This document shows, piece after piece, positions 1-32,000 of a DNA stretch of 32,000 nt. Numbering within the stretch: the first letter of the stretch is position 1; every line of letters begins with the position of its first letter. The notes beneath the pieces were generated by a model, which saw only the letters and a program-made list of their open reading frames with translations, was not told the origin of the DNA and searched no databases. The position numbers and the translations under genes are program-made. Source of the stretch: Geotalea uraniireducens Rf4 (GTDB lineage: Bacteria; Desulfobacterota; Desulfuromonadia; Geobacterales; Geobacteraceae); NCBI RefSeq assembly GCF_000016745.1, contig NC_009483.1, positions 3,330,001 to 3,362,000 on the forward strand, given 5' to 3'.

Positions 1-813
1 AAACAACCGCAGACCACAGCCAAACAGCATCTTGACAACTAGATTGTATGGATGGGAGAGCTGCTCCAGAATGGCGTCGATTTCCAGTCGGGAAAGCACC
101 GCCGGGATATAAAGTGACTTTTTCGCCCGCGGCACGTCTCGCAGCTCGCCGAAATCTCTTTGCAAGGCATGGCGGAAGAGAAACAGCAGGGAGTTGAATG
201 CCTGATTCTGGGTTGAGGCCGCGACATGGCATTTAACCGCCAGATAGGTCAGGTATTCCTTCACATCTGCGGTTGACAGCTCTTGCGGTGGCTTGTTCTT
301 CAGAAAGCGCTGGAACTGCCTCGACCAAAGTGCGTAAGTTTTCAAGGTTTTGCGGGAATAATGGCGCACCTTGATCTCCTCTGCCAGTTTCTCCAAAACC
401 GCATCCCACTCTGAGGAGTCGGACTTATCCTGGTACCCTGCCGGAGTATAAAAGGATTTGCGCTTGTATGCAGCCGGGATTTGCGGCAGATCAGAAACCG
501 GGTTTAACGATGACTGCGAATCTGTCCCATCGGCTGTTTCTTTACTAAGCATTTCCAGGCTTAGCATTTCAAAATATAGAAAAACGGCATGGATAGCCTG
601 CTGACGCTGCTGTGCCGTCTGCTTCTTTTCTAGTAACTTTTCTCCGAACAGACGAATTCGCTCTTTTTTAGACTCTGGTAGTGGATATTTAGAACAGAAA
701 TCGAGGAAATACCGCAACCATTTCTTGTATTCGTTATATCGGGAGGGTTGGATTTCCTTTTTGTTGAGGATCGCCTCAAATTGGCTCATAACAGCATTCG
801 GAATAGTAATCAT
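1..813 (-). CDS. intI: Integron-type tyrosine recombinase (IntI-like), N-terminal 271 codons; the 3' part lies beyond the left window edge
   Basis: The minus-strand frame is open from the ATG (complement of 811-813) to position 1. It is absent from the ORF track because it runs off the window. The translation is MITIPNAVMSQFEAILNKK...KVRHYSRKTLKTYALWSRQFQRFLKNKPPQELSTADVKEYLTYLAV..VAASTQNQAFNSLLFLFRHAL..RAKKSLYIPAVLSRLEIDAIL..LFGCGLRLF. The YSxKT..Y..W, STQNQA.N.LLFL and GLRL blocks match what I know of integron integrases. The gene is divergent from an attC-like array. The IntI-specific insertion lies outside the window. Confidence 0.75.
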   Translation of the reverse strand, partial: MITIPNAVMSQFEAILNKKEIQPSRYNEYKKWLRYFLDFCSKYPLPESKKERIRLFGEKLLEKKQTAQQRQQAIHAVFLYFEMLSLEMLSKETADGTDSQSSLNPVSDLPQIPAAYKRKSFYTPAGYQDKSDSSEWDAVLEKLAEEIKVRHYSRKTLKTYALWSRQFQRFLKNKPPQELSTADVKEYLTYLAVKCHVAASTQNQAFNSLLFLFRHALQRDFGELRDVPRAKKSLYIPAVLSRLEIDAILEQLSHPYNLVVKMLFGCGLRLF

Positions 814-960
814 TTATCGGCTCCAAGTTGAGAAGGCTCTCAGCTCAACGACGTCAGGTTGTCACATGTCATCCCTATCAAAAATACTTTGATGGTGTCA
901 ATAGGATACATTAATAAAAACAATTTGCATCAGCTTCTATTATGTTATAAGTTGCCTGAA
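814..960 (+). other. Candidate attI region (integrase-proximal recombination site plus a possible cassette promoter)
   Basis: This is the 174-bp spacer between the intI start and the first plus-strand ORF. It has three TGTCA motifs (859-900) and two GTT cores just upstream of the first ORF, GTTATAA (944-950) and GTTGCCT (951-957). GTTATAA resembles the GTTATGY R' cores of downstream sites. A sigma70-like pair is possible: TTGATG (889-894), 17 nt, TAATAA (912-917). The exact crossover point is not determinable by eye. Confidence 0.3.
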
Positions 961-986
961 TTAATAGGGCATTTCGGAGTGAGAGA

Positions 987-1373
987 ATGAAGACTCGGCT
1001 TAAATTGAAACCTGGTCAGAAAGGGACCAAAGGGCTTGTTGATGTCTATGGTGATGCTTTGGTTTGTGTTCGATACAGGTATGACGAGGAAAGTTGCTCA
1101 CGAATAAAAACTGTGGAGATCATTGTAGAGAAAAAGGACTGGACTCCCCCGAAACCGAGGTTTGCCGACGATGAGCTTGTTCCGGTGCGAATCGCATACA
1201 CTGAAAGCGAATTGAAAAGTATGGCAAAGTTGGCTGGCGGCAGGTGGGACCCGGGAAAAAGGTTATGGTCCATCCAGTTCGGAACGATTAAAGGCACAAA
1301 ACTGGAAAAGCATATAGTAATAGATGCCAAATTGGATAATGGAATAAATGAAAAAACAGGCAAAAGCATATAA
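987..1373 (+). CDS. Hypothetical 128-aa protein (first cassette ORF); C-terminal AKLAGGRWDPGKRLW motif
   Basis: Intact ORF with a GGAG Shine-Dalgarno about 6 nt upstream of the ATG. The ...ELKSMAKLAGGRWDPGKRLWSI... segment resembles the small AK.(A/G)G.(R)WD...K.W module seen at the ends of some primase/topoisomerase-associated proteins (DUF5710-like, from memory). Function unknown. Confidence 0.65.
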   Translation: MKTRLKLKPGQKGTKGLVDVYGDALVCVRYRYDEESCSRIKTVEIIVEKKDWTPPKPRFADDELVPVRIAYTESELKSMAKLAGGRWDPGKRLWSIQFGTIKGTKLEKHIVIDAKLDNGINEKTGKSI

Positions 1374-1449
1374 TATTAGATACCTTACAGGCATATAATA
1401 CTAGATGCTGGCATATAGTATTATAAACAAGCATCTAATAATAGATGCC
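1310..1449. repeat. Array of five 19-bp palindromic sites, consensus GCATMTA-RTAW-TAGATGC
   Basis: Copies lie at 1310-1328 (gcatatagtaatagatgcc, inside the 3' end of the CDS), 1366-1384, 1391-1409, 1411-1429 (degenerate right half) and 1431-1449. The last, gcatctaataatagatgcc, is a perfect 7-bp inverted repeat around ATAA. The last three are phased exactly 20 bp apart. Confidence 0.85.
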
Positions 1450-1528
1450 ACATGCTAACTGCTCAATAACACGTTGAGCAAATAATATAAAGAAATTAGG
1501 ATGTTACGCCACTTTATGAGGCTAACGA

Positions 1529-2704
1529 ATGACATTACAGCAGATCATAGCGCGTGGATACGAACAGAGAACAGCGAACAAGCCGTTGCCACCGTATATG
1601 TGGAAGGCCGCCGGACGAATCTCGGTTTGTCGGACGTCAACTCTTGGCGGCCACGTGCAGGCGTGCCCTGAGGGGCACGTTGAAAGGCACTGGTACAACT
1701 CCTGCCGGCACCGCGCCTGTCCCGTCTGCAACTATACTGCCACCGAACGATGGCTTGACAGCCAGAAAGAACGAATCCTCAACTGCGAACATTTTCATGT
1801 TGTTTTCACGCTGGACAGTGCGCTTGATCGCCTCTGGCTCGTCAATGTCCGGGCCATGACCAACATTCTTTTCCAGTCGGCCCGCGACACGCTCTTTGAA
1901 CTTTTGGGTGACGATAAATACCTGGGCGCCGAACCGGGCGTGATCATGGCGCGCCATACCTGGGGGCAGATGCTCGGCCTTCATCCGCATGTTCACTGCC
2001 TGGTATCGGGGGGCGGCCTGACCCAGAGCGGTGAATGGCGCAGTGTCGCCAACGGCTATCTGCTACCGGTGCGGGTCGTGCGCTCCCTGTTCTGCGGCAA
2101 GTTCCTCGATGCAATTCGCCGCGGAGTTGAGCGGGCAGAGCTGACCGTGCCGGATGGCGAGCGACCGCAGCAGGTTTTGAACCTGCTCAACAAGCTCGGC
2201 CGCAAGAAGTGGAATGTCTGCATCCGGGAGCGCTACGCGCACGGCAACGGTGTCTTGACCTACCTCGGCCGGTACTTGCGCGGCGGAGCCATTTCGAACC
2301 GCCGAATCATTTCGTCCGACGAAGAGCAGGTGCGTTTCCGCTACAAGGATTATCGCGAAGAAAGTGAGAGCGGCGGCAAGAAGTGCAAAACGATGGAGCT
2401 TAGCGTCAATGACTTTGTGCGCCGGGTGCTGCTGCATGTCCCGGAACCGGGCCACAAGGTGGTGCGTTCATACGGATTGTACGCGGGAAGCCGGCGCCAG
2501 GCCCTTGACCGCTGCCGGGAATTACTCGGGCAAGAACCGGTACAGGAGCCGAAGGCGCGCACATGGCAGGAATGCGTGGCGGGACTGGGAGAGACAAACC
2601 CCGGCCAATGCCCGGTATGCGGCTCACGGCTGGTGCAACGGGAGGTGTTTCGTCCGGAGTTCAGGGGCGAGACAAGGAAGTTTCCAATGAAAGAGGCGGC
2701 ATGA
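1529..2704 (+). CDS. IS91-family (Y2 HUH rolling-circle) transposase, apparently intact (391 aa)
   Basis: N-terminal Cys/His zinc-binding region (CRTSTLGGHVQACPEGH...YNSCRHRACPVC). HTWGQMLGLHPHVHCLVSGGGL is the HUH block and YLGRYLRGG is the double-Tyr block. There is a C-terminal CPVCG. The layout is typical of IS91/IS801-like transposases. Confidence 0.9.
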   Translation: MTLQQIIARGYEQRTANKPLPPYMWKAAGRISVCRTSTLGGHVQACPEGHVERHWYNSCRHRACPVCNYTATERWLDSQKERILNCEHFHVVFTLDSALDRLWLVNVRAMTNILFQSARDTLFELLGDDKYLGAEPGVIMARHTWGQMLGLHPHVHCLVSGGGLTQSGEWRSVANGYLLPVRVVRSLFCGKFLDAIRRGVERAELTVPDGERPQQVLNLLNKLGRKKWNVCIRERYAHGNGVLTYLGRYLRGGAISNRRIISSDEEQVRFRYKDYREESESGGKKCKTMELSVNDFVRRVLLHVPEPGHKVVRSYGLYAGSRRQALDRCRELLGQEPVQEPKARTWQECVAGLGETNPGQCPVCGSRLVQREVFRPEFRGETRKFPMKEAA

Positions 2705-3113
2705 GCAGGCAGCAAGAAGTGACTGACGATCAGCAGCCGGTGATGACGCATGCCTTAAAGACAGGAAAAACGAAGCTTCTGGGAGAGTCAAAGGCAAATC
2801 ACACCACCAAACCCGCCCAAGACAAGGAAGATTTCAGCGACGGCAACAATTTACTGACAAAAAAACCGTAAATCAGCTCTGGCGGTGACGAGAAAACTCC
2901 ATAGACCACAAAGAAAAAGCTCAACACTCGGATGGAACAGACGCGCCGATCAAGATCGCCGCTAAAGGCATGTTTTGGGGCGGCTTGCTGTTCATCCTCT
3001 AAAACGTTGAACTAAACCGCTTCGCGGTAGCTAAAAACCAATAAAGTCAAAGGCATAAAGGCGAATTAAAAGCAAATCCGAATTAAAACCGAAAATAAAC
3101 CCAAGACCCACTT

Positions 3114-3144
3114 AGGCAGCTTCTTATGAGGCTGCCTTTTTTTA
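3114..3144 (+). terminator. Stem-loop plus T-run (intrinsic-terminator-like; could also be an IS91-family end hairpin)
   Basis: AGGCAGC (3114-3120), a 10-nt loop, GCTGCCT (3131-3137), then TTTTTTT. It sits between the first IS91-type transposase and the recombinase gene. Confidence 0.5.
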
Positions 3145-3222
3145 TTGCCAAATCGAGACTACTCCTTTCATCGTACGTTTCACGGCCTGAGGGCCGAAAA
3201 ACCAAGAAAAGGAGAAACAATC

Positions 3223-4062
3223 ATGACTGACTTGCGACGAAGGATGATGGAAGATCTGCAACTTGCCGGGTACAGTGCGAGGACGCAGAAGAGCTACCTC
3301 GATGCAGTACGGGGACTGGCCAAGTATTACATGCGCTCCCCTGACCTGCTGTCGGAAGACGATGTACGCGGTTTCTTCCTGCACCTGCTCAAAGTGCGCA
3401 AAGCCGCCCGGAGCACCTTCACCATTTACCTGAGCGGTATCAAGTTCTTCTTTGAAACAACATTGCAGCGCAAGTGGAGTGTCTTTGGCATTACCAAACC
3501 GGCCAAGAGCAAACGGCTGCCGGTCGTGCTCTCCCGGAAAGAGGTCAGAACCTTACTTAAGAGCATCAAGAACCCAAGAGTAAAGATGGCGCTCACCATC
3601 ATCTATGCCTGCGGCCTGCGGCTCTCCGAAGGGGCACGGCTCAAGGTAAAGGACATCGACAGCGGCAGAAAGCTCCTCTGGGTGCGGGACGGCAAAGGCA
3701 TGAAAGACCGCTGTGTCCCCTTACCCAAAAGGCCACTGGAGCTACTGCAGACACACTATCGGCTTTTTGGCGCAGGTTCAGAGTATCTCTTCCCCTCCGG
3801 GGATGGCCACATCAACATCTGCACCATCCAGACCGCCTTCAGGGTAGCGGTAAGAAAAAGCGACATCGGCAAGACGGCCACCGTCCACACCCTGCGACAT
3901 TCCTACGCCACCCATCTTCTGGAAAACGGCGAGGACAGTGCCACCCTCAAGGAGATCCTCGGTCATAGCAGCATCACCACCACCAACATCTATCTCCACA
4001 TGACGGAGATGCTCACCGGCCGCCTCGGCAAGAGCCTGAACGAGCTGATGAGCGATCTTTAG
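3223..4062 (+). CDS. Tyrosine recombinase/phage-integrase-family protein, upstream partner of an IS91-family transposase
   Basis: I prefer the ATG at 3223, preceded by AAGGAGA, over the track start at 3145. The N-terminal SAM-like block is MMEDLQLAGYSARTQKSYLDAVRGLAKYY. Catalytic blocks are ACGLRLSE (Arg), HTLRHSYATHLL (H-x-x-R) and LGHSSITTTNIYLH (His/Tyr). The stop is 2 nt before the next transposase start. Confidence 0.85.
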   Translation: MTDLRRRMMEDLQLAGYSARTQKSYLDAVRGLAKYYMRSPDLLSEDDVRGFFLHLLKVRKAARSTFTIYLSGIKFFFETTLQRKWSVFGITKPAKSKRLPVVLSRKEVRTLLKSIKNPRVKMALTIIYACGLRLSEGARLKVKDIDSGRKLLWVRDGKGMKDRCVPLPKRPLELLQTHYRLFGAGSEYLFPSGDGHINICTIQTAFRVAVRKSDIGKTATVHTLRHSYATHLLENGEDSATLKEILGHSSITTTNIYLHMTEMLTGRLGKSLNELMSDL

Positions 4063-4064
4063 CC

Positions 4065-4611
4065 GTGGTCACGCTGGCTGATATCGTCACTGTTCATGGC
4101 GGCGACTATCTGCAGGAGTTCGGCACAAGGATACTCCCCAGCCACAAAAGGGCACTGGCAGATATTGTCGCCTGCCGCACCGAAAGCATGGGAGGACACG
4201 TCGATGAGTGTGAAGATTGCGGCCATCAACAATACCTCTACCACTCCTGCAAAAACAGAAGCTGCCCCAAGTGCCACGGCAGTGAGACCAGAATCTGGCT
4301 GACCAAGAGAGAAGGCGAACTCCTGCCGGTACGCTACTTTCATCTGGTCTTCACCCTTCCGTCAGAACTGCGGGACCCGGTACGCAAACACCAGAAGGTA
4401 CTCTACGCCATCCTCATGCAGGCAGCAGTGGAAACCCTCACCGCAATCGGACTCGATCCCAAGTTCGTCGGCGGCAAACTCGGCATCCTCGCCGTCCTGC
4501 ATACCTGGACAAGAGCTCTGGAGCACCATCCCCACGTGCATATGCTGGTCCCCGCCGGCGGACTTGATAAAGACGGCCAATGGCGGGAGTCCCGCAAGAA
4601 GTACCTCGTGC
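4065..4611 (+). pseudogene. IS91-family transposase, N-terminal fragment (split by an IS21 insertion)
   Basis: GTG start. Contains the CRTESMGGHVDECEDCGH..YHSCKNRSCPKCHG zinc region and HTWTRALEHHPHVHMLVPAGGL. The reading frame leaves the gene at 4611/4612, where the IS21 terminal repeat begins. Confidence 0.85.
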
Positions 4612-4678
4612 TGTCAATCGGCTTTGAATTTTGACCCACCATCGGCGTCCAATTTTGACCCACCCCAGGTAGTAGTTT

Positions 4679-5416
4679 TCAGTTATTGATCCTCGTTCTG
4701 ATTCTCCAGCTTTCGTTTCCGGTTTCGATTATCTCGCAGTGATGCGTGACCCTGTCCAGGAGAGCTGTCGTCATCTTGCCATCGCTGAACACCTGCGGCC
4801 ATTCACCGAAGGTCAGGTTTGTGGTGATGATGAGCGACGTCCTCTCGTAGAGCTTCGAGATCAGGTGGAACAGAAGCTGGCCGCCATTCTTGGAGAACGG
4901 CAGGTATCCCAGTTCATCAAGTATGACCAGGTCATGCCTGACCAGGTGTTCCGCCAGTTTACCACCTCTGTTGTCCAGTTTCTCCTGCTCAAGCTGGTTT
5001 ACCAGATCCAGTACGTTGAAGAACCTGGCTTTCCTTCCGTTTCTGATGCTCTGCTTGGCAATCGCTATGGCCAGGTGTGTTTTGCCGGTACCGGTGCCAC
5101 CGACCATGATGATGTTGGTGTGATCAGCGAGAAAGTTACCACTGTAAAGGTGCCTCACCTGCATCTCATTGACCGGTGAGGCCGTAAATTCAAACCGGTC
5201 CAGATCCTTATCCACGGGGAACTTCGCCAAGCCCATGCGATAGCGGATGCTTCTAGCCTTGCGCTCTGCCATCTCCGTTTCCAGAAGATCACAGAGGATC
5301 TTCTCCGGAGTGGCCCGGCTTTTTATGCCTGCCGCCAGTAGCTCGTCGAAGGTGGCCTTCATGCCGTACAGCCCAAGTGTTTCCATCGCCTCCATCAGGC
5401 GGTCACGCAGTACCAT
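4679..5416 (-). CDS. istB: IS21-family helper ATPase IstB
   Basis: Contains [19 protein letters not shown]..., Walker [12 protein letters not shown] and Walker [11 protein letters not shown] prefer the ATG at 5416 (GGGAGG 5 nt upstream), which overlaps the istA stop by 14 nt. The track start at 5458 is probably too long. Confidence 0.88.
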
Positions 5417-6923
5417 GCGCACCTCCCGAGAGGAGGCGGTCATAGCGGTAACAATCAACCACCGGGACCAGCTTGAGAAGCGGCAGTTGTGCTGACAGTT
5501 TCACTGGTTCCGGTTGCGGCTCGTCGTGTGTGCGGGACAGGATGCTGAGGATGACATCACTGCTGACCGTTTTATCGGAGAGAGCCTGCGTACAGGCAGT
5601 GGCTACTGCTTCCAGTCCGTAGCGGCTGACGACAGAGAGGATGCCGACGAACTGGCGGTCACCACCAGAACGTCCTTCCAATATTGTCCTGACTTCGCTC
5701 ATAGCTTCCGGCAGATCCCATCGTTTGAAGGGCGCTCCGTTTCGTAATGCTCCCGGCTTCTGCTCCAGAACAGCCAGATAGTGCCAGGGATCATAGATGA
5801 CTTTGTCACGGCCAAGATTGCGCTGGTGAACGCCGACAACTGTGCCATTCAGAATCATGCTGACATGGTTGGCGTATGCCCGCACCGAGACCGATTTGCC
5901 TACGGCCATAGCATTGACGCTGTAACGGTTGCGATCAAAGCTGATCAGCAGTTGCGATGAGACACGGACAAAGCTTTCCTGGTAGCCGTCGAAAGGAGAT
6001 ACCGGAAGTGCCAAGAGTTTGGTCTTCTCTTCGGCAAAGACCTGGTCAATGGTTCTCTCCTTGAACTCAGGATGCTTTGCTGTGGCGGCGTGATTGCGGC
6101 ATTCACCTTCCAGCCATTCGTTCAGCTCCTCAAGGGAGGCAAAGCGTCGGCGCTGAACGAAGAAGCGGTGCCGGACCACGCCAACCTGATTCTCCACCTG
6201 TCCCTTCTCCCAGCCGGCGGCAGGGGTACAGGCCACCGGTTCGAACAGGTAGTGGGAGGCCAGGTTCTGGAAGCGCCGGTTGAAGACCCGGTCCTTGCCC
6301 ATCAGTACCTTGGTGACAACCGTTTTAAGGTTGTCGTAGATGCCGCGTTTGCAGATACCGCCAAAGAATTCGAAAGCGCGGGAATGGGCATCAAGGACCA
6401 TCTCCAAACTCTCACGGGTATACGCGACACAGAACGGCTTGCGGCTGTGGCACAGACGGAAATGGGATACCTTCACTTCTACCGGCATACCACCCAGCTC
6501 CACCTTCTCATAACTCCAGTCGAACTGGAAGGCGTCACCGGGTTCCCATTCGAGAGGGATGAAGGCTTTGACTAAAGCCGTGCCATCGTCTTCCTTCCAA
6601 GTGCCCACATAACGACGTACAGCATCATAGCCTCCGGTATACCCTTCCCGCTGCAACTGCTCAAAAAGAATCTGGGCGCGACGACGATGTTTAACGGGTT
6701 TATCACGATCTTCCTTCAACCATTCTGACAGCCGTTCAACAAAAGAGCCGAGCTTGGGGCGGGGCTGTTCACTCCGCTCATACTTTTGGTCGGTTATGCC
6801 GCTACGGATAATGGATCGGACGGTGTTGCGGGACAGGTTGAACTCGCGGGTTATCTCACGAATTCCCTTGCCGTCTCTAAAATGAGCCTGACGGACTTTA
6901 CGGATGGTTTCCACGTTCAGCAT
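5403..6923 (-). CDS. istA: IS21-family transposase IstA (506 aa)
   Basis: N-terminal HTH ([20 protein letters not shown]). DDE-type core typical of IstA. Overlaps the downstream istB start. Confidence 0.9.
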
Positions 6924-7047
6924 CTCCTTTGTTTCTCCTCTCTCTGATGAAATCAGAGAGTATGGAGCAGAGTGCTGGGGTGGGTCAATTTTGGACGCCG
7001 ATTATGCTCGAAAGTGGGTCATTATTGCACGCCGATCCACATCGTGC

Positions 7048-7619
7048 CGGTGAAAGCCCTGTCAAAGGGCTTTCGCTACCGGTTCATGAAGATGGCCAGA
7101 AAAGCACTTCCCGAGGTGATCTTTCCTGGGCAAGTCTGGGACAAGGAGTGGGTGGTCTTCTGCAAACCGACCTTCAACCGGGCAAAAAAGGTGTTCCATT
7201 ACCTTGGCAGATACGTCCACCGCATCGCCATTACCAATAACCGTATTCTTGCCCTGGATAACGGTCAGGTCGTCTTCCGCTACCAGAATTCCGACACCAG
7301 AGAGTGGAAGAATATGCGGCTACCGGTAAAGGAGTTCCTGCGTCGCTACCTGCAGCACGTCCTGCCGCAGGGGTTTCACAAGGTCCGCTACTACGGACTT
7401 TTAAGTCCAGGAAATAGAGTAACCCTGAAACGGTTGCAGCTCCTGCTTGCAGAGAGAAGAAAGACAAAAGAAGAAAAGAACGAAGAGACTTCTCCGCCAC
7501 CGGCAGAGCGCCGCTGTCCCTGCTGTGAAGAGGGGACAATGGTGATAATCAGCTGGCTGCCGCGTAAAGCGAGAAGCCCGCCGCAAGGAAGGGCACGGAC
7601 AATAACGACAAAACAGTGA
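7048..7619 (+). pseudogene. IS91-family transposase, C-terminal fragment
   Basis: Continues the 4065-4611 frame exactly once 4612-7047 is removed: ...KKYLV-P-VKALSKGFRYRF... Contains YLGRYVHRIAITNNRI (double Tyr) and a C-terminal CPCCEEG. The reconstructed protein is about 372 aa. Confidence 0.85.
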
Positions 7620-7852
7620 AAAGCAGCGCGGGACAAAACCGGCGCAACGCCACAACTGCGCCCGAAGTTGGCAAAAATTGTAAAGTCCGATGGTTAAACA
7701 AGGCAGGGAATCAGAGAAATTCTGATAAATGAGACAATCAACAACAATTCTTTATTGAATTGCCCTCATAAAACCCGTATTATCCACGCACCCAAAGACA
7801 AAAATCGGTATAAAAATCCAGATAGCACGTGCACAGGCCCGAAGACGGTTTA

Positions 7853-7918
7853 GTCCAACACGACTCTATGCGGCGGCTCCGCTTCGCTACGCACCGCATA
7901 AAGTCTTATTCGTTATGT
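7853..7918 (+). other. attC-like site A
   Basis: GTCCAAC (RYYYAAC, 7853-7859) ... CTCTATGCGGCGG / GCACCGCATAAAG imperfect 13-nt stem ... GTTATGT (7912-7918). The following cassette ends in GCATAAC, which is complementary to its GTTATG start. The outer stem pairs poorly, and the site could instead belong to the IS91-type element end. Confidence 0.4.
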
Positions 7919-7937
7919 CAGGAGAGAAAGAAAAGAA

Positions 7938-8558
7938 ATGTCTGAATATGAAGATTTCGTCAAAGATTTCCCTAAACGTTGTCAAGAGCTTTTAAACTTG
8001 GCAGAACGCCCTGCTTTAGACGCGGGCAGAGAAGTAACCTTGATGCTTATGGTGGCGGCGACTGCCCTATTTATTCCATTTGAGCGGCTGAAACCCGAAG
8101 GACGACAAGATCATCCGTCTAAGGACAAAGAGCGATTCCCACAGGCCGCTACTGAATTAAAAACATTACTCGAAAAACCTTTTACCGCGTCTGATCTTTT
8201 TGACAAAGAAGCAAAGTCATGGGCCACAGGTAGACTAAAGTCATTAGATGGGGCACCCGACGATTGGCCTGAGCTTCAGAGGTTAAAGCCAATATCTAGC
8301 GAAAAGAAAGTAAATTCGATTTTTAAGACAATACGAAATTCTTTGGCACATGGGAACCTGTATACAAGAGGTGGTAGTGAAATAAAATCTATCATATTTA
8401 TATCAACCATTGAGGATAGAGATAAGATCATCGGATTTCAGTTTGTCAGTGTATCTCCAGCTGATTTTAGATTATTTCTAACGCGTTGGTTCGAATTTTT
8501 AGATAAATTCCACATCGATCAGAAATGTGCTTTTAACGTAGTAATAAAATCTACGTAA
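7938..8558 (+). CDS. HEPN-motif protein (206 aa), first gene of a two-gene cassette
   Basis: AT-rich ORF with an AGGAGAGAAAG region upstream. ...NSIFKTIRNSLAHGNLY... gives R133-x4-H138, the Rx4-6H HEPN signature in an R-N-x-x-x-H context, within a predicted helical protein. The family assignment is unverified. Confidence 0.6.
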   Translation: MSEYEDFVKDFPKRCQELLNLAERPALDAGREVTLMLMVAATALFIPFERLKPEGRQDHPSKDKERFPQAATELKTLLEKPFTASDLFDKEAKSWATGRLKSLDGAPDDWPELQRLKPISSEKKVNSIFKTIRNSLAHGNLYTRGGSEIKSIIFISTIEDRDKIIGFQFVSVSPADFRLFLTRWFEFLDKFHIDQKCAFNVVIKST

Positions 8559-8620
8559 CCATTGATGCGATGGTTGGTATTATTTTCACAGGCAATAATA
8601 AATTTATTGGAGTGCATTAA

Positions 8621-9161
8621 ATGTTTCCGTTATCAGTTGGTGATTGGGGTAAGCATAGAACTCAAGGAAAAGTTTTAATTTCTGCCGTTAATCGATATGA
8701 AGTTTATTTTGATACTACTGGCGGAGATACAATTAGAATTTCAATGGAGCGAGCAATAGAAATGATTACTCCTCTAGGAATTGAAACTATTGATAAGAGG
8801 GGAAATATAAAAGCCAATGAGATTGAAGTTGATAATACTCTTAATTATCAAGAACATAAGCGTATGCAAGTGCCCATTCGTGAGTGGAGTAGCAGGCCAT
8901 ATCAAACTGAAGCACTTAAATCACTAAGCAGTGCTTTTAATAAATATAACCAAGTCATCCTTGCCCTTCCAACTGGTAGTGGTAAGACGTTTGTTGCCGC
9001 AAAATGGATTTGCGATCATATAATTAATTGCGGAGGTAAAGTTATTTGGGTTGCTCATAGAACTGAACTTCTTGATCAAGCCTATGCAACTTTTTTGAAA
9101 TTACTGCCCCCGCATTTATCTTCTGAAATTACTTGGTGGGCCGGGGGAAGAGAGAAGAATC
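8621..9161 (+). pseudogene. SF2 (ResIII/XPB-like DEAH) helicase, N-terminal fragment (split by ISL3)
   Basis: An unassigned ~90-aa N-terminal region, then PYQTEAL (Q-motif-like) and Walker A LPTGSGKT (8972-8989). The frame is broken at 9161/9162 by the ISL3 inverted repeat. Confidence 0.85.
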
Positions 9162-10503
9162 GGCTCCTCGACGAATTGAGTGGGTAGCCTGGGCCGGGTT
9201 GATGTAAGATAGGCCACCATCACTCAGCCTGGAGGTTAGTAATCGCTATGAATCCTGAAGATCTTTTTGGTGCTGCTCTTGGAATTGCCATCCCGTGGAA
9301 GGTTACCTCTGTTGACTTCAACAAGAAGTCAAGTCGTTTGGACATAACCATCGACTTCCAGCGGGGAGCCACCTTTCCCTGTCCGGTCTGCGGAACGTTG
9401 TCACCAGTCCATGACACCACGGAGAAAGAGTGGCGGCATCTGAATTTCTTCCAGTACGAAGCCTACCTTCATGCGCGTGTTCCACGGGTAAAGTGCCCTA
9501 ACAGCGACTGCGGCGTGAAGTTGGTCCAGGTACCCTGGGCTCGCGCAGGCTCAGGATTTACGCTGCTGTTTGAGGCCCTGGCCATGACCATGGCTCGTGA
9601 TTTGCCGGTGAAGGTCATGAGCAGGCTGTTTGCCGTTACCGATACCCGTCTATGGCGGTTGATTCAATCCTATGTCGAGAAGACAAGGGCCGCAGAAGAC
9701 TTCTCCGAGGTGAAGAGGGTCGGTGCGGATGAAACCTTTGCCGGGCGCAGTCATGACGAGAAATTCGTCACCTTCTTCTTCGACCTCGACATGCATAAGC
9801 TCTTGTTCGGCACGACGGGAAAGGACAACGAAACAGTCAAGAGCTTCGTCGCGGACCTTAAGTCACATGGCGGCGATCCTGATAGCATCACAGACGCTGC
9901 TATTGACATGTCCAAGGCATTCATAAAGGGTGTCAAAGAGCAGTTGCCCCATGCCGTGGTCACCTTCGATAAATTCCACGTCATCAAGCTTATGAACGAT
10001 AAGCTTAGTAAGATAAGGGCTCAAGAAGCCAGGTTATTTCCTGAAATCCTGAAAAAGAGCAGAAACCTGTTCCTCAAAAATCCAGAGAACCTGACACCGG
10101 AAGAGGAACAGCGCCTGGATGCCATTATCACCAGTCAAAGCTTAAGGAGTACGGAAGCTTACATGCACAAGCTGAACCTTCAGAACGTCTATTTTGCTTC
10201 AAGCCGAACGGAGGCAGAAACCCTGTTGACCAAATGGCATCGGAAAGCCGCCGCAAGCTCAATCCAACTCATCAAGAACATGGCCGAATCTGTAAAAGAG
10301 CATTGGGATGGCATTCTGGCACATTTTGAAAGCGGCCTGACTAGCGGCTTCATTGAGGGCATCAACAGCCTAATTCAATCAGCCAAAACTCGGGCACGAG
10401 GCTATCGGAATCCTGACAACTTGATCTGCATGGCTTATCTGGTTGCAGGCAAGCTCAACCTAAAGTCGCTATTCCCTCTACCCACTTGATTCGTTGCAGA
10501 GCC
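9162..10503 (+). mobile_element. ISL3-family insertion sequence (1342 bp)
   Basis: The left inverted repeat is GGCTCCTCGACGAATTGAGTGGGTAG. The reverse complement of the right one is GGCTCTGCAACGAATCAAGTGGGTAG. An 8-bp direct repeat GAAGAATC lies at 9154-9161 and 10504-10511. Confidence 0.88.
9248..10489 (+). CDS. ISL3-family transposase (413 aa)
   Basis: N-terminal zinc-finger region (FPCPVCG...VKCPNSDCG) followed by a DDE domain. The length and layout are typical of ISL3. Confidence 0.9.
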   Translation: MNPEDLFGAALGIAIPWKVTSVDFNKKSSRLDITIDFQRGATFPCPVCGTLSPVHDTTEKEWRHLNFFQYEAYLHARVPRVKCPNSDCGVKLVQVPWARAGSGFTLLFEALAMTMARDLPVKVMSRLFAVTDTRLWRLIQSYVEKTRAAEDFSEVKRVGADETFAGRSHDEKFVTFFFDLDMHKLLFGTTGKDNETVKSFVADLKSHGGDPDSITDAAIDMSKAFIKGVKEQLPHAVVTFDKFHVIKLMNDKLSKIRAQEARLFPEILKKSRNLFLKNPENLTPEEEQRLDAIITSQSLRSTEAYMHKLNLQNVYFASSRTEAETLLTKWHRKAAASSIQLIKNMAESVKEHWDGILAHFESGLTSGFIEGINSLIQSAKTRARGYRNPDNLICMAYLVAGKLNLKSLFPLPT

Positions 10504-10511
10504 GAAGAATC

Positions 10512-12055
10512 CTTATGGTAGGATAGTTCTCGTTTCGATCATGGCCGCAAAAACATTCCCATCTATAACAACAGATATTTTAGTCATTGATGAAGCTCAC
10601 CATGAACCAGCACAGACCTATCAAGCCTTTCAGGATAAAATTGAATTCAAAAAGAATTTGGGGCTAACTGCAACACCCAAGAGACTAGATGCAAAGGTGC
10701 TAAATTACGAAGCCATTGCATATCAGAAAACCTTTATGTCTCTTGTACATGAAAAATGGCTCGCTTGCCCAGACCCTGTCTTGTCGCAAACAGGCATGGT
10801 CTTTGATCTTGATGTAAGAATGGATGATTTTAGCGAAGAATCGCTTACTTCACTTGATAACGATCCTCGCAACGATTTCATAGTTAAGCACTGGATGGAC
10901 AATTCGGAAAAATATGGGAAAACATTGGTTTTTGCCCTTAATCGTGATCATGCAAGACGACTTACAGAATCTTTCAGGAAAGCAATTCCTGGGAAAATGA
11001 TCGATTATATTGTTTCTGGAGAAGGTAATCTGTCAGATAGAAATACAAAGGTATCGTTATTTAGAAACGGCATGATTGATGTTTTGATAAATTGTAAAAT
11101 TTTTACTGAAGGGTTTGACTGTCCTGATGTAAAAACTATTTTTCTTACAAGACCAACGTTATCTGTTTCTTTGTACCTCCAAATGATTGGTAGAGGTACA
11201 AGAATAACTCCAACAAAAACATCTTTTTACTTGGTTGATTTCCAGGATGATCTCGGTAAATTCCAAAATCAACTTATTAAACCATGGGTTTTAGGCGATG
11301 AGCTAAACAATGAATTAATTACTACTGCAAATAAGAACATTGTCGAAGATGTAGAAGTTGATCCAATATCTGATATTGATGAAGATTTACCTAACTGGTT
11401 AAAAGAGGACATAACCTTATCTCCAATAGATTTAAATTTGATCGCAGGTTATGTGATATTTAAGCATGACAGTGGCCGTGAGGATGGATTTCTTGTTCAC
11501 GTCGATGATGAAGATCTGTTTTTGAATGCATGGGTTGAATTAAACAGTAAAAAAGACAATTGTTGCGCAGATGAATTAGGAATATTAGCATTAAATATGT
11601 ACAAACTACTATCTACTAATAGATTGTCTCTTCAAGGATTTGTTAGTGCTGCTATTGCCCTTGCAAGTGGTAATTCCGAATACATTAAATTGAATTCTCC
11701 AAAAACATTAACTACAATTTTTGATTTTCTGAACGACATATATATTTCTCAAGAGGAAGAAAGTGACTTGAAGAAGCATTCATCAGATATTTATGCAATT
11801 ATTAAATTCACTATCGATGAAATTGATGAAGGCCTATCATGGAGTCAAGTTTTTGAAAATGAAAAATACGTATTTGATAAAGCAACAAACGAACTCACCA
11901 AGAATAATCATTTACGCGGGCTTGAGTTAAAAAAGAAAATAGCTTGTATTTACAATGAGATATTAATTGATACGCATCTTCTGGAATTTGAATGGGAACG
12001 ATTCTGTTTGAATATGATTAAAGATAAATTTTCATGCATTTTATATTTGCCGTGA
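10512..12055 (+). pseudogene. SF2 DEAH helicase, C-terminal fragment
   Basis: In frame with 8621-9161 after deleting 9162-10511: ...WWAGGREKN-P-YGRIVLVSIMAAKTF... Contains VIDEAHH (DEAH, 10589-10600), LGLTATPKR (motif III) and QMIGRGTRI (motif VI). An unassigned ~260-aa AT-rich C-terminal region follows. Confidence 0.85.
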
Positions 12056-12141
12056 TCTCTTCCGCATTTTACAGAAAACCTGTGTACTCATCTGCACAGA
12101 GATCCTCTTAAATACTATGAACTCTATAATGCAAAAAAATC

Positions 12142-12200
12142 GCATAACAAACGCATGCACCTGACCACAAAACCGTCAGGTGATGCTTGCCCCGTTGGCA
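12142..12200 (+). other. attC-like site B (59 bp, family 1)
   Basis: GCATAAC-aaacgc-ATGCACCTGAC-cacaaaacc-GTCAGGTGAT-gcttgcccc-GTTGGCA. There is one bulged G in the left arm. It is homologous to site E, with compensatory changes (CTGAC/GTCAG in B versus CTGCC/GGCAG in E). Confidence 0.7.
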
Positions 12201-12221
12201 GTCGAACGGAAAGGAGGATAA

Positions 12222-12848
12222 ATGTATTGCACTCAATGCGGCGCACAAGCCGTCTCAGAAGCTAAGTTTTGTGCTAAATGTGGTGAGGCTTTAGGTACAA
12301 GTTCAGTAATAACTGAACCGGAACTTCCACTTTCACTTGCATCAATGCAGAATTCAAGCCCTGCCACTGATGACGCAAAGTGTGGACCAACTGGAGTCGG
12401 TGGCTGGCTAAAGTTGCTTGTCGTTGGAATGCTGGTGCTTGGACCGTTGATGGGGGCAGGCCGAATTGAAAATGATTTCATGATGGCAGAACATCAAAAT
12501 CCCAATATTACGTCATTGAATGAATGGAAAACCTTTAAAAATGCGACATGGTGGACATTTTACATAGTTGCCGCTATGAGCTTTTATGGCGGTTGGGGTT
12601 TGGCTCGGGGGCGCGACGTGTCAGTTGTAAATAGAGCCAAAGCTATCTTGTGGCTAACTGGCCCTGTTGCCTCAATTAACTTGGCAATAATTATACCATT
12701 CATAATTTTTGGTAAAACTGAAGCAGGCAATCCGCAATTTATTGGCGGATTCTTTGCGTCTGTAGTTGGAGCGATTATTTGGACGGTTTATTTGTCAAAA
12801 TCGAAACGGGTTCGTAACACTTATTGCAACTCTAAACATTTTATGTAA
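12222..12848 (+). CDS. Zinc-ribbon plus multi-pass membrane protein (DUF2569-like), 208 aa
   Basis: AGGAGG RBS. The N-terminal CTQCG...CAKCG is a zinc ribbon. A linker follows, then GVGGWLKLLVVGMLVLGPL and three further hydrophobic helices. Confidence 0.7.
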   Translation: MYCTQCGAQAVSEAKFCAKCGEALGTSSVITEPELPLSLASMQNSSPATDDAKCGPTGVGGWLKLLVVGMLVLGPLMGAGRIENDFMMAEHQNPNITSLNEWKTFKNATWWTFYIVAAMSFYGGWGLARGRDVSVVNRAKAILWLTGPVASINLAIIIPFIIFGKTEAGNPQFIGGFFASVVGAIIWTVYLSKSKRVRNTYCNSKHFM

Positions 12849-12884
12849 CCCCTAACTTCGGAGTACCCCCAAGTGGAGGTTAAT

Positions 12885-13235
12885 ATGAAACTGACTCAAT
12901 TTTCTCAAATAGAGTACAGCCGAATTCTGGATCTAAATGGCGCTCGCAATAAAGGCTATAGTCAATCTGAGTGTGAGAATATCCTTGTGGCAGCAGGAGC
13001 AACCACCATGCAGGCAAAAAATGGTGCTTATGTCTATTTGCACCATGGGTCAAAGATTTCAGCAACTCGAAGAGCATCTCGCTCAGAATATGAGCACCTC
13101 CTAAATGATTTTGAAGGAAGAGAGAAAGAATCTAAAGAATGTATCCAGCATTTGGAAAACATGGGCTTTAGCTACGGGCAAGCAAAAACTGCAGTGTATA
13201 ATTATCGTGTGAAGCACGGATTAATTGGTAAGTGA
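12885..13235 (+). CDS. Hypothetical 116-aa protein with an internal duplicated G(Y/F)S..QAK..Y.Y module
   Basis: I prefer the ATG at 12885, 4 nt after GGAGG (12876-12880), over the GTG at 12873. It lies 36 bp downstream of the membrane-protein gene, with no attC-like site between them. Confidence 0.6.
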   Translation: MKLTQFSQIEYSRILDLNGARNKGYSQSECENILVAAGATTMQAKNGAYVYLHHGSKISATRRASRSEYEHLLNDFEGREKESKECIQHLENMGFSYGQAKTAVYNYRVKHGLIGK

Positions 13236-13287
13236 GGTGATTAGGGGAGTCCCGGAGGGATCATCCCTTGATGATAAAAAGGCGAAA

Positions 13288-13360
13288 TCCCAACCAGGCA
13301 GTTGGACACCGGTCGGGCGGAAAGGCTGCCCGAACGGGTCAACTGCGCGGCCCGTTGGCG
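13288..13360 (+). other. attC-like site C (73 bp, family 2)
   Basis: TCCCAAC-cag-GCAGTTGGACACCGGTCGGGC-ggaaaggct-GCCCGAACGGGTCAACTGC-gcggccc-GTTGGCG. The left arm has bulged G and A. It is homologous to site D, with the inner stem switched (GTCGGGC/GCCCGAA in C versus CCAGCCC/GGGCTTG in D). Confidence 0.75.
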
Positions 13361-13438
13361 AAAAAAAGTCTAGGAGTCCAGGAACGTATTTCGATCAGCA
13401 GCAAAGAGTTCGTCACAGACCGTTAAGGGAGTATTTCG

Positions 13439-14758
13439 TTGGGAACAGAGATTGAGTTTGAAATCGGAGGGGCCAGCCTTAGCTGGAGCAAAAATTCACG
13501 CGGCATGGATCACGGTATGCTTTTCCAAGCGAAGGACCGGAAACGCCTCCACTCCGACCAGATTGACTATGATTACTTCACTGAAAATGGTCAGGATCCC
13601 GGCCTTATGGAAATGGCTCTTTGTAGGCCGCTCAAGGAGATCGTTCCTCGGATTGAACTCCTTGGTTTCACACTCAATGAGGTAGAACGCGAGTACAAGA
13701 AGTGCACTGAAAGCTGGCTTGAACAATGCCAGATGATGGCTCATGAGGTGGAAGAATTTTCAGAGCCGGATGTGATGACGTTCCAGGAGTTTTGTGCATT
13801 TGTTGCAGCGCACCCTATCCAAACTCTAGACCATTCATTTATCTCTTCATTCGATAATGCGGAAAGCGAGCGGAAAATCCAAGGCAGATTTGACGCCATG
13901 CCGGAAATACGAAGAATTCCTTATTTCCCATCAGCTATCGATAACACGTACTCTGAGCGCAGCTATTTTGCCGGCTTAGTCAATTTTATGCACCCTTACT
14001 CCACTCTCCGCCTTCTAGCGCAAAACATGTCAAACCTGAATGCGGACGTTGTGTGGCAGTATGGACCGTTGGTAGAAAATGGCTGGGCAAGCGAAAGTGA
14101 ATTTATACCTGATGCTCGAAGGAACCAGACTTTTCTGATAGCAACTGAAGGCAGTTCCGATGTCCATATTATCAAGCACGCTCTGTCACTGTTGAAGCAT
14201 GAAATCGCTGACTTTTTCAGGTTTATTGACGTGAGTGAGCGGCATCCATTCTCAGGTACAGGGAACTTAGTCAAGTTTGCTGAAGGGCTTGTTAAGATTG
14301 ATGTGCATAATCAGGTAGTTTTTGTGCTCGACAACGACGCCGAGGGTTTCGAAGCATATCAACGCATTTCGGATATGAACCTGCCCCCTAATATGCGAGC
14401 AATGATGTTACCGACATTGGAAGAGTTCCGCGCCTTTCCAGCTCGAGGTCCGGAAGGCGTGACTAATACTGATATTAATGGACGTGCGGCCGCGATTGAG
14501 TGCTATCTGGACCTTAACCTTCATGGTTTCGAGCCGGCAAAAGTAGTGTGGACTAACTACAAGAAGGAACTCGACCTCTACCACGGTGCTTTAGAATTCA
14601 AAGATTCCTATACCAAAGCATTTTTAAAGCAGACTGCCGAAACAGTATCGGCGGGAAACTATTCGGTGCACAAACTTCAAGTTGTGCTCGACGCACTTAT
14701 CGCTGAATGCTGTGCTGTCACCATAGAGGTAGGAAGAACAGGTCTAGGAGAGATATGA
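13439..14758 (+). CDS. Unknown N-terminal domain fused to a TOPRIM-like (OLD/DUF4435-type) domain, 439 aa
   Basis: TTG start giving MGTEIEFEIGGASLSWSKNS... The TOPRIM signature is a conserved Glu in FLIATEGSSD (E237, 14147-14149) and DxD in VFVLDNDAEG (D298/D300, 14330-14338). The N-terminal ~220 aa resembles my memory of the module called 'HEPN/Toprim-associated N-terminal domain'. There is no ATPase domain. Confidence 0.6.
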   Translation: MGTEIEFEIGGASLSWSKNSRGMDHGMLFQAKDRKRLHSDQIDYDYFTENGQDPGLMEMALCRPLKEIVPRIELLGFTLNEVEREYKKCTESWLEQCQMMAHEVEEFSEPDVMTFQEFCAFVAAHPIQTLDHSFISSFDNAESERKIQGRFDAMPEIRRIPYFPSAIDNTYSERSYFAGLVNFMHPYSTLRLLAQNMSNLNADVVWQYGPLVENGWASESEFIPDARRNQTFLIATEGSSDVHIIKHALSLLKHEIADFFRFIDVSERHPFSGTGNLVKFAEGLVKIDVHNQVVFVLDNDAEGFEAYQRISDMNLPPNMRAMMLPTLEEFRAFPARGPEGVTNTDINGRAAAIECYLDLNLHGFEPAKVVWTNYKKELDLYHGALEFKDSYTKAFLKQTAETVSAGNYSVHKLQVVLDALIAECCAVTIEVGRTGLGEI

Positions 14759-14791
14759 GGGGTCAACTATACAAATGATTTGAAGCGATGA

Positions 14792-14863
14792 TCCCAACAA
14801 GACAGTTGGACACCGCCAGCCCGAAAAGACTGGGCTTGCGGGTCAACTGCCGAGCCGTTATGC
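14792..14863 (+). other. attC-like site D (72 bp, family 2)
   Basis: TCCCAAC-aag-ACAGTTGGACACCGCCAGCCC-gaaaagact-GGGCTTGCGGGTCAACTGC-cgagcc-GTTATGC. See site C for the compensatory changes. Confidence 0.75.
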
Positions 14864-14983
14864 AGAAAATAAAACTTCCAATGATTTGGCGATTTCAACT
14901 ATTTCCTTGAGTTTAGAAAGTCGCTGCTTTTTGTTCCGACACTCGGAATAAAGTTCACAAATAAGAGCAAGACATTCAATTTC

Positions 14984-15628
14984 ATGCCTTCCAGGGAAAT
15001 TCGGACTATGCGTTACGCGCTCGACATCCAGAAAAGACAAATCGAACCTTCCTACTCCGGCCAGAGAGCTATTTGCCCCGGTTGCGGAGGAGAAGTTATT
15101 GGAAAGTGCGGATATATTGTTTCTGACCATTGGTCTCACCTTTCTGGGTCAGACTGCGACCCTTGGCATGAACCACTAACAAAGTGGCATCTGGAGTGGC
15201 AAAACATCCTTAAAAAATACCGAAATGCACAGATAGAGGCTGTAATTACAAAGCATGACATCTCTCATCGTGCAGACGCTGCGCTGCCAGACGGAACAAT
15301 TTACGAACTGCAACATTCAGGAATCTCACCAGAGGAAATCCATGAAAGAGAACAATTTTACGGCAAAAAACTGGTATGGGTGTTTGACGCAATTGAAGCC
15401 TATGTATCCGGGCGAATTGATTTAAGAGAGAAAGAAAACGGAAACTATACTTTTCGCTGGAAGCACCCCCGAAAATCCATAGCCTATGCACAAAGGAAGG
15501 TGTTTTTAGACTTCGGACTAGGCGAATTATTTGAACTTGAGTGGATGTCAAAAGAAACTCCTTGTGGTGGCAAAGGAAAACTAATTCAGTCTGCCACGGT
15601 TGCCGATTTCACTATATTTTCTGACTAA
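14984..15628 (+). CDS. CoiA-like competence-family nuclease (zinc ribbon plus PD-(D/E)xK-like), about 206-214 aa
   Basis: Contains CPGCGGEVIGKCGYIVSDHWSH, then HRADAALPDGTIYELQHSGIS (the D...E.Q.S block typical of CoiA-like proteins). The start is either 14984 or, perhaps more likely, ATG 15008 (MRYALD...). Confidence 0.6.
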   Translation: MPSREIRTMRYALDIQKRQIEPSYSGQRAICPGCGGEVIGKCGYIVSDHWSHLSGSDCDPWHEPLTKWHLEWQNILKKYRNAQIEAVITKHDISHRADAALPDGTIYELQHSGISPEEIHEREQFYGKKLVWVFDAIEAYVSGRIDLREKENGNYTFRWKHPRKSIAYAQRKVFLDFGLGELFELEWMSKETPCGGKGKLIQSATVADFTIFSD

Positions 15629-15638
15629 GAATGAGATG

Positions 15639-15698
15639 GCATAACCAGAAAAATGCACCTGCCCTAAAACCGGCAGGTGATTTTCCGAACCGTTGGAT
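15639..15698 (+). other. attC-like site E (60 bp, family 1)
   Basis: GCATAAC-cagaaa-ATGCACCTGCC-ctaaaacc-GGCAGGTGAT-tttccgaac-c-GTTGGAT. R' fits GTTRRRY. The preceding cassette starts with GTTATGC, which is complementary to this GCATAAC. Confidence 0.75.
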
Positions 15699-15824
15699 TA
15701 TTAAACTGAAATGGAATTATCTTCATGGGCGATTTCGCAAAGCAAGTACGACATAATAAAGTTCCTGGTCCAAATAAACTTAAGTTTGAACGAGCGGACT
15801 GGGAATCAATTCTGAAAAAGAATG

Positions 15825-17149
15825 GAGGGTGTAAAAAGGTTTGTGTAAATGGTCATTAGGGGGTACACCAAGTTACCCTAAGGAGATCACATGACTATTA
15901 ACACCGACGTAATCGACGACCTGCTCAAACATTACAAGACCCCCGAAGAGATTCTAGGGGAAAACGGGCTGCTGAAGCAATTGACCAAGGCTGTTCTTCA
16001 GCGGGCGCTCCAGGCTGAAATGACACTGCATCTCGGCCACGAGAAGCATGCTTCCGTTTCCGCCAAGGGTGGCAATGCACGCAATGGCTCGTCGGCAAAG
16101 ACCATCAAAGGCGATTTCGGCACCATGCCGATTGAGGTCCCTCGTGACCGGGATAGCAGCTTTGAACCAGTCATCATTCCCAAGGGCCAAACCCGGTTCG
16201 CCGAGTTCGATGATAAGATTATCTCTCTGTACTCCCGCGGGCTTACCACTCGTGAGATCCAGGGACACTTGGAGGAAATCTACGGTGTTGAGGTATCCCC
16301 CGCCCTGATTTCAATAGTGACTGAAGCAGTAGCTGAAGAGGTCAAAACCTGGCAGAACCGCCCGTTGGATGCGCTTTATCCCATCGTCTACATGGATGCC
16401 ATCAGGGTCAAAGCCAGAGGCAATGGCCATGTTGTGAACAAGGCTGTCTATCTGGCCATCGGCATCAACACAGACGGCGCCAAAGAAGTTCTGGGAATGT
16501 GGGTTTCCGAGAACGAAGGTGCCAAGTTCTGGCTTCAGGTTGTTACCGAACTAAAGAACCGTGGTGTCCAGGACATCTTCATTGCCTGCGTTGACGGCCT
16601 AAAGGGGTTCCCTGAGGCCATAGAGACCGTTTTCCCGAACACTCAGGTCCAGCTTTGCATCGTCCACATGGTACGCAACTCTTTGAAATTCGTCTCGTGG
16701 AAGCAGCGTAAAGAGGTCGCTGCTGATCTGAAGGTAATCTACCAGTCGGCGACAGCAGAGCAGGCCGAAATGGAACTGACGGCATTTGAGGCGAAGTGGG
16801 ATAAAACGCACCCGACTATCGGCCAGTCATGGCGCCGGAACTGGGAGCAAATCACGCCTTTTTTCGCTTATCCTGCTGATATCAGAAAGGTTATCTATAC
16901 CACCAACGCCATTGAATCCCTGAATATGTCGCTCAGAAAGGTGACCAAAAACCGGGGTTCGTTTCCCAATGACGAGGCAATGCTCAAGCTACTTTATCTG
17001 GCGCTGAAAAACATCGCGAAGAAATGGACCCTGCCGATCAGGGACTGGAAGGCTGCGATGAATCGCTTTTCCATCCTTTTTGAAGACAGAATGCCAAGCT
17101 ATTAAAAACCGGGAACCAAAACCATTTACACAAAACTATTGACAGGCCC
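15825..17149 (+). mobile_element. IS256-family insertion sequence (1325 bp)
   Basis: The left end is GAGGGTGTAAAAAGGTTTGTGTAAATGG. The reverse complement of the right end is GGGCCTGTCAATAGTTTTGTGTAAATGG. An 8-bp direct repeat AAAGAATG lies at 15817-15824 and 17150-17157. Confidence 0.85.
15891..17105 (+). CDS. IS256-family (mutator-type) transposase, 404 aa
   Basis: Contains LLKQLTKAVLQRALQAEMTLHLG..., YMDAIRVK, FIACVDGLKGFPEAI and TTNAIESLN. These are canonical IS256 transposase blocks. Confidence 0.92.
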   Translation: MTINTDVIDDLLKHYKTPEEILGENGLLKQLTKAVLQRALQAEMTLHLGHEKHASVSAKGGNARNGSSAKTIKGDFGTMPIEVPRDRDSSFEPVIIPKGQTRFAEFDDKIISLYSRGLTTREIQGHLEEIYGVEVSPALISIVTEAVAEEVKTWQNRPLDALYPIVYMDAIRVKARGNGHVVNKAVYLAIGINTDGAKEVLGMWVSENEGAKFWLQVVTELKNRGVQDIFIACVDGLKGFPEAIETVFPNTQVQLCIVHMVRNSLKFVSWKQRKEVAADLKVIYQSATAEQAEMELTAFEAKWDKTHPTIGQSWRRNWEQITPFFAYPADIRKVIYTTNAIESLNMSLRKVTKNRGSFPNDEAMLKLLYLALKNIAKKWTLPIRDWKAAMNRFSILFEDRMPSY

Positions 17150-17254
17150 AAAGAATGATATAGACGAAGAAGACATGCGTCTTGCAATTGCAGGAGGGAA
17201 AATGGGGTCAGGCTTCCAAGTTGACAAGTTGAAGAAAGGAGGTATCATTCCAGC

Positions 17255-17551
17255 ATGGCACGTAAACCACGCATCCATCTCCCCGGTGGACTTTACCACG
17301 TCATTTTCCGGAGTAACGGCGGTCAGCCCGTTTTCCTCACTGAAGATGACCGTTACCGTTTCTACCTCCTCCTCCAGGAAGGGACTTGTCGGTTTGGCTA
17401 CCGCGTTCACGCTTTCTGTCTCATGACCAATCATATCCATATCGCCTTGCAGGCCGGCGATATTCCCCTATCACGCGGCATGCACAATCTCTCATTCCGC
17501 TATACCCGCTGGATCAACTGGCGGGAAAAAAGAACCGGCCATCTTTTCTAA
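17255..17551 (+). pseudogene. Y1 (IS200-like/REP-associated, RAYT-type) transposase, N-terminal 98-aa fragment
   Basis: MARKPRIHLPGGLYHVIFRSNGGQPVF...AFCLMTNHIHIALQ (HUH)...FRYTRWINWREKRTGHLF, then a stop where homologues continue QGRYK... The truncation point abuts a 21-bp inverted repeat. Confidence 0.75.
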
Positions 17552-17557
17552 AGTCCT

Positions 17558-17578
17558 CTGGGGTCGGACCAAGCTAAC
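17558..17578 (+). repeat. Left copy of a 21-bp perfect inverted repeat (CTGGGGTCGGACCAAGCTAAC)
   Basis: Exact reverse complement of 19813-19833. Together the two copies bracket the second Y1 transposase gene. Confidence 0.9.
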
Positions 17579-17666
17579 ATGCCGCAATTATTTATTAATG
17601 CAGCAAATTAGACCCGTTTTTCAGCCTTAAAGGCATATTTTCATGGCAAAAAAGGGCCCCTAAATA

Positions 17667-17746
17667 ATGGCACGTGCGAACCGACATCATATTCCAGGGC
17701 AGGTGTGGCACATTACCCACCGTTGCCACAAAAAAGAATTTCTTTT
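17667..17746 (+). pseudogene. Second Y1/RAYT-like transposase, N-terminal fragment (split by IS4-family element)
   Basis: Reads MARANRHHIPGQVWHITHRCHKKEFL, then the IS4-type inverted repeat begins. Confidence 0.75.
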
Positions 17747-19081
17747 CAGTAACTTCCGGTTAGGTTTTTGCACGACGTTTCTTACGTTTCAACTGTCTAA
17801 TTTTGTTTGAGTTACCTTGTATTCTTGTGCGACGGCTCTGCTGTTCGGCTGCTGCTTCATTTGCAATCTGATTGCGTAATTCTCGTACCCTGCTAATGCT
17901 GACTGGCTCCTGGTGCTGCTCACGGCAATAGATGGCTAGCAGCAGATAGGTGATGAGACCACCAAGTATTTGAACCATGAGACCATATTCGCTTCTGGCA
18001 ATCAGGTGATACACCTTTAGGTGGCGTTTCCACCAACCGAAGAAGGTCTCTATGTTCCAGCGCAGTTTATAAACCTGGGCCACTTCTTCAGCCGTCAGGT
18101 CGTATCTGTTGGTTGCTACCCAGTAGTCCTTGCCGTCAATACGGTAACCAACAAGGCGCAGCTCTTTCTCAGTCTGGTTTATACCTTTGGTGCCGAGAAG
18201 TACTATCTGGTCATAGAAGACAATACTGTCAGGATTTACGGCATTCTCTCTGATGACGGTTTTGTGTGTATTCTCCCTGATACGGCAGACAAAAAACTTC
18301 TCGGCGGCCTGCCACTGGTCAAAGTGATTATGAGACTGATACCCACGATCCATGACACCGGTTTCGCCTTTGTCGATGATCTTATCAACAAAGGGGCGCT
18401 CACCCTCTTTACCGTCGGTCAGGAATATCTTCCTTGGAATACCACGGTTGATATCGAAGCCGATATGGGCCTTGGCCTTCTTAGAGCCGCTTCGGTAATC
18501 TGCCCATTCCATAGATAGAACAGCATCTATCAAAGAACCGTCTATGGATACCAGATTGCCAAGGTGAGCATATTCATCGGGAAGCACTCTGCCTGCTTGC
18601 TTGACAAGATGCCCGAATACCTCGGAAAGCTGTTCAAGACCACGGTTGTTGATTGCCTCAAAGAAAGAGCTCTTTTTGATTCCCTTGGGGGGAGCAACAC
18701 ATTCCTTGGCGAAGTCATCCTGATCCAGCGCCTGGAGAAGTTCGCTCCCGGAAGAGAACTCTTCCAAGTGATAAAAGATCAGGGCTTTTAGCTGATCATC
18801 GAAAGTCATTTGCAACGGGCGATACCCCCTGGATTCAAGTTCATTATCTGACTTGAATCTCTCAAAAATCGGGGTAAGAAGCAATTTGAAAGCGCGTGAT
18901 TTTCGTCTTTGTTTCAGTCGTTTGAACGGTCGCATATCGTAACTCCTGTAATATTGGATAGTTACGAGTGCGGACCACCGTTTTTTTACTCAAAGTCAAG
19001 CAAATAATGCGGTATAACGCTGATTTTACAACTTTTTTACATTCTCAAAGAACCTTGCAAAGACCAAACCGGACAATGCTG
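17747..19081 (-). mobile_element. IS4-family insertion sequence (1335 bp)
   Basis: The left end is CAGTAACTTCCGGTTAGGTTTTTGCA. The reverse complement of the right end is CAGCATTGTCCGGTTTGGTCTTTGCA. A 9-bp direct repeat ATTTCTTTT lies at 17738-17746 and 19082-19090. Confidence 0.85.
17760..18935 (-). CDS. IS4-family DDE transposase (391 aa)
   Basis: Contains VSIDGS, GVMDRGY and YKLRWNIETFFGWWKRHL (Y-x2-R-x3-E-x6-K), the DDE_Tnp_1-type blocks. Confidence 0.9.
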   Translation of the reverse strand: MRPFKRLKQRRKSRAFKLLLTPIFERFKSDNELESRGYRPLQMTFDDQLKALIFYHLEEFSSGSELLQALDQDDFAKECVAPPKGIKKSSFFEAINNRGLEQLSEVFGHLVKQAGRVLPDEYAHLGNLVSIDGSLIDAVLSMEWADYRSGSKKAKAHIGFDINRGIPRKIFLTDGKEGERPFVDKIIDKGETGVMDRGYQSHNHFDQWQAAEKFFVCRIRENTHKTVIRENAVNPDSIVFYDQIVLLGTKGINQTEKELRLVGYRIDGKDYWVATNRYDLTAEEVAQVYKLRWNIETFFGWWKRHLKVYHLIARSEYGLMVQILGGLITYLLLAIYCREQHQEPVSISRVRELRNQIANEAAAEQQSRRTRIQGNSNKIRQLKRKKRRAKT

Positions 19082-19088
19082 ATTTCTT

Positions 19089-19817
19089 TTGAAATTCGCA
19101 AAGGATAGACGGCGCTGGCATTCCTGGCTCTTTGAAGCCAAAAAGCGTTTTGGCTTGAGGATTCTCAACTACGTGGTTACCTCGAATCATATCCACCTTT
19201 TGGTGATCGATAGTGGGCCGGATGTTATTCCAAAGAGCCTTCAACTGATTGCCGGGAGGACTGCCCAGGAGTTCAATCATCGAAAAGACCGTAAGGGAGC
19301 ATTCTGGGAGGACCGTTATCATGCAACGGCTGTTGAGCGGAATGAACATCTGATTCGCTGCCTTGTTTACATCGATCTGAATATGGTTCGTGCCGGTGTG
19401 GTAAGCCATCCCGTTGAGTGGGAGATGAACGGATACAACGAGATCCAGAATCCGCCTGAACGATACGGGGTGATTGATATGTCCGGACTACGGAACCTTT
19501 GCGGATTTACAGACCCCGAGCAATTTGCAGAGCAGCATAGGCAGTGGGTTCATGAGGCAATCAACAATGGCAAAAATCAGCGGGAAAGTTGCTGGACAGA
19601 GAGCATCGCTGTTGGCAGTTCAGGTTTTATTGAAGAAACCAAGGCCAAGCTTGGCATAAAGGCGGCAGGGAGAAGGATCGCAGAACAACAGGAAGACCGG
19701 TTTGTACTAAAAGAAGAACATGCACCTTACAACGCCGGTTTTCGCAACCAAATGGGACTTCTAAGCCCAGAAAACAGCTATTTTTTGGACGTTTCTCTTT
19801 TAGATTTCGCGAGTTAG
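19089..19817 (+). pseudogene. Second Y1/RAYT-like transposase, C-terminal fragment
   Basis: In frame with 17667-17746 after removing the IS and one TSD: ...HKKEFL-L-KFAKDRRRW... Contains VVTSNHIHLLV (HUH) and GAFWEDRYHATAV (catalytic Tyr block). The stop codon TAG (19815-19817) lies inside the right 21-bp inverted repeat. Confidence 0.8.
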
Positions 19818-19833
19818 CTTGGTCCGACCCCAG
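19813..19833 (-). repeat. Right copy of the 21-bp perfect inverted repeat
   Basis: GTTAGCTTGGTCCGACCCCAG is the reverse complement of 17558-17578. Confidence 0.9.
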
Positions 19834-19843
19834 GCCCCCCTCC

Positions 19844-19907
19844 GTTTGCCCTGACACCCTGTGTTTGCCCTGACACCCTGTGTTTGCCCTGACACCCTGT
19901 GTTTGCC
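19844..19907 (+). repeat. Tandem repeat, 19-bp unit GTTTGCCCTGACACCCTGT x3 plus a 7-bp partial copy
   Basis: Three perfect copies at 19844-19862, 19863-19881 and 19882-19900, then GTTTGCC running directly into the left arm of attC-like site F. Confidence 0.9.
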
Positions 19908-19955
19908 ATTGACCTGCCCTAACAACCCGGCAGGTCAATGGCTGGCCCGTTAGCG
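19905..19955 (+). other. attC-like site F (family 1, lacking a recognisable R'')
   Basis: GCCATTGACCTGCC-ctaacaaccc-GGCAGGTCAATGGC is a perfect 14-bp stem, followed by tggccc-GTTAGCG. The stem and loop are homologous to sites B and E (..CACCTGCC-ctaaaacc-GGCAGGTG..). The RYYYAAC side is replaced by the 19-bp tandem repeat. Confidence 0.5.
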
Positions 19956-20001
19956 GAAAAAATTGAAGGGAAATATATGTCCTGGAGTGGTCTAGCATAA
20001 C

Positions 20002-20367
20002 CTACCATTTGCCTATTAGCCTTATCTGTCTGCCGGAAGCTGATATCCATAACTGGCCATTTATCAATTCAGCTGCAATAGCCCCGGTAAGAGCACCCAA
20101 GGCATCAGCCGCAACGTCATCCCAACCGAAATGGTCATCAATTATATATTCATCCACAATCTCATTGATAATACCAGGGACCAAGCCTAACCCAGTAGAG
20201 GCCAATGTACGTTCAACCGGACCCATGTGCTCTGCGTAGTGATACAAGACAGTATCAGCTGCCAGTCCACAAACTGAACCTGTCCAGAAATGGGGGTACA
20301 GTGAAGGGTCAGTAGCAAAAGCTGGGGTGGGAAGCAACAGCAACACCAAGATAATCACATTTCTCAT
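20002..20367 (-). CDS. Small secreted/periplasmic protein (121 aa) of unknown function
   Basis: I prefer the internal ATG at 20367, preceded by AGGAGG, which gives the signal peptide MRNVIILVLLLLPTPAFA. The longer track ORF (to 20505) adds an N-terminus without an RBS. Confidence 0.6.
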   Translation of the reverse strand: MRNVIILVLLLLPTPAFATDPSLYPHFWTGSVCGLAADTVLYHYAEHMGPVERTLASTGLGLVPGIINEIVDEYIIDDHFGWDDVAADALGALTGAIAAELINGQLWISASGRQIRLIGKW

Positions 20368-20959
20368 GCAACCTCCTTTTTGCCAGTAAAAATACTTTTC
20401 CCGCGCCACCATGAATAGACTATCATTAGAAAATAAAAGGGCAATAGAAAAACTGGCAAATCTTCGTGTATTTTCCAAAATGGAGGTAATGTGTTTAAAA
20501 ACCATTACTGACTTATATATAGATAAAAGTGATATATGTTACAAACTTAATGCCTGCAATAGTCAAAATTATTAACATTTTTTTGGGTTACAGAAACATC
20601 ACTGCAAAAAAATCGGAGATTTTCTACTCCTGATTTCTCCCGGCAAGCCCCAAAAAGGAACGAATCCTTTTCTGGACTTTTCCACCACTTGTAGTTTTGT
20701 TTTTCGGATTGCTGTTCAGGTACTGGGATTTCATCGTTAAGTAAGATGAAGCAAGAAGCCCAATCGGGTAGCCGGGGGTCTTAGCCCCCCAGCCCCCCTC
20801 CCGTTTTGACCCTCTTCCGTTTTCCGATGCAAATCCAGTTGGTGGGTTTTCCGATATGATTTAACATACTTTTCACTTGGTCATAACTGTACGGCAATAA
20901 TGGTAAGTTACAGTGCCGCACAGTTTAATCTATTTTAACCGCAAGAAAAGGAGAACCAC

Positions 20960-22126
20960 ATGAAAAAAGCAGGTCTATTTTCAGTTTACGTGGCATCGGC
21001 AGCCATGGTGCTGCAACTGGCCGCACCGGCCGCCTCCTTGGCCAGCGCGGCAAAGAACATCATCTTCATGGTGCCTGACGGCATGGGGCTTGCCGACGTC
21101 ACCGCCACACGCATTTACAAGAATGGCCTGGACGGCGCCCCTCTGAACTTTGAGACCCTGAAGTACATTGGCTACCAGCGGACATACTCTGCCAACAGCA
21201 CCATCACCGATTCCGCGCCGGCAGCCTCCGCCTGGGCCTGCGGCGAGAAGTTCAACAACGGTGAGATCAGTTTCCACGGCGACGGCCGTCCCTTCAAGCC
21301 GAGCATCCTCGAACTGGCCAAGAAACAGGGGAAATCCACCGGTCTGGTCGCCACCTCCACCATCACCCACGCCACCCCGGCCGCCTTCGGTTCCCACGTG
21401 GTCTCCCGCAACTGTGAAAATGAAATCGCCCGCCAGTTTATAGAGGTGACCGGGGTCGACCTGCTGCTCGGCGGCGGCGTCGATAAGTTCAAATCGGTCA
21501 AGGCCGACAAATGTGGGACCAAAGGTGATTTTATCCAGGAAGCTCAGGACAAGGGATATGCCGTGGCTTACAGCAAAAAGGAACTGGACAAGGTGGTTAC
21601 TGACGGCAGCACAAAGGTCCTCGGGCTCTTCAACGCCGCCGGCCTGACCCCTGAATACACCCGCACCCCTGGAATTTCCGAACCGCGCCTGCCGGAGATG
21701 GCCATAGCTGCGCTGAATGTCCTGGAAAAGAACAAGCACGGTTTCTTCCTTATGGTGGAAGGCTCCCAGGTGGATTGGGCCAACCACGCCAACAACTATC
21801 CCTATCAACTGGGTGAAATGCTCGCTTTTGACGAGGCAGTAAAGGTCGTCAGGGATTGGATAAGCGCCGATGAAGACCGGAAAGAAAACACCCTGCTGAT
21901 CGTGGTGGCCGACCATGACACCGGCGGTTTCGCAATAAACGGTCCGCAGACGGCGCTTCTCAAGGCTGGTCAAACGGTGGAGGCGGGGTGGACAACCGGC
22001 GAGCACACCGGCGTTGACACCCTTATCTGGAGCGATGGGCCGGGGAGCAAGGCTCTGGCCAGAGCCATCGACAACACCGACATCTATGGCGTGATGGTCA
22101 AGGCCATGGCTGGCTCAAAGGAGTAG
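20960..22126 (+). CDS. phoA: Alkaline phosphatase (PhoA family), secreted
   Basis: AAGGAGA RBS and a signal peptide. Contains FMVPDGMG (metal-binding Asp), TDSAPAASAW (Ser nucleophile in D-S-A) and VEGSQVDWANH, ADHDTGG (metal ligands). Confidence 0.85.
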   Translation: MKKAGLFSVYVASAAMVLQLAAPAASLASAAKNIIFMVPDGMGLADVTATRIYKNGLDGAPLNFETLKYIGYQRTYSANSTITDSAPAASAWACGEKFNNGEISFHGDGRPFKPSILELAKKQGKSTGLVATSTITHATPAAFGSHVVSRNCENEIARQFIEVTGVDLLLGGGVDKFKSVKADKCGTKGDFIQEAQDKGYAVAYSKKELDKVVTDGSTKVLGLFNAAGLTPEYTRTPGISEPRLPEMAIAALNVLEKNKHGFFLMVEGSQVDWANHANNYPYQLGEMLAFDEAVKVVRDWISADEDRKENTLLIVVADHDTGGFAINGPQTALLKAGQTVEAGWTTGEHTGVDTLIWSDGPGSKALARAIDNTDIYGVMVKAMAGSKE

Positions 22127-22148
22127 AAAACCTCGCAAAAAACATGTT

Positions 22149-23693
22149 GTGAAGCCTGAAAAGGGTTGCCGATTGCGGCAGCCCTTTTTTTATCGTCAGC
22201 CCCGGACGCCCACTCCACCACGTTTCACCGTCTCTGATGGTGCGGTCACCGACAACCTGACCGGACTGATCTGGCTGCAGAATGCCAACTGTTTTGGAGG
22301 CCAGACATGGGCGGCTGCGCTTGCCAGCGGCAATAATCTGGCAAGCGGCGCCTGCGGCCTGACCGACGGCTCCACTGCCGGTCAGTGGCGACTGCCGACA
22401 CGGCTGGAGATGGAGAGCCTGGTGGATAGGTCAACGTACAATCCAGCGTTGCCAGACAACCATCCATTCATCAATGTCCAGGCTTTCTACTACTGGTCGT
22501 CCAGTACCTACGGCTATTTTTATACAGACTTCGCCTGGGGCGTCAATATGTACGATGGCGGCGTGAGCAACACCCTCTATAAGACGAACAGCAACTACTT
22601 TATCTGGCCCGTTCGTGGCGGACAGTTCGGTAATTCGGTCATTTCGGTTCTTCCCGCATCGATAGCTTTCGGTACCAGTAATCAGGTCGTCACTATCAGC
22701 AACACTGCCCCTGGCGGCTCCAGCAAGCTGCAAATCAATGCAATCGGACTGCGAGGGACCAACCCCAGCCAGTTCAGCATCAACCCCGGAGACGGTACCG
22801 GTGGCACCTGCGGCAGCACCACGCCGATCCTCACCCCCGGTGCCTCCTGCACCGTCACGGTCAGCTTCACCCCGTCAAGCTTAGGGACAAAGAGCGCCAC
22901 CCTGCGCGTCTCCGGGAGTGACGTGAATGCCCCCAACACCGATACCCCCCTGAGCGGAACGGGATTCACCGTCACAGGTAGCGTCAGCGGCGGCAACGGC
23001 AGCATCTCCTCTGCTAACCCCACCTATGTGGCGAACGGCGCCACTGCCTCCTTCACCCTCGCACCTGCCGCCACATACCAGCCTTCTACCACCGTAAGCG
23101 GCACCTGTCCGGTCGGCTCTTTCAACGGCAATAGCTACACCACCGGCGCGATTACGTCGGACTGCACAGTCGGTTTTTCTTTCGTGAAGAACACCTATCC
23201 ATTGACTATAACCTTCACTGGCACAGGCGGCGGTACAGTGGCTGTGCAGCCAAACCCGCCGGCCACCGACTGTACCGGCACGTGCAGTCAGTCTATACGC
23301 ATCGGCACTGCGGTGACCCTTGCTCCCGCCGCCAACAACGGTTCATCGTTCACCGGCTGGTCCGGAGCATGCACAGGTACCGGCGTGTGCCAAGTAACCA
23401 TGGACACGGCAAAGAGCGCTACAGCGACATTCACATACGCCCCGGCAAAAGTCGCCGACAATTTTTACACTACGGTTGGCGCGGCATTATTATCCGATGT
23501 TCTTGACGGCGGTACATTACAATTGCAAAGTATGGACTTAACAGAGACCATAGTGTTCAACCGTTCTGTTTCTTTCTCTCTTCAGGGCGGGTATGACCCT
23601 TTGTTCACATCTATCAACAATGCAACCGTTATACATGGCTCCATTGCAATAAGTGCCGGAACGGTGAACATCGACAACATCGTGATCATGTAG
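22149..23693 (+). CDS. DUF1566 (Lcl C-terminal-like) plus choice-of-anchor-D-like plus InlB-B-repeat-like surface protein; start codon unresolved, possibly 5'-truncated
   Basis: VTDNLTGLIWLQNANCFG...WRLPTRLEMESL is DUF1566-like. The NPSQFSI..GASCTVTVSFTPSSLGTKSATLRV and SFTGWSGACTGTGVCQVTMDTAKSATATF repeats are also present. The track start lies inside the upstream terminator. There is no in-frame ATG/GTG/TTG before the domain and no signal peptide. Confidence 0.55.
   Translation: MKPEKGCRLRQPFFYRQPRTPTPPRFTVSDGAVTDNLTGLIWLQNANCFGGQTWAAALASGNNLASGACGLTDGSTAGQWRLPTRLEMESLVDRSTYNPALPDNHPFINVQAFYYWSSSTYGYFYTDFAWGVNMYDGGVSNTLYKTNSNYFIWPVRGGQFGNSVISVLPASIAFGTSNQVVTISNTAPGGSSKLQINAIGLRGTNPSQFSINPGDGTGGTCGSTTPILTPGASCTVTVSFTPSSLGTKSATLRVSGSDVNAPNTDTPLSGTGFTVTGSVSGGNGSISSANPTYVANGATASFTLAPAATYQPSTTVSGTCPVGSFNGNSYTTGAITSDCTVGFSFVKNTYPLTITFTGTGGGTVAVQPNPPATDCTGTCSQSIRIGTAVTLAPAANNGSSFTGWSGACTGTGVCQVTMDTAKSATATFTYAPAKVADNFYTTVGAALLSDVLDGGTLQLQSMDLTETIVFNRSVSFSLQGGYDPLFTSINNATVIHGSIAISAGTVNIDNIVIM
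22160..22192 (+). terminator. Intrinsic terminator downstream of the phosphatase gene
   Basis: AAGGGTTGCCG (22161-22171), loop ATTG, CGGCAGCCCTT (22176-22186, one G-U pair), then a run of Ts. Confidence 0.75.
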
Positions 23694-23842
23694 TAACGAC
23701 TTGGAAATAAAGGATGAAGCCACGCAGACTGTCAAAATCGCAGCTGCCTCGTTGTTGTTTGAACACCACATGATAAACTATTAAAGCACATTAACCATGT
23801 ATCCTCGATAATAGGCCCACGAATAAAAAAAGGAGATAAGCC

Positions 23843-25138
23843 ATGTTAAGACAAACTGCTTACCGGCTCCTGGCCTGTTGTATGTTGTTCATGGTATCCG
23901 CCTGTGGCGATTCCGATTCCGGCAGCTCTTCAGCGGTGGTTGCCAACCAGGTGGTTCTCGAAAAGTCTGTCAGCGACAGTTATCAGGAGGTCAGGCACAT
24001 CGTACTGCGGGGCACCAATCAGGAGATCGGCAGGGCGATTGCCCAGCTGTCCAACGACTATTACCAGGTACCCCCCATGTCATTTGATTCGCTGCAGTAC
24101 AAGAACAGTAGAAACAGCTACATCCAGCAACATTTCCCGGCTTTGGCCGAGCGGCAGAAAGGTGTTGCCGCCTACTACGGCTGGGGCGACAGCGACTTGC
24201 ATGACAGTAGCGCCCTCTGGTACGACATGCAGCCGGTCAACTGTTCCGCCATCTTTTTCCCCAAAACCGTCACCGCTAACGGTCATTCGTTCCAGGCTCG
24301 CAACATGGATTTCTACACGGTCGACATGTATGAGTTCTTGAACCCGGGACATCCCGGAAAAGGGAACAAGCTGTTCTCCCGCAATTTTGTCATGGAGACG
24401 TACCCGCAGGATGGGGGGTATGCGTCACTTGTGGTCGGCACCTTGGACCTGCTGAACGGGGCCTATGACGGCTTCAACGAATACGGCCTTACCATTAGCG
24501 GGCTCGTCGACCAAAATTTGGGGAGTGATCCGAAGAATCTTGTGCCCCTGGCAGATTTGGAAAGGGTAGATGGACTGAGCTACCTGCAAATGGTCAGGGT
24601 CATACTTGAGGGGGCGCGCACGGTTGCAGAGGCCAGGCAGCTTGTTTCCAATCTCAAGGTCTACTTTCCCATGGACGGCATCCATTTTCTGATCGGCGAC
24701 CGTAACGGCAATGCCCTTATTCTGGAGTTTTCCGAGAAGGATCTTTCCCCCCGCTTTGTAGATCCGCCTTATCCCGGTCCAACCATCATGACCAATCATT
24801 CAGTCTTTAAAACGCCGACCATTAATACCTTCCCCACGATCGACTATACGCAATCGTATAACACCTACTATCGCTATATACGTCTGTACGATTATCTGCA
24901 GGCATCGGTTTTTCATAAGTATACGCCTGACGACGGGCTGTATGCCATGAGCCTGGTATATGGTTTCGTCGATGACGCATCTGAAGGGACGGCAAAGCCG
25001 TTGCCGCTGCGCACGGTCTGGTCGTTGGTGATGGACGTGGACGATCTGAGCATGAAGATCAAGTTTTATACCGTAGACAATAACACTTTTAAAACGCCGA
25101 TCTTTACGGACACATATACCTTCAGGCTGCAGAAATAA
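23843..25138 (+). CDS. Lipoprotein, C45/Ntn-hydrolase-like (autoproteolytic acyltransferase/linear-amide hydrolase family)
   Basis: AAGGAGA RBS and a lipobox (MVSAC). An internal PVN-CSAIFF is a candidate self-processing site and Cys nucleophile. It is followed by ARNMDF, GLTISG and IMTNHS blocks reminiscent of the C45/choloylglycine-hydrolase superfamily. Confidence 0.5.
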   Translation: MLRQTAYRLLACCMLFMVSACGDSDSGSSSAVVANQVVLEKSVSDSYQEVRHIVLRGTNQEIGRAIAQLSNDYYQVPPMSFDSLQYKNSRNSYIQQHFPALAERQKGVAAYYGWGDSDLHDSSALWYDMQPVNCSAIFFPKTVTANGHSFQARNMDFYTVDMYEFLNPGHPGKGNKLFSRNFVMETYPQDGGYASLVVGTLDLLNGAYDGFNEYGLTISGLVDQNLGSDPKNLVPLADLERVDGLSYLQMVRVILEGARTVAEARQLVSNLKVYFPMDGIHFLIGDRNGNALILEFSEKDLSPRFVDPPYPGPTIMTNHSVFKTPTINTFPTIDYTQSYNTYYRYIRLYDYLQASVFHKYTPDDGLYAMSLVYGFVDDASEGTAKPLPLRTVWSLVMDVDDLSMKIKFYTVDNNTFKTPIFTDTYTFRLQK

Positions 25139-25264
25139 AACCGGCATGGCAGTTGCCGCATAGAAATCAAAGAAAAGGCGTAAGATGTCTGCTAACACAG
25201 TCGCATAGACTCAGACGCGGCGTTACCATGAATAAGTGGACGGAAACGGTCTGCGAGGGGATGC

Positions 25265-25462
25265 CTAATAGCCGCTTTTCCCTCTTTTCTTTTTATGATG
25301 ATGCTTCTGCTGTTTTTCCTGTTCACCCAGGATAAAGCCGGTCAGAGCGCCGACAGCACCCCCCAGGGTTGCCCCGACCGCCGCATTGCCGCGTGGAACG
25401 GAGCGTCGGGAGGATGCTTTTGTCCATTGTCGCGAGCTGCGGAAGCCGCTCGTTCTCGTCAA
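25265..25462 (-). CDS. Small glycine-zipper protein (65 aa), start uncertain
   Basis: VGATLGGAVGALTGFILG has five Gly residues at i+4 spacing, followed by a Lys/His-rich tail. The only start is a TTG that directly abuts GGAGGA, so the start and the coding status are uncertain. Confidence 0.35.
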   Translation of the reverse strand: MTRTSGFRSSRQWTKASSRRSVPRGNAAVGATLGGAVGALTGFILGEQEKQQKHHHKKKRGKSGY

Positions 25463-25594
25463 TCCTCCGGGCAGCCGCTGTCATGAATCCCCTCGATAAC
25501 ACCCAGTGATTTCTTGCAATTTCTTAACATCTGGATTATTGTACCATCCACCAAAAGTCTTCCCCACAAAATGAACCACAACGGAGGCCACATA

Positions 25595-26230
25595 ATGCCG
25601 ATGCTGATAATCACCCTCATGCTTTTCCTGATGACAACTCCCTGTTCAGCCGCGGAAATGACCGTGGGAAAGTTCAGCACCGAAGATCTATCAGGATGGA
25701 ACGACAAGCCCTTCAAGGGAAAAACCACCTACGAACTTGCCAAGAACGACGAAAAGAACGTGCTCAAGGCCCACAGCGTCAAGGCTGCGTCAGGGCTCAT
25801 AAAAAAACTGAGCGTTGACAGCAAGAAGTTTCCGATTCTCCGCTGGTCATGGAAGATTGAGCATACGCTGAAAAAGGAAGACATTAAGACCAAAAAGGGT
25901 GACGACTTTGCCGCCAGGGTCTACGTGGTCTTTCCCCGCACCTTCTTCTGGCGGATGCGGGCCATCAACTACGTCTGGGCAGCCAAAATGCCGAAAGACT
26001 CTTTCGCACCGAGCCCCTACACATCCAACTCAATCATTGTCGCAGTGGAATCAGGGGATGAAAAAGTGGGAACCTGGGTCAGTGAAGAGCGGAATATTTA
26101 CGAAGATTACAAGAAAATGTTCGGCGAAGAGCCGCCACTGCTCGGAGGTATCGCCATCTTGACCGATACCGACAACACCCAGGACGAAGTGACGGCATAC
26201 TACGGGGATATATTTCTGCAAGGGCCGTAG
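25595..26230 (+). CDS. DUF3047-family secreted protein
   Basis: I prefer the ATG at 25595 after GGAGG (25583-25587), giving the signal peptide MPMLIITLMLFLMTTPCSA. The GDDFAARVYVVF and ILRWSWK blocks match my memory of DUF3047. Confidence 0.65.
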   Translation: MPMLIITLMLFLMTTPCSAAEMTVGKFSTEDLSGWNDKPFKGKTTYELAKNDEKNVLKAHSVKAASGLIKKLSVDSKKFPILRWSWKIEHTLKKEDIKTKKGDDFAARVYVVFPRTFFWRMRAINYVWAAKMPKDSFAPSPYTSNSIIVAVESGDEKVGTWVSEERNIYEDYKKMFGEEPPLLGGIAILTDTDNTQDEVTAYYGDIFLQGP

Positions 26231-26251
26231 GGGCGCACGTTTGCACGCCCC
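26230..26251. terminator. GC-rich hairpin between convergent genes (possible bidirectional terminator)
   Basis: GGGGCG-cacgtttgca-CGCCCC lies between the stops at 26230 (+) and 26263 (-). The T-tract is weak. Confidence 0.35.
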
Positions 26252-26262
26252 GGCAATTTATT

Positions 26263-26610
26263 TCAGCCGATCAGCTTTGCCAGCCGGCTGCGCTGTTTCT
26301 CCAACCTGTCCTGCCCCTTTTCGATGGCTTTCAGAAGGTCTTTCTTCGCCTCATAGGCCATGTCGGAGCCCTTGTCGAGGATCTCTTCAGCCTTGTCGCC
26401 GACCGTTTCGACCATATCGGAGACTTGAGCAGAGAAGTCATCCACCACACCTTCTGCTTTGTGTTTTGCCTTTTTTGCATAGCGCACTATATCCCGCCGT
26501 GTCCTCTTCCCCGACTGCGGAGCAAACAAAAGAGCTGCGCCCGCGCCGATTATTCCGCCTGCCACGAGCATAAGCGCACCAACTACGGCATTATTGTTTC
26601 TATCGTCCAT
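26263..26610 (-). CDS. YtxH-domain protein (115 aa)
   Basis: GALMLVAGGIIGAGAALLFAPQSGKRTRRDI is followed by a long charged helical region, the canonical YtxH layout. A GAGGAGG RBS is present. Confidence 0.8.
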   Translation of the reverse strand: MDDRNNNAVVGALMLVAGGIIGAGAALLFAPQSGKRTRRDIVRYAKKAKHKAEGVVDDFSAQVSDMVETVGDKAEEILDKGSDMAYEAKKDLLKAIEKGQDRLEKQRSRLAKLIG

Positions 26611-26761
26611 TTATTACCTCCTCGATGATTTAATCACACAAATTGTACCGTAAAAACGACCAATGCCTAGTGGCGCAGGTTTTATTTTATTCTTGGCAAC
26701 CTCCGTGGTATAGTTAATGTGCGTTGTATCAATTTCTGCCCTGAAAAATACGGAGTCCTCC

Positions 26762-27865
26762 ATGAACCAGATCCTCGATGTGCTCATAGTCGGCGGCGGC
26801 CCTGCAGGAGTTGCGGCAGCATACCTTTGCCACAAGAAAGGGCTCAATTACCTGATTATCGAATCCGGCAAGGGAATCTTCCAGGGAATAGCCAACACCT
26901 ACCCGGAAGGAAAGAACGTCTATCCATCCAAACCGAAGGAAAACCCGGAGCCATTTCTGGTTGAGGAACTGCGACCTCCTGACAAGCCGGTTGCCGTCGA
27001 AAAATACATCCAGTACGTACAGCACTTCGTCCAGCACGAAAACCTCGCGGTACAGACCGAAACCCAGTTTGACGACATCAAGGAAGAGCGGGAACACCTG
27101 AGCGTTCAGACATCGAGCGGCCCGATCAAGGCGCGCAAAGTGGTGCTGGCCTTCGGCAGCAGCATCCCCAAGGAGCTGTCGGTTTACGGCGACGCAAAGA
27201 TGGTCGCCAAAACCCTCGATGATCCGAAAAAATACGTGGGAGTCCGCACGCTGGTCATCGGCGGCGGAAATACAGCCGCCGACGTCATCATTTCCATCAT
27301 GAAGGAAAAACGCCAAGCCGGGGACATCAACCCCGTCTACTGGGCTCACATCGCCGAAACCTTCGACGTCAACAAGGAAACGGCCCAAAGGCTCGGGGAA
27401 GAGATCCTGCTCGGCGGGAATATCCGTCTCTTGCCGGGGGCAACGCCAAGGATCGGCGAAGTGGACGAAGAAGGTGTGGACCGGCTGGTAATCCGCACCA
27501 GTGAACTGAAACAGCCCGATGGCATTGAAATCTACAACGCCATGAGTTTCCCGATGAAAAACGTCATTGCCTGCATCGGCTCCCAGGGACCGCTTCCCAT
27601 CTTCGACAAGATCGGCGTCCAGACCATTGCCTGTGCCGAAGGGGTCTGCCATGTGGCCAAGGAAGGGGACCGGCTGATTCTCCTCACCGCGGATTTCGAA
27701 TCGACCCGCAAAGGGGTTTACGTGATCGGCGGTGCCATCTCCCCCTCCTACATGCGAATCAGCGGCGGCACCATCCAGGAGGAAAAACACCCCAACCTCA
27801 TATACACTGCCATCAACGATGCCGGGCATGTGGTCGAAGCGATCCTGAAAAAAATCGGCAAATAA
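26762..27865 (+). CDS. FAD/NAD(P)-binding pyridine-nucleotide-disulfide-oxidoreductase-like protein (367 aa)
   Basis: I prefer the ATG at 26762 (MNQILDVLIVGGGPAGVAAA is the first Rossmann GxGxxG). The second dinucleotide motif is LVIGGGNTAADV, and there is a C-terminal GVYVIGGA. Confidence 0.75.
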   Translation: MNQILDVLIVGGGPAGVAAAYLCHKKGLNYLIIESGKGIFQGIANTYPEGKNVYPSKPKENPEPFLVEELRPPDKPVAVEKYIQYVQHFVQHENLAVQTETQFDDIKEEREHLSVQTSSGPIKARKVVLAFGSSIPKELSVYGDAKMVAKTLDDPKKYVGVRTLVIGGGNTAADVIISIMKEKRQAGDINPVYWAHIAETFDVNKETAQRLGEEILLGGNIRLLPGATPRIGEVDEEGVDRLVIRTSELKQPDGIEIYNAMSFPMKNVIACIGSQGPLPIFDKIGVQTIACAEGVCHVAKEGDRLILLTADFESTRKGVYVIGGAISPSYMRISGGTIQEEKHPNLIYTAINDAGHVVEAILKKIGK

Positions 27866-27867
27866 GC

Positions 27868-27893
27868 GAAGGGGGGCTCGCGCCCCCTTTTTC
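27868..27893 (+). terminator. Intrinsic terminator
   Basis: GAAGGGGGGC-tcg-CGCCCCCTT followed by TTTTT, immediately after the stop at 27865. Confidence 0.7.
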
Positions 27894-27953
27894 AATAGCC
27901 CTCCCCCTTTTCTCCTCCGTTGCCATTCCTTCATTTTCTGCTAAAGTTACAGC

Positions 27954-29045
27954 ATGTGCGAAATTACATGTGATGAACTCGGCCCGGCGAAGGTCATTCA
28001 GCTTTACTCCCCAAAGGAACAATTGCGTGCCGTGGTGGTCGTGGACAACACCGCCCTCGGCCCGGCCATAGGCGGGGTGCGGATGTCGTCCCGACTAACT
28101 GCGGAAGAGGTCTGGCGCCTGGCACGGACCATGACCTTGAAGAACTCCATAGCCGGTTTGCCCCACGGCGGCGCCAAGGCCGGTATTATCGCCGATCCGG
28201 CAAGCCCCGGCAAAGAGCGCCGGTTCCGTGTCTTTGCCCGCATGATCCGTAACCTCACGGAATACATCCCCGGCCCGGACATGGGGTGCGACGAGACGGC
28301 AATGGCATGGATTCACGATGAAATCGGCCGCTCGGTCGGACTTCCGGAGGAGATCGGCGGCCTGCCGCTGGACAAGGTGGGGGCAACCGGCTATGGCCTG
28401 GCCGAGTGCGCGGAGGTGGCAGCGTCTGCTGCGGGGCTGGAACTGAAGGGGGCGCGGGTGGCGGTGCAGGGCTTCGGCAGCGTAGGAAAGGCCGCAGCCC
28501 GGTTCCTCGCGGACAAGGGTGCGGTGCTGGTGGCTGTTGCCGATTCGCAGGGGACGGTGCACAACCCGGACGGCCTCGACCTGCCGGAGCTGGTGAAGGT
28601 CAAGAGAGAGAGCGGCAGCGTCGTCAAGTACTCAAAGGGAAACATCCTGCCGGCCGACGCCGTCATCGGTATCGATTGCCACATCCTGATTCCTGCGGCA
28701 ACGCCGGATGTCATCCACGAGGGGAACGCCGAAACAATCAAAGCCCGCCTGATTCTTCAAGGGGCCAACATTCCGGCCACAACAGGGGCTGAGCAGATAC
28801 TGCACGAACGCGGCATCCTCGTCGTACCGGACTTCATTGCCAATGCAGGCGGGGTCATCATGGCTGCCATGGAATACGCGGGAAAGGCTGAGCAGGAGGC
28901 CTTTACCGCCATCAGAGAGCGCATCAGGAACAACACCCGCCTGATCCTGGAAAAGATGTCTACCGACCAGACCCTCCCCCGCGTCGCCGCAGACGCCCTG
29001 GCACAAGAGCGGGTTCTGCGCGCCATGTGCTACCAGGATTCCTGA
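27954..29045 (+). CDS. Glu/Leu/Phe/Val dehydrogenase family protein (363 aa; size fits Leu/Val/Phe-type)
   Basis: Contains PAIGGVRM, LKNSIAGLPHGGAKAGI (catalytic Lys block) and VAVQGFGSVGKAAA (NAD Rossmann). Confidence 0.85.
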   Translation: MCEITCDELGPAKVIQLYSPKEQLRAVVVVDNTALGPAIGGVRMSSRLTAEEVWRLARTMTLKNSIAGLPHGGAKAGIIADPASPGKERRFRVFARMIRNLTEYIPGPDMGCDETAMAWIHDEIGRSVGLPEEIGGLPLDKVGATGYGLAECAEVAASAAGLELKGARVAVQGFGSVGKAAARFLADKGAVLVAVADSQGTVHNPDGLDLPELVKVKRESGSVVKYSKGNILPADAVIGIDCHILIPAATPDVIHEGNAETIKARLILQGANIPATTGAEQILHERGILVVPDFIANAGGVIMAAMEYAGKAEQEAFTAIRERIRNNTRLILEKMSTDQTLPRVAADALAQERVLRAMCYQDS

Positions 29046-29719
29046 GAACGCCGCTTCATCTTTGCGTCCACCACCAGAGCCCCGTCCGGATAGAGCTCCA
29101 CCGGATTCAGGTCGATCTCCTCGATGAACCCGCTCCCGATCAACTCCGAAACCGCTACGACAACCGAAAGCAGCGACTCCATATCCACCGGCGGCTTGCC
29201 GCGGTAACCGCGCAGCACCACCGCCCCCTTCGTCGCTTCCACGAGCCTTCTTGCCGCCCTCCTGTCAAGCGGCGCCATGGCAAAGGCCACATCCCGGAAA
29301 AGCTCTACGAACAGACCGCCGAGGCCAAACATGACGATCGGTCCGAACTGCGGGTCTACGGCCCCGCCTACGATCACCTCCACCCCCGGCCGGGCCATTT
29401 CCTCCACCAACACACCGGCAGCAACCGGGATTTTCTCCAACTCGGCCACCGCCACCGACAACTCGGCTGCATCCCGTATCCCGAGCCGCACGCCCCCAAT
29501 ATCATTCTTGGAGGCAACACCCGGCAATGCCGCCTTGGCGACAAGGGGGAACAAAAGGGAGTGTGGCGAAGGGACCGGCTCTCCGGCAGGTATAAAAACC
29601 CCGGATGGAACAGCTATCCCCAGCTCGCGCAACAGGCCTTTGACCTCTTGCTCAAGGAACGTCTGACTGTTACCGTGCGCAGCCAGGAACCGCCTCAGTT
29701 TCTCCGTCGTCACTTGCAT
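29030..29719 (-). CDS. ADP-forming acetyl/acyl-CoA synthetase, ATP-grasp (beta) subunit
   Basis: Contains LLRELGIAVP, VAKAA....SKNDIGGVRLGI and VLVEEM, the ATP-grasp_5-type layout. Its start overlaps the upstream alpha subunit stop by 10 nt. Confidence 0.75.
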   Translation of the reverse strand: MQVTTEKLRRFLAAHGNSQTFLEQEVKGLLRELGIAVPSGVFIPAGEPVPSPHSLLFPLVAKAALPGVASKNDIGGVRLGIRDAAELSVAVAELEKIPVAAGVLVEEMARPGVEVIVGGAVDPQFGPIVMFGLGGLFVELFRDVAFAMAPLDRRAARRLVEATKGAVVLRGYRGKPPVDMESLLSVVVAVSELIGSGFIEEIDLNPVELYPDGALVVDAKMKRRSQESW

Positions 29720-31065
29720 GGCCCCTGCCCGTAGTTCATTAATGAGCTCAATCCCCTCACCGCCCGTTCCGGCGACGGATAAACCGGAATCTCCCCTTTT
29801 TCAAGGCGTTTGGCCAGCTGATCCGTAATCCCCCCCGGCGCCAGGTAAGCGACCAGCGGTTTGCCGGATGCAGCCCGGAATACCGTCAACAGCTCCGCCA
29901 ATCGCAATGTCAAACCAACCACGCCGGTATGGGCAATGACGAGGAATCCGTCGTACTCGTCCTGAATTTCGTTGAGCGTCGCCAGGTACTCATCGTCTTT
30001 AACCTGCCCGGTGAGATCGATGGGGTTGGCAACGGAGTAAAATGGGGGAAAGCAGTTGTGCAGCCGCTGTCGTATCGCTTCAGGAAGCGGGGTAATCTCA
30101 ATTCCATGGCGCGCGCATTCGTCAGCAGCCAGAACCCCCAGCCCGCCGGCGTTGGTCACAATGCAGATCCGGTTGCCGCGGGACGGCCTCTGCCTGGCAA
30201 GGGCGTGGCCGGCATCGAGCAGTTCATCCAAATCTCGCACCTCGCGGATGCCGGACTGCCGCATGATCGAACTGAACACCTCGTATTTCCCGGCAAGCCG
30301 GCCGGTATGGGAATAGGCCGCACGCTGTCCGCTTTCCCCCTTCCCTGCCTTGAGGATGAGAAGCGGCTTGCGTTGCGCCAGTTTTTCGGCAGCCGCCACG
30401 AAGCGCCGCCCGTCCGCCATCGATTCCAGGTAGGAAATCACCACGCCGGTTTCCAGGTCTTCGGCCAGGTAGTCGTAGATGTCGGCTCCATCGATATCTG
30501 CGGCATTGCCGTAGTTAACCCCCAATGACACGCCGCGGCCGGACACCGCCAGCGTCTCCAGCAGACAGAGAAGGAGCGCGCCGCTCTGGGAAACCACCGC
30601 CACATTCCCCTTTTTCGGCCGTTTCAGGCGTTCGCGGGGGAGAAACAAGGTATCGAGCCTTTGGTACGGAGCGAACACACCGAGACAGTTGGGGCCGAGC
30701 AATCGGATGCCCAACTCCCGCCCGAGCCGGACGACTTCCTGCTGCAAAGATTCGCACCCCGTCTCGGCAAAACCTGCGCTGACGATGATCGCGCAACGGG
30801 CTTTCCCGGCGTGGGCTGCCAACAGCTCAGGAACTTCCGGCGCAGGACGGAGAATAACGGACAGGTCGACCGTCTCGGGAAGGTCGCGGATTGAAGCGTA
30901 GACCGGCACTTCGTCGATCTCGGTATAGTTCGGATTGACCGGATAGAACTTCCCCCGGAAGGCGCGAAGGTTTCTGGAGACAACACCCCCGAGCCGTTTT
31001 TCATCGGCGGAAGCACCGATCAGGGCGATGGAGCGAGGTTTGAAAAGGCAATCAAGGGAATTCAC
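29710..31065 (-). CDS. ADP-forming acetyl/acyl-CoA synthetase, CoA-binding plus ligase-CoA (alpha) subunit
   Basis: Contains PRSIALIGAS....LGGVV.RNL...F.GK.YPVNP (CoA-binding), LLGPNCLGV, VSQSGAL and AYSHTGRLAG (phosphohistidine loop). Confidence 0.85.
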   Translation of the reverse strand: MNSLDCLFKPRSIALIGASADEKRLGGVVSRNLRAFRGKFYPVNPNYTEIDEVPVYASIRDLPETVDLSVILRPAPEVPELLAAHAGKARCAIIVSAGFAETGCESLQQEVVRLGRELGIRLLGPNCLGVFAPYQRLDTLFLPRERLKRPKKGNVAVVSQSGALLLCLLETLAVSGRGVSLGVNYGNAADIDGADIYDYLAEDLETGVVISYLESMADGRRFVAAAEKLAQRKPLLILKAGKGESGQRAAYSHTGRLAGKYEVFSSIMRQSGIREVRDLDELLDAGHALARQRPSRGNRICIVTNAGGLGVLAADECARHGIEITPLPEAIRQRLHNCFPPFYSVANPIDLTGQVKDDEYLATLNEIQDEYDGFLVIAHTGVVGLTLRLAELLTVFRAASGKPLVAYLAPGGITDQLAKRLEKGEIPVYPSPERAVRGLSSLMNYGQGPCK

Positions 31066-31083
31066 GGTCGAAAACTCCTAGGA

Positions 31084-31132
31084 GAGGTTCGAGGTGCGAG
31101 GTGCGAGGTGCGAGGTGCGAGGTGCGAGGTTC
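31084..31132. repeat. Heptanucleotide microsatellite GAGGTTC-(GAGGTGC)x5-GAGGTTC
   Basis: Seven head-to-tail 7-mers. An imperfect inverted arm made of CCTCGNN units lies at 31147-31185. Confidence 0.9.
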
Positions 31133-31188
31133 AAAAATTCCTTATTCCTCGATCCTCGTTCCTTTTTCCTCGGTCCTCGAACCTGTTT

Positions 31189-32000
31189 TCAAACGCTCTC
31201 CATGAACAGCAGGGCCGGATCTTCCAGATAGCGGACGATCTCTGCCAGGAACAGGGCCGCGTCGGCGCCATCGGTGACCCGGTGATCGAAGGTGAGGGAC
31301 AGGGGAAGGATCTTCCTGACAACGATCGCGCCGCGGTAGACCCACGGCCGTTCGACGATGCGGCCGCAGCCGAGGATGGCCACATCTGGCCAGTTGATGA
31401 TCGGGGTGGCAAAGACACCGCCGAAGTGGCCGTAGTTGGTGATGGTGAAGGTGCGCCCCTTCAAGTCGGTGAGGGCAATGGTCCGTTCGTGGGCTTTCTT
31501 GCCGAGCGCCTGGATCTCCTCCGCCAGGGCGATAATGCTCTTTTTGTCCACATCGCGGATGACCGGCACCATCAGCCCGTCCGGGGTCTCCACGGCAATG
31601 CCGAAGTGGTAATGCTTCTTGAGGATGATCGTTTCTGCTTCGGCATCTATGGATGCGTTGAGAAAGGGGTGGTCCCTGAGGGCATGCTGGGCCGCCTTGA
31701 TAAAAAACGGGAGGAAGGTCAGATGCGTCCCCCTTGCCTCCAGCGCCTCTTGTTCCCGCTCACGCAGGTCCCAAAGATCGGTAATATCAGCCTCCTCCGT
31801 GCAGGTAACGGAGGCGGTGTTTCGCTGCGAGGCAATGAGGTTGCGGGCAATGGTCCTTCGTACCCCCCGAAGCGGTAGCCGCTCGACCGGACCAAAGCTC
31901 TCTTCAGGCTGTCGTGGCGTTGCAGCCTGCGACAGGTCCTCGGGGGTGATGCTGCCACGCGGACCGCTGCCCCGAATGCTGCGCAGGTCGACGCCCCGCT
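31189..32000 (-). CDS. 2-oxoacid dehydrogenase E2 (dihydrolipoamide acyltransferase), C-terminal part; the 5' end lies beyond the right window edge
   Basis: The minus-strand frame is open from 31998 down to the stop at 31189. The translation ..GVDLRSIRGSGPRGSITPEDL.. is the end of the E3-binding domain. RLPLRGVRRTIARNL... and the catalytic LSLTFDHRVTDGADAALFL (DHR motif) follow. Confidence 0.88.
   Translation of the reverse strand, partial: RGVDLRSIRGSGPRGSITPEDLSQAATPRQPEESFGPVERLPLRGVRRTIARNLIASQRNTASVTCTEEADITDLWDLREREQEALEARGTHLTFLPFFIKAAQHALRDHPFLNASIDAEAETIILKKHYHFGIAVETPDGLMVPVIRDVDKKSIIALAEEIQALGKKAHERTIALTDLKGRTFTITNYGHFGGVFATPIINWPDVAILGCGRIVERPWVYRGAIVVRKILPLSLTFDHRVTDGADAALFLAEIVRYLEDPALLFMESV

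Follow-up and report, generated by a model that had tools for sequence, protein, structure and literature searches.

Do the integrase-like gene and the palindromes found side by side in the chromosome of Geotalea (Geobacter) uraniireducens form a gene-capture platform, or are they neighbours by coincidence? This question is raised by positions 1-19955 of the window, i.e., the whole stretch of 32,000 nucleotides that was analysed. The original prediction read this region as a chromosomal integron, with an integrase fragment divergent from a plus-strand array and at least six attC-like sites. This reading is supported, with a probability of about 92%. Indeed, the integrase gene (1-813, minus strand) diverges from plus-strand cassettes, and the array consists of seven cassettes delimited by seven attC-type sites that all point the same way. 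The locus is a genuine yet ordinary gene-capture platform of an iron-reducing bacterium, full of insertion sequences (IS). The platform would be arranged as follows, from the leftward intI to the attI site:

1-813, minus strand: 5' part of intI, the first 271 of 452 codons, the remainder lying beyond the window start
814-986, no strand: divergent promoter region between intI and orfX, with a LexA-box-like palindrome (857-874) and a promoter-like site (859-888, plus strand)
987-1373, plus strand: orfX, a 128-aa conserved platform gene, not a cassette
1310-1448, no strand: five copies of the 18-bp palindrome GCATATAATAnTAGATGC (1310-1327, 1366-1383, 1391-1408, 1411-1428 and 1431-1448)
1455-1479, plus strand: attI simple site, CTAAC-T-GCTCAATAAC-AC-GTTGAGC, with the R box GTTGAGC at 1473-1479

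The 271 aa encoded by 1-813 match positions 1-132 of TIGR02249, the curated integron-integrase model (cut-off 265 bits), and are 100% identical to the start of P0001, a 452-aa protein named "integron integrase [Geotalea uraniireducens]" and located on a 5,136,364-bp contig. In full length, P0001 scores 355.5 bits against TIGR02249 in one unbroken stretch (positions 1-313 of 315) and aligns continuously with VchIntIA (PDB 2a3v), the alignment including the IntI-specific additional domain and covering the catalytic R, K, HxxR, H and Y. Xer-type recombinases align with it in two pieces that omit this insertion (XerA omits query residues 313-369). The complete recombinase, whose recovery had been proposed as a check, thus belongs to the integron integrase family and carries its specific domain. 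In addition, its N-terminus is extended by about 138 aa, and this extension includes a second SAM-like stretch.

The seven sites, which would each close one cassette in the order Z to F, are given below; R1 is a covariance model of the B/E/F family that was searched over 1.21 Mb around 80 related intI genes.

2919-3012, plus strand: attC Z, 94 bp, R'' GCTCAAC and R' GTTGAAC, from the R-box and hairpin scan
7853-7918, plus strand: attC A, 66 bp, R'' GTCCAAC and R' GTTATGT
12142-12200, plus strand: attC B, 59 bp, family 1 (R1 61.7 bits, E = 1.8e-15)
13288-13360, plus strand: attC C, 73 bp, family 2 (R1 E = 0.0018; family alignment A6)
14792-14863, plus strand: attC D, 72 bp, family 2 (R1 E = 3e-4)
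15639-15698, plus strand: attC E, 60 bp, family 1 (R1 71.5 bits, E = 1.4e-18)
~19894-19955, plus strand: attC F, family 1, closing the array (R1 51 bits, E = 4.8e-12)

The predicted description of these sites was accurate in part. Sites A to E start with xYYYAAC-type R'' boxes, end with GTT R' boxes and measure the announced 59-73 bp, but Z is longer, the R' boxes of B (GTTGGCA) and C (GTTGGCG) deviate from GTTRRRY at two positions, and F, with R' GTTAGCG and a stem perfectly paired over 14 bp, lacks an AAC-type or otherwise recognisable R'', a 19-bp tandem repeat occupying the expected position. Nor does a palindrome follow each ORF throughout: transposases account for many ORFs of 1-19955, and two of the cassettes contain a pair of ORFs. 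In a hairpin and R-box scan of the window, D, E, Z and A rank top. DNA fold z-scores range from -1.7 to -4.8 (-3.5 for B, which has one bulged base on its R''/L'' arm), and in six of the seven sites the bottom-strand fold is the more stable one. The folds bear out the predicted left-arm bulges, located on the R''/L'' arm opposite the bottom-strand AAC, as are the extrahelical bases of real attC sites (PMC5027507).

Compensatory stem changes had been proposed in two site families, and covariation is strong in both. The pair CACCTGAC/GTCAGGTG of B is replaced by CACCTGCC/GGCAGGTG in E, and C and D differ in the inner stem by three aligned pairs altered on both sides, with family-wide support. 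Among 12 family 1 sequences, 96% of cells are paired and 23 are changed on both sides, whereas none of 500 shuffles is as good and slid controls reach 20-39% paired; a 70-sequence alignment gives 95% paired and 191 cells changed on both sides. Similarly, family 2 (18 sequences) shows 92% paired, 48 cells changed on both sides and 0/500 shuffles as good.

Alternatively, the palindromes might be REP elements of a generic kind or hairpins of terminators; the RAYT-like Y1 transposase (17255-19817) might use them as substrates, and their proximity to a recombinase gene would be coincidental. The sites are short G+C-rich hairpins located 3' of ORFs, a RAYT-like gene lies in the same region, and the related arrays L085 and L006 contain Y1 genes as well. 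However, the RAYT gene has flanking inverted repeats of its own (GGGGTCGGACCAAGCTAAC, 17559-17577 and 19815-19833), and their sequence is unrelated to that of the sites, which share one orientation and whose AAC/GTT boxes follow the cassette-junction rule described below. Moreover, R1 has 70 matches in the 1.21 Mb of related loci. Of the 57 in intI-oriented loci, 56 are located upstream of intI, where the cassettes lie, and on the cassette strand; matches so placed come from about 30 other genomes, so that in the DNA examined the palindromes do not resemble dispersed REP elements. This speaks only indirectly against their dispersal elsewhere in the G. uraniireducens chromosome. In many genomes, the site families are thus restricted to the side of intI that bears the cassettes. 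One R1 match was found in ~0.7 Mb of intI and downstream control DNA, and a cruder site scan gave 0.43 sites/kb on the cassette side vs 0.16/kb downstream. Within the window, R1 matched B, E, F, D and C and nothing else: neither Z nor A was matched, no further match was found past attC F up to 32000, and the 20-32 kb part gave zero matches. Rfam holds no attC family. We give almost no credence to the REP or terminator explanation, and all outcomes of those refutation tests of the original prediction that were run favour an integron.

The boxes also carry a recombination scar. The start of each cassette was predicted to complement the R'' of its 3' site and, indeed, at 19/24 variable positions an R'' is complementary to the R' of the site before it, vs 6/24 for its own R', a value of 19 being reached by only 4/720 permutations. 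This is the signature of cassette recombination at G|TT. In a related locus (L009), an attC 96% identical to C lies beside different DNA and has a different R' (GTTATAT).

The cassettes themselves, all on the plus strand, contain the following:

1474-3006, plus strand: cassette 1, between attI and attC Z, IS91-family (Y2 HUH) transposase gene (1529-2704)
3007-7912, plus strand: cassette 2, filled by an IS91-family element with a tyrosine recombinase gene (3145-4062) and a transposase gene (4065-4634 plus 6972-7619), within which lies an IS21 element (istB 4679-5458 and istA 5403-6923, both on the minus strand)
7913-12194, plus strand: cassette 3, HEPN-like ORF (7938-8558) and superfamily-2 helicase (8621-9187 plus 10541-12055)
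12195-13354, plus strand: cassette 4, DUF2569 membrane protein (12222-12848) and unknown ORF (12873-13235)
13355-14857, plus strand: cassette 5, HEPN/Toprim protein (13439-14758; PF18871, E = 1.9e-81)
14858-15692, plus strand: cassette 6, CoiA_N-like protein (14984-15628)
15693-19949, plus strand: cassette 7, now mainly IS DNA, with an IS256-family transposase gene (15891-17105), Y1/RAYT-like fragments (17255-17551 and ~17668-19817, the second of them interrupted by an IS4-type element at 17760-18935, minus strand) and the 19-bp tandem repeat (~19840-19905)

Much of the array is thus IS DNA: two IS91-family genes, IS21, ISL3, IS256, IS4 and RAYT remnants. The product of 1529-2704 matches NF033538 (373.6 bits), plus Y2_Tnp and Zn_Tnp_IS91. 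The helicase of cassette 3 is split by an ISL3 element (transposase gene 9248-10489), and IS-type elements stretch the attC-to-attC spacing beyond 4 kb in three places. G+C content is 32-47% in cassettes (only 32-44% in cassette 3) vs 52-64% in the flanking chromosome, a composition that would be a sign of foreign cassette origin.

The first two sites deserve separate treatment. Z and A are designated attC on R-box logic and position, their folds only marginally exceeding shuffles (z = -1.7); Z forms a long imperfect hairpin. Site Z is perhaps absent from the list of the original prediction. The IS91 family has structured ends, and Z and A, both missed by R1 and weakly folded, each lie 215-235 bp downstream of an IS91-family transposase gene; they could therefore be terminal hairpins of these elements, the array then starting at A or B. 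This seems quite improbable, since Z and A have no detectable similarity to each other or to the DNA downstream of the related L076 transposase gene, and since both fit the chain of R'' and preceding R' boxes. Z fits on both sides: its R'' exactly complements the attI R box GTTGAGC, and its R' is complemented by the R'' of A at 3/4 variable positions. The R' of A likewise agrees with the complement of the R'' of B at 3/4. Furthermore, the left end of the cassette 2 element (3013-3145) lies directly 3' of GTTGAAC here, and in L011 and L019 homologous ends adjoin the GTTGAAC of att sites that are beyond dispute. IS91 targets GAAC; the location of the element may simply reflect this target, or the IS91-family module may itself be a cassette.

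A platform so loaded with IS may be decaying. At a later stage, at least six IS-type elements colonised the array, splitting two cassette genes. It could even be an integron by descent that is now an inert relic, a frozen array accumulating IS while attC sites are conserved by inertia alone. The six or more IS-type elements in 18 kb, which interrupt the helicase gene and another IS, the missing R'' of F and the mere seven cassettes left agree with this, as does L001 (a Logan assembly from another sequencing run), identical over 2.8 kb, so that no variation was seen in that comparison. Against this, the integrase is complete, none of its catalytic residues is missing and its score clearly exceeds the family cut-off; the complementarity between R'' and preceding R' is almost intact, attC stems are still 92-96% paired, and orfX, the repeats and attI are intact. 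A relic is hence possible but rather unlikely, and judging from these sequences the integron may well be active at present.

An active platform would operate according to established integron biology, from which the following steps are inferred. The bottom strand of each attC would fold into a hairpin in which R'' pairs with R' to form the R box, with extrahelical bases opposite AAC. IntI would cut the bottom-strand AAC between A and C, i.e., G|TT on the top strand. Recombination between two attC would excise a cassette as a circle, and recombination between attI and attC would insert it at G1473|T1474, the presumed attI crossover. The attI site is not the spacer beside intI, contrary to the original prediction, but is located at 1455-1479, downstream of orfX and the five palindromes. 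The motif CTAAC..(G)CTCAATAAC-NN-GTTRRRY is conserved 3' of the repeat array in related loci, and inter-locus homology ends just past its GTTRRRY. Cassettes would be transcribed from a promoter upstream of attI, most likely that of orfX; a search for a Pc promoter found no convincing candidate. SOS control is plausible: exact palindromic GGTTN2CN4GN3ACC boxes occur in L006, L008 and L040 at equal distance upstream of intI, and the LexA-box-like palindrome here has one mismatch to this pattern, although such matches are not above chance window-wide.

An additional conserved gene and a repeat array separating the integrase gene from the capture site were unexpected, and this module is the sole possibly new element of the locus. 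Homologues of orfX divergently adjoin intI in 25 related loci and head cassette-like arrays in contexts L083-L088; more than 1100 homologues were found, none with a name. The C-terminal half of OrfX has a weak DUF5710 match, and fold searches gave no match. The palindrome GCATATAATAnTAGATGC has nine strand-matches in the window, all in 1310-1448 (chance expectation 0.02), and its first copy falls within the coding part of orfX. Arrays of the same kind, whose sequences are specific to each subclade, lie 3' of orfX in all related loci, with a median of 4 copies in loci with orfX vs 2 in loci without. Because they co-occur with orfX and not with IntI, these palindromes look like operators of a protein other than IntI, not IntI "DR" sites. 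OrfX might bind them and regulate read-through or assist attI recombination.

The attI1 simple site reads CCTAAAAC..GTTAGGC. Like attI1, the site described here has two 7-bp boxes in inverse orientation, the left of which contains an extra base (GCTCAATAAC..GTTGAGC), and accessory sites occur as repeats ahead of it. In attI1 of class 1 integrons, these are the direct repeats DR1 and DR2 (Partridge 2000 and Gravel 1998, as summarised in PMC3146285), whereas here they are 18-bp palindromes unrelated to the core-site sequence, in 4-7 copies, the first inside orfX, and co-occurring with orfX rather than IntI. Mobile elements targeting attC, such as IS1111-attC and group IIC-attC introns (PMC3001079), also recur at integron recombination sites, but the present element belongs to a different transposon family (IS91, HUH Y2), has its own tyrosine recombinase and has its left end 3' of GTTGAAC in three integrons. 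The closest likeness is with the chromosomal integrons of Geobacter and relatives, known from the intI genes of G. metallireducens, G. sulfurreducens and G. lovleyi (PMC2426708, PMC3001079), and with sedentary chromosomal integrons in general (PMC4889954, PMC5027507). Shared features are the specific additional domain of IntI and the divergence of its gene from the cassettes; GTTRRRY at the end of the attI simple site; hairpin-forming attC sites in which R and L boxes come with extrahelical bases and an unpaired spacer; cassettes that lack promoters, are low in G+C and are mostly of unknown function; and attC sequence families common to the host lineage. In contrast to these systems, the array of G. 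uraniireducens is small, with seven cassettes and two attC families instead of one homogeneous type, and has a very high IS density; the IntI of this clade has 452 aa vs ~320-337, owing to its N-terminal extension, and a conserved gene with a palindrome array stands between intI and attI.

The minus-strand ORF at 1-813 runs off the start of the window, and its 271-aa translation matches, at 100% identity, the N-terminal region of a 452-aa protein (P0001 below) that NCBI already names "integron integrase [Geotalea uraniireducens]". Since the in-window part spans only positions 1-132 of the 315 of TIGR02249 (integron integrase), it cannot by itself show the IntI-specific insertion, on which the original prediction had staked the identity of the enzyme. 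This insertion is apparent in the complete recombinase: P0001 scores 355.5 bits against TIGR02249 (curated cut-off, 265 bits) in one stretch covering positions 1-313, its best match among solved structures is VchIntIA (2a3v, E = 2.8e-65), and the alignment with the latter is unbroken across query residues ~322-369 (DLVAGYDGVFLDDAVERKYPNAAKEFIHQWFFPQQSL...), the region of the additional domain. Archaeal XerA aligns with P0001 in two pieces, skipping residues 313-369. The P0001/VchIntIA alignment also contains every catalytic residue (R, K, HxxR, H and Y) and, judging from these comparisons, the integrase is an IntI-family tyrosine recombinase endowed with the IntI-specific additional domain. 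Its location is chromosomal, as indicated by its identity to an integrase encoded on a 5,136,364-bp contig and by the housekeeping-type genes found from ~20.9 kb. A second tyrosine recombinase (3145-4062), which reaches 198 bits on TIGR02249 in two stretches, is part of an IS91-type element and not of the integron.

The integrases of this clade measure ~450 aa and exhibit a SAM-like N-terminal extension of ~138 aa (residues 1-138 of P0001), which gives a second Phage_int_SAM_4 stretch. The extension aligns weakly with the core-binding domain of the same protein (25% identity, E = 0.014), suggesting an internal duplication of the SAM-like domain.

Candidate recombination sites were sought as AAC...GTT pairs with R-box-like flanks, each candidate being folded with DNA parameters. 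The top ranks on the plus strand of the window were held by D, E, Z and A in the following array, where sites B, E and F form family 1 and sites C and D family 2:

2919-3012, plus strand: attC Z, newly found by the R-box/hairpin scan
7853-7918, plus strand: attC A
12142-12200, plus strand: attC B, family 1
13288-13360, plus strand: attC C, family 2
14792-14863, plus strand: attC D, family 2
15639-15698, plus strand: attC E, family 1
~19894-19955, plus strand: attC F, family 1, with GTTAGCG and without R''

An attC site is expected to form an imperfect hairpin in which boxes R'' (..AAC) and R' (GTT..) are accompanied by a spacer that stays unpaired and by extrahelical bases in the R''/L'' arm (PMC5027507). 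The seven sites present this structure, with F lacking R'' and with Z and A weaker. The z-scores of the bottom-strand folds range from -1.7 (Z, A) to -4.8 (F), and the bottom strand is more stable than the top in six of the seven sites. The bulged left-arm bases, which had been likened to those of real attC sites, are correctly placed in the bottom-strand folds of B to E: the 3' arm, which faces the AAC triplet, carries the unpaired bases, as it does the extrahelical bases of characterised sites (PMC5027507). Counted from the start of R'', a single unpaired base is found at position 16-17 in B and E, and two are found in C and D (positions 18 and 21). F forms a perfect 14-bp stem followed by GTTAGCG, without R''. 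A 19-bp tandem repeat, GTTTGCCCTGACACCCTGT (19840-19905, ~3.4 copies), resembles the left arm of F and occupies the place of R''. An Rfam scan of the window gave no family at gathering score, Rfam being devoid of an attC model.

These sites delimit seven cassettes:

1474-3006: cassette 1, IS91-family transposase gene
3007-7912: cassette 2, IS91-family element and tyrosine recombinase gene, split by IS21
7913-12194: cassette 3, HEPN-like ORF and helicase split by ISL3
12195-13354: cassette 4, DUF2569 and an ORF of unknown function
13355-14857: cassette 5, HEPN/Toprim protein
14858-15692: cassette 6, CoiA_N-like protein
15693-19949: cassette 7, IS256, RAYT remnants and IS4

Integron recombination cuts and joins at G|TT, and the last six bases of R' (after the G) thus belong to the next cassette. 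Complementarity is then expected between each R'' and the R' one site earlier, and not between the R'' and R' of a single site. Along the order attI, Z, A, B, C, D, E, 19 of the 24 variable positions of R'' agree with the preceding R' vs 6 of 24 for its own R', and only 4 of the 720 permutations reach 19 matches. The complementarity between cassette starts and R'' boxes that had been noticed at first is borne out by these counts, and also extends to Z and attI. Such a scar is hard to explain except by integron-type recombination.

A single MAFFT alignment of all seven sites left the 3' arms out of register and was unfit for one cross-family model, so that family-specific alignments were used. 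The B/E/F core, ACCTGNC...GNCAGGT, was found by pattern search to recur in related loci from other genomes and assemblies, and twelve family 1 core sites aligned cleanly. In this alignment, 96% of the hairpin cells pair and six pairs show changes on both sides (23 cells). None of 500 shuffles was as good, and slid controls pair at 20-39%. None of the covarying positions coincides with a letter fixed in the search pattern, and this covariation is therefore not circular. Family 2, aligned independently with MAFFT (18 sequences), shows 92% pairing, double changes in 10 pairs (48 cells), no shuffle as good among 500, and two conserved bulged columns in the left arm. As had been proposed from a few paired substitutions, it is the structure and not the sequence that is kept in the stems of both families.

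A covariance model built from the family 1 alignment was run on the window and 84 related loci (1.21 Mb in total, E <= 1) and returned 70 matches. Within the window it found B, E, F, D and C only; although trained on family 1, it recognises family 2 as well, and its longer matches are relatives of C and D, 18 of which make up the family 2 alignment described above. The alignment of the 70 sequences, which is fitted to the model, shows 95% pairing with 191 double-change cells. Loci that have intI on their plus strand account for 57 matches, of which 56 are upstream of intI and on the minus strand, that is, on the cassette side and in the cassette orientation, and the remaining one lies 0.5 kb downstream of intI; in loci oriented by orfX, a gene described below, every match is downstream of orfX on the plus strand. 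Apart from the match downstream of intI, the model found neither family in ~0.7 Mb of control DNA nor in the last 12 kb of the window, past F. The palindromes might have belonged to a REP/RAYT system, with palindromes dispersed among intergenic regions in both orientations and flanking a RAYT gene, and such a gene does occur in the array. This explanation was rejected for the 1.2 Mb examined (the window and the related loci), where the matches keep to the side and strand of the cassettes, and as the RAYT gene is flanked by a different inverted repeat, GGGGTCGGACCAAGCTAAC. The heuristic R-box/hairpin scanner also flags ~7 hairpins in coding sequences in 32 kb and was therefore used only to compare the two sides of intI, where this cruder tool gave 0.43 sites/kb on the cassette side vs 0.16/kb downstream. 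A relative of C in locus L009 is 96% identical over 73 bp, but the DNA beside it is unrelated and its last bases are GTTATAT where C has GTTGGCG, a different R' being expected if it is supplied by the neighbouring cassette. The locus illustrates that the attC families of Desulfuromonadales-type integrons are lineage-wide and strongly covarying.

Besides transposase genes (two IS91-family, IS21 istAB, ISL3, IS256, IS4-type and Y1/RAYT fragments), the region 1-19955 encodes a HEPN-like ORF, an SF2 helicase, and DUF2569, HEPN/Toprim and CoiA_N-like proteins, according to Pfam/NCBIfam. Cassette genes have a G+C of 32-47% vs 52-64% from ~20.9 kb, where the genes (alkaline phosphatase and others) start to look like those of ordinary chromosome. 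Further along, in the intergenic region where two housekeeping genes converge, 31085-31184 holds a run of (AGGTGCG)n heptamers and, facing it, a CCTCG-rich one that is partly complementary. When cassette DNA was compared with the related loci, the attC parts alone matched, and no cassette gene common to the window and these loci was found. Domains of conflict systems are present, with a HEPN domain (pEK499_p136-like) beside the SF2 helicase (7938-12055) and HEPN/Toprim at 13439-14758, G+C falling to 32%. PADLOC returned weak helicase-domain matches only and no defence system among the cassette proteins; a defence role of cassettes 3 and 5 is plausible given their domains.

Mobile elements recur in these arrays. 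The element in cassette 2 has a left end (TAAACCGCTTCGCGGTAGC...) that directly follows GTTGAAC in the window (attC Z) and in two related loci, L011 (attC) and L019 (attI); these junctions lie at 3006-3145 in the window, at 6640-6777 on the minus strand in L011, and at the contig end in L019. An IS91-family element is thus repeatedly found at GTTGAAC core sites. The IS91 family has a known GAAC target, and the element may insert at GAAC, which coincides with a common R' sequence; alternatively, the IS91/tyrosine-recombinase module may travel as a cassette. L011 holds the end sequence only. Locus L076 has a similar pair of recombinase and IS91 genes on the cassette side of intI. RAYT/IS200-like Y1 transposase genes occur in three arrays (window 17255-19833, L085 9675-10355 and L006 ~2440-2640), the window copy being flanked by the inverted repeat (17559-17577 and 19815-19833) and split by an IS4-type element. 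A C-rich motif, ..GGGTAGCCGGGGGTYTTAGCCCCCCAGCCCCC.., is present just past the array end in the window (19822-19855, 20758-20815) and within the arrays of L048 (8640-8679) and L006 (2604-2642); it lies directly upstream of the RAYT-like gene in L006, and a related stretch follows the RAYT gene of the window.

The region between intI and the first cassette differs from a simple attI-like spacer. When the 200 bp upstream of intI were compared among related loci, many of them were seen to start a divergent ORF (MKTRLKLKPGQKGTK...) that is a homologue of the window ORF at 987-1373 (plus strand), here called orfX. Among the 80 IntI relatives kept, which do not include the Rf4 locus itself, orfX adjoins intI in 25, always divergent and 100-350 bp apart (tblastn), and the other loci lack it; loci with and without orfX alike have an IntI with the N-terminal extension. 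Look-ups from the orfX side showed intI beside orfX in L084/85, a degraded intI beside it in L083, and no intI in L086-L088. All of these contexts have orfX at the head of a series of small ORFs, on its own strand, that match nothing in Pfam. As it adjoins intI and heads such runs, orfX belongs to the platform and is no cassette. The family of its product has >1100 members of ~115-130 aa, all unnamed, whose C-terminal half weakly matches DUF5710. No record of the exact OrfX sequence was retrieved in the look-up. Its AlphaFold model has a moderate mean pLDDT of 72.8 (~88 in the DUF5710 part), and a search against PDB and BFVD gave no significant match beyond weak DUF5710 proteins.

Downstream of orfX, an array of ~18-bp palindromes is found in every locus compared, with 4-7 copies and a subclade-specific sequence (GCATATAATAnTAGATGC in the window; TTCCTATATAGGAAAC, GCATCCCATATGGGATGC and TTTATAATACTATAAA in other loci). 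The window palindrome has five copies, all restricted to 1310-1448 (0.02 expected by chance), the first of which encodes the conserved C-terminal EKHIxxDA of OrfX. Within 800 bp upstream of intI, the median copy number of the most-repeated 14-mer is 4 where orfX is present (22 loci) vs 2 where it is absent (32 loci). Repeat arrays accompany orfX, not IntI as such, and the palindromes would represent operators of OrfX.

The motif CTAAC..(G)CTCAATAAC-NN-GTTRRRY is conserved after the repeat array, and loci diverge beyond it. In the window, 1455-1479 constitutes a simple site, and its R box, GTTGAGC, is an exact complement (7/7) of the R'' of Z. A simple site of attI is formed by two inversely oriented boxes (PMC3146285), a form matched by the window pair GCTCAATAAC / GTTGAGC. 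The attI is accordingly predicted at 1455-1479, with crossover in the GTT at 1473/1474. Another candidate, located between intI and orfX (GTTGAGA, ~827-833), was rejected given that, from locus to locus, orfX and the simple site that follows it form one conserved unit. The attI-like spacer of the original prediction, beside intI, is thereby displaced to a position after orfX and the palindromes.

An inverted repeat, GTTGAGA-N9-GCTCAAC (827-849), precedes the start codon of intI by 14-36 bp and shares a 7-mer with the R box of attI and with the R'' of Z; the related loci inspected do not conserve this repeat. A palindrome at 857-874 has one mismatch to GGTTN2CN4GN3ACC, the Geobacter-type LexA box, and overlaps a promoter-like site facing orfX. 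Exact palindromes occur in L006 (9936-9953), L008 (739-756) and L040 (6704-6721), and in these loci and the window they stand 45-65 bp upstream of the intI start codon; across the whole window, one-mismatch matches are not above chance. The only Pc candidate is a single sigma-70-like match (9/12) at 859-888 on the plus strand, upstream of orfX, such matches being no more numerous than in shuffles of the region scanned.

Tentatively, and with about three chances in ten in our estimate, the platform of a large environmental clade (Geobacterales, Desulfuromonadales and some Nitrospirota) would add a fourth component, a DUF5710-type OrfX of ~120 aa encoded between intI and attI, together with 4-7 palindromic 18-bp operators that it recognises; bound OrfX would either gate transcription from platform to cassettes or, like an accessory factor bound at arm sites, build the synapse of attI. 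As far as our literature searches show, no accessory module of this kind has been described for integrons, and no paper was found on a G. uraniireducens ("uraniumreducens") integron or on DUF5710/orfX in integrons. Should this module be a regulator or a recombination accessory factor, it would change the picture of the minimal platform for many environmental integrons.

Judged on its sequence, the region 1-19955 is an ordinary integron: all the testable defining features were found except a demonstrable Pc promoter, and recombination activity is predicted. Where at least six attC-like sites had been announced, it has seven attC-type sites, with intI, an attI and the expected cassette junctions. 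Automated integron finders use a clustering distance of roughly 4 kb, and IS invasion can stretch attC spacing beyond it, so that they might fragment this array. Integrons are on record in Geobacter species (PMC2426708, PMC3001079) and, as an integron, this locus adds little to them. What goes beyond the textbook is the orfX/palindrome module between intI and attI, the ~138-aa SAM-like extension of IntI and the recurrent IS91-type element at GTTGAAC. By its chromosomal location, the integron resembles a sedentary chromosomal integron; however, the large Vibrio-type ones hold tens of cassettes with highly homogeneous attC sites, whereas the window has seven cassettes, whose sites fall into two families and two singletons.

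What the first reader, a model, noticed from the sequence alone, without database searches (positions are those of the whole stretch)
7919..12200. Two-gene integron cassette: HEPN-motif protein plus SF2 DEAH helicase with unassigned flanking domains (candidate undescribed defence system, currently knocked out by ISL3)
Exactly two co-directional ORFs, 62 bp apart, sit between attC-like sites A and B. They are visibly more AT-rich than the GC-rich backbone.

ORF1 (206 aa) carries TIRNSLAHGN, an R-x4-H HEPN RNase signature.

ORF2 becomes one continuous ~695-aa frame after in-silico removal of 9162-10511 (...GGREKN-P-YGRIVLV...). It has Walker A, DEAH, TATP and QxxGRGxR motifs, plus a ~90-aa N-terminal and a ~260-aa C-terminal region that I cannot assign.

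A helicase sensor paired with a small nuclease-like effector is the logic of Hachiman, Helicase-DUF2290 and Mokosh. I do not recognise a named system that uses a HEPN partner of this type.

A two-gene cassette is unusual, since integron cassettes typically hold a single ORF. The ISL3 insertion is precise and has an intact TSD, which fits recent loss of a costly or toxic module.
Basis: partly seen in the sequence, partly recalled or inferred. Interest (0 to 1): 0.85.

Follow-up and report, generated by a model that had tools for sequence, protein, structure and literature searches.

The report
HEPN–helicase integron cassette, IS-disrupted
A mobile gene cassette in a Geotalea (Geobacter) uraniireducens chromosome carries a predicted RNA-cutting HEPN protein next to an unusual DNA-motor helicase that a jumping gene has split; it looks like a rare, untested anti-phage module assembled from known kinds of parts, not a wholly new kind of system.

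Summary
Two co-directional ORFs, 62 bp apart, lie between two attC-like sites. Removing an ISL3 element and one copy of its 8-bp target duplication restores a 694-aa SF2 helicase, whose intact 694-aa homologue is 93% identical.

ORF1 belongs to the already described pEK499_p136 HEPN family and has an RNxLAH motif conserved across that family. The helicase core resembles RadD, SauUSI, XPB and HsdR. Its C-terminal domain matches no Pfam model or PDB sequence and is almost confined to this small family. Its N-terminal domain is weakly like the RNA-polymerase-binding CarD/TRCF Tudor domain.

PADLOC has no model for ORF1 or for the pair. A HEPN–helicase pairing recurs in two metagenomic loci. However, 10 of 13 helicase-family loci lack a p136 HEPN, and none of 53 genomic HEPN loci has this helicase. 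Both genes otherwise sit among restriction and defence genes.

Best reading: a rare candidate defence module made of a translocase sensor and a HEPN RNase effector, carried in a cassette and now inactivated. Functional coupling is plausible but unproven. The cassette array has at least six attC-like sites, no integron integrase in the window, and many IS elements. I rate it a new variant of a known kind, of moderate interest.

The parts
7852..7918 (+). attC-like site A. This is the upstream cassette boundary, with R''-like GTCCAAC and R'-like GTTATGT.
   Evidence: It has the AAC...GTT layout and an imperfect 13-bp stem, GACTCTATGCGG/CCGCATAAAGTC. Folding is not better than shuffles (z -0.3 and -1.1). 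It is the weakest of the sites.
7938..8558 (+). ORF1, 206 aa. It is a pEK499_p136-family HEPN protein and a predicted metal-independent RNase. It is intact.
   Evidence: It is 100% identical to P0001 from Geotalea uraniireducens, which UniRef names 'pEK499-p136 HEPN domain-containing protein'. It matches PF18736 at E 1.8e-4, 21.7 bits, below the GA of 26.6. Of 36 family members, 28 hit PF18736 and no other family. The AF2 model has pLDDT 88.8.
8334..8351 (+). HEPN catalytic motif R133-N-S-L-A-H138.
   Evidence: Translation confirmed. In the 36-sequence alignment H138, L136 and G139 are invariant, and R133, N134, A137 and N140 are at least 90% conserved. The motif sits at the C-terminal end of helix 125-138 in the model, which is where PMC3710099 places Rx4-6H (end of helix 3).
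8559..8620 (+). 62-bp intergenic spacer with a weak hairpin (8556-8576) and a GGAG ribosome-binding site.
   Evidence: The spacer is partly conserved in L001.
8621..9161 (+). Helicase 5' part (residues 1-180). It holds the N-terminal small beta domain (8621-8773), a disordered linker, and motifs Q/I (PTGSGKT at 8969-8989).
   Evidence: The N-domain is weakly CarD/TRCF-RID-like: best Pfam hit is E 3.5e-4 in a family member, and the PDB CarD entry 2lt1 scores E 0.042.
9154..9161 (.). Left copy of the 8-bp target-site duplication, GAAGAATC.
9162..10503 (+). ISL3-family insertion sequence, 1342 bp, with an intact 413-aa transposase at 9248-10489 and 26-bp terminal inverted repeats.
   Evidence: Pfam hits are DDE_Tnp_ISL3 at 1.1e-67, plus HTH_Tnp_ISL3 and Zn_ribbon_ISL3. 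The inverted repeats match at 21 of 26 positions.
10504..10511 (.). Right copy of the target-site duplication, GAAGAATC.
10512..12055 (+). Helicase 3' part (residues 181-694). It holds DEAH (10589-10600), motif III, RecA2 with QMIGRGTR (11180-11203), and the family-specific C-terminal domain (about 11378-12052).
   Evidence: Pfam hits are ResIII at 1.1e-24 and Helicase_C at 8e-13. Foldseek matches RadD at 9e-21, SauUSI at 9e-18, and also XPB and HsdR. The C-domain has no Pfam or PDB sequence match. It has only 15 representatives among 1.84 billion proteins, nearly all in this helicase family.
12141..12200 (+). attC-like site B. This is the downstream cassette boundary, with GCATAAC ... GTTGGCA.
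   Evidence: The stem GCAT[G]CACCTGAC/GTCAGGTGATGC has one bulged base. MFE is -13.2 and z is -2.9. It is a paralogue of the site at 15638-15698.

Best explanation
This is a 2.9-kb attC-flanked cassette in the Geotalea uraniireducens chromosome. It encodes a rare, uncharacterised, defence-type two-gene module.

**Gene 1** is a pEK499_p136-family HEPN protein. I infer that it is a metal-independent RNase effector acting through R133 and H138.

**Gene 2** is a 694-aa SF2 ATPase. Its core is of the dsDNA-translocase type found in RadD, SauUSI, XPB and HsdR. The core is flanked by a small N-terminal Tudor-like domain, possibly an RNA-polymerase-interacting domain like CarD/TRCF-RID, and by a family-specific C-terminal domain of unknown specificity.

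**Proposed mechanism (inferred, not shown).** The helicase is the ATP-driven sensor. It loads on invading or abnormally transcribed or replicated DNA through its accessory domains, then licenses the HEPN RNase. The RNase cleaves RNA (mRNA, tRNA or rRNA) and stops phage production by growth arrest.

**Current state.** In this genome the module is inactive. An ISL3 element inserted between helicase motifs Ia and II. The intact duplication, intact transposase and undecayed helicase halves suggest a recent event. The HEPN gene remains intact, which implies it is harmless without a working helicase.
For: **Shown here**
- The anatomy and the precise reconstruction hold.
- ORF1 belongs to the p136 HEPN family, with a family-wide conserved RNxLAHGN motif.
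- The order of secondary-structure elements in the model fits HEPN, with the motif at the end of helix 3 (PMC3710099).
- The helicase core is assigned by fold and by motifs.
- Co-occurrence recurs in L001, and independently in L133 with a different p136 subfamily.

**Defence context of the helicase family**
- L058: next to a DUF262/GmrSD-like gene, identified by its sequence motif.
- L138/L139: between two McrBC operons.
- L137: next to NERD-UvrD and SMC-like genes.
- L135: next to an SNF2 gene.
- P0098: a variant fused to an HNH nuclease.

**Defence context of the HEPN family.** Immediate neighbours across 53 genomes include Abi_C (5), N6_Mtase (4), ResIII (4), Methylase_S (3) and GmrSD_N (2). 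One locus has HsdR-HEPN-HsdM.

**Other support**
- Adjacent cassettes in the window are also defence-like: HEPN_Toprim_N and a CoiA-like nuclease.
- Integron cassettes, including two-gene ones, are documented stores of defence systems (bioRxiv 10.1101/2024.07.02.601686).
Against: - There is no experimental evidence for either protein.
- The pairing is the exception. Ten of 13 helicase-family loci lack a p136 HEPN, and several of those helicases stand alone (L004, L136, L140). None of 53 genomic loci with an ORF1 homologue has this helicase.
- The closest HEPN relatives are either solitary (L181/L182) or coupled to an unrelated ~165-aa protein.
- ORF1 itself scores below Pfam's gathering threshold.
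- Its confident model found no solved HEPN by Foldseek (best E 0.05, TM 0.2).
- The N-domain assignment rests on sub-threshold hits.
- The sensor-effector logic is an analogy, not a result.
Confidence: 0.55

Rival explanations
1. The two genes are independent defence or accessory genes that share one cassette, for example after two cassettes fused by losing the attC between them. They would not form one functional system. The helicase family would work alone or with whatever nuclease lies nearby, and the HEPN would be a free-standing or R-M-accessory RNase.
For: - Most helicase-family loci have no HEPN and carry variable neighbours, or none.
- ORF1-type HEPNs occur alone (L181/L182) or with a different conserved ~165-aa partner.
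- The spacer contains a short TAAC...hairpin...GTTGGTA element that could be a vestigial attC.
Against: - The adjacency recurs with a different HEPN subfamily in L133. Given how rare both families are, a chance repeat is unlikely.
- The pair is kept with the same order and a similar spacer in L001, which is apparently not an attC context.
Confidence: 0.3
2. The pair is a toxin-antitoxin or addiction-like module. The HEPN would be a toxin that the helicase, or its N-terminal part, holds in check, and the module would stabilise the cassette array.
For: - HEPN proteins are frequent toxins. One example is the MNT/HEPN pair next to the module in L001.
- Multi-ORF integron cassettes are often TA systems (general knowledge).
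- The 188-aa N-terminal helicase fragment (8621-9187) is still encoded.
Against: - The HEPN gene is intact while its putative antitoxin is disrupted.
- A 694-aa ATPase is not a typical antitoxin.
- ORF1 homologues occur with no partner at all.
Confidence: 0.06
3. The helicase is a housekeeping-type DNA-repair or replication-restart helicase similar to RadD, and its position next to a HEPN gene has no significance.
For: The best NCBIfam and Foldseek matches of the core are to RadD.
Against: - The RadD score is 113 bits against a cutoff of 720.
- The family is very rare and patchy, AT-rich relative to its host, carried in a cassette, and found inside defence islands.
- It lacks RadD's own C-terminal region.
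Confidence: 0.04

Closest known systems
pEK499_p136 HEPN family (Pfam PF18736; Anantharaman et al. 2013, PMC3710099)
   Same: ORF1 and its relatives match only this Pfam family. They carry its RNxLAH motif and, like the family as described, sit in R-M and defence neighbourhoods.
   Different: ORF1 belongs to a divergent subfamily and scores below GA itself. That paper lists R-M, ART/Macro, NamA and Pgl as partners. It does not list a RadD/SauUSI-like stand-alone helicase.
Hachiman (HamA DUF1837 nuclease + HamB SF2 helicase) and similar helicase-plus-nuclease two-gene defence systems (Helicase-DUF2290, Mokosh)
   Same: The logic is the same: a small nuclease-type gene next to a large SF2 helicase, in defence contexts.
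   Different: - ORF1 hits no PADLOC model.
- The helicase hits HamB only at E 7e-4 to 2e-3, over the Walker A region.
- The effector here is a HEPN RNase-type protein, not a PD-(D/E)xK, PLD or DUF2290 protein.
- The helicase accessory domains are different.
SauUSI-type Type IV restriction enzymes and Type I HsdR translocases
   Same: These are the best PADLOC hits (mREase_IV at 5.7e-27; REase_I) and strong Foldseek hits for the ATPase core (SauUSI 7clg at 9e-18; EcoR124I HsdR). Distant ORF1 homologues are embedded in hsdR-HEPN-hsdM operons.
   Different: - There is no PLD or PD-(D/E)xK nuclease domain and no DUF3427/SRA-like reader.
- No methylase or specificity subunit is in the cassette.
- The similarity is confined to residues ~90-430.
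Defence systems carried as integron cassettes (Darracq et al., bioRxiv 10.1101/2024.07.02.601686; Mobile Integrons Encode Phage Defense Systems, bioRxiv 10.1101/2024.07.02.601719)
   Same: A compact defence-type module lies between attC sites, and neighbouring cassettes are also defence-like. Two-gene cassettes have precedent (Sucellos, Toutatis).
   Different: - The host is a Geotalea chromosome, not Vibrio or a mobile integron.
- No IntI lies in the window.
- At 2.9 kb the cassette is large.
- The system is not among those described there; that text does not contain the word 'helicase'.
Mfd/TRCF, CarD and PcrA/UvrD (RNA-polymerase-binding Tudor domains attached to motors)
   Same: The N-terminal ~50-residue beta domain gives its only hits to CarD_TRCF_RID, PcrA_UvrD_tudor and the CarD PDB entry 2lt1. 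The model shows a 4-5-strand small beta domain joined to the motor by a disordered linker.
   Different: All hits fall below curated thresholds: the best is 21 bits against a GA of 23, and that is in a homologue, not in the window protein. No binding to RNAP has been tested.

Membership tests
HEPN superfamily / pEK499_p136 (PF18736) | Rx4-6H motif with a polar residue (N/D/H) after R, conserved across the family | tested here: met
   The motif is R133-N-S-L-A-H138. H138 is invariant, and R133 and N134 are at least 90% conserved in 36 homologues.
HEPN superfamily / pEK499_p136 (PF18736) | Match to the family HMM at or above the curated threshold | tested here: inconclusive
   ORF1 scores 21.7 bits against a GA of 26.6, at E 1.8e-4. 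Of 36 homologues, 28 hit PF18736 and nothing else, with a best E of 3.9e-8. UniRef names the identical protein as this family.
HEPN superfamily / pEK499_p136 (PF18736) | Four-helix up-down core with an insert between helices 2 and 3, and the motif at the end of helix 3 | tested here: inconclusive
   The AF2 model (pLDDT 88.8) has H10-28, H32-51, an insert, H125-138 ending in the motif, a beta-hairpin insert, and H174-189. This order fits PMC3710099. Foldseek against the PDB gave no HEPN hit (best E 0.05, TM 0.2), and the profile against PDB sequences found nothing.
SF2 helicase/translocase (ResIII + Helicase_C; RadD/XPB/HsdR/SauUSI group) | Motifs I, II (DEAH), III and VI, plus two RecA-like domains | tested here: met
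   All four motifs were verified. Pfam gives ResIII at 87.6 bits and Helicase_C at 49 bits, both above GA. Foldseek gives RadD at 9e-21 and SauUSI at 9e-18.
Integron gene cassette | attC recombination sites (R''...AAC, imperfect palindrome with a bulged base, GTT...R') at both ends | tested here: inconclusive
   The downstream site B is convincing (z -2.9, bulged G, a paralogous site E). The upstream site A has the right layout but folds no better than shuffles. No attC covariance model was available.
Integron gene cassette | Part of an array of attC sites | tested here: met
   At least six attC-like sites lie on the + strand at intergenic positions: 7852, 12141, 13287, 14791, 15638 and 19905. 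Two paralogous pairs are present, and z for B-F ranges from -2.6 to -5.9.
Integron gene cassette | Adjacent integron integrase (IntI) and attI | tested here: not met
   The only tyrosine recombinase, at 3145-4062, scores 198 against a cutoff of 265 for TIGR02249. It is co-directional with the cassettes and lies 3 bp upstream of an IS91 transposase. The array is therefore CALIN-like within this window. An IntI could lie outside it.
Hachiman (HamAB) | HamA (DUF1837) partner and a HamB-type helicase | tested here: not met
   ORF1 has no PADLOC hit at E<=0.1. HamB hits are E 7e-4 and 1.7e-3, on residues ~70-210 only.
Helicase-DUF2290 / Mokosh / other PADLOC v2 systems | A specific partner domain (DUF2290; PLD) or a full-length helicase model match | tested here: not met
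   None appears among the 25 best of 35 helicase hits, which are the only ones listed. All listed hits cover only the core. Pfam finds no DUF2290 or PLD domain in either protein. DefenseFinder was not available.
ISL3 insertion sequence | ISL3 DDE transposase, terminal inverted repeats and an 8-bp target duplication | tested here: met
CarD/TRCF-RID-type RNAP-interacting Tudor domain (helicase N-domain) | Match to PF02559 or to solved CarD/Mfd RID; small 5-strand beta barrel | tested here: inconclusive
   Three of 15 family N-domains hit PF02559, the best at E 3.5e-4 and 21 bits against a GA of 23. The window's own N-domain gives no hit. The profile against the PDB gives CarD 2lt1 at E 0.042. 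The model has strands 9-12, 16-23, 27-32, 37-41 and 49-51.

The most novel reading that the evidence does not exclude
The helicase would be a defence translocase tethered to RNA polymerase. Its CarD/TRCF-RID-like N-terminal Tudor domain would dock it on RNA polymerase, and its family-specific C-terminal domain would read a feature of foreign DNA or of a phage-modified transcription complex. ATP-driven translocation would then switch on the partner HEPN RNase, which would destroy transcripts as they are made. This would be a new sensing principle, surveillance of transcription complexes, in a modular family that swaps effectors: an adjacent HEPN, a fused HNH, or other neighbours.
Probability: 0.12. 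Interest if true: 0.8.

Novelty: new variant of a known kind. Interest (0 to 1): 0.52.

Why it matters
If the pair works as one system, it adds a helicase-plus-HEPN-RNase module to the anti-phage repertoire. Its helicase carries accessory domains seen almost nowhere else, and its N-terminal domain hints at a link to RNA polymerase.

It would also extend the idea of integron cassettes as stores of defence systems. That idea was shown in Vibrio and in mobile integrons; here the host is a metal-reducing deltaproteobacterium.

The locus offers a natural knockout and a precise recipe for repair (delete 9162-10511), which makes the hypothesis cheap to test.

If the two genes are merely neighbours, the result is ordinary: two more uncharacterised genes of the defence-island type.

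Tried and rejected
- **Plasmid matches.** Megablast of both halves of the cassette against 72,556 plasmids found nothing.
- **Foldseek of the ORF1 model against the PDB.** It returned only noise, namely sensor PAS, GAF and Cache domains at TM ~0.2. Fold search therefore neither confirmed nor refuted a HEPN fold.
- **HEPN profile against PDB sequences.** No hit.
- **C-terminal helicase domain.**
  - Pfam scans of 16 members and a profile search against the PDB found nothing.
  - An internal-repeat test by hhalign was not significant (E 0.15).
  - The alignment was too divergent to seed a metagenome scan.
- **Metagenome and viral scans with the full-length helicase alignment.** These found only one close relative (L058); the rest matched on the core alone. 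The family was not found on viral contigs.
- **Is the ~165-aa partner of other ORF1-type HEPNs related to the helicase's extra domains?** BLASTP found no similarity.
- **Are the partners in L002 (223 aa, which has an RNLSAH motif) and L134 (252 aa) p136 HEPNs?** hhalign says no. The RNLSAH motif in L002 remains an unexplained hint of a different HEPN-like partner.
- **A regex-and-folding scan for attC sites.** It was too unspecific to be useful. I relied instead on site-by-site inspection and folding.
- **A Hachiman, DUF2290 or Mokosh assignment.** Rejected on PADLOC and Pfam results.

Full report
**1. What is in the sequence**

The window comes from the Geotalea (Geobacter) uraniireducens chromosome. 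ORF1 is 100% identical to an NCBI protein of that species, found on a 5.14-Mb contig.

- ORF1 runs from 7938 to 8558 (206 aa).
- A second ORF starts 62 bp downstream, at 8621.
- An ISL3-family element occupies 9162-10503. Its 413-aa transposase has all three ISL3 Pfam domains. Its 26-bp terminal inverted repeats match at 21 of 26 positions.
- A perfect 8-bp direct repeat, GAAGAATC, flanks the element.

Removing the element and one repeat copy joins 8621-9161 to 10512-12055 as one 694-aa frame.

- The junction, WWAGGREKN|PYGRIVLVS, matches the consensus of 15 intact homologues.
- The nearest homologue is also 694 aa and is 93% identical from end to end.

The cassette without the IS is 2931 bp at 36% GC, against 57% for the flanking backbone.

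**2. Is it an integron cassette?**

Each boundary between the co-directional genes from 7.85 to 15.7 kb carries a site of the form xxxxAAC, then an imperfect palindrome with one bulged base, then GTTrrry.

- The sites are A 7852-7918, B 12141-12200, C 13287-13360, D 14791-14863 and E 15638-15698.
- A sixth site, F, lies at about 19905-19955, beyond two more IS elements.
- B resembles E, and C resembles D.
- B to F fold better than shuffled controls, with z from -2.6 to -5.9.
- Site A, the upstream boundary of the cassette in question, has the right layout but does not fold better than chance. It is the weak point.

No integron integrase lies in the window. The only tyrosine recombinase (3145-4062) scores 198 against the 265 cutoff for IntI. 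It points the same way as the cassettes and abuts an IS91 transposase.

The region is full of IS elements: two IS91 copies (one split by an IS21), the ISL3, an IS256/Mutator-type element and a DDE_Tnp_1 element.

I therefore call it an attC array with no integrase in view (CALIN-like). 'Cassette' is reasonable. 'Integron' is not demonstrated.

The next cassette (12197-13356) also holds two ORFs, so a two-gene cassette is not unique even here. Two-gene defence cassettes have been shown experimentally in Vibrio (bioRxiv 10.1101/2024.07.02.601686).

**3. ORF1**

Pfam gives one hit, PF18736 'HEPN pEK499 p136', at E 1.8e-4 and 21.7 bits. This is below the gathering score of 26.6.

Family-level evidence is stronger.

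- There are 77 homologues in the 5.8-billion-cluster database.
- Of 36 aligned members, 28 hit PF18736 and no other family.
- UniRef uses that family name for the identical protein.
- The RNxLAHGN motif is the most conserved block.

The AF2 model is confident (pLDDT 88.8, pTM 0.85). Its elements come in the order expected for HEPN.

- First comes an alpha-hairpin (10-28, 32-51).
- Then comes a long insert.
- A helix (125-138) follows, ending in R133...H138.
- A beta-hairpin insert comes next.
- Last is a final long helix (174-189).

Foldseek against the PDB returned no HEPN structure and nothing better than E 0.05. A profile search of PDB sequences also found nothing. The fold is therefore consistent with HEPN but not independently confirmed.

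The family itself is not new. The 2013 paper lists it as occurring in operons with R-M genes, ART/Macro, NamA and Pgl components.

**4. The helicase**

- Residues ~90-430 are a ResIII plus Helicase_C core.
- The closest structures are RadD (E 9e-21), the Type IV restriction enzyme SauUSI (9e-18), XPB and the Type I HsdR.
- PADLOC's best hits are mREase_IV, PbeA and REase_I, all over the core only. HamB reaches only E 7e-4.
- NCBIfam's best hit is RadD, at 113 bits against a cutoff of 720.

These relatives are dsDNA translocases or DNA helicases. I infer a DNA-dependent motor.

The model (pLDDT 86) shows three further parts.

- **N-terminal beta domain (1-51).** Its only database similarities are to RNA-polymerase-binding Tudor domains, and all are sub-threshold:
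  - CarD_TRCF_RID in 3 of 15 family members, best E 3.5e-4 and 21 bits against a GA of 23;
  - PcrA_UvrD_tudor in one member;
  - the solved CarD domain 2lt1 at E 0.042.

  The window protein's own N-domain gives no Pfam hit. This is a lead, not a finding.
- **Disordered linker (55-86).**
- **C-terminal domain (~470-694).**
  - It has no Pfam or PDB sequence match.
  - A full HMMER scan of 1.84 billion representative proteins found only 15 matches.
  - Nearly all of those matches are in this same helicase family.

**5. Are the two genes a system?**

I examined 13 distinct loci of the helicase family (43-93% identity, full length).

*With a p136 HEPN upstream (3 loci):*
- the window;
- L001, a JGI metagenome, with the HEPN 85% and the helicase 93% identical, in the same order and with a similar spacer, followed by an MNT/HEPN pair;
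- L133, where a divergent 161-aa p136 HEPN (KIRNGLAH) and a 311-aa unknown gene precede a helicase 71% identical. The three genes are flanked on both sides by ...CCGTTGGACA, suggesting another cassette, although the 3' site does not fold significantly.

*Without a p136 HEPN (10 loci):*
- L002/L003, where a 223-aa protein lies downstream. It has an RNLSAH motif but no profile similarity to p136.
- L134, with a 252-aa gene upstream.
- L135, next to an SNF2 gene.
- L058, next to a gene with the DUF262/GmrSD-type motif.
- L137, next to NERD-UvrD and SMC-like genes.
- L138/L139, between two McrBC operons and overlapping a 703-aa gene.
- L141.
- L004, L136 and L140, which are apparently solitary.

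One family member carries an HNH insert (P0098).

From the HEPN side:
- None of 53 genomic loci with an ORF1 homologue has this helicase.
- Nine of the closest have a conserved, translationally coupled ~165-aa partner with no Pfam or PADLOC hit.
- The nearest relative after L001 is solitary.
- More distant members sit in Type I and Type III R-M operons or next to Abi_C proteins.

Both families are therefore defence-island genes with interchangeable partners. The HEPN-helicase combination is rare. It has arisen or been kept at least twice, with different HEPN subfamilies, which argues for a functional link but does not prove one.

**6. Mechanism (inferred)**

The most economical model is the sensor-effector scheme common to helicase-nuclease defence systems.

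1. The SF2 motor uses its accessory domains to recognise invading DNA or an abnormal transcription or replication complex.
2. ATP-driven remodelling activates the HEPN RNase.
3. RNA cleavage causes growth arrest.

The HEPN gene is intact while the helicase is broken. This fits a HEPN that is inert without its activator, and it fits poorly with a toxin held in check by the helicase.

The ISL3 insertion looks recent, given the perfect duplication, the intact transposase and the absence of decay in either helicase half. Because IS elements are so dense in this array, I see no need to invoke selection against a toxic module.

**7. Comparison and verdict**

The parts are known kinds: a p136 HEPN, a RadD/SauUSI/HsdR-like SF2 core, an attC cassette and an ISL3 element. 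The whole matches no PADLOC v2 system. DefenseFinder could not be run.

The only paper in the searched library that names pEK499_p136 is the 2013 survey. The integron-defence paper I read does not mention helicases.

I classify the locus as a new variant of a known kind: a helicase-plus-nuclease two-gene defence candidate carried in an integron-type cassette.

Confidence:
- about 0.55 that the pair is a functional defence module;
- about 0.3 that the two genes are merely neighbours.

Interest is moderate (0.52). The locus is real, cleanly reconstructable and testable, and the helicase's unique C-domain and possible RNA-polymerase-binding N-domain are intriguing. Against that, synteny is weak, the family is tiny and nothing has been tested experimentally.

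Noticed in passing
window 13439-14758 (+): A single-gene cassette between attC-like sites C and D encodes a 439-aa HEPN/Toprim protein (PF18871 HEPN_Toprim_N, E 1.9e-81, with weak Toprim hits). It has no PADLOC or NCBIfam hit. This is a second HEPN-type predicted defence gene in the same array.
   Followed up: partly
window 12197-13356 (ORFs 12222-12848 and 12873-13235): The next cassette also holds two co-directional ORFs, only 24 bp apart. One is a zinc-ribbon plus DUF2569 membrane protein and the other is a 120-aa protein with no family. Two-ORF cassettes are therefore not unique in this array.
   Followed up: partly
window 19844-19955: A perfect 19-bp tandem repeat (GTTTGCCCTGACACCCTGT, 3.4 copies) directly abuts a sixth attC-like hairpin (GCCATTGACCTGCC...GGCAGGTCAATGGC...GTTAGCG; z -5.9). 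The origin of the repeat is unexplained.
   Followed up: partly
window 1529-7619: There are nested mobile elements. An IS91-family transposase (4065-4634 and 6972-7619) is split by an IS21 element on the minus strand (istA 5403-6923, istB 4679-5458). It is preceded, 3 bp upstream, by a 305-aa tyrosine recombinase (3145-4062) that resembles but does not reach the integron-integrase model (198 against 265 bits). A second IS91 transposase lies at 1529-2704.
   Followed up: partly
window 7600-7851: The 230 bp between the IS91 transposase stop and attC-like site A contains a CAATAAC...GTTGGCA element and a promoter-like TTGAAT-17-TATTAT at 7755-7783. ORF1 has only ~20 bp of cassette sequence upstream, so it must be transcribed from outside the cassette. 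I did not resolve whether this stretch is the IS91 end, a degenerate attC, or an ORF-less promoter cassette.
   Followed up: no
L005-L008, L011, L016, L017, L025, L054 (gene directly downstream of the HEPN): In nine genomes from unrelated phyla, the ORF1-type HEPN overlaps the start of a conserved ~165-aa protein (AFYPCC..DEVIFCD..LFYRRDSxGEGGSG..ITDGSN). This protein has no Pfam or PADLOC hit and only a weak PDB match to thermospermine synthase (E 0.03), suggesting a Rossmann/methyltransferase-like fold. It looks like an undescribed two-gene HEPN module that is commoner than the helicase pairing.
   Followed up: partly
L002 9248-9919 (also L003 2680-3351): The 223-aa protein downstream of a helicase 67% identical carries an RNLSAH motif and a D...EFK motif. 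It shows no profile similarity to p136 HEPNs and only a weak PADLOC PDC-S02 hit (E 5e-4). It may be a different nuclease-type partner of the same helicase family.
   Followed up: partly
P0098 (564 aa, ENA metagenome): This member of the helicase family has the same N-terminal beta domain, followed by an inserted HNH endonuclease (PF01844/PF14279) ahead of the helicase core. The family therefore also occurs with a fused DNA nuclease.
   Followed up: no
L138 / L139 5001-9186: A helicase 44% identical, lacking the N-domain, overlaps by 11 nt a 703-aa gene with a Sigma70_r4 domain and a weak MzaA-like hit. The pair sits between two divergent McrBC operons, which is a clear defence-island setting.
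   Followed up: no
L004 7819-7992: A 57-aa ORF just upstream of a helicase 54% identical aligns with the family's N-terminal beta domain. In that locus the domain is encoded separately, or the gene is frameshifted.
   Followed up: no
window 8556-8582: The ORF1-helicase spacer contains a short TAAC-hairpin-GTTGGTA element. It could be the remnant of an attC lost when two cassettes fused. It is only partly conserved in L001.
   Followed up: no

Follow-up and report, generated by a model that had tools for sequence, protein, structure and literature searches.

A mobile single-gene integron cassette encoding a HEPN/Toprim-NTD1 protein with a divergent Toprim-like domain

Toprim domains of described systems are controlled by a fused ABC ATPase (OLD, GajA), an ATPase scaffold (PARIS), an SMC-like complex (Wadjet), or an msDNA cage (retron Eco2). 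All the well-studied OLD-type defence Toprims use an ABC ATPase (PMC10568477). AriB, the Toprim effector of PARIS, is a tRNase (PMC12409363), which is held in a complex with the ATPase AriA. Retron Eco2 is an RT-TOPRIM fusion, and represents an ATPase-less defence Toprim with experimental support (PMC12916289); defence Toprims can thus be gated by something besides an ABC ATPase. Prokaryotic Schlafen pSlfn5 is a single-protein sensor-nuclease defence (PMC13056530). An architecture made by HEPN/Toprim-NTD1 and TOPRIM domains was listed in 2013 by comparative genomics (Anantharaman et al. 2013, PMC3710099), and the same N-terminal domain (NTD) was found fused, alternatively, to two families of HEPN RNases, to Toprim, or to an Mrr REase. 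Proteins of this type are called 'HEPN/Toprim-associated domain-containing protein' at NCBI. The architecture itself is not new, and has apparently never been tested: a literature search retrieved no experimental characterisation of the PF18871-Toprim family. An earlier note on this DNA, which knew of no experimentally characterised stand-alone system of this architecture, is in keeping with the search. New here are the residence of such a gene in a mobile integron cassette found in two arrays, a homologue located beside IntI, and the systematic absence of a conserved partner gene.

The cassette was analyzed within a stretch of 32,000 nt, referred to as the window. Features are listed in Table 1.

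Table 1. Features of the cassette and of its surroundings; positions are numbered along the 32,000-nt window
Feature	Position	Strand	Content or basis
Upstream neighbours			DUF2569 and 120-aa ORF
Site C, attC-like, 5' of the focal cassette	13287..13360 (79-nt repeat copy to 13365)	+	Sequence, repeat family D1, hairpin
Mobile cassette, G/TT to G/TT	13355..14857	+	Block common to L082; one gene and its own attC
Shine-Dalgarno AAGGGAG	13425..13431	+	7 nt 5' of TTG
ORF, 439 aa	13439..14758	+	HEPN/Toprim-NTD1 and putative Toprim-like nuclease domain
HEPN_Toprim_N (PF18871) domain, alpha+beta, residues 1-230	13439..14128	+	Pfam, model, conservation
Toprim-like core, residues 231-330	14129..14428	+	Invariant columns, model, Toprim-clan matches, T7 gp4 alignment
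C-terminal extension, two beta-hairpins and helices, residues 331-439	14429..14755	+	Conservation, model
Site D, attC-like, the cassette's own	14791..14863 (79-nt repeat copy to 14869)	+	Sequence, repeat D1, hairpin
Downstream neighbour			CoiA_N-like gene

The focal block has the organization of an integron cassette, being made by one ORF followed by an attC, an imperfect R''-L''...L'-R' palindrome with extra-helical bases. AttC-like sequences were scored by an ad hoc calibrated scanner; sites C and D both score 11.5, and 0.4% of shuffled sequences reach 8. The two sites are 71% identical across 79 nt. Site C features, in the order, R'' TCCCAAC, L'' CAGTTGGAC, a variable stem-loop, L' GTCAACTG and R' GTTGGCG (13354-13360); site D features R'' TCCCAAC, L'' CAGTTGGAC, L' GTCAACTG and R' GTTATGC (14857-14863). 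The R''/R' cores are hence CCCAAC...GTTGGCG in site C, CCCAAC...GTTATGC in site D. In both, the L''/L' stem carries one extra-helical base (CAGTTgGAC vs GTCAACTG), and a bulged hairpin is folded from the bottom strand (z -2.27 for site C, -2.53 for site D). The cassette that comes before includes site C, whose G/TT core provides the 5' junction of the focal one. Additional attC-like sites in the same orientation are found at ~7853-7920, 12140-12203, 15640-15700, and 19905-19955. The ORF fills the whole cassette between the two sites, as the earlier note had described. It starts at a TTG codon, and the M-G-T beginning of the protein is kept among homologues.

An independent contig from another sample (L082) is 97.0% identical to the window over positions 13354-14861 only, the flanks being unrelated. 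Similarity begins at the G of the upstream R' core (13354), and ends in the downstream R' core (14861). Since identity is limited to the core-to-core block, the cassette is mobile, and the block moves whole, both junctions falling at G/TT in the R' core. The limits previously given to the cassette, 13361-14863, are correct to ~7 nt. The two copies diverge with a dN/dS of 0.27, as expected for a real gene under selection. The occurrence of the cassette in two different arrays lends support to the idea that such arrays are stores of defence genes; a reservoir role of integron cassettes for defence systems is known from published work, and other cassettes of the array look defence-like, as the one containing HEPN plus a helicase.

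No IntI gene resides within the 32-kb window. The tyrosine recombinase encoded at 3145-4062 was rejected as IntI, having a score of 198 bits, below the 265 cutoff (TIGR02249), and sits among IS91 genes. The array is either an integrase-less attC cluster or has been cut off by IS elements. No nearly identical plasmid DNA was found. In contig L001, the first cassette next to a true IntI (370 bits vs 265, TIGR02249) carries a homologue 68% identical to the focal protein. Expression in the focal array is uncertain, because the cassette is promoterless (a promoter scan found no sigma-70-like promoter between the cassette junction and the TTG start), the array is riddled by IS elements, and neither IntI nor Pc is visible.

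The N-terminal half of the protein belongs to the HEPN_Toprim_N family. Residues 1-230 match PF18871 at 273.7 bits vs a cutoff of 25 (E 1.9e-81), covering positions 1-223 of the 223 in the Pfam model. The match extends to all of 112 relatives, 27-60% identical to the protein, on which conservation was measured. This domain corresponds to the module described in the earlier note as predicted by comparative genomics only (PMC3710099). The focal protein is a member of the PF18871 HEPN/Toprim-NTD1 + TOPRIM family, sharing the two-domain architecture and the size (~390-440 aa); its identity with many of the annotated members is 42-74%. Conservation is unevenly distributed, median identity being 22% in the NTD vs 47% in the nuclease half. 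Weak conservation is a feature of residues 1-174, in which R71 is the sole conserved polar residue, and for this reason the segment is viewed as a putative sensor or regulatory module, a role to which published fusion patterns also point. Residues 175-230 make up a better conserved linker, which packs on the nuclease half. Searches of PDB and BFVD by Foldseek with the whole model gave no match at E <= 0.001, and retrieved no structural relative of the NTD. In plasmids, a tblastn search with the NTD alone identified just the same family and one copy truncated by an IS, and no alternative effector fusions.

The C-terminal half contains the Toprim Glu and DxD, as stated in the earlier note. The motif ATEGSSD is encoded at 14141-14161 (E237, 14147-14149), LDNDAEG at 14327-14347 (D298, 14330-14332; D300, 14336-14338). 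E237, G238, D298, D300, G303 and K388 are invariant in the 112 relatives, D241 and N299 are 99% conserved, E354 and D358 at least 96%. In the model the core has the order typical of Toprim, beta1-alpha-beta2-alpha-beta3-alpha-beta4. E237-G238-x-x-D241 follows beta1 (strand 232-236 in both models), D298-N299-D300-x-x-G303 follows beta3 (strand 292-297), and L324-P325 follows beta4. The extension contains near-invariant N347, E354 and D358 (AIECYLDL motif), and invariant W371 and K388 (codon 14600-14602). All five probably contribute further to the active site or to substrate binding. The C-terminal half was modelled better alone (pLDDT 94.8) than within the whole protein, and the Foldseek search was no better.

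Database matches of this region are weak throughout. The window protein matches Toprim_4 at 14.6 bits (cutoff 25) and Toprim_2 at 13.7 bits (cutoff 22.1), both sub-threshold. Secondary Pfam matches among the 112 relatives belong to the Toprim clan in 23 cases out of 24 (best E 1.1e-4), and are suggestive as a set. PADLOC and NCBIfam assigned the 439-aa protein to no family. Comparison by hhalign with an OLD Toprim alignment, a narrow one restricted to the enterobacterial YbjD subfamily, gave E 0.12, with the DxD in register with the Toprim of YbjD OLD; a search of the profile against a single YbjD sequence was unsuccessful. Sequence and profile searches of PDB yielded nothing significant. The best profile match was T7 gp4 (E 0.5), with whose Toprim both acidic motifs are collinear. 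Foldseek matches of the C-terminal model include none at E <= 1e-3, and are mostly generic Rossmann-like folds, with topoisomerase II chains at E 0.02-0.05 among them. Weak matches to primases, topoisomerases, RloB-like and 'Toprim-like' proteins were found in BFVD. Since none of the Toprim matches reaches significance on its own, be it in Pfam, in hhalign, in the PDB profile search or in Foldseek, the C-terminal half is probably a very divergent Toprim, as judged from motifs, predicted topology and the sub-threshold matches, and not a member of the OLD, GajA or AriB groups.

As in OLD and GajA, a metal-dependent Toprim nuclease is predicted from E-G-x-x-[DE], D-x-D-x-x-G and a conserved Lys. 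Like Class 1 OLD genes, the gene occurs singly and is tied to mobile elements and defence loci. In contrast to OLD proteins, which are defined by an ABC ATPase, the focal protein has none, and features PF18871 at the N-terminus. The OLD-like_TOPRIM Pfam profile is matched, below threshold, by 1 of the 112 relatives, and OLD and GajA chains are absent from the top Foldseek matches. Differently from Gabija, no UvrD-like helicase GajB flanks the gene; helicases are not conserved beside homologues, and none is adjacent in the window. Like AriB, the protein would be a Toprim effector devoid of a fused ATPase, presumably inactive until triggered, and by analogy it could plausibly be a tRNase as well (PMC12409363). 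However, neither DUF4435 (Pfam, E <= 10) nor the PADLOC AriB model is matched, and control would be exerted in cis by the fused NTD, rather than within an AriA complex. Of the three profiles indicated in the earlier note as a check, HEPN_Toprim_N was found, DUF4435 was not, and OLD Toprim gave no significant match. The comparison with OLD, GajA and AriB drawn there is to be taken as an analogy rather than as membership, since the weak affinities lean toward the primase-type Toprim_2/T7 gp4. Retron Eco2 joins, as predicted for the focal protein, a regulatory/sensing module and a Toprim effector in one ATPase-free polypeptide, but includes a reverse transcriptase and ncRNA/msDNA, which are missing here, and its N-terminal module is unrelated to PF18871. 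The combination, in a single gene, of a conserved nuclease core and a more variable sensor, which marks pSlfn5 and Shedu, is the conservation pattern observed in the focal family; the predicted nuclease fold is Toprim, not Schlafen or PD-(D/E)xK, and the sensor domain differs as well.

The reading that we favour, with modest confidence, is that the promoterless cassette encodes a stand-alone sensor-effector nuclease, acting by abortive infection and in need of no partner. Residues ~231-400 would form a Toprim-fold phosphodiesterase dependent on divalent metals, the active site being built by E237/D241 and D298/D300, probably aided by D264, E354, D358, and K388. The HEPN/Toprim-NTD1 (residues ~1-174, via linker 175-230) would keep the nuclease inactive, and would release it upon detection of an infection-associated cue, for example some phage-encoded protein or aberrant nucleic acid. 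The freed enzyme would cut an essential nucleic acid, aborting the infection. DNA is a candidate target, as is tRNA by analogy with P2 OLD, PARIS AriB and retron Eco2. Neither an ATPase nor other partners would be required. As a single-gene candidate for anti-phage defence, the cassette is good though unsurprising.

A wider proposal, which we put forward more tentatively and hold as somewhat short of probable, is that PF18871-Toprim proteins are widespread, autonomous, ATPase-independent immune nucleases, and that their NTD is a new sensor fold directly gating the active site. This would be a fifth mode of Toprim control, besides the four mentioned above, in an immune nuclease small enough to be accommodated in a single integron cassette. 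Should the prediction hold, a widespread plasmid-borne family would join the list of single-gene defence systems, Toprim nucleases would prove to be controlled without any ATPase, and a function would be assigned to a 'sensor' domain that is elsewhere joined to HEPN RNases and to an Mrr-type restriction nuclease. The family includes >1,600 clusters at 50% identity, and is patchily distributed across many phyla.

Homologues are found beside assorted genes of mobile elements and defence islands. Raw occurrences include AbiE, HipA, PIN, AbiH, type I REase, DzbA, a CBASS effector, and PADLOC PDC candidates, along with T4SS coupling proteins and integrases. Tandem paralogues seemingly flanking homologues in L021 and L023 were discarded, being HipA kinases. 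Homologues were found in 55 plasmids, 22 of which conjugative, the hosts of the latter including E. coli, Klebsiella, Aeromonas and Yersinia, and are nearly absent from phages. One of them, WP_050296630.1 of the E. coli IncX7 plasmid NZ_CP067270.1, is 46% identical to the window protein. The lone 'phage' match is an unverified faecal contig carrying a frameshifted member of the family. Plasmid residence, the scarcity in phages, and the vicinity of T4SS coupling proteins, integrases and toxin-type genes (HipA, PIN, AbiE) are what would be expected also if the protein served conflicts among elements, as a selfish nuclease acting as a toxin or exclusion factor against other mobile DNA, or stabilizing its carrier by post-segregational killing. 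The Toprim subunit of Wadjet acts against plasmids. We regard this alternative as unlikely, though worth keeping in mind. Neither a cognate antitoxin nor a small partner ORF is conserved, and a single gene exerting constitutive toxicity could not persist. The asymmetry between sensor and effector suits triggered immunity equally, and many defence systems are plasmid-borne too.

The same neighbourhoods bear on the possibility that an ATPase, or some other factor, acts in trans, and that the cassette alone is incomplete, as AriB would be without AriA. All the well-studied OLD-type defence Toprims depend on an ABC ATPase, as mentioned (PMC10568477), and AAA_21 ATPases of the AriA/AbiLi type were found beside homologues. 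They are, however, just 2 of the 142 immediate neighbours scanned, among which the commonest Pfam family, Phage_integrase, occurs 5 times. No cluster of neighbours is kept within 6 kb in more than 7 of 80 homologous loci from many phyla. Homologues always accompanied by a partner ATPase, an outcome considered in the earlier note, were thus not observed. In the focal protein, Pfam, NCBIfam and PADLOC detected no fused P-loop or ABC domain, and the gene list of the window includes no adjacent ATPase, which agrees with the initial description. Moreover, the protein has its own regulatory-looking domain of ~230 aa, retron Eco2 is functional without an ATPase, and dependency on a specific partner would be broken by the mobility of a one-gene cassette and by residence in unrelated plasmids. 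An unlinked partner is accordingly deemed very unlikely.

Equally improbable is a role, foreign to conflicts, in housekeeping or in DNA processing by mobile elements, as a primase-like enzyme, a repair/recombination accessory, or a RecR-like Toprim that binds metal or nucleic acid without catalysis: the affinities to Toprim_2/T7 gp4 rather than OLD, and the non-specific fold search, go in this direction, but neither a zinc-binding nor a primase RNA-polymerase subdomain was detected, DnaG is not among the top fold matches, distribution is patchy and horizontally mobile, neighbourhoods are variable and not associated with replication genes, the full putative catalytic acidic set and the invariant Lys are conserved, and the same NTD has been reported on HEPN RNases and Mrr REase (PMC3710099).

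The notion that the family is generally cassette-borne was rejected. Among homologues in genomes, attC-like flanks were found downstream in 2 of 77, upstream in 6 of 78 cases. Some of the upstream attC-like matches in Pseudomonas may be other palindromes.

The protein encoded by the focal ORF adds a member to a family that has been catalogued but apparently never studied by experiment. Residues 1–230 give a full-length match to PF18871 ("HEPN/Toprim N-terminal domain 1"; E 1.9e-81, 273.7 bits), and the N-terminal module, likened in the earlier note to one predicted to travel with HEPN and Toprim domains, is HEPN_Toprim_N. The HEPN survey of 2013 described the module as "HEPN/Toprim-NTD1, ~240 aa, alpha+beta", reported alternative fusions of it to HEPN RNases of two families, to a TOPRIM nuclease or to an Mrr-type REase, and made the case that it acts in abortive-infection-like systems (PMC3710099). 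In literature full text the domain name HEPN/Toprim-NTD1 was found solely in that paper, and the integron-defence papers, supplements included, make no mention of the family. PADLOC v2 and NCBIfam hold no model for the focal protein; members already carry the NCBI name "HEPN/Toprim-associated domain-containing protein". The family is large and uniform. An indexed search gave 2,129 matches, the best 120 of which nearly all measure 425–450 aa and carry PF18871; an exhaustive profile search gave 1,676 clusters at 50% identity, the full-length ones being ~390–440 aa long with both halves present. The architecture is already known, from the literature since 2013 and from Pfam and NCBI annotation since, and a specialist would regard the protein as a reasonable candidate, not an unexpected one. 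Added here are the proof that the gene moves as an integron cassette, counts showing that no partner gene is conserved, the set of conserved residues, K388, E354 and D358 among them, and a sensor versus effector asymmetry in conservation.

The focal ORF is real. Its start codon is TTG, with a strong Shine-Dalgarno sequence (AAGGGAG, 13425–13431) 7 nt upstream, and the M-G-T start is common to homologues. The motifs ATEGSSD (14141–14161, with E237) and LDNDAEG (14327–14347, with D298 and D300) lie where the earlier note had placed them; its observation and most of its interpretation are correct.

The ORF is bracketed by two copies, 71% identical, of a ~75-nt element. Both show attC anatomy, opening with an R'' core and closing with an R' core. 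The L''/L' inner stem has one unpaired base (CAGTTgGAC vs GTCAACTG), and the bottom strands fold into bulged hairpins that outscore shuffles. The strongest evidence for a cassette comes from a contig of an unrelated sequencing run (L082), which holds a 97%-identical copy. Similarity is limited to 13354–14861, and the sequence beyond is unrelated on both sides; the match starts with the G that opens the upstream GTTGGCG core and stops inside the downstream GTTAT core. Similarity bounded by R' cores is what marks an exchange of cassettes by IntI at G/TT. The gene downstream is Cap4-nuclease-like in L082 and CoiA_N-like in the window, and the two copies of the cassette differ with a dN/dS of 0.27. 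In a Desulfobacteraceae MAG a 68%-identical homologue is the first cassette beside a genuine integron integrase (370 bits on TIGR02249, cutoff 265), preceded by an attI-like GTTGGGC and followed by an attC of its own. Few of the homologues in genomes are carried on cassettes: a calibrated attC scanner found attC-like sites downstream in 2 of 77 and upstream in 6 of 78. The family therefore uses many vehicles, the integron being one.

The C-terminal half is quite probably a Toprim domain, though a very divergent one. Among 112 relatives, 27–60% identical to the window protein, E237, G238, D298, D300, G303, P325, L357, W371 and K388 are invariant, and T236, D241, N299, N347, E354 and D358 are conserved in at least 96%. 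These residues give the motifs E-G-x-x-D and D-x-D-x-x-G, reportedly described by Aravind et al. in 1998 as the hallmark Toprim motifs, in the DnaG/OLD form. In AlphaFold models (whole protein, pLDDT 84, pTM 0.86; C-terminal half alone, pLDDT 94.8, pTM 0.90) they stand directly behind strands 1 and 3 of a beta-alpha-beta-alpha-beta-alpha-beta unit. Pfam matches of the relatives besides PF18871 are Toprim-clan models in 23 of 24 cases (Toprim_2, 12; Toprim, 5; Toprim_4, 4; OLD-like_TOPRIM and Toprim_3, 1 each). The best match of the family profile among PDB sequences is the Toprim domain of the T7 gp4 primase (E 0.5), with both motifs collinear (TEG on TEG, FDNDAEG...LP on FDMDEAG...LP); hhalign brings the DxD, and the LP after it, into register with the OLD (YbjD) Toprim profile at E 0.12. 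No Toprim match is individually significant in Pfam, hhalign, the PDB profile search or Foldseek. Pfam Toprim scores of the window protein are below gathering thresholds; Foldseek gave no match at E <= 1e-3 against PDB and BFVD, its leading matches being three-layer alpha/beta folds of a generic kind; interspersed with these, at E 0.01–0.15, are topoisomerase II, primases, RloB-like and "Toprim-like" proteins. Membership in OLD, GajA or AriB was rejected: there is no ABC ATPase, no PADLOC hit, no OLD-type chain among the top folds, and the DUF4435 profile, named in the earlier note, does not match.

Homologues were surveyed at 80 reference-genome loci (42–68% identity) in Alpha-, Beta- and Gammaproteobacteria, Desulfobacterota, Actinomycetota, Acidobacteriota and Verrucomicrobiota. 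From the raw neighbour listing, the neighbourhoods are of mobile-element and defence-island type. Neighbours include AbiEii, AbiH, PIN_12, HipA, type I REase, DzbA and a CBASS phospholipase effector, as well as Ppl, mad genes and several PADLOC candidate families. The gene is essentially absent from phages; 55 plasmids carry homologues, and 22 of these are predicted to be conjugative. On an E. coli IncX7 plasmid of 35 kb, conjugative and from waste water (NZ_CP067270.1), the homologue at 6001–7338 (WP_050296630.1, full-length, 46% identical) and a toxin gene of the AbiEii/AbiGii family, transcribed divergently, are ~0.7 kb apart. That the protein serves competition among mobile elements, or addiction, and not phage defence is possible but unlikely.

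When all ORFs within 6 kb were clustered, the largest non-self cluster reached 7 of the 80 loci, and none kept a fixed position, small lineages excepted. Among 142 immediate neighbours (<400 nt) scanned against Pfam, the commonest families are Phage_integrase (5), DUF488 (4), T4SS coupling protein (3) and HipA (3). AAA_21 ABC ATPases account for 2, and no neighbour cluster is conserved; homologues therefore do not constantly co-occur with a partner ATPase, in line with the ATPase-less cassette of the earlier note. Dependence on a partner encoded elsewhere is given little probability. In four Pseudomonas loci a conserved 158-aa DUF488 protein follows the homologue, and a strong AAC...GTT palindrome lies upstream (14.5–16.5 in the attC scanner). 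These palindromes may be attC sites or repeats of another kind, REP elements for example.

The two halves differ greatly in their evolution. Residues 1–174 have a median identity of 22% to the window protein, residues 231–400 one of 47%, and mean column entropy is 2.9 bits in the former, 1.8 bits in the Toprim core (231–330) and 2.1 bits in the extension (331–400). The N-terminal domain has no obvious active site, because the conserved polar residues, R71 apart, all sit in the C-terminal half. Whole-model searches found no match at E <= 0.001 in PDB or BFVD, and their leading PDB matches reappear with the C-terminal half alone. A non-conflict DNA-processing role, or a non-catalytic one, is improbable. 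Single-protein sensor-nuclease defence has been shown experimentally for bacterial Schlafens, which likewise join a variable N-terminal module to interchangeable nuclease effectors (PMC13056530), and in retron Eco2 a defence Toprim is gated without any ATPase (PMC12916289). From this module-swap pattern and the ATPase-free Eco2, a nuclease gated by its N-terminal domain is proposed. The domain would keep the Toprim active site closed, and binding of an infection cue would open it; the freed nuclease would cut an essential nucleic acid, aborting the infection. The active site would consist of E237/D241 and D298/D300, probably with D264, E354, D358 and K388, and use two-metal chemistry as in OLD (PMC10568477). 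Since P2 OLD, AriB and Eco2 are all tRNases (PMC12445682, PMC12409363, PMC12916289), tRNA would be as plausible a target as DNA.

Features of the window, in order of position
Feature	Position	Remarks
IS91-family Y2 transposase	1529-2704	intact
Tyrosine recombinase	3145-4062	integron-integrase-like SAM_4 and catalytic domains
Second IS91 transposase	4065-4634 + 6972-7619	split by IS21 element; adjoins tyrosine recombinase
IS21 element	istB 4679-5458, istA 5403-6923	both minus strand
attC-like site	~7853-7920	same orientation
HEPN protein	7938-8558	pEK499_p136-like, sub-threshold at 21.7 bits
DEAD/ResIII helicase	8621-9187 + 10541-12055	split by ISL3 insertion
ISL3 element in helicase	transposase 9248-10489	inverted repeats 9160-9187, 10478-10505
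attC-like site	~12140-12203	same orientation
Zinc-ribbon + DUF2569 membrane protein	12222-12848	cassette upstream of focal one
120-aa protein	12873-13235	same cassette; no Pfam match
Upstream attC-like site	13287-13365	R'' TCCCAAC, R' GTTGGCG; bottom-strand hairpin z -2.3
Focal ORF	13439-14758	plus strand, 439 aa
Downstream attC-like site	14791-14869	R'' TCCCAAC, R' GTTATGC; bottom-strand hairpin z -2.5
Next cassette	14984-15700	214-aa protein, CoiA_N-like N-terminus (E 2.9e-7)
attC-like site	~15640-15700	same orientation
Mutator/IS256-family element	transposase 15891-17105	inverted repeats 15830-15853, 17121-17144
DDE_Tnp_1 element	17558-19833	perfect 21-nt inverted repeats 17558-17578, 19813-19833
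attC-like site	~19905-19955	same orientation

The further attC-like sites share the orientation of the two that bracket the focal ORF, and the region is therefore a cassette array. Its GC content is 32–48% vs 52–64% in the flanks, and IS elements heavily invade it. The stretch 1529–7619 is a nest of mobile elements. The 32-kb window holds no IntI; the tyrosine recombinase, which sits with IS91 genes, was rejected as one, scoring 198 bits on TIGR02249, below the cutoff of 265. Between the first two attC-like sites lies a two-gene cassette, HEPN gene first and helicase second, that looks like a defence-type pair inactivated by an IS. No attC separates the two ORFs of the DUF2569 cassette, which in L082 shows no linkage to the focal gene. 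The CoiA_N-like neighbour also follows an identical focal gene in two SRA-derived contigs (L086, L087); its cassette closes with a short attC-like site. Two further IS elements break the array within 15830–19833, and between them (~17250–17540, plus strand) lies an ORF that resembles an IS200/RAYT-type transposase cut short. Directly after the IS end, at 19838–19955, the 19-nt unit CCCTGACACCCTGTGTTTG is repeated three times in tandem, followed by a perfect 14-nt hairpin (19905–19942) ending in CCGTTAGCG; the hairpin region to 19955 is probably an attC with a disturbed R'' side.
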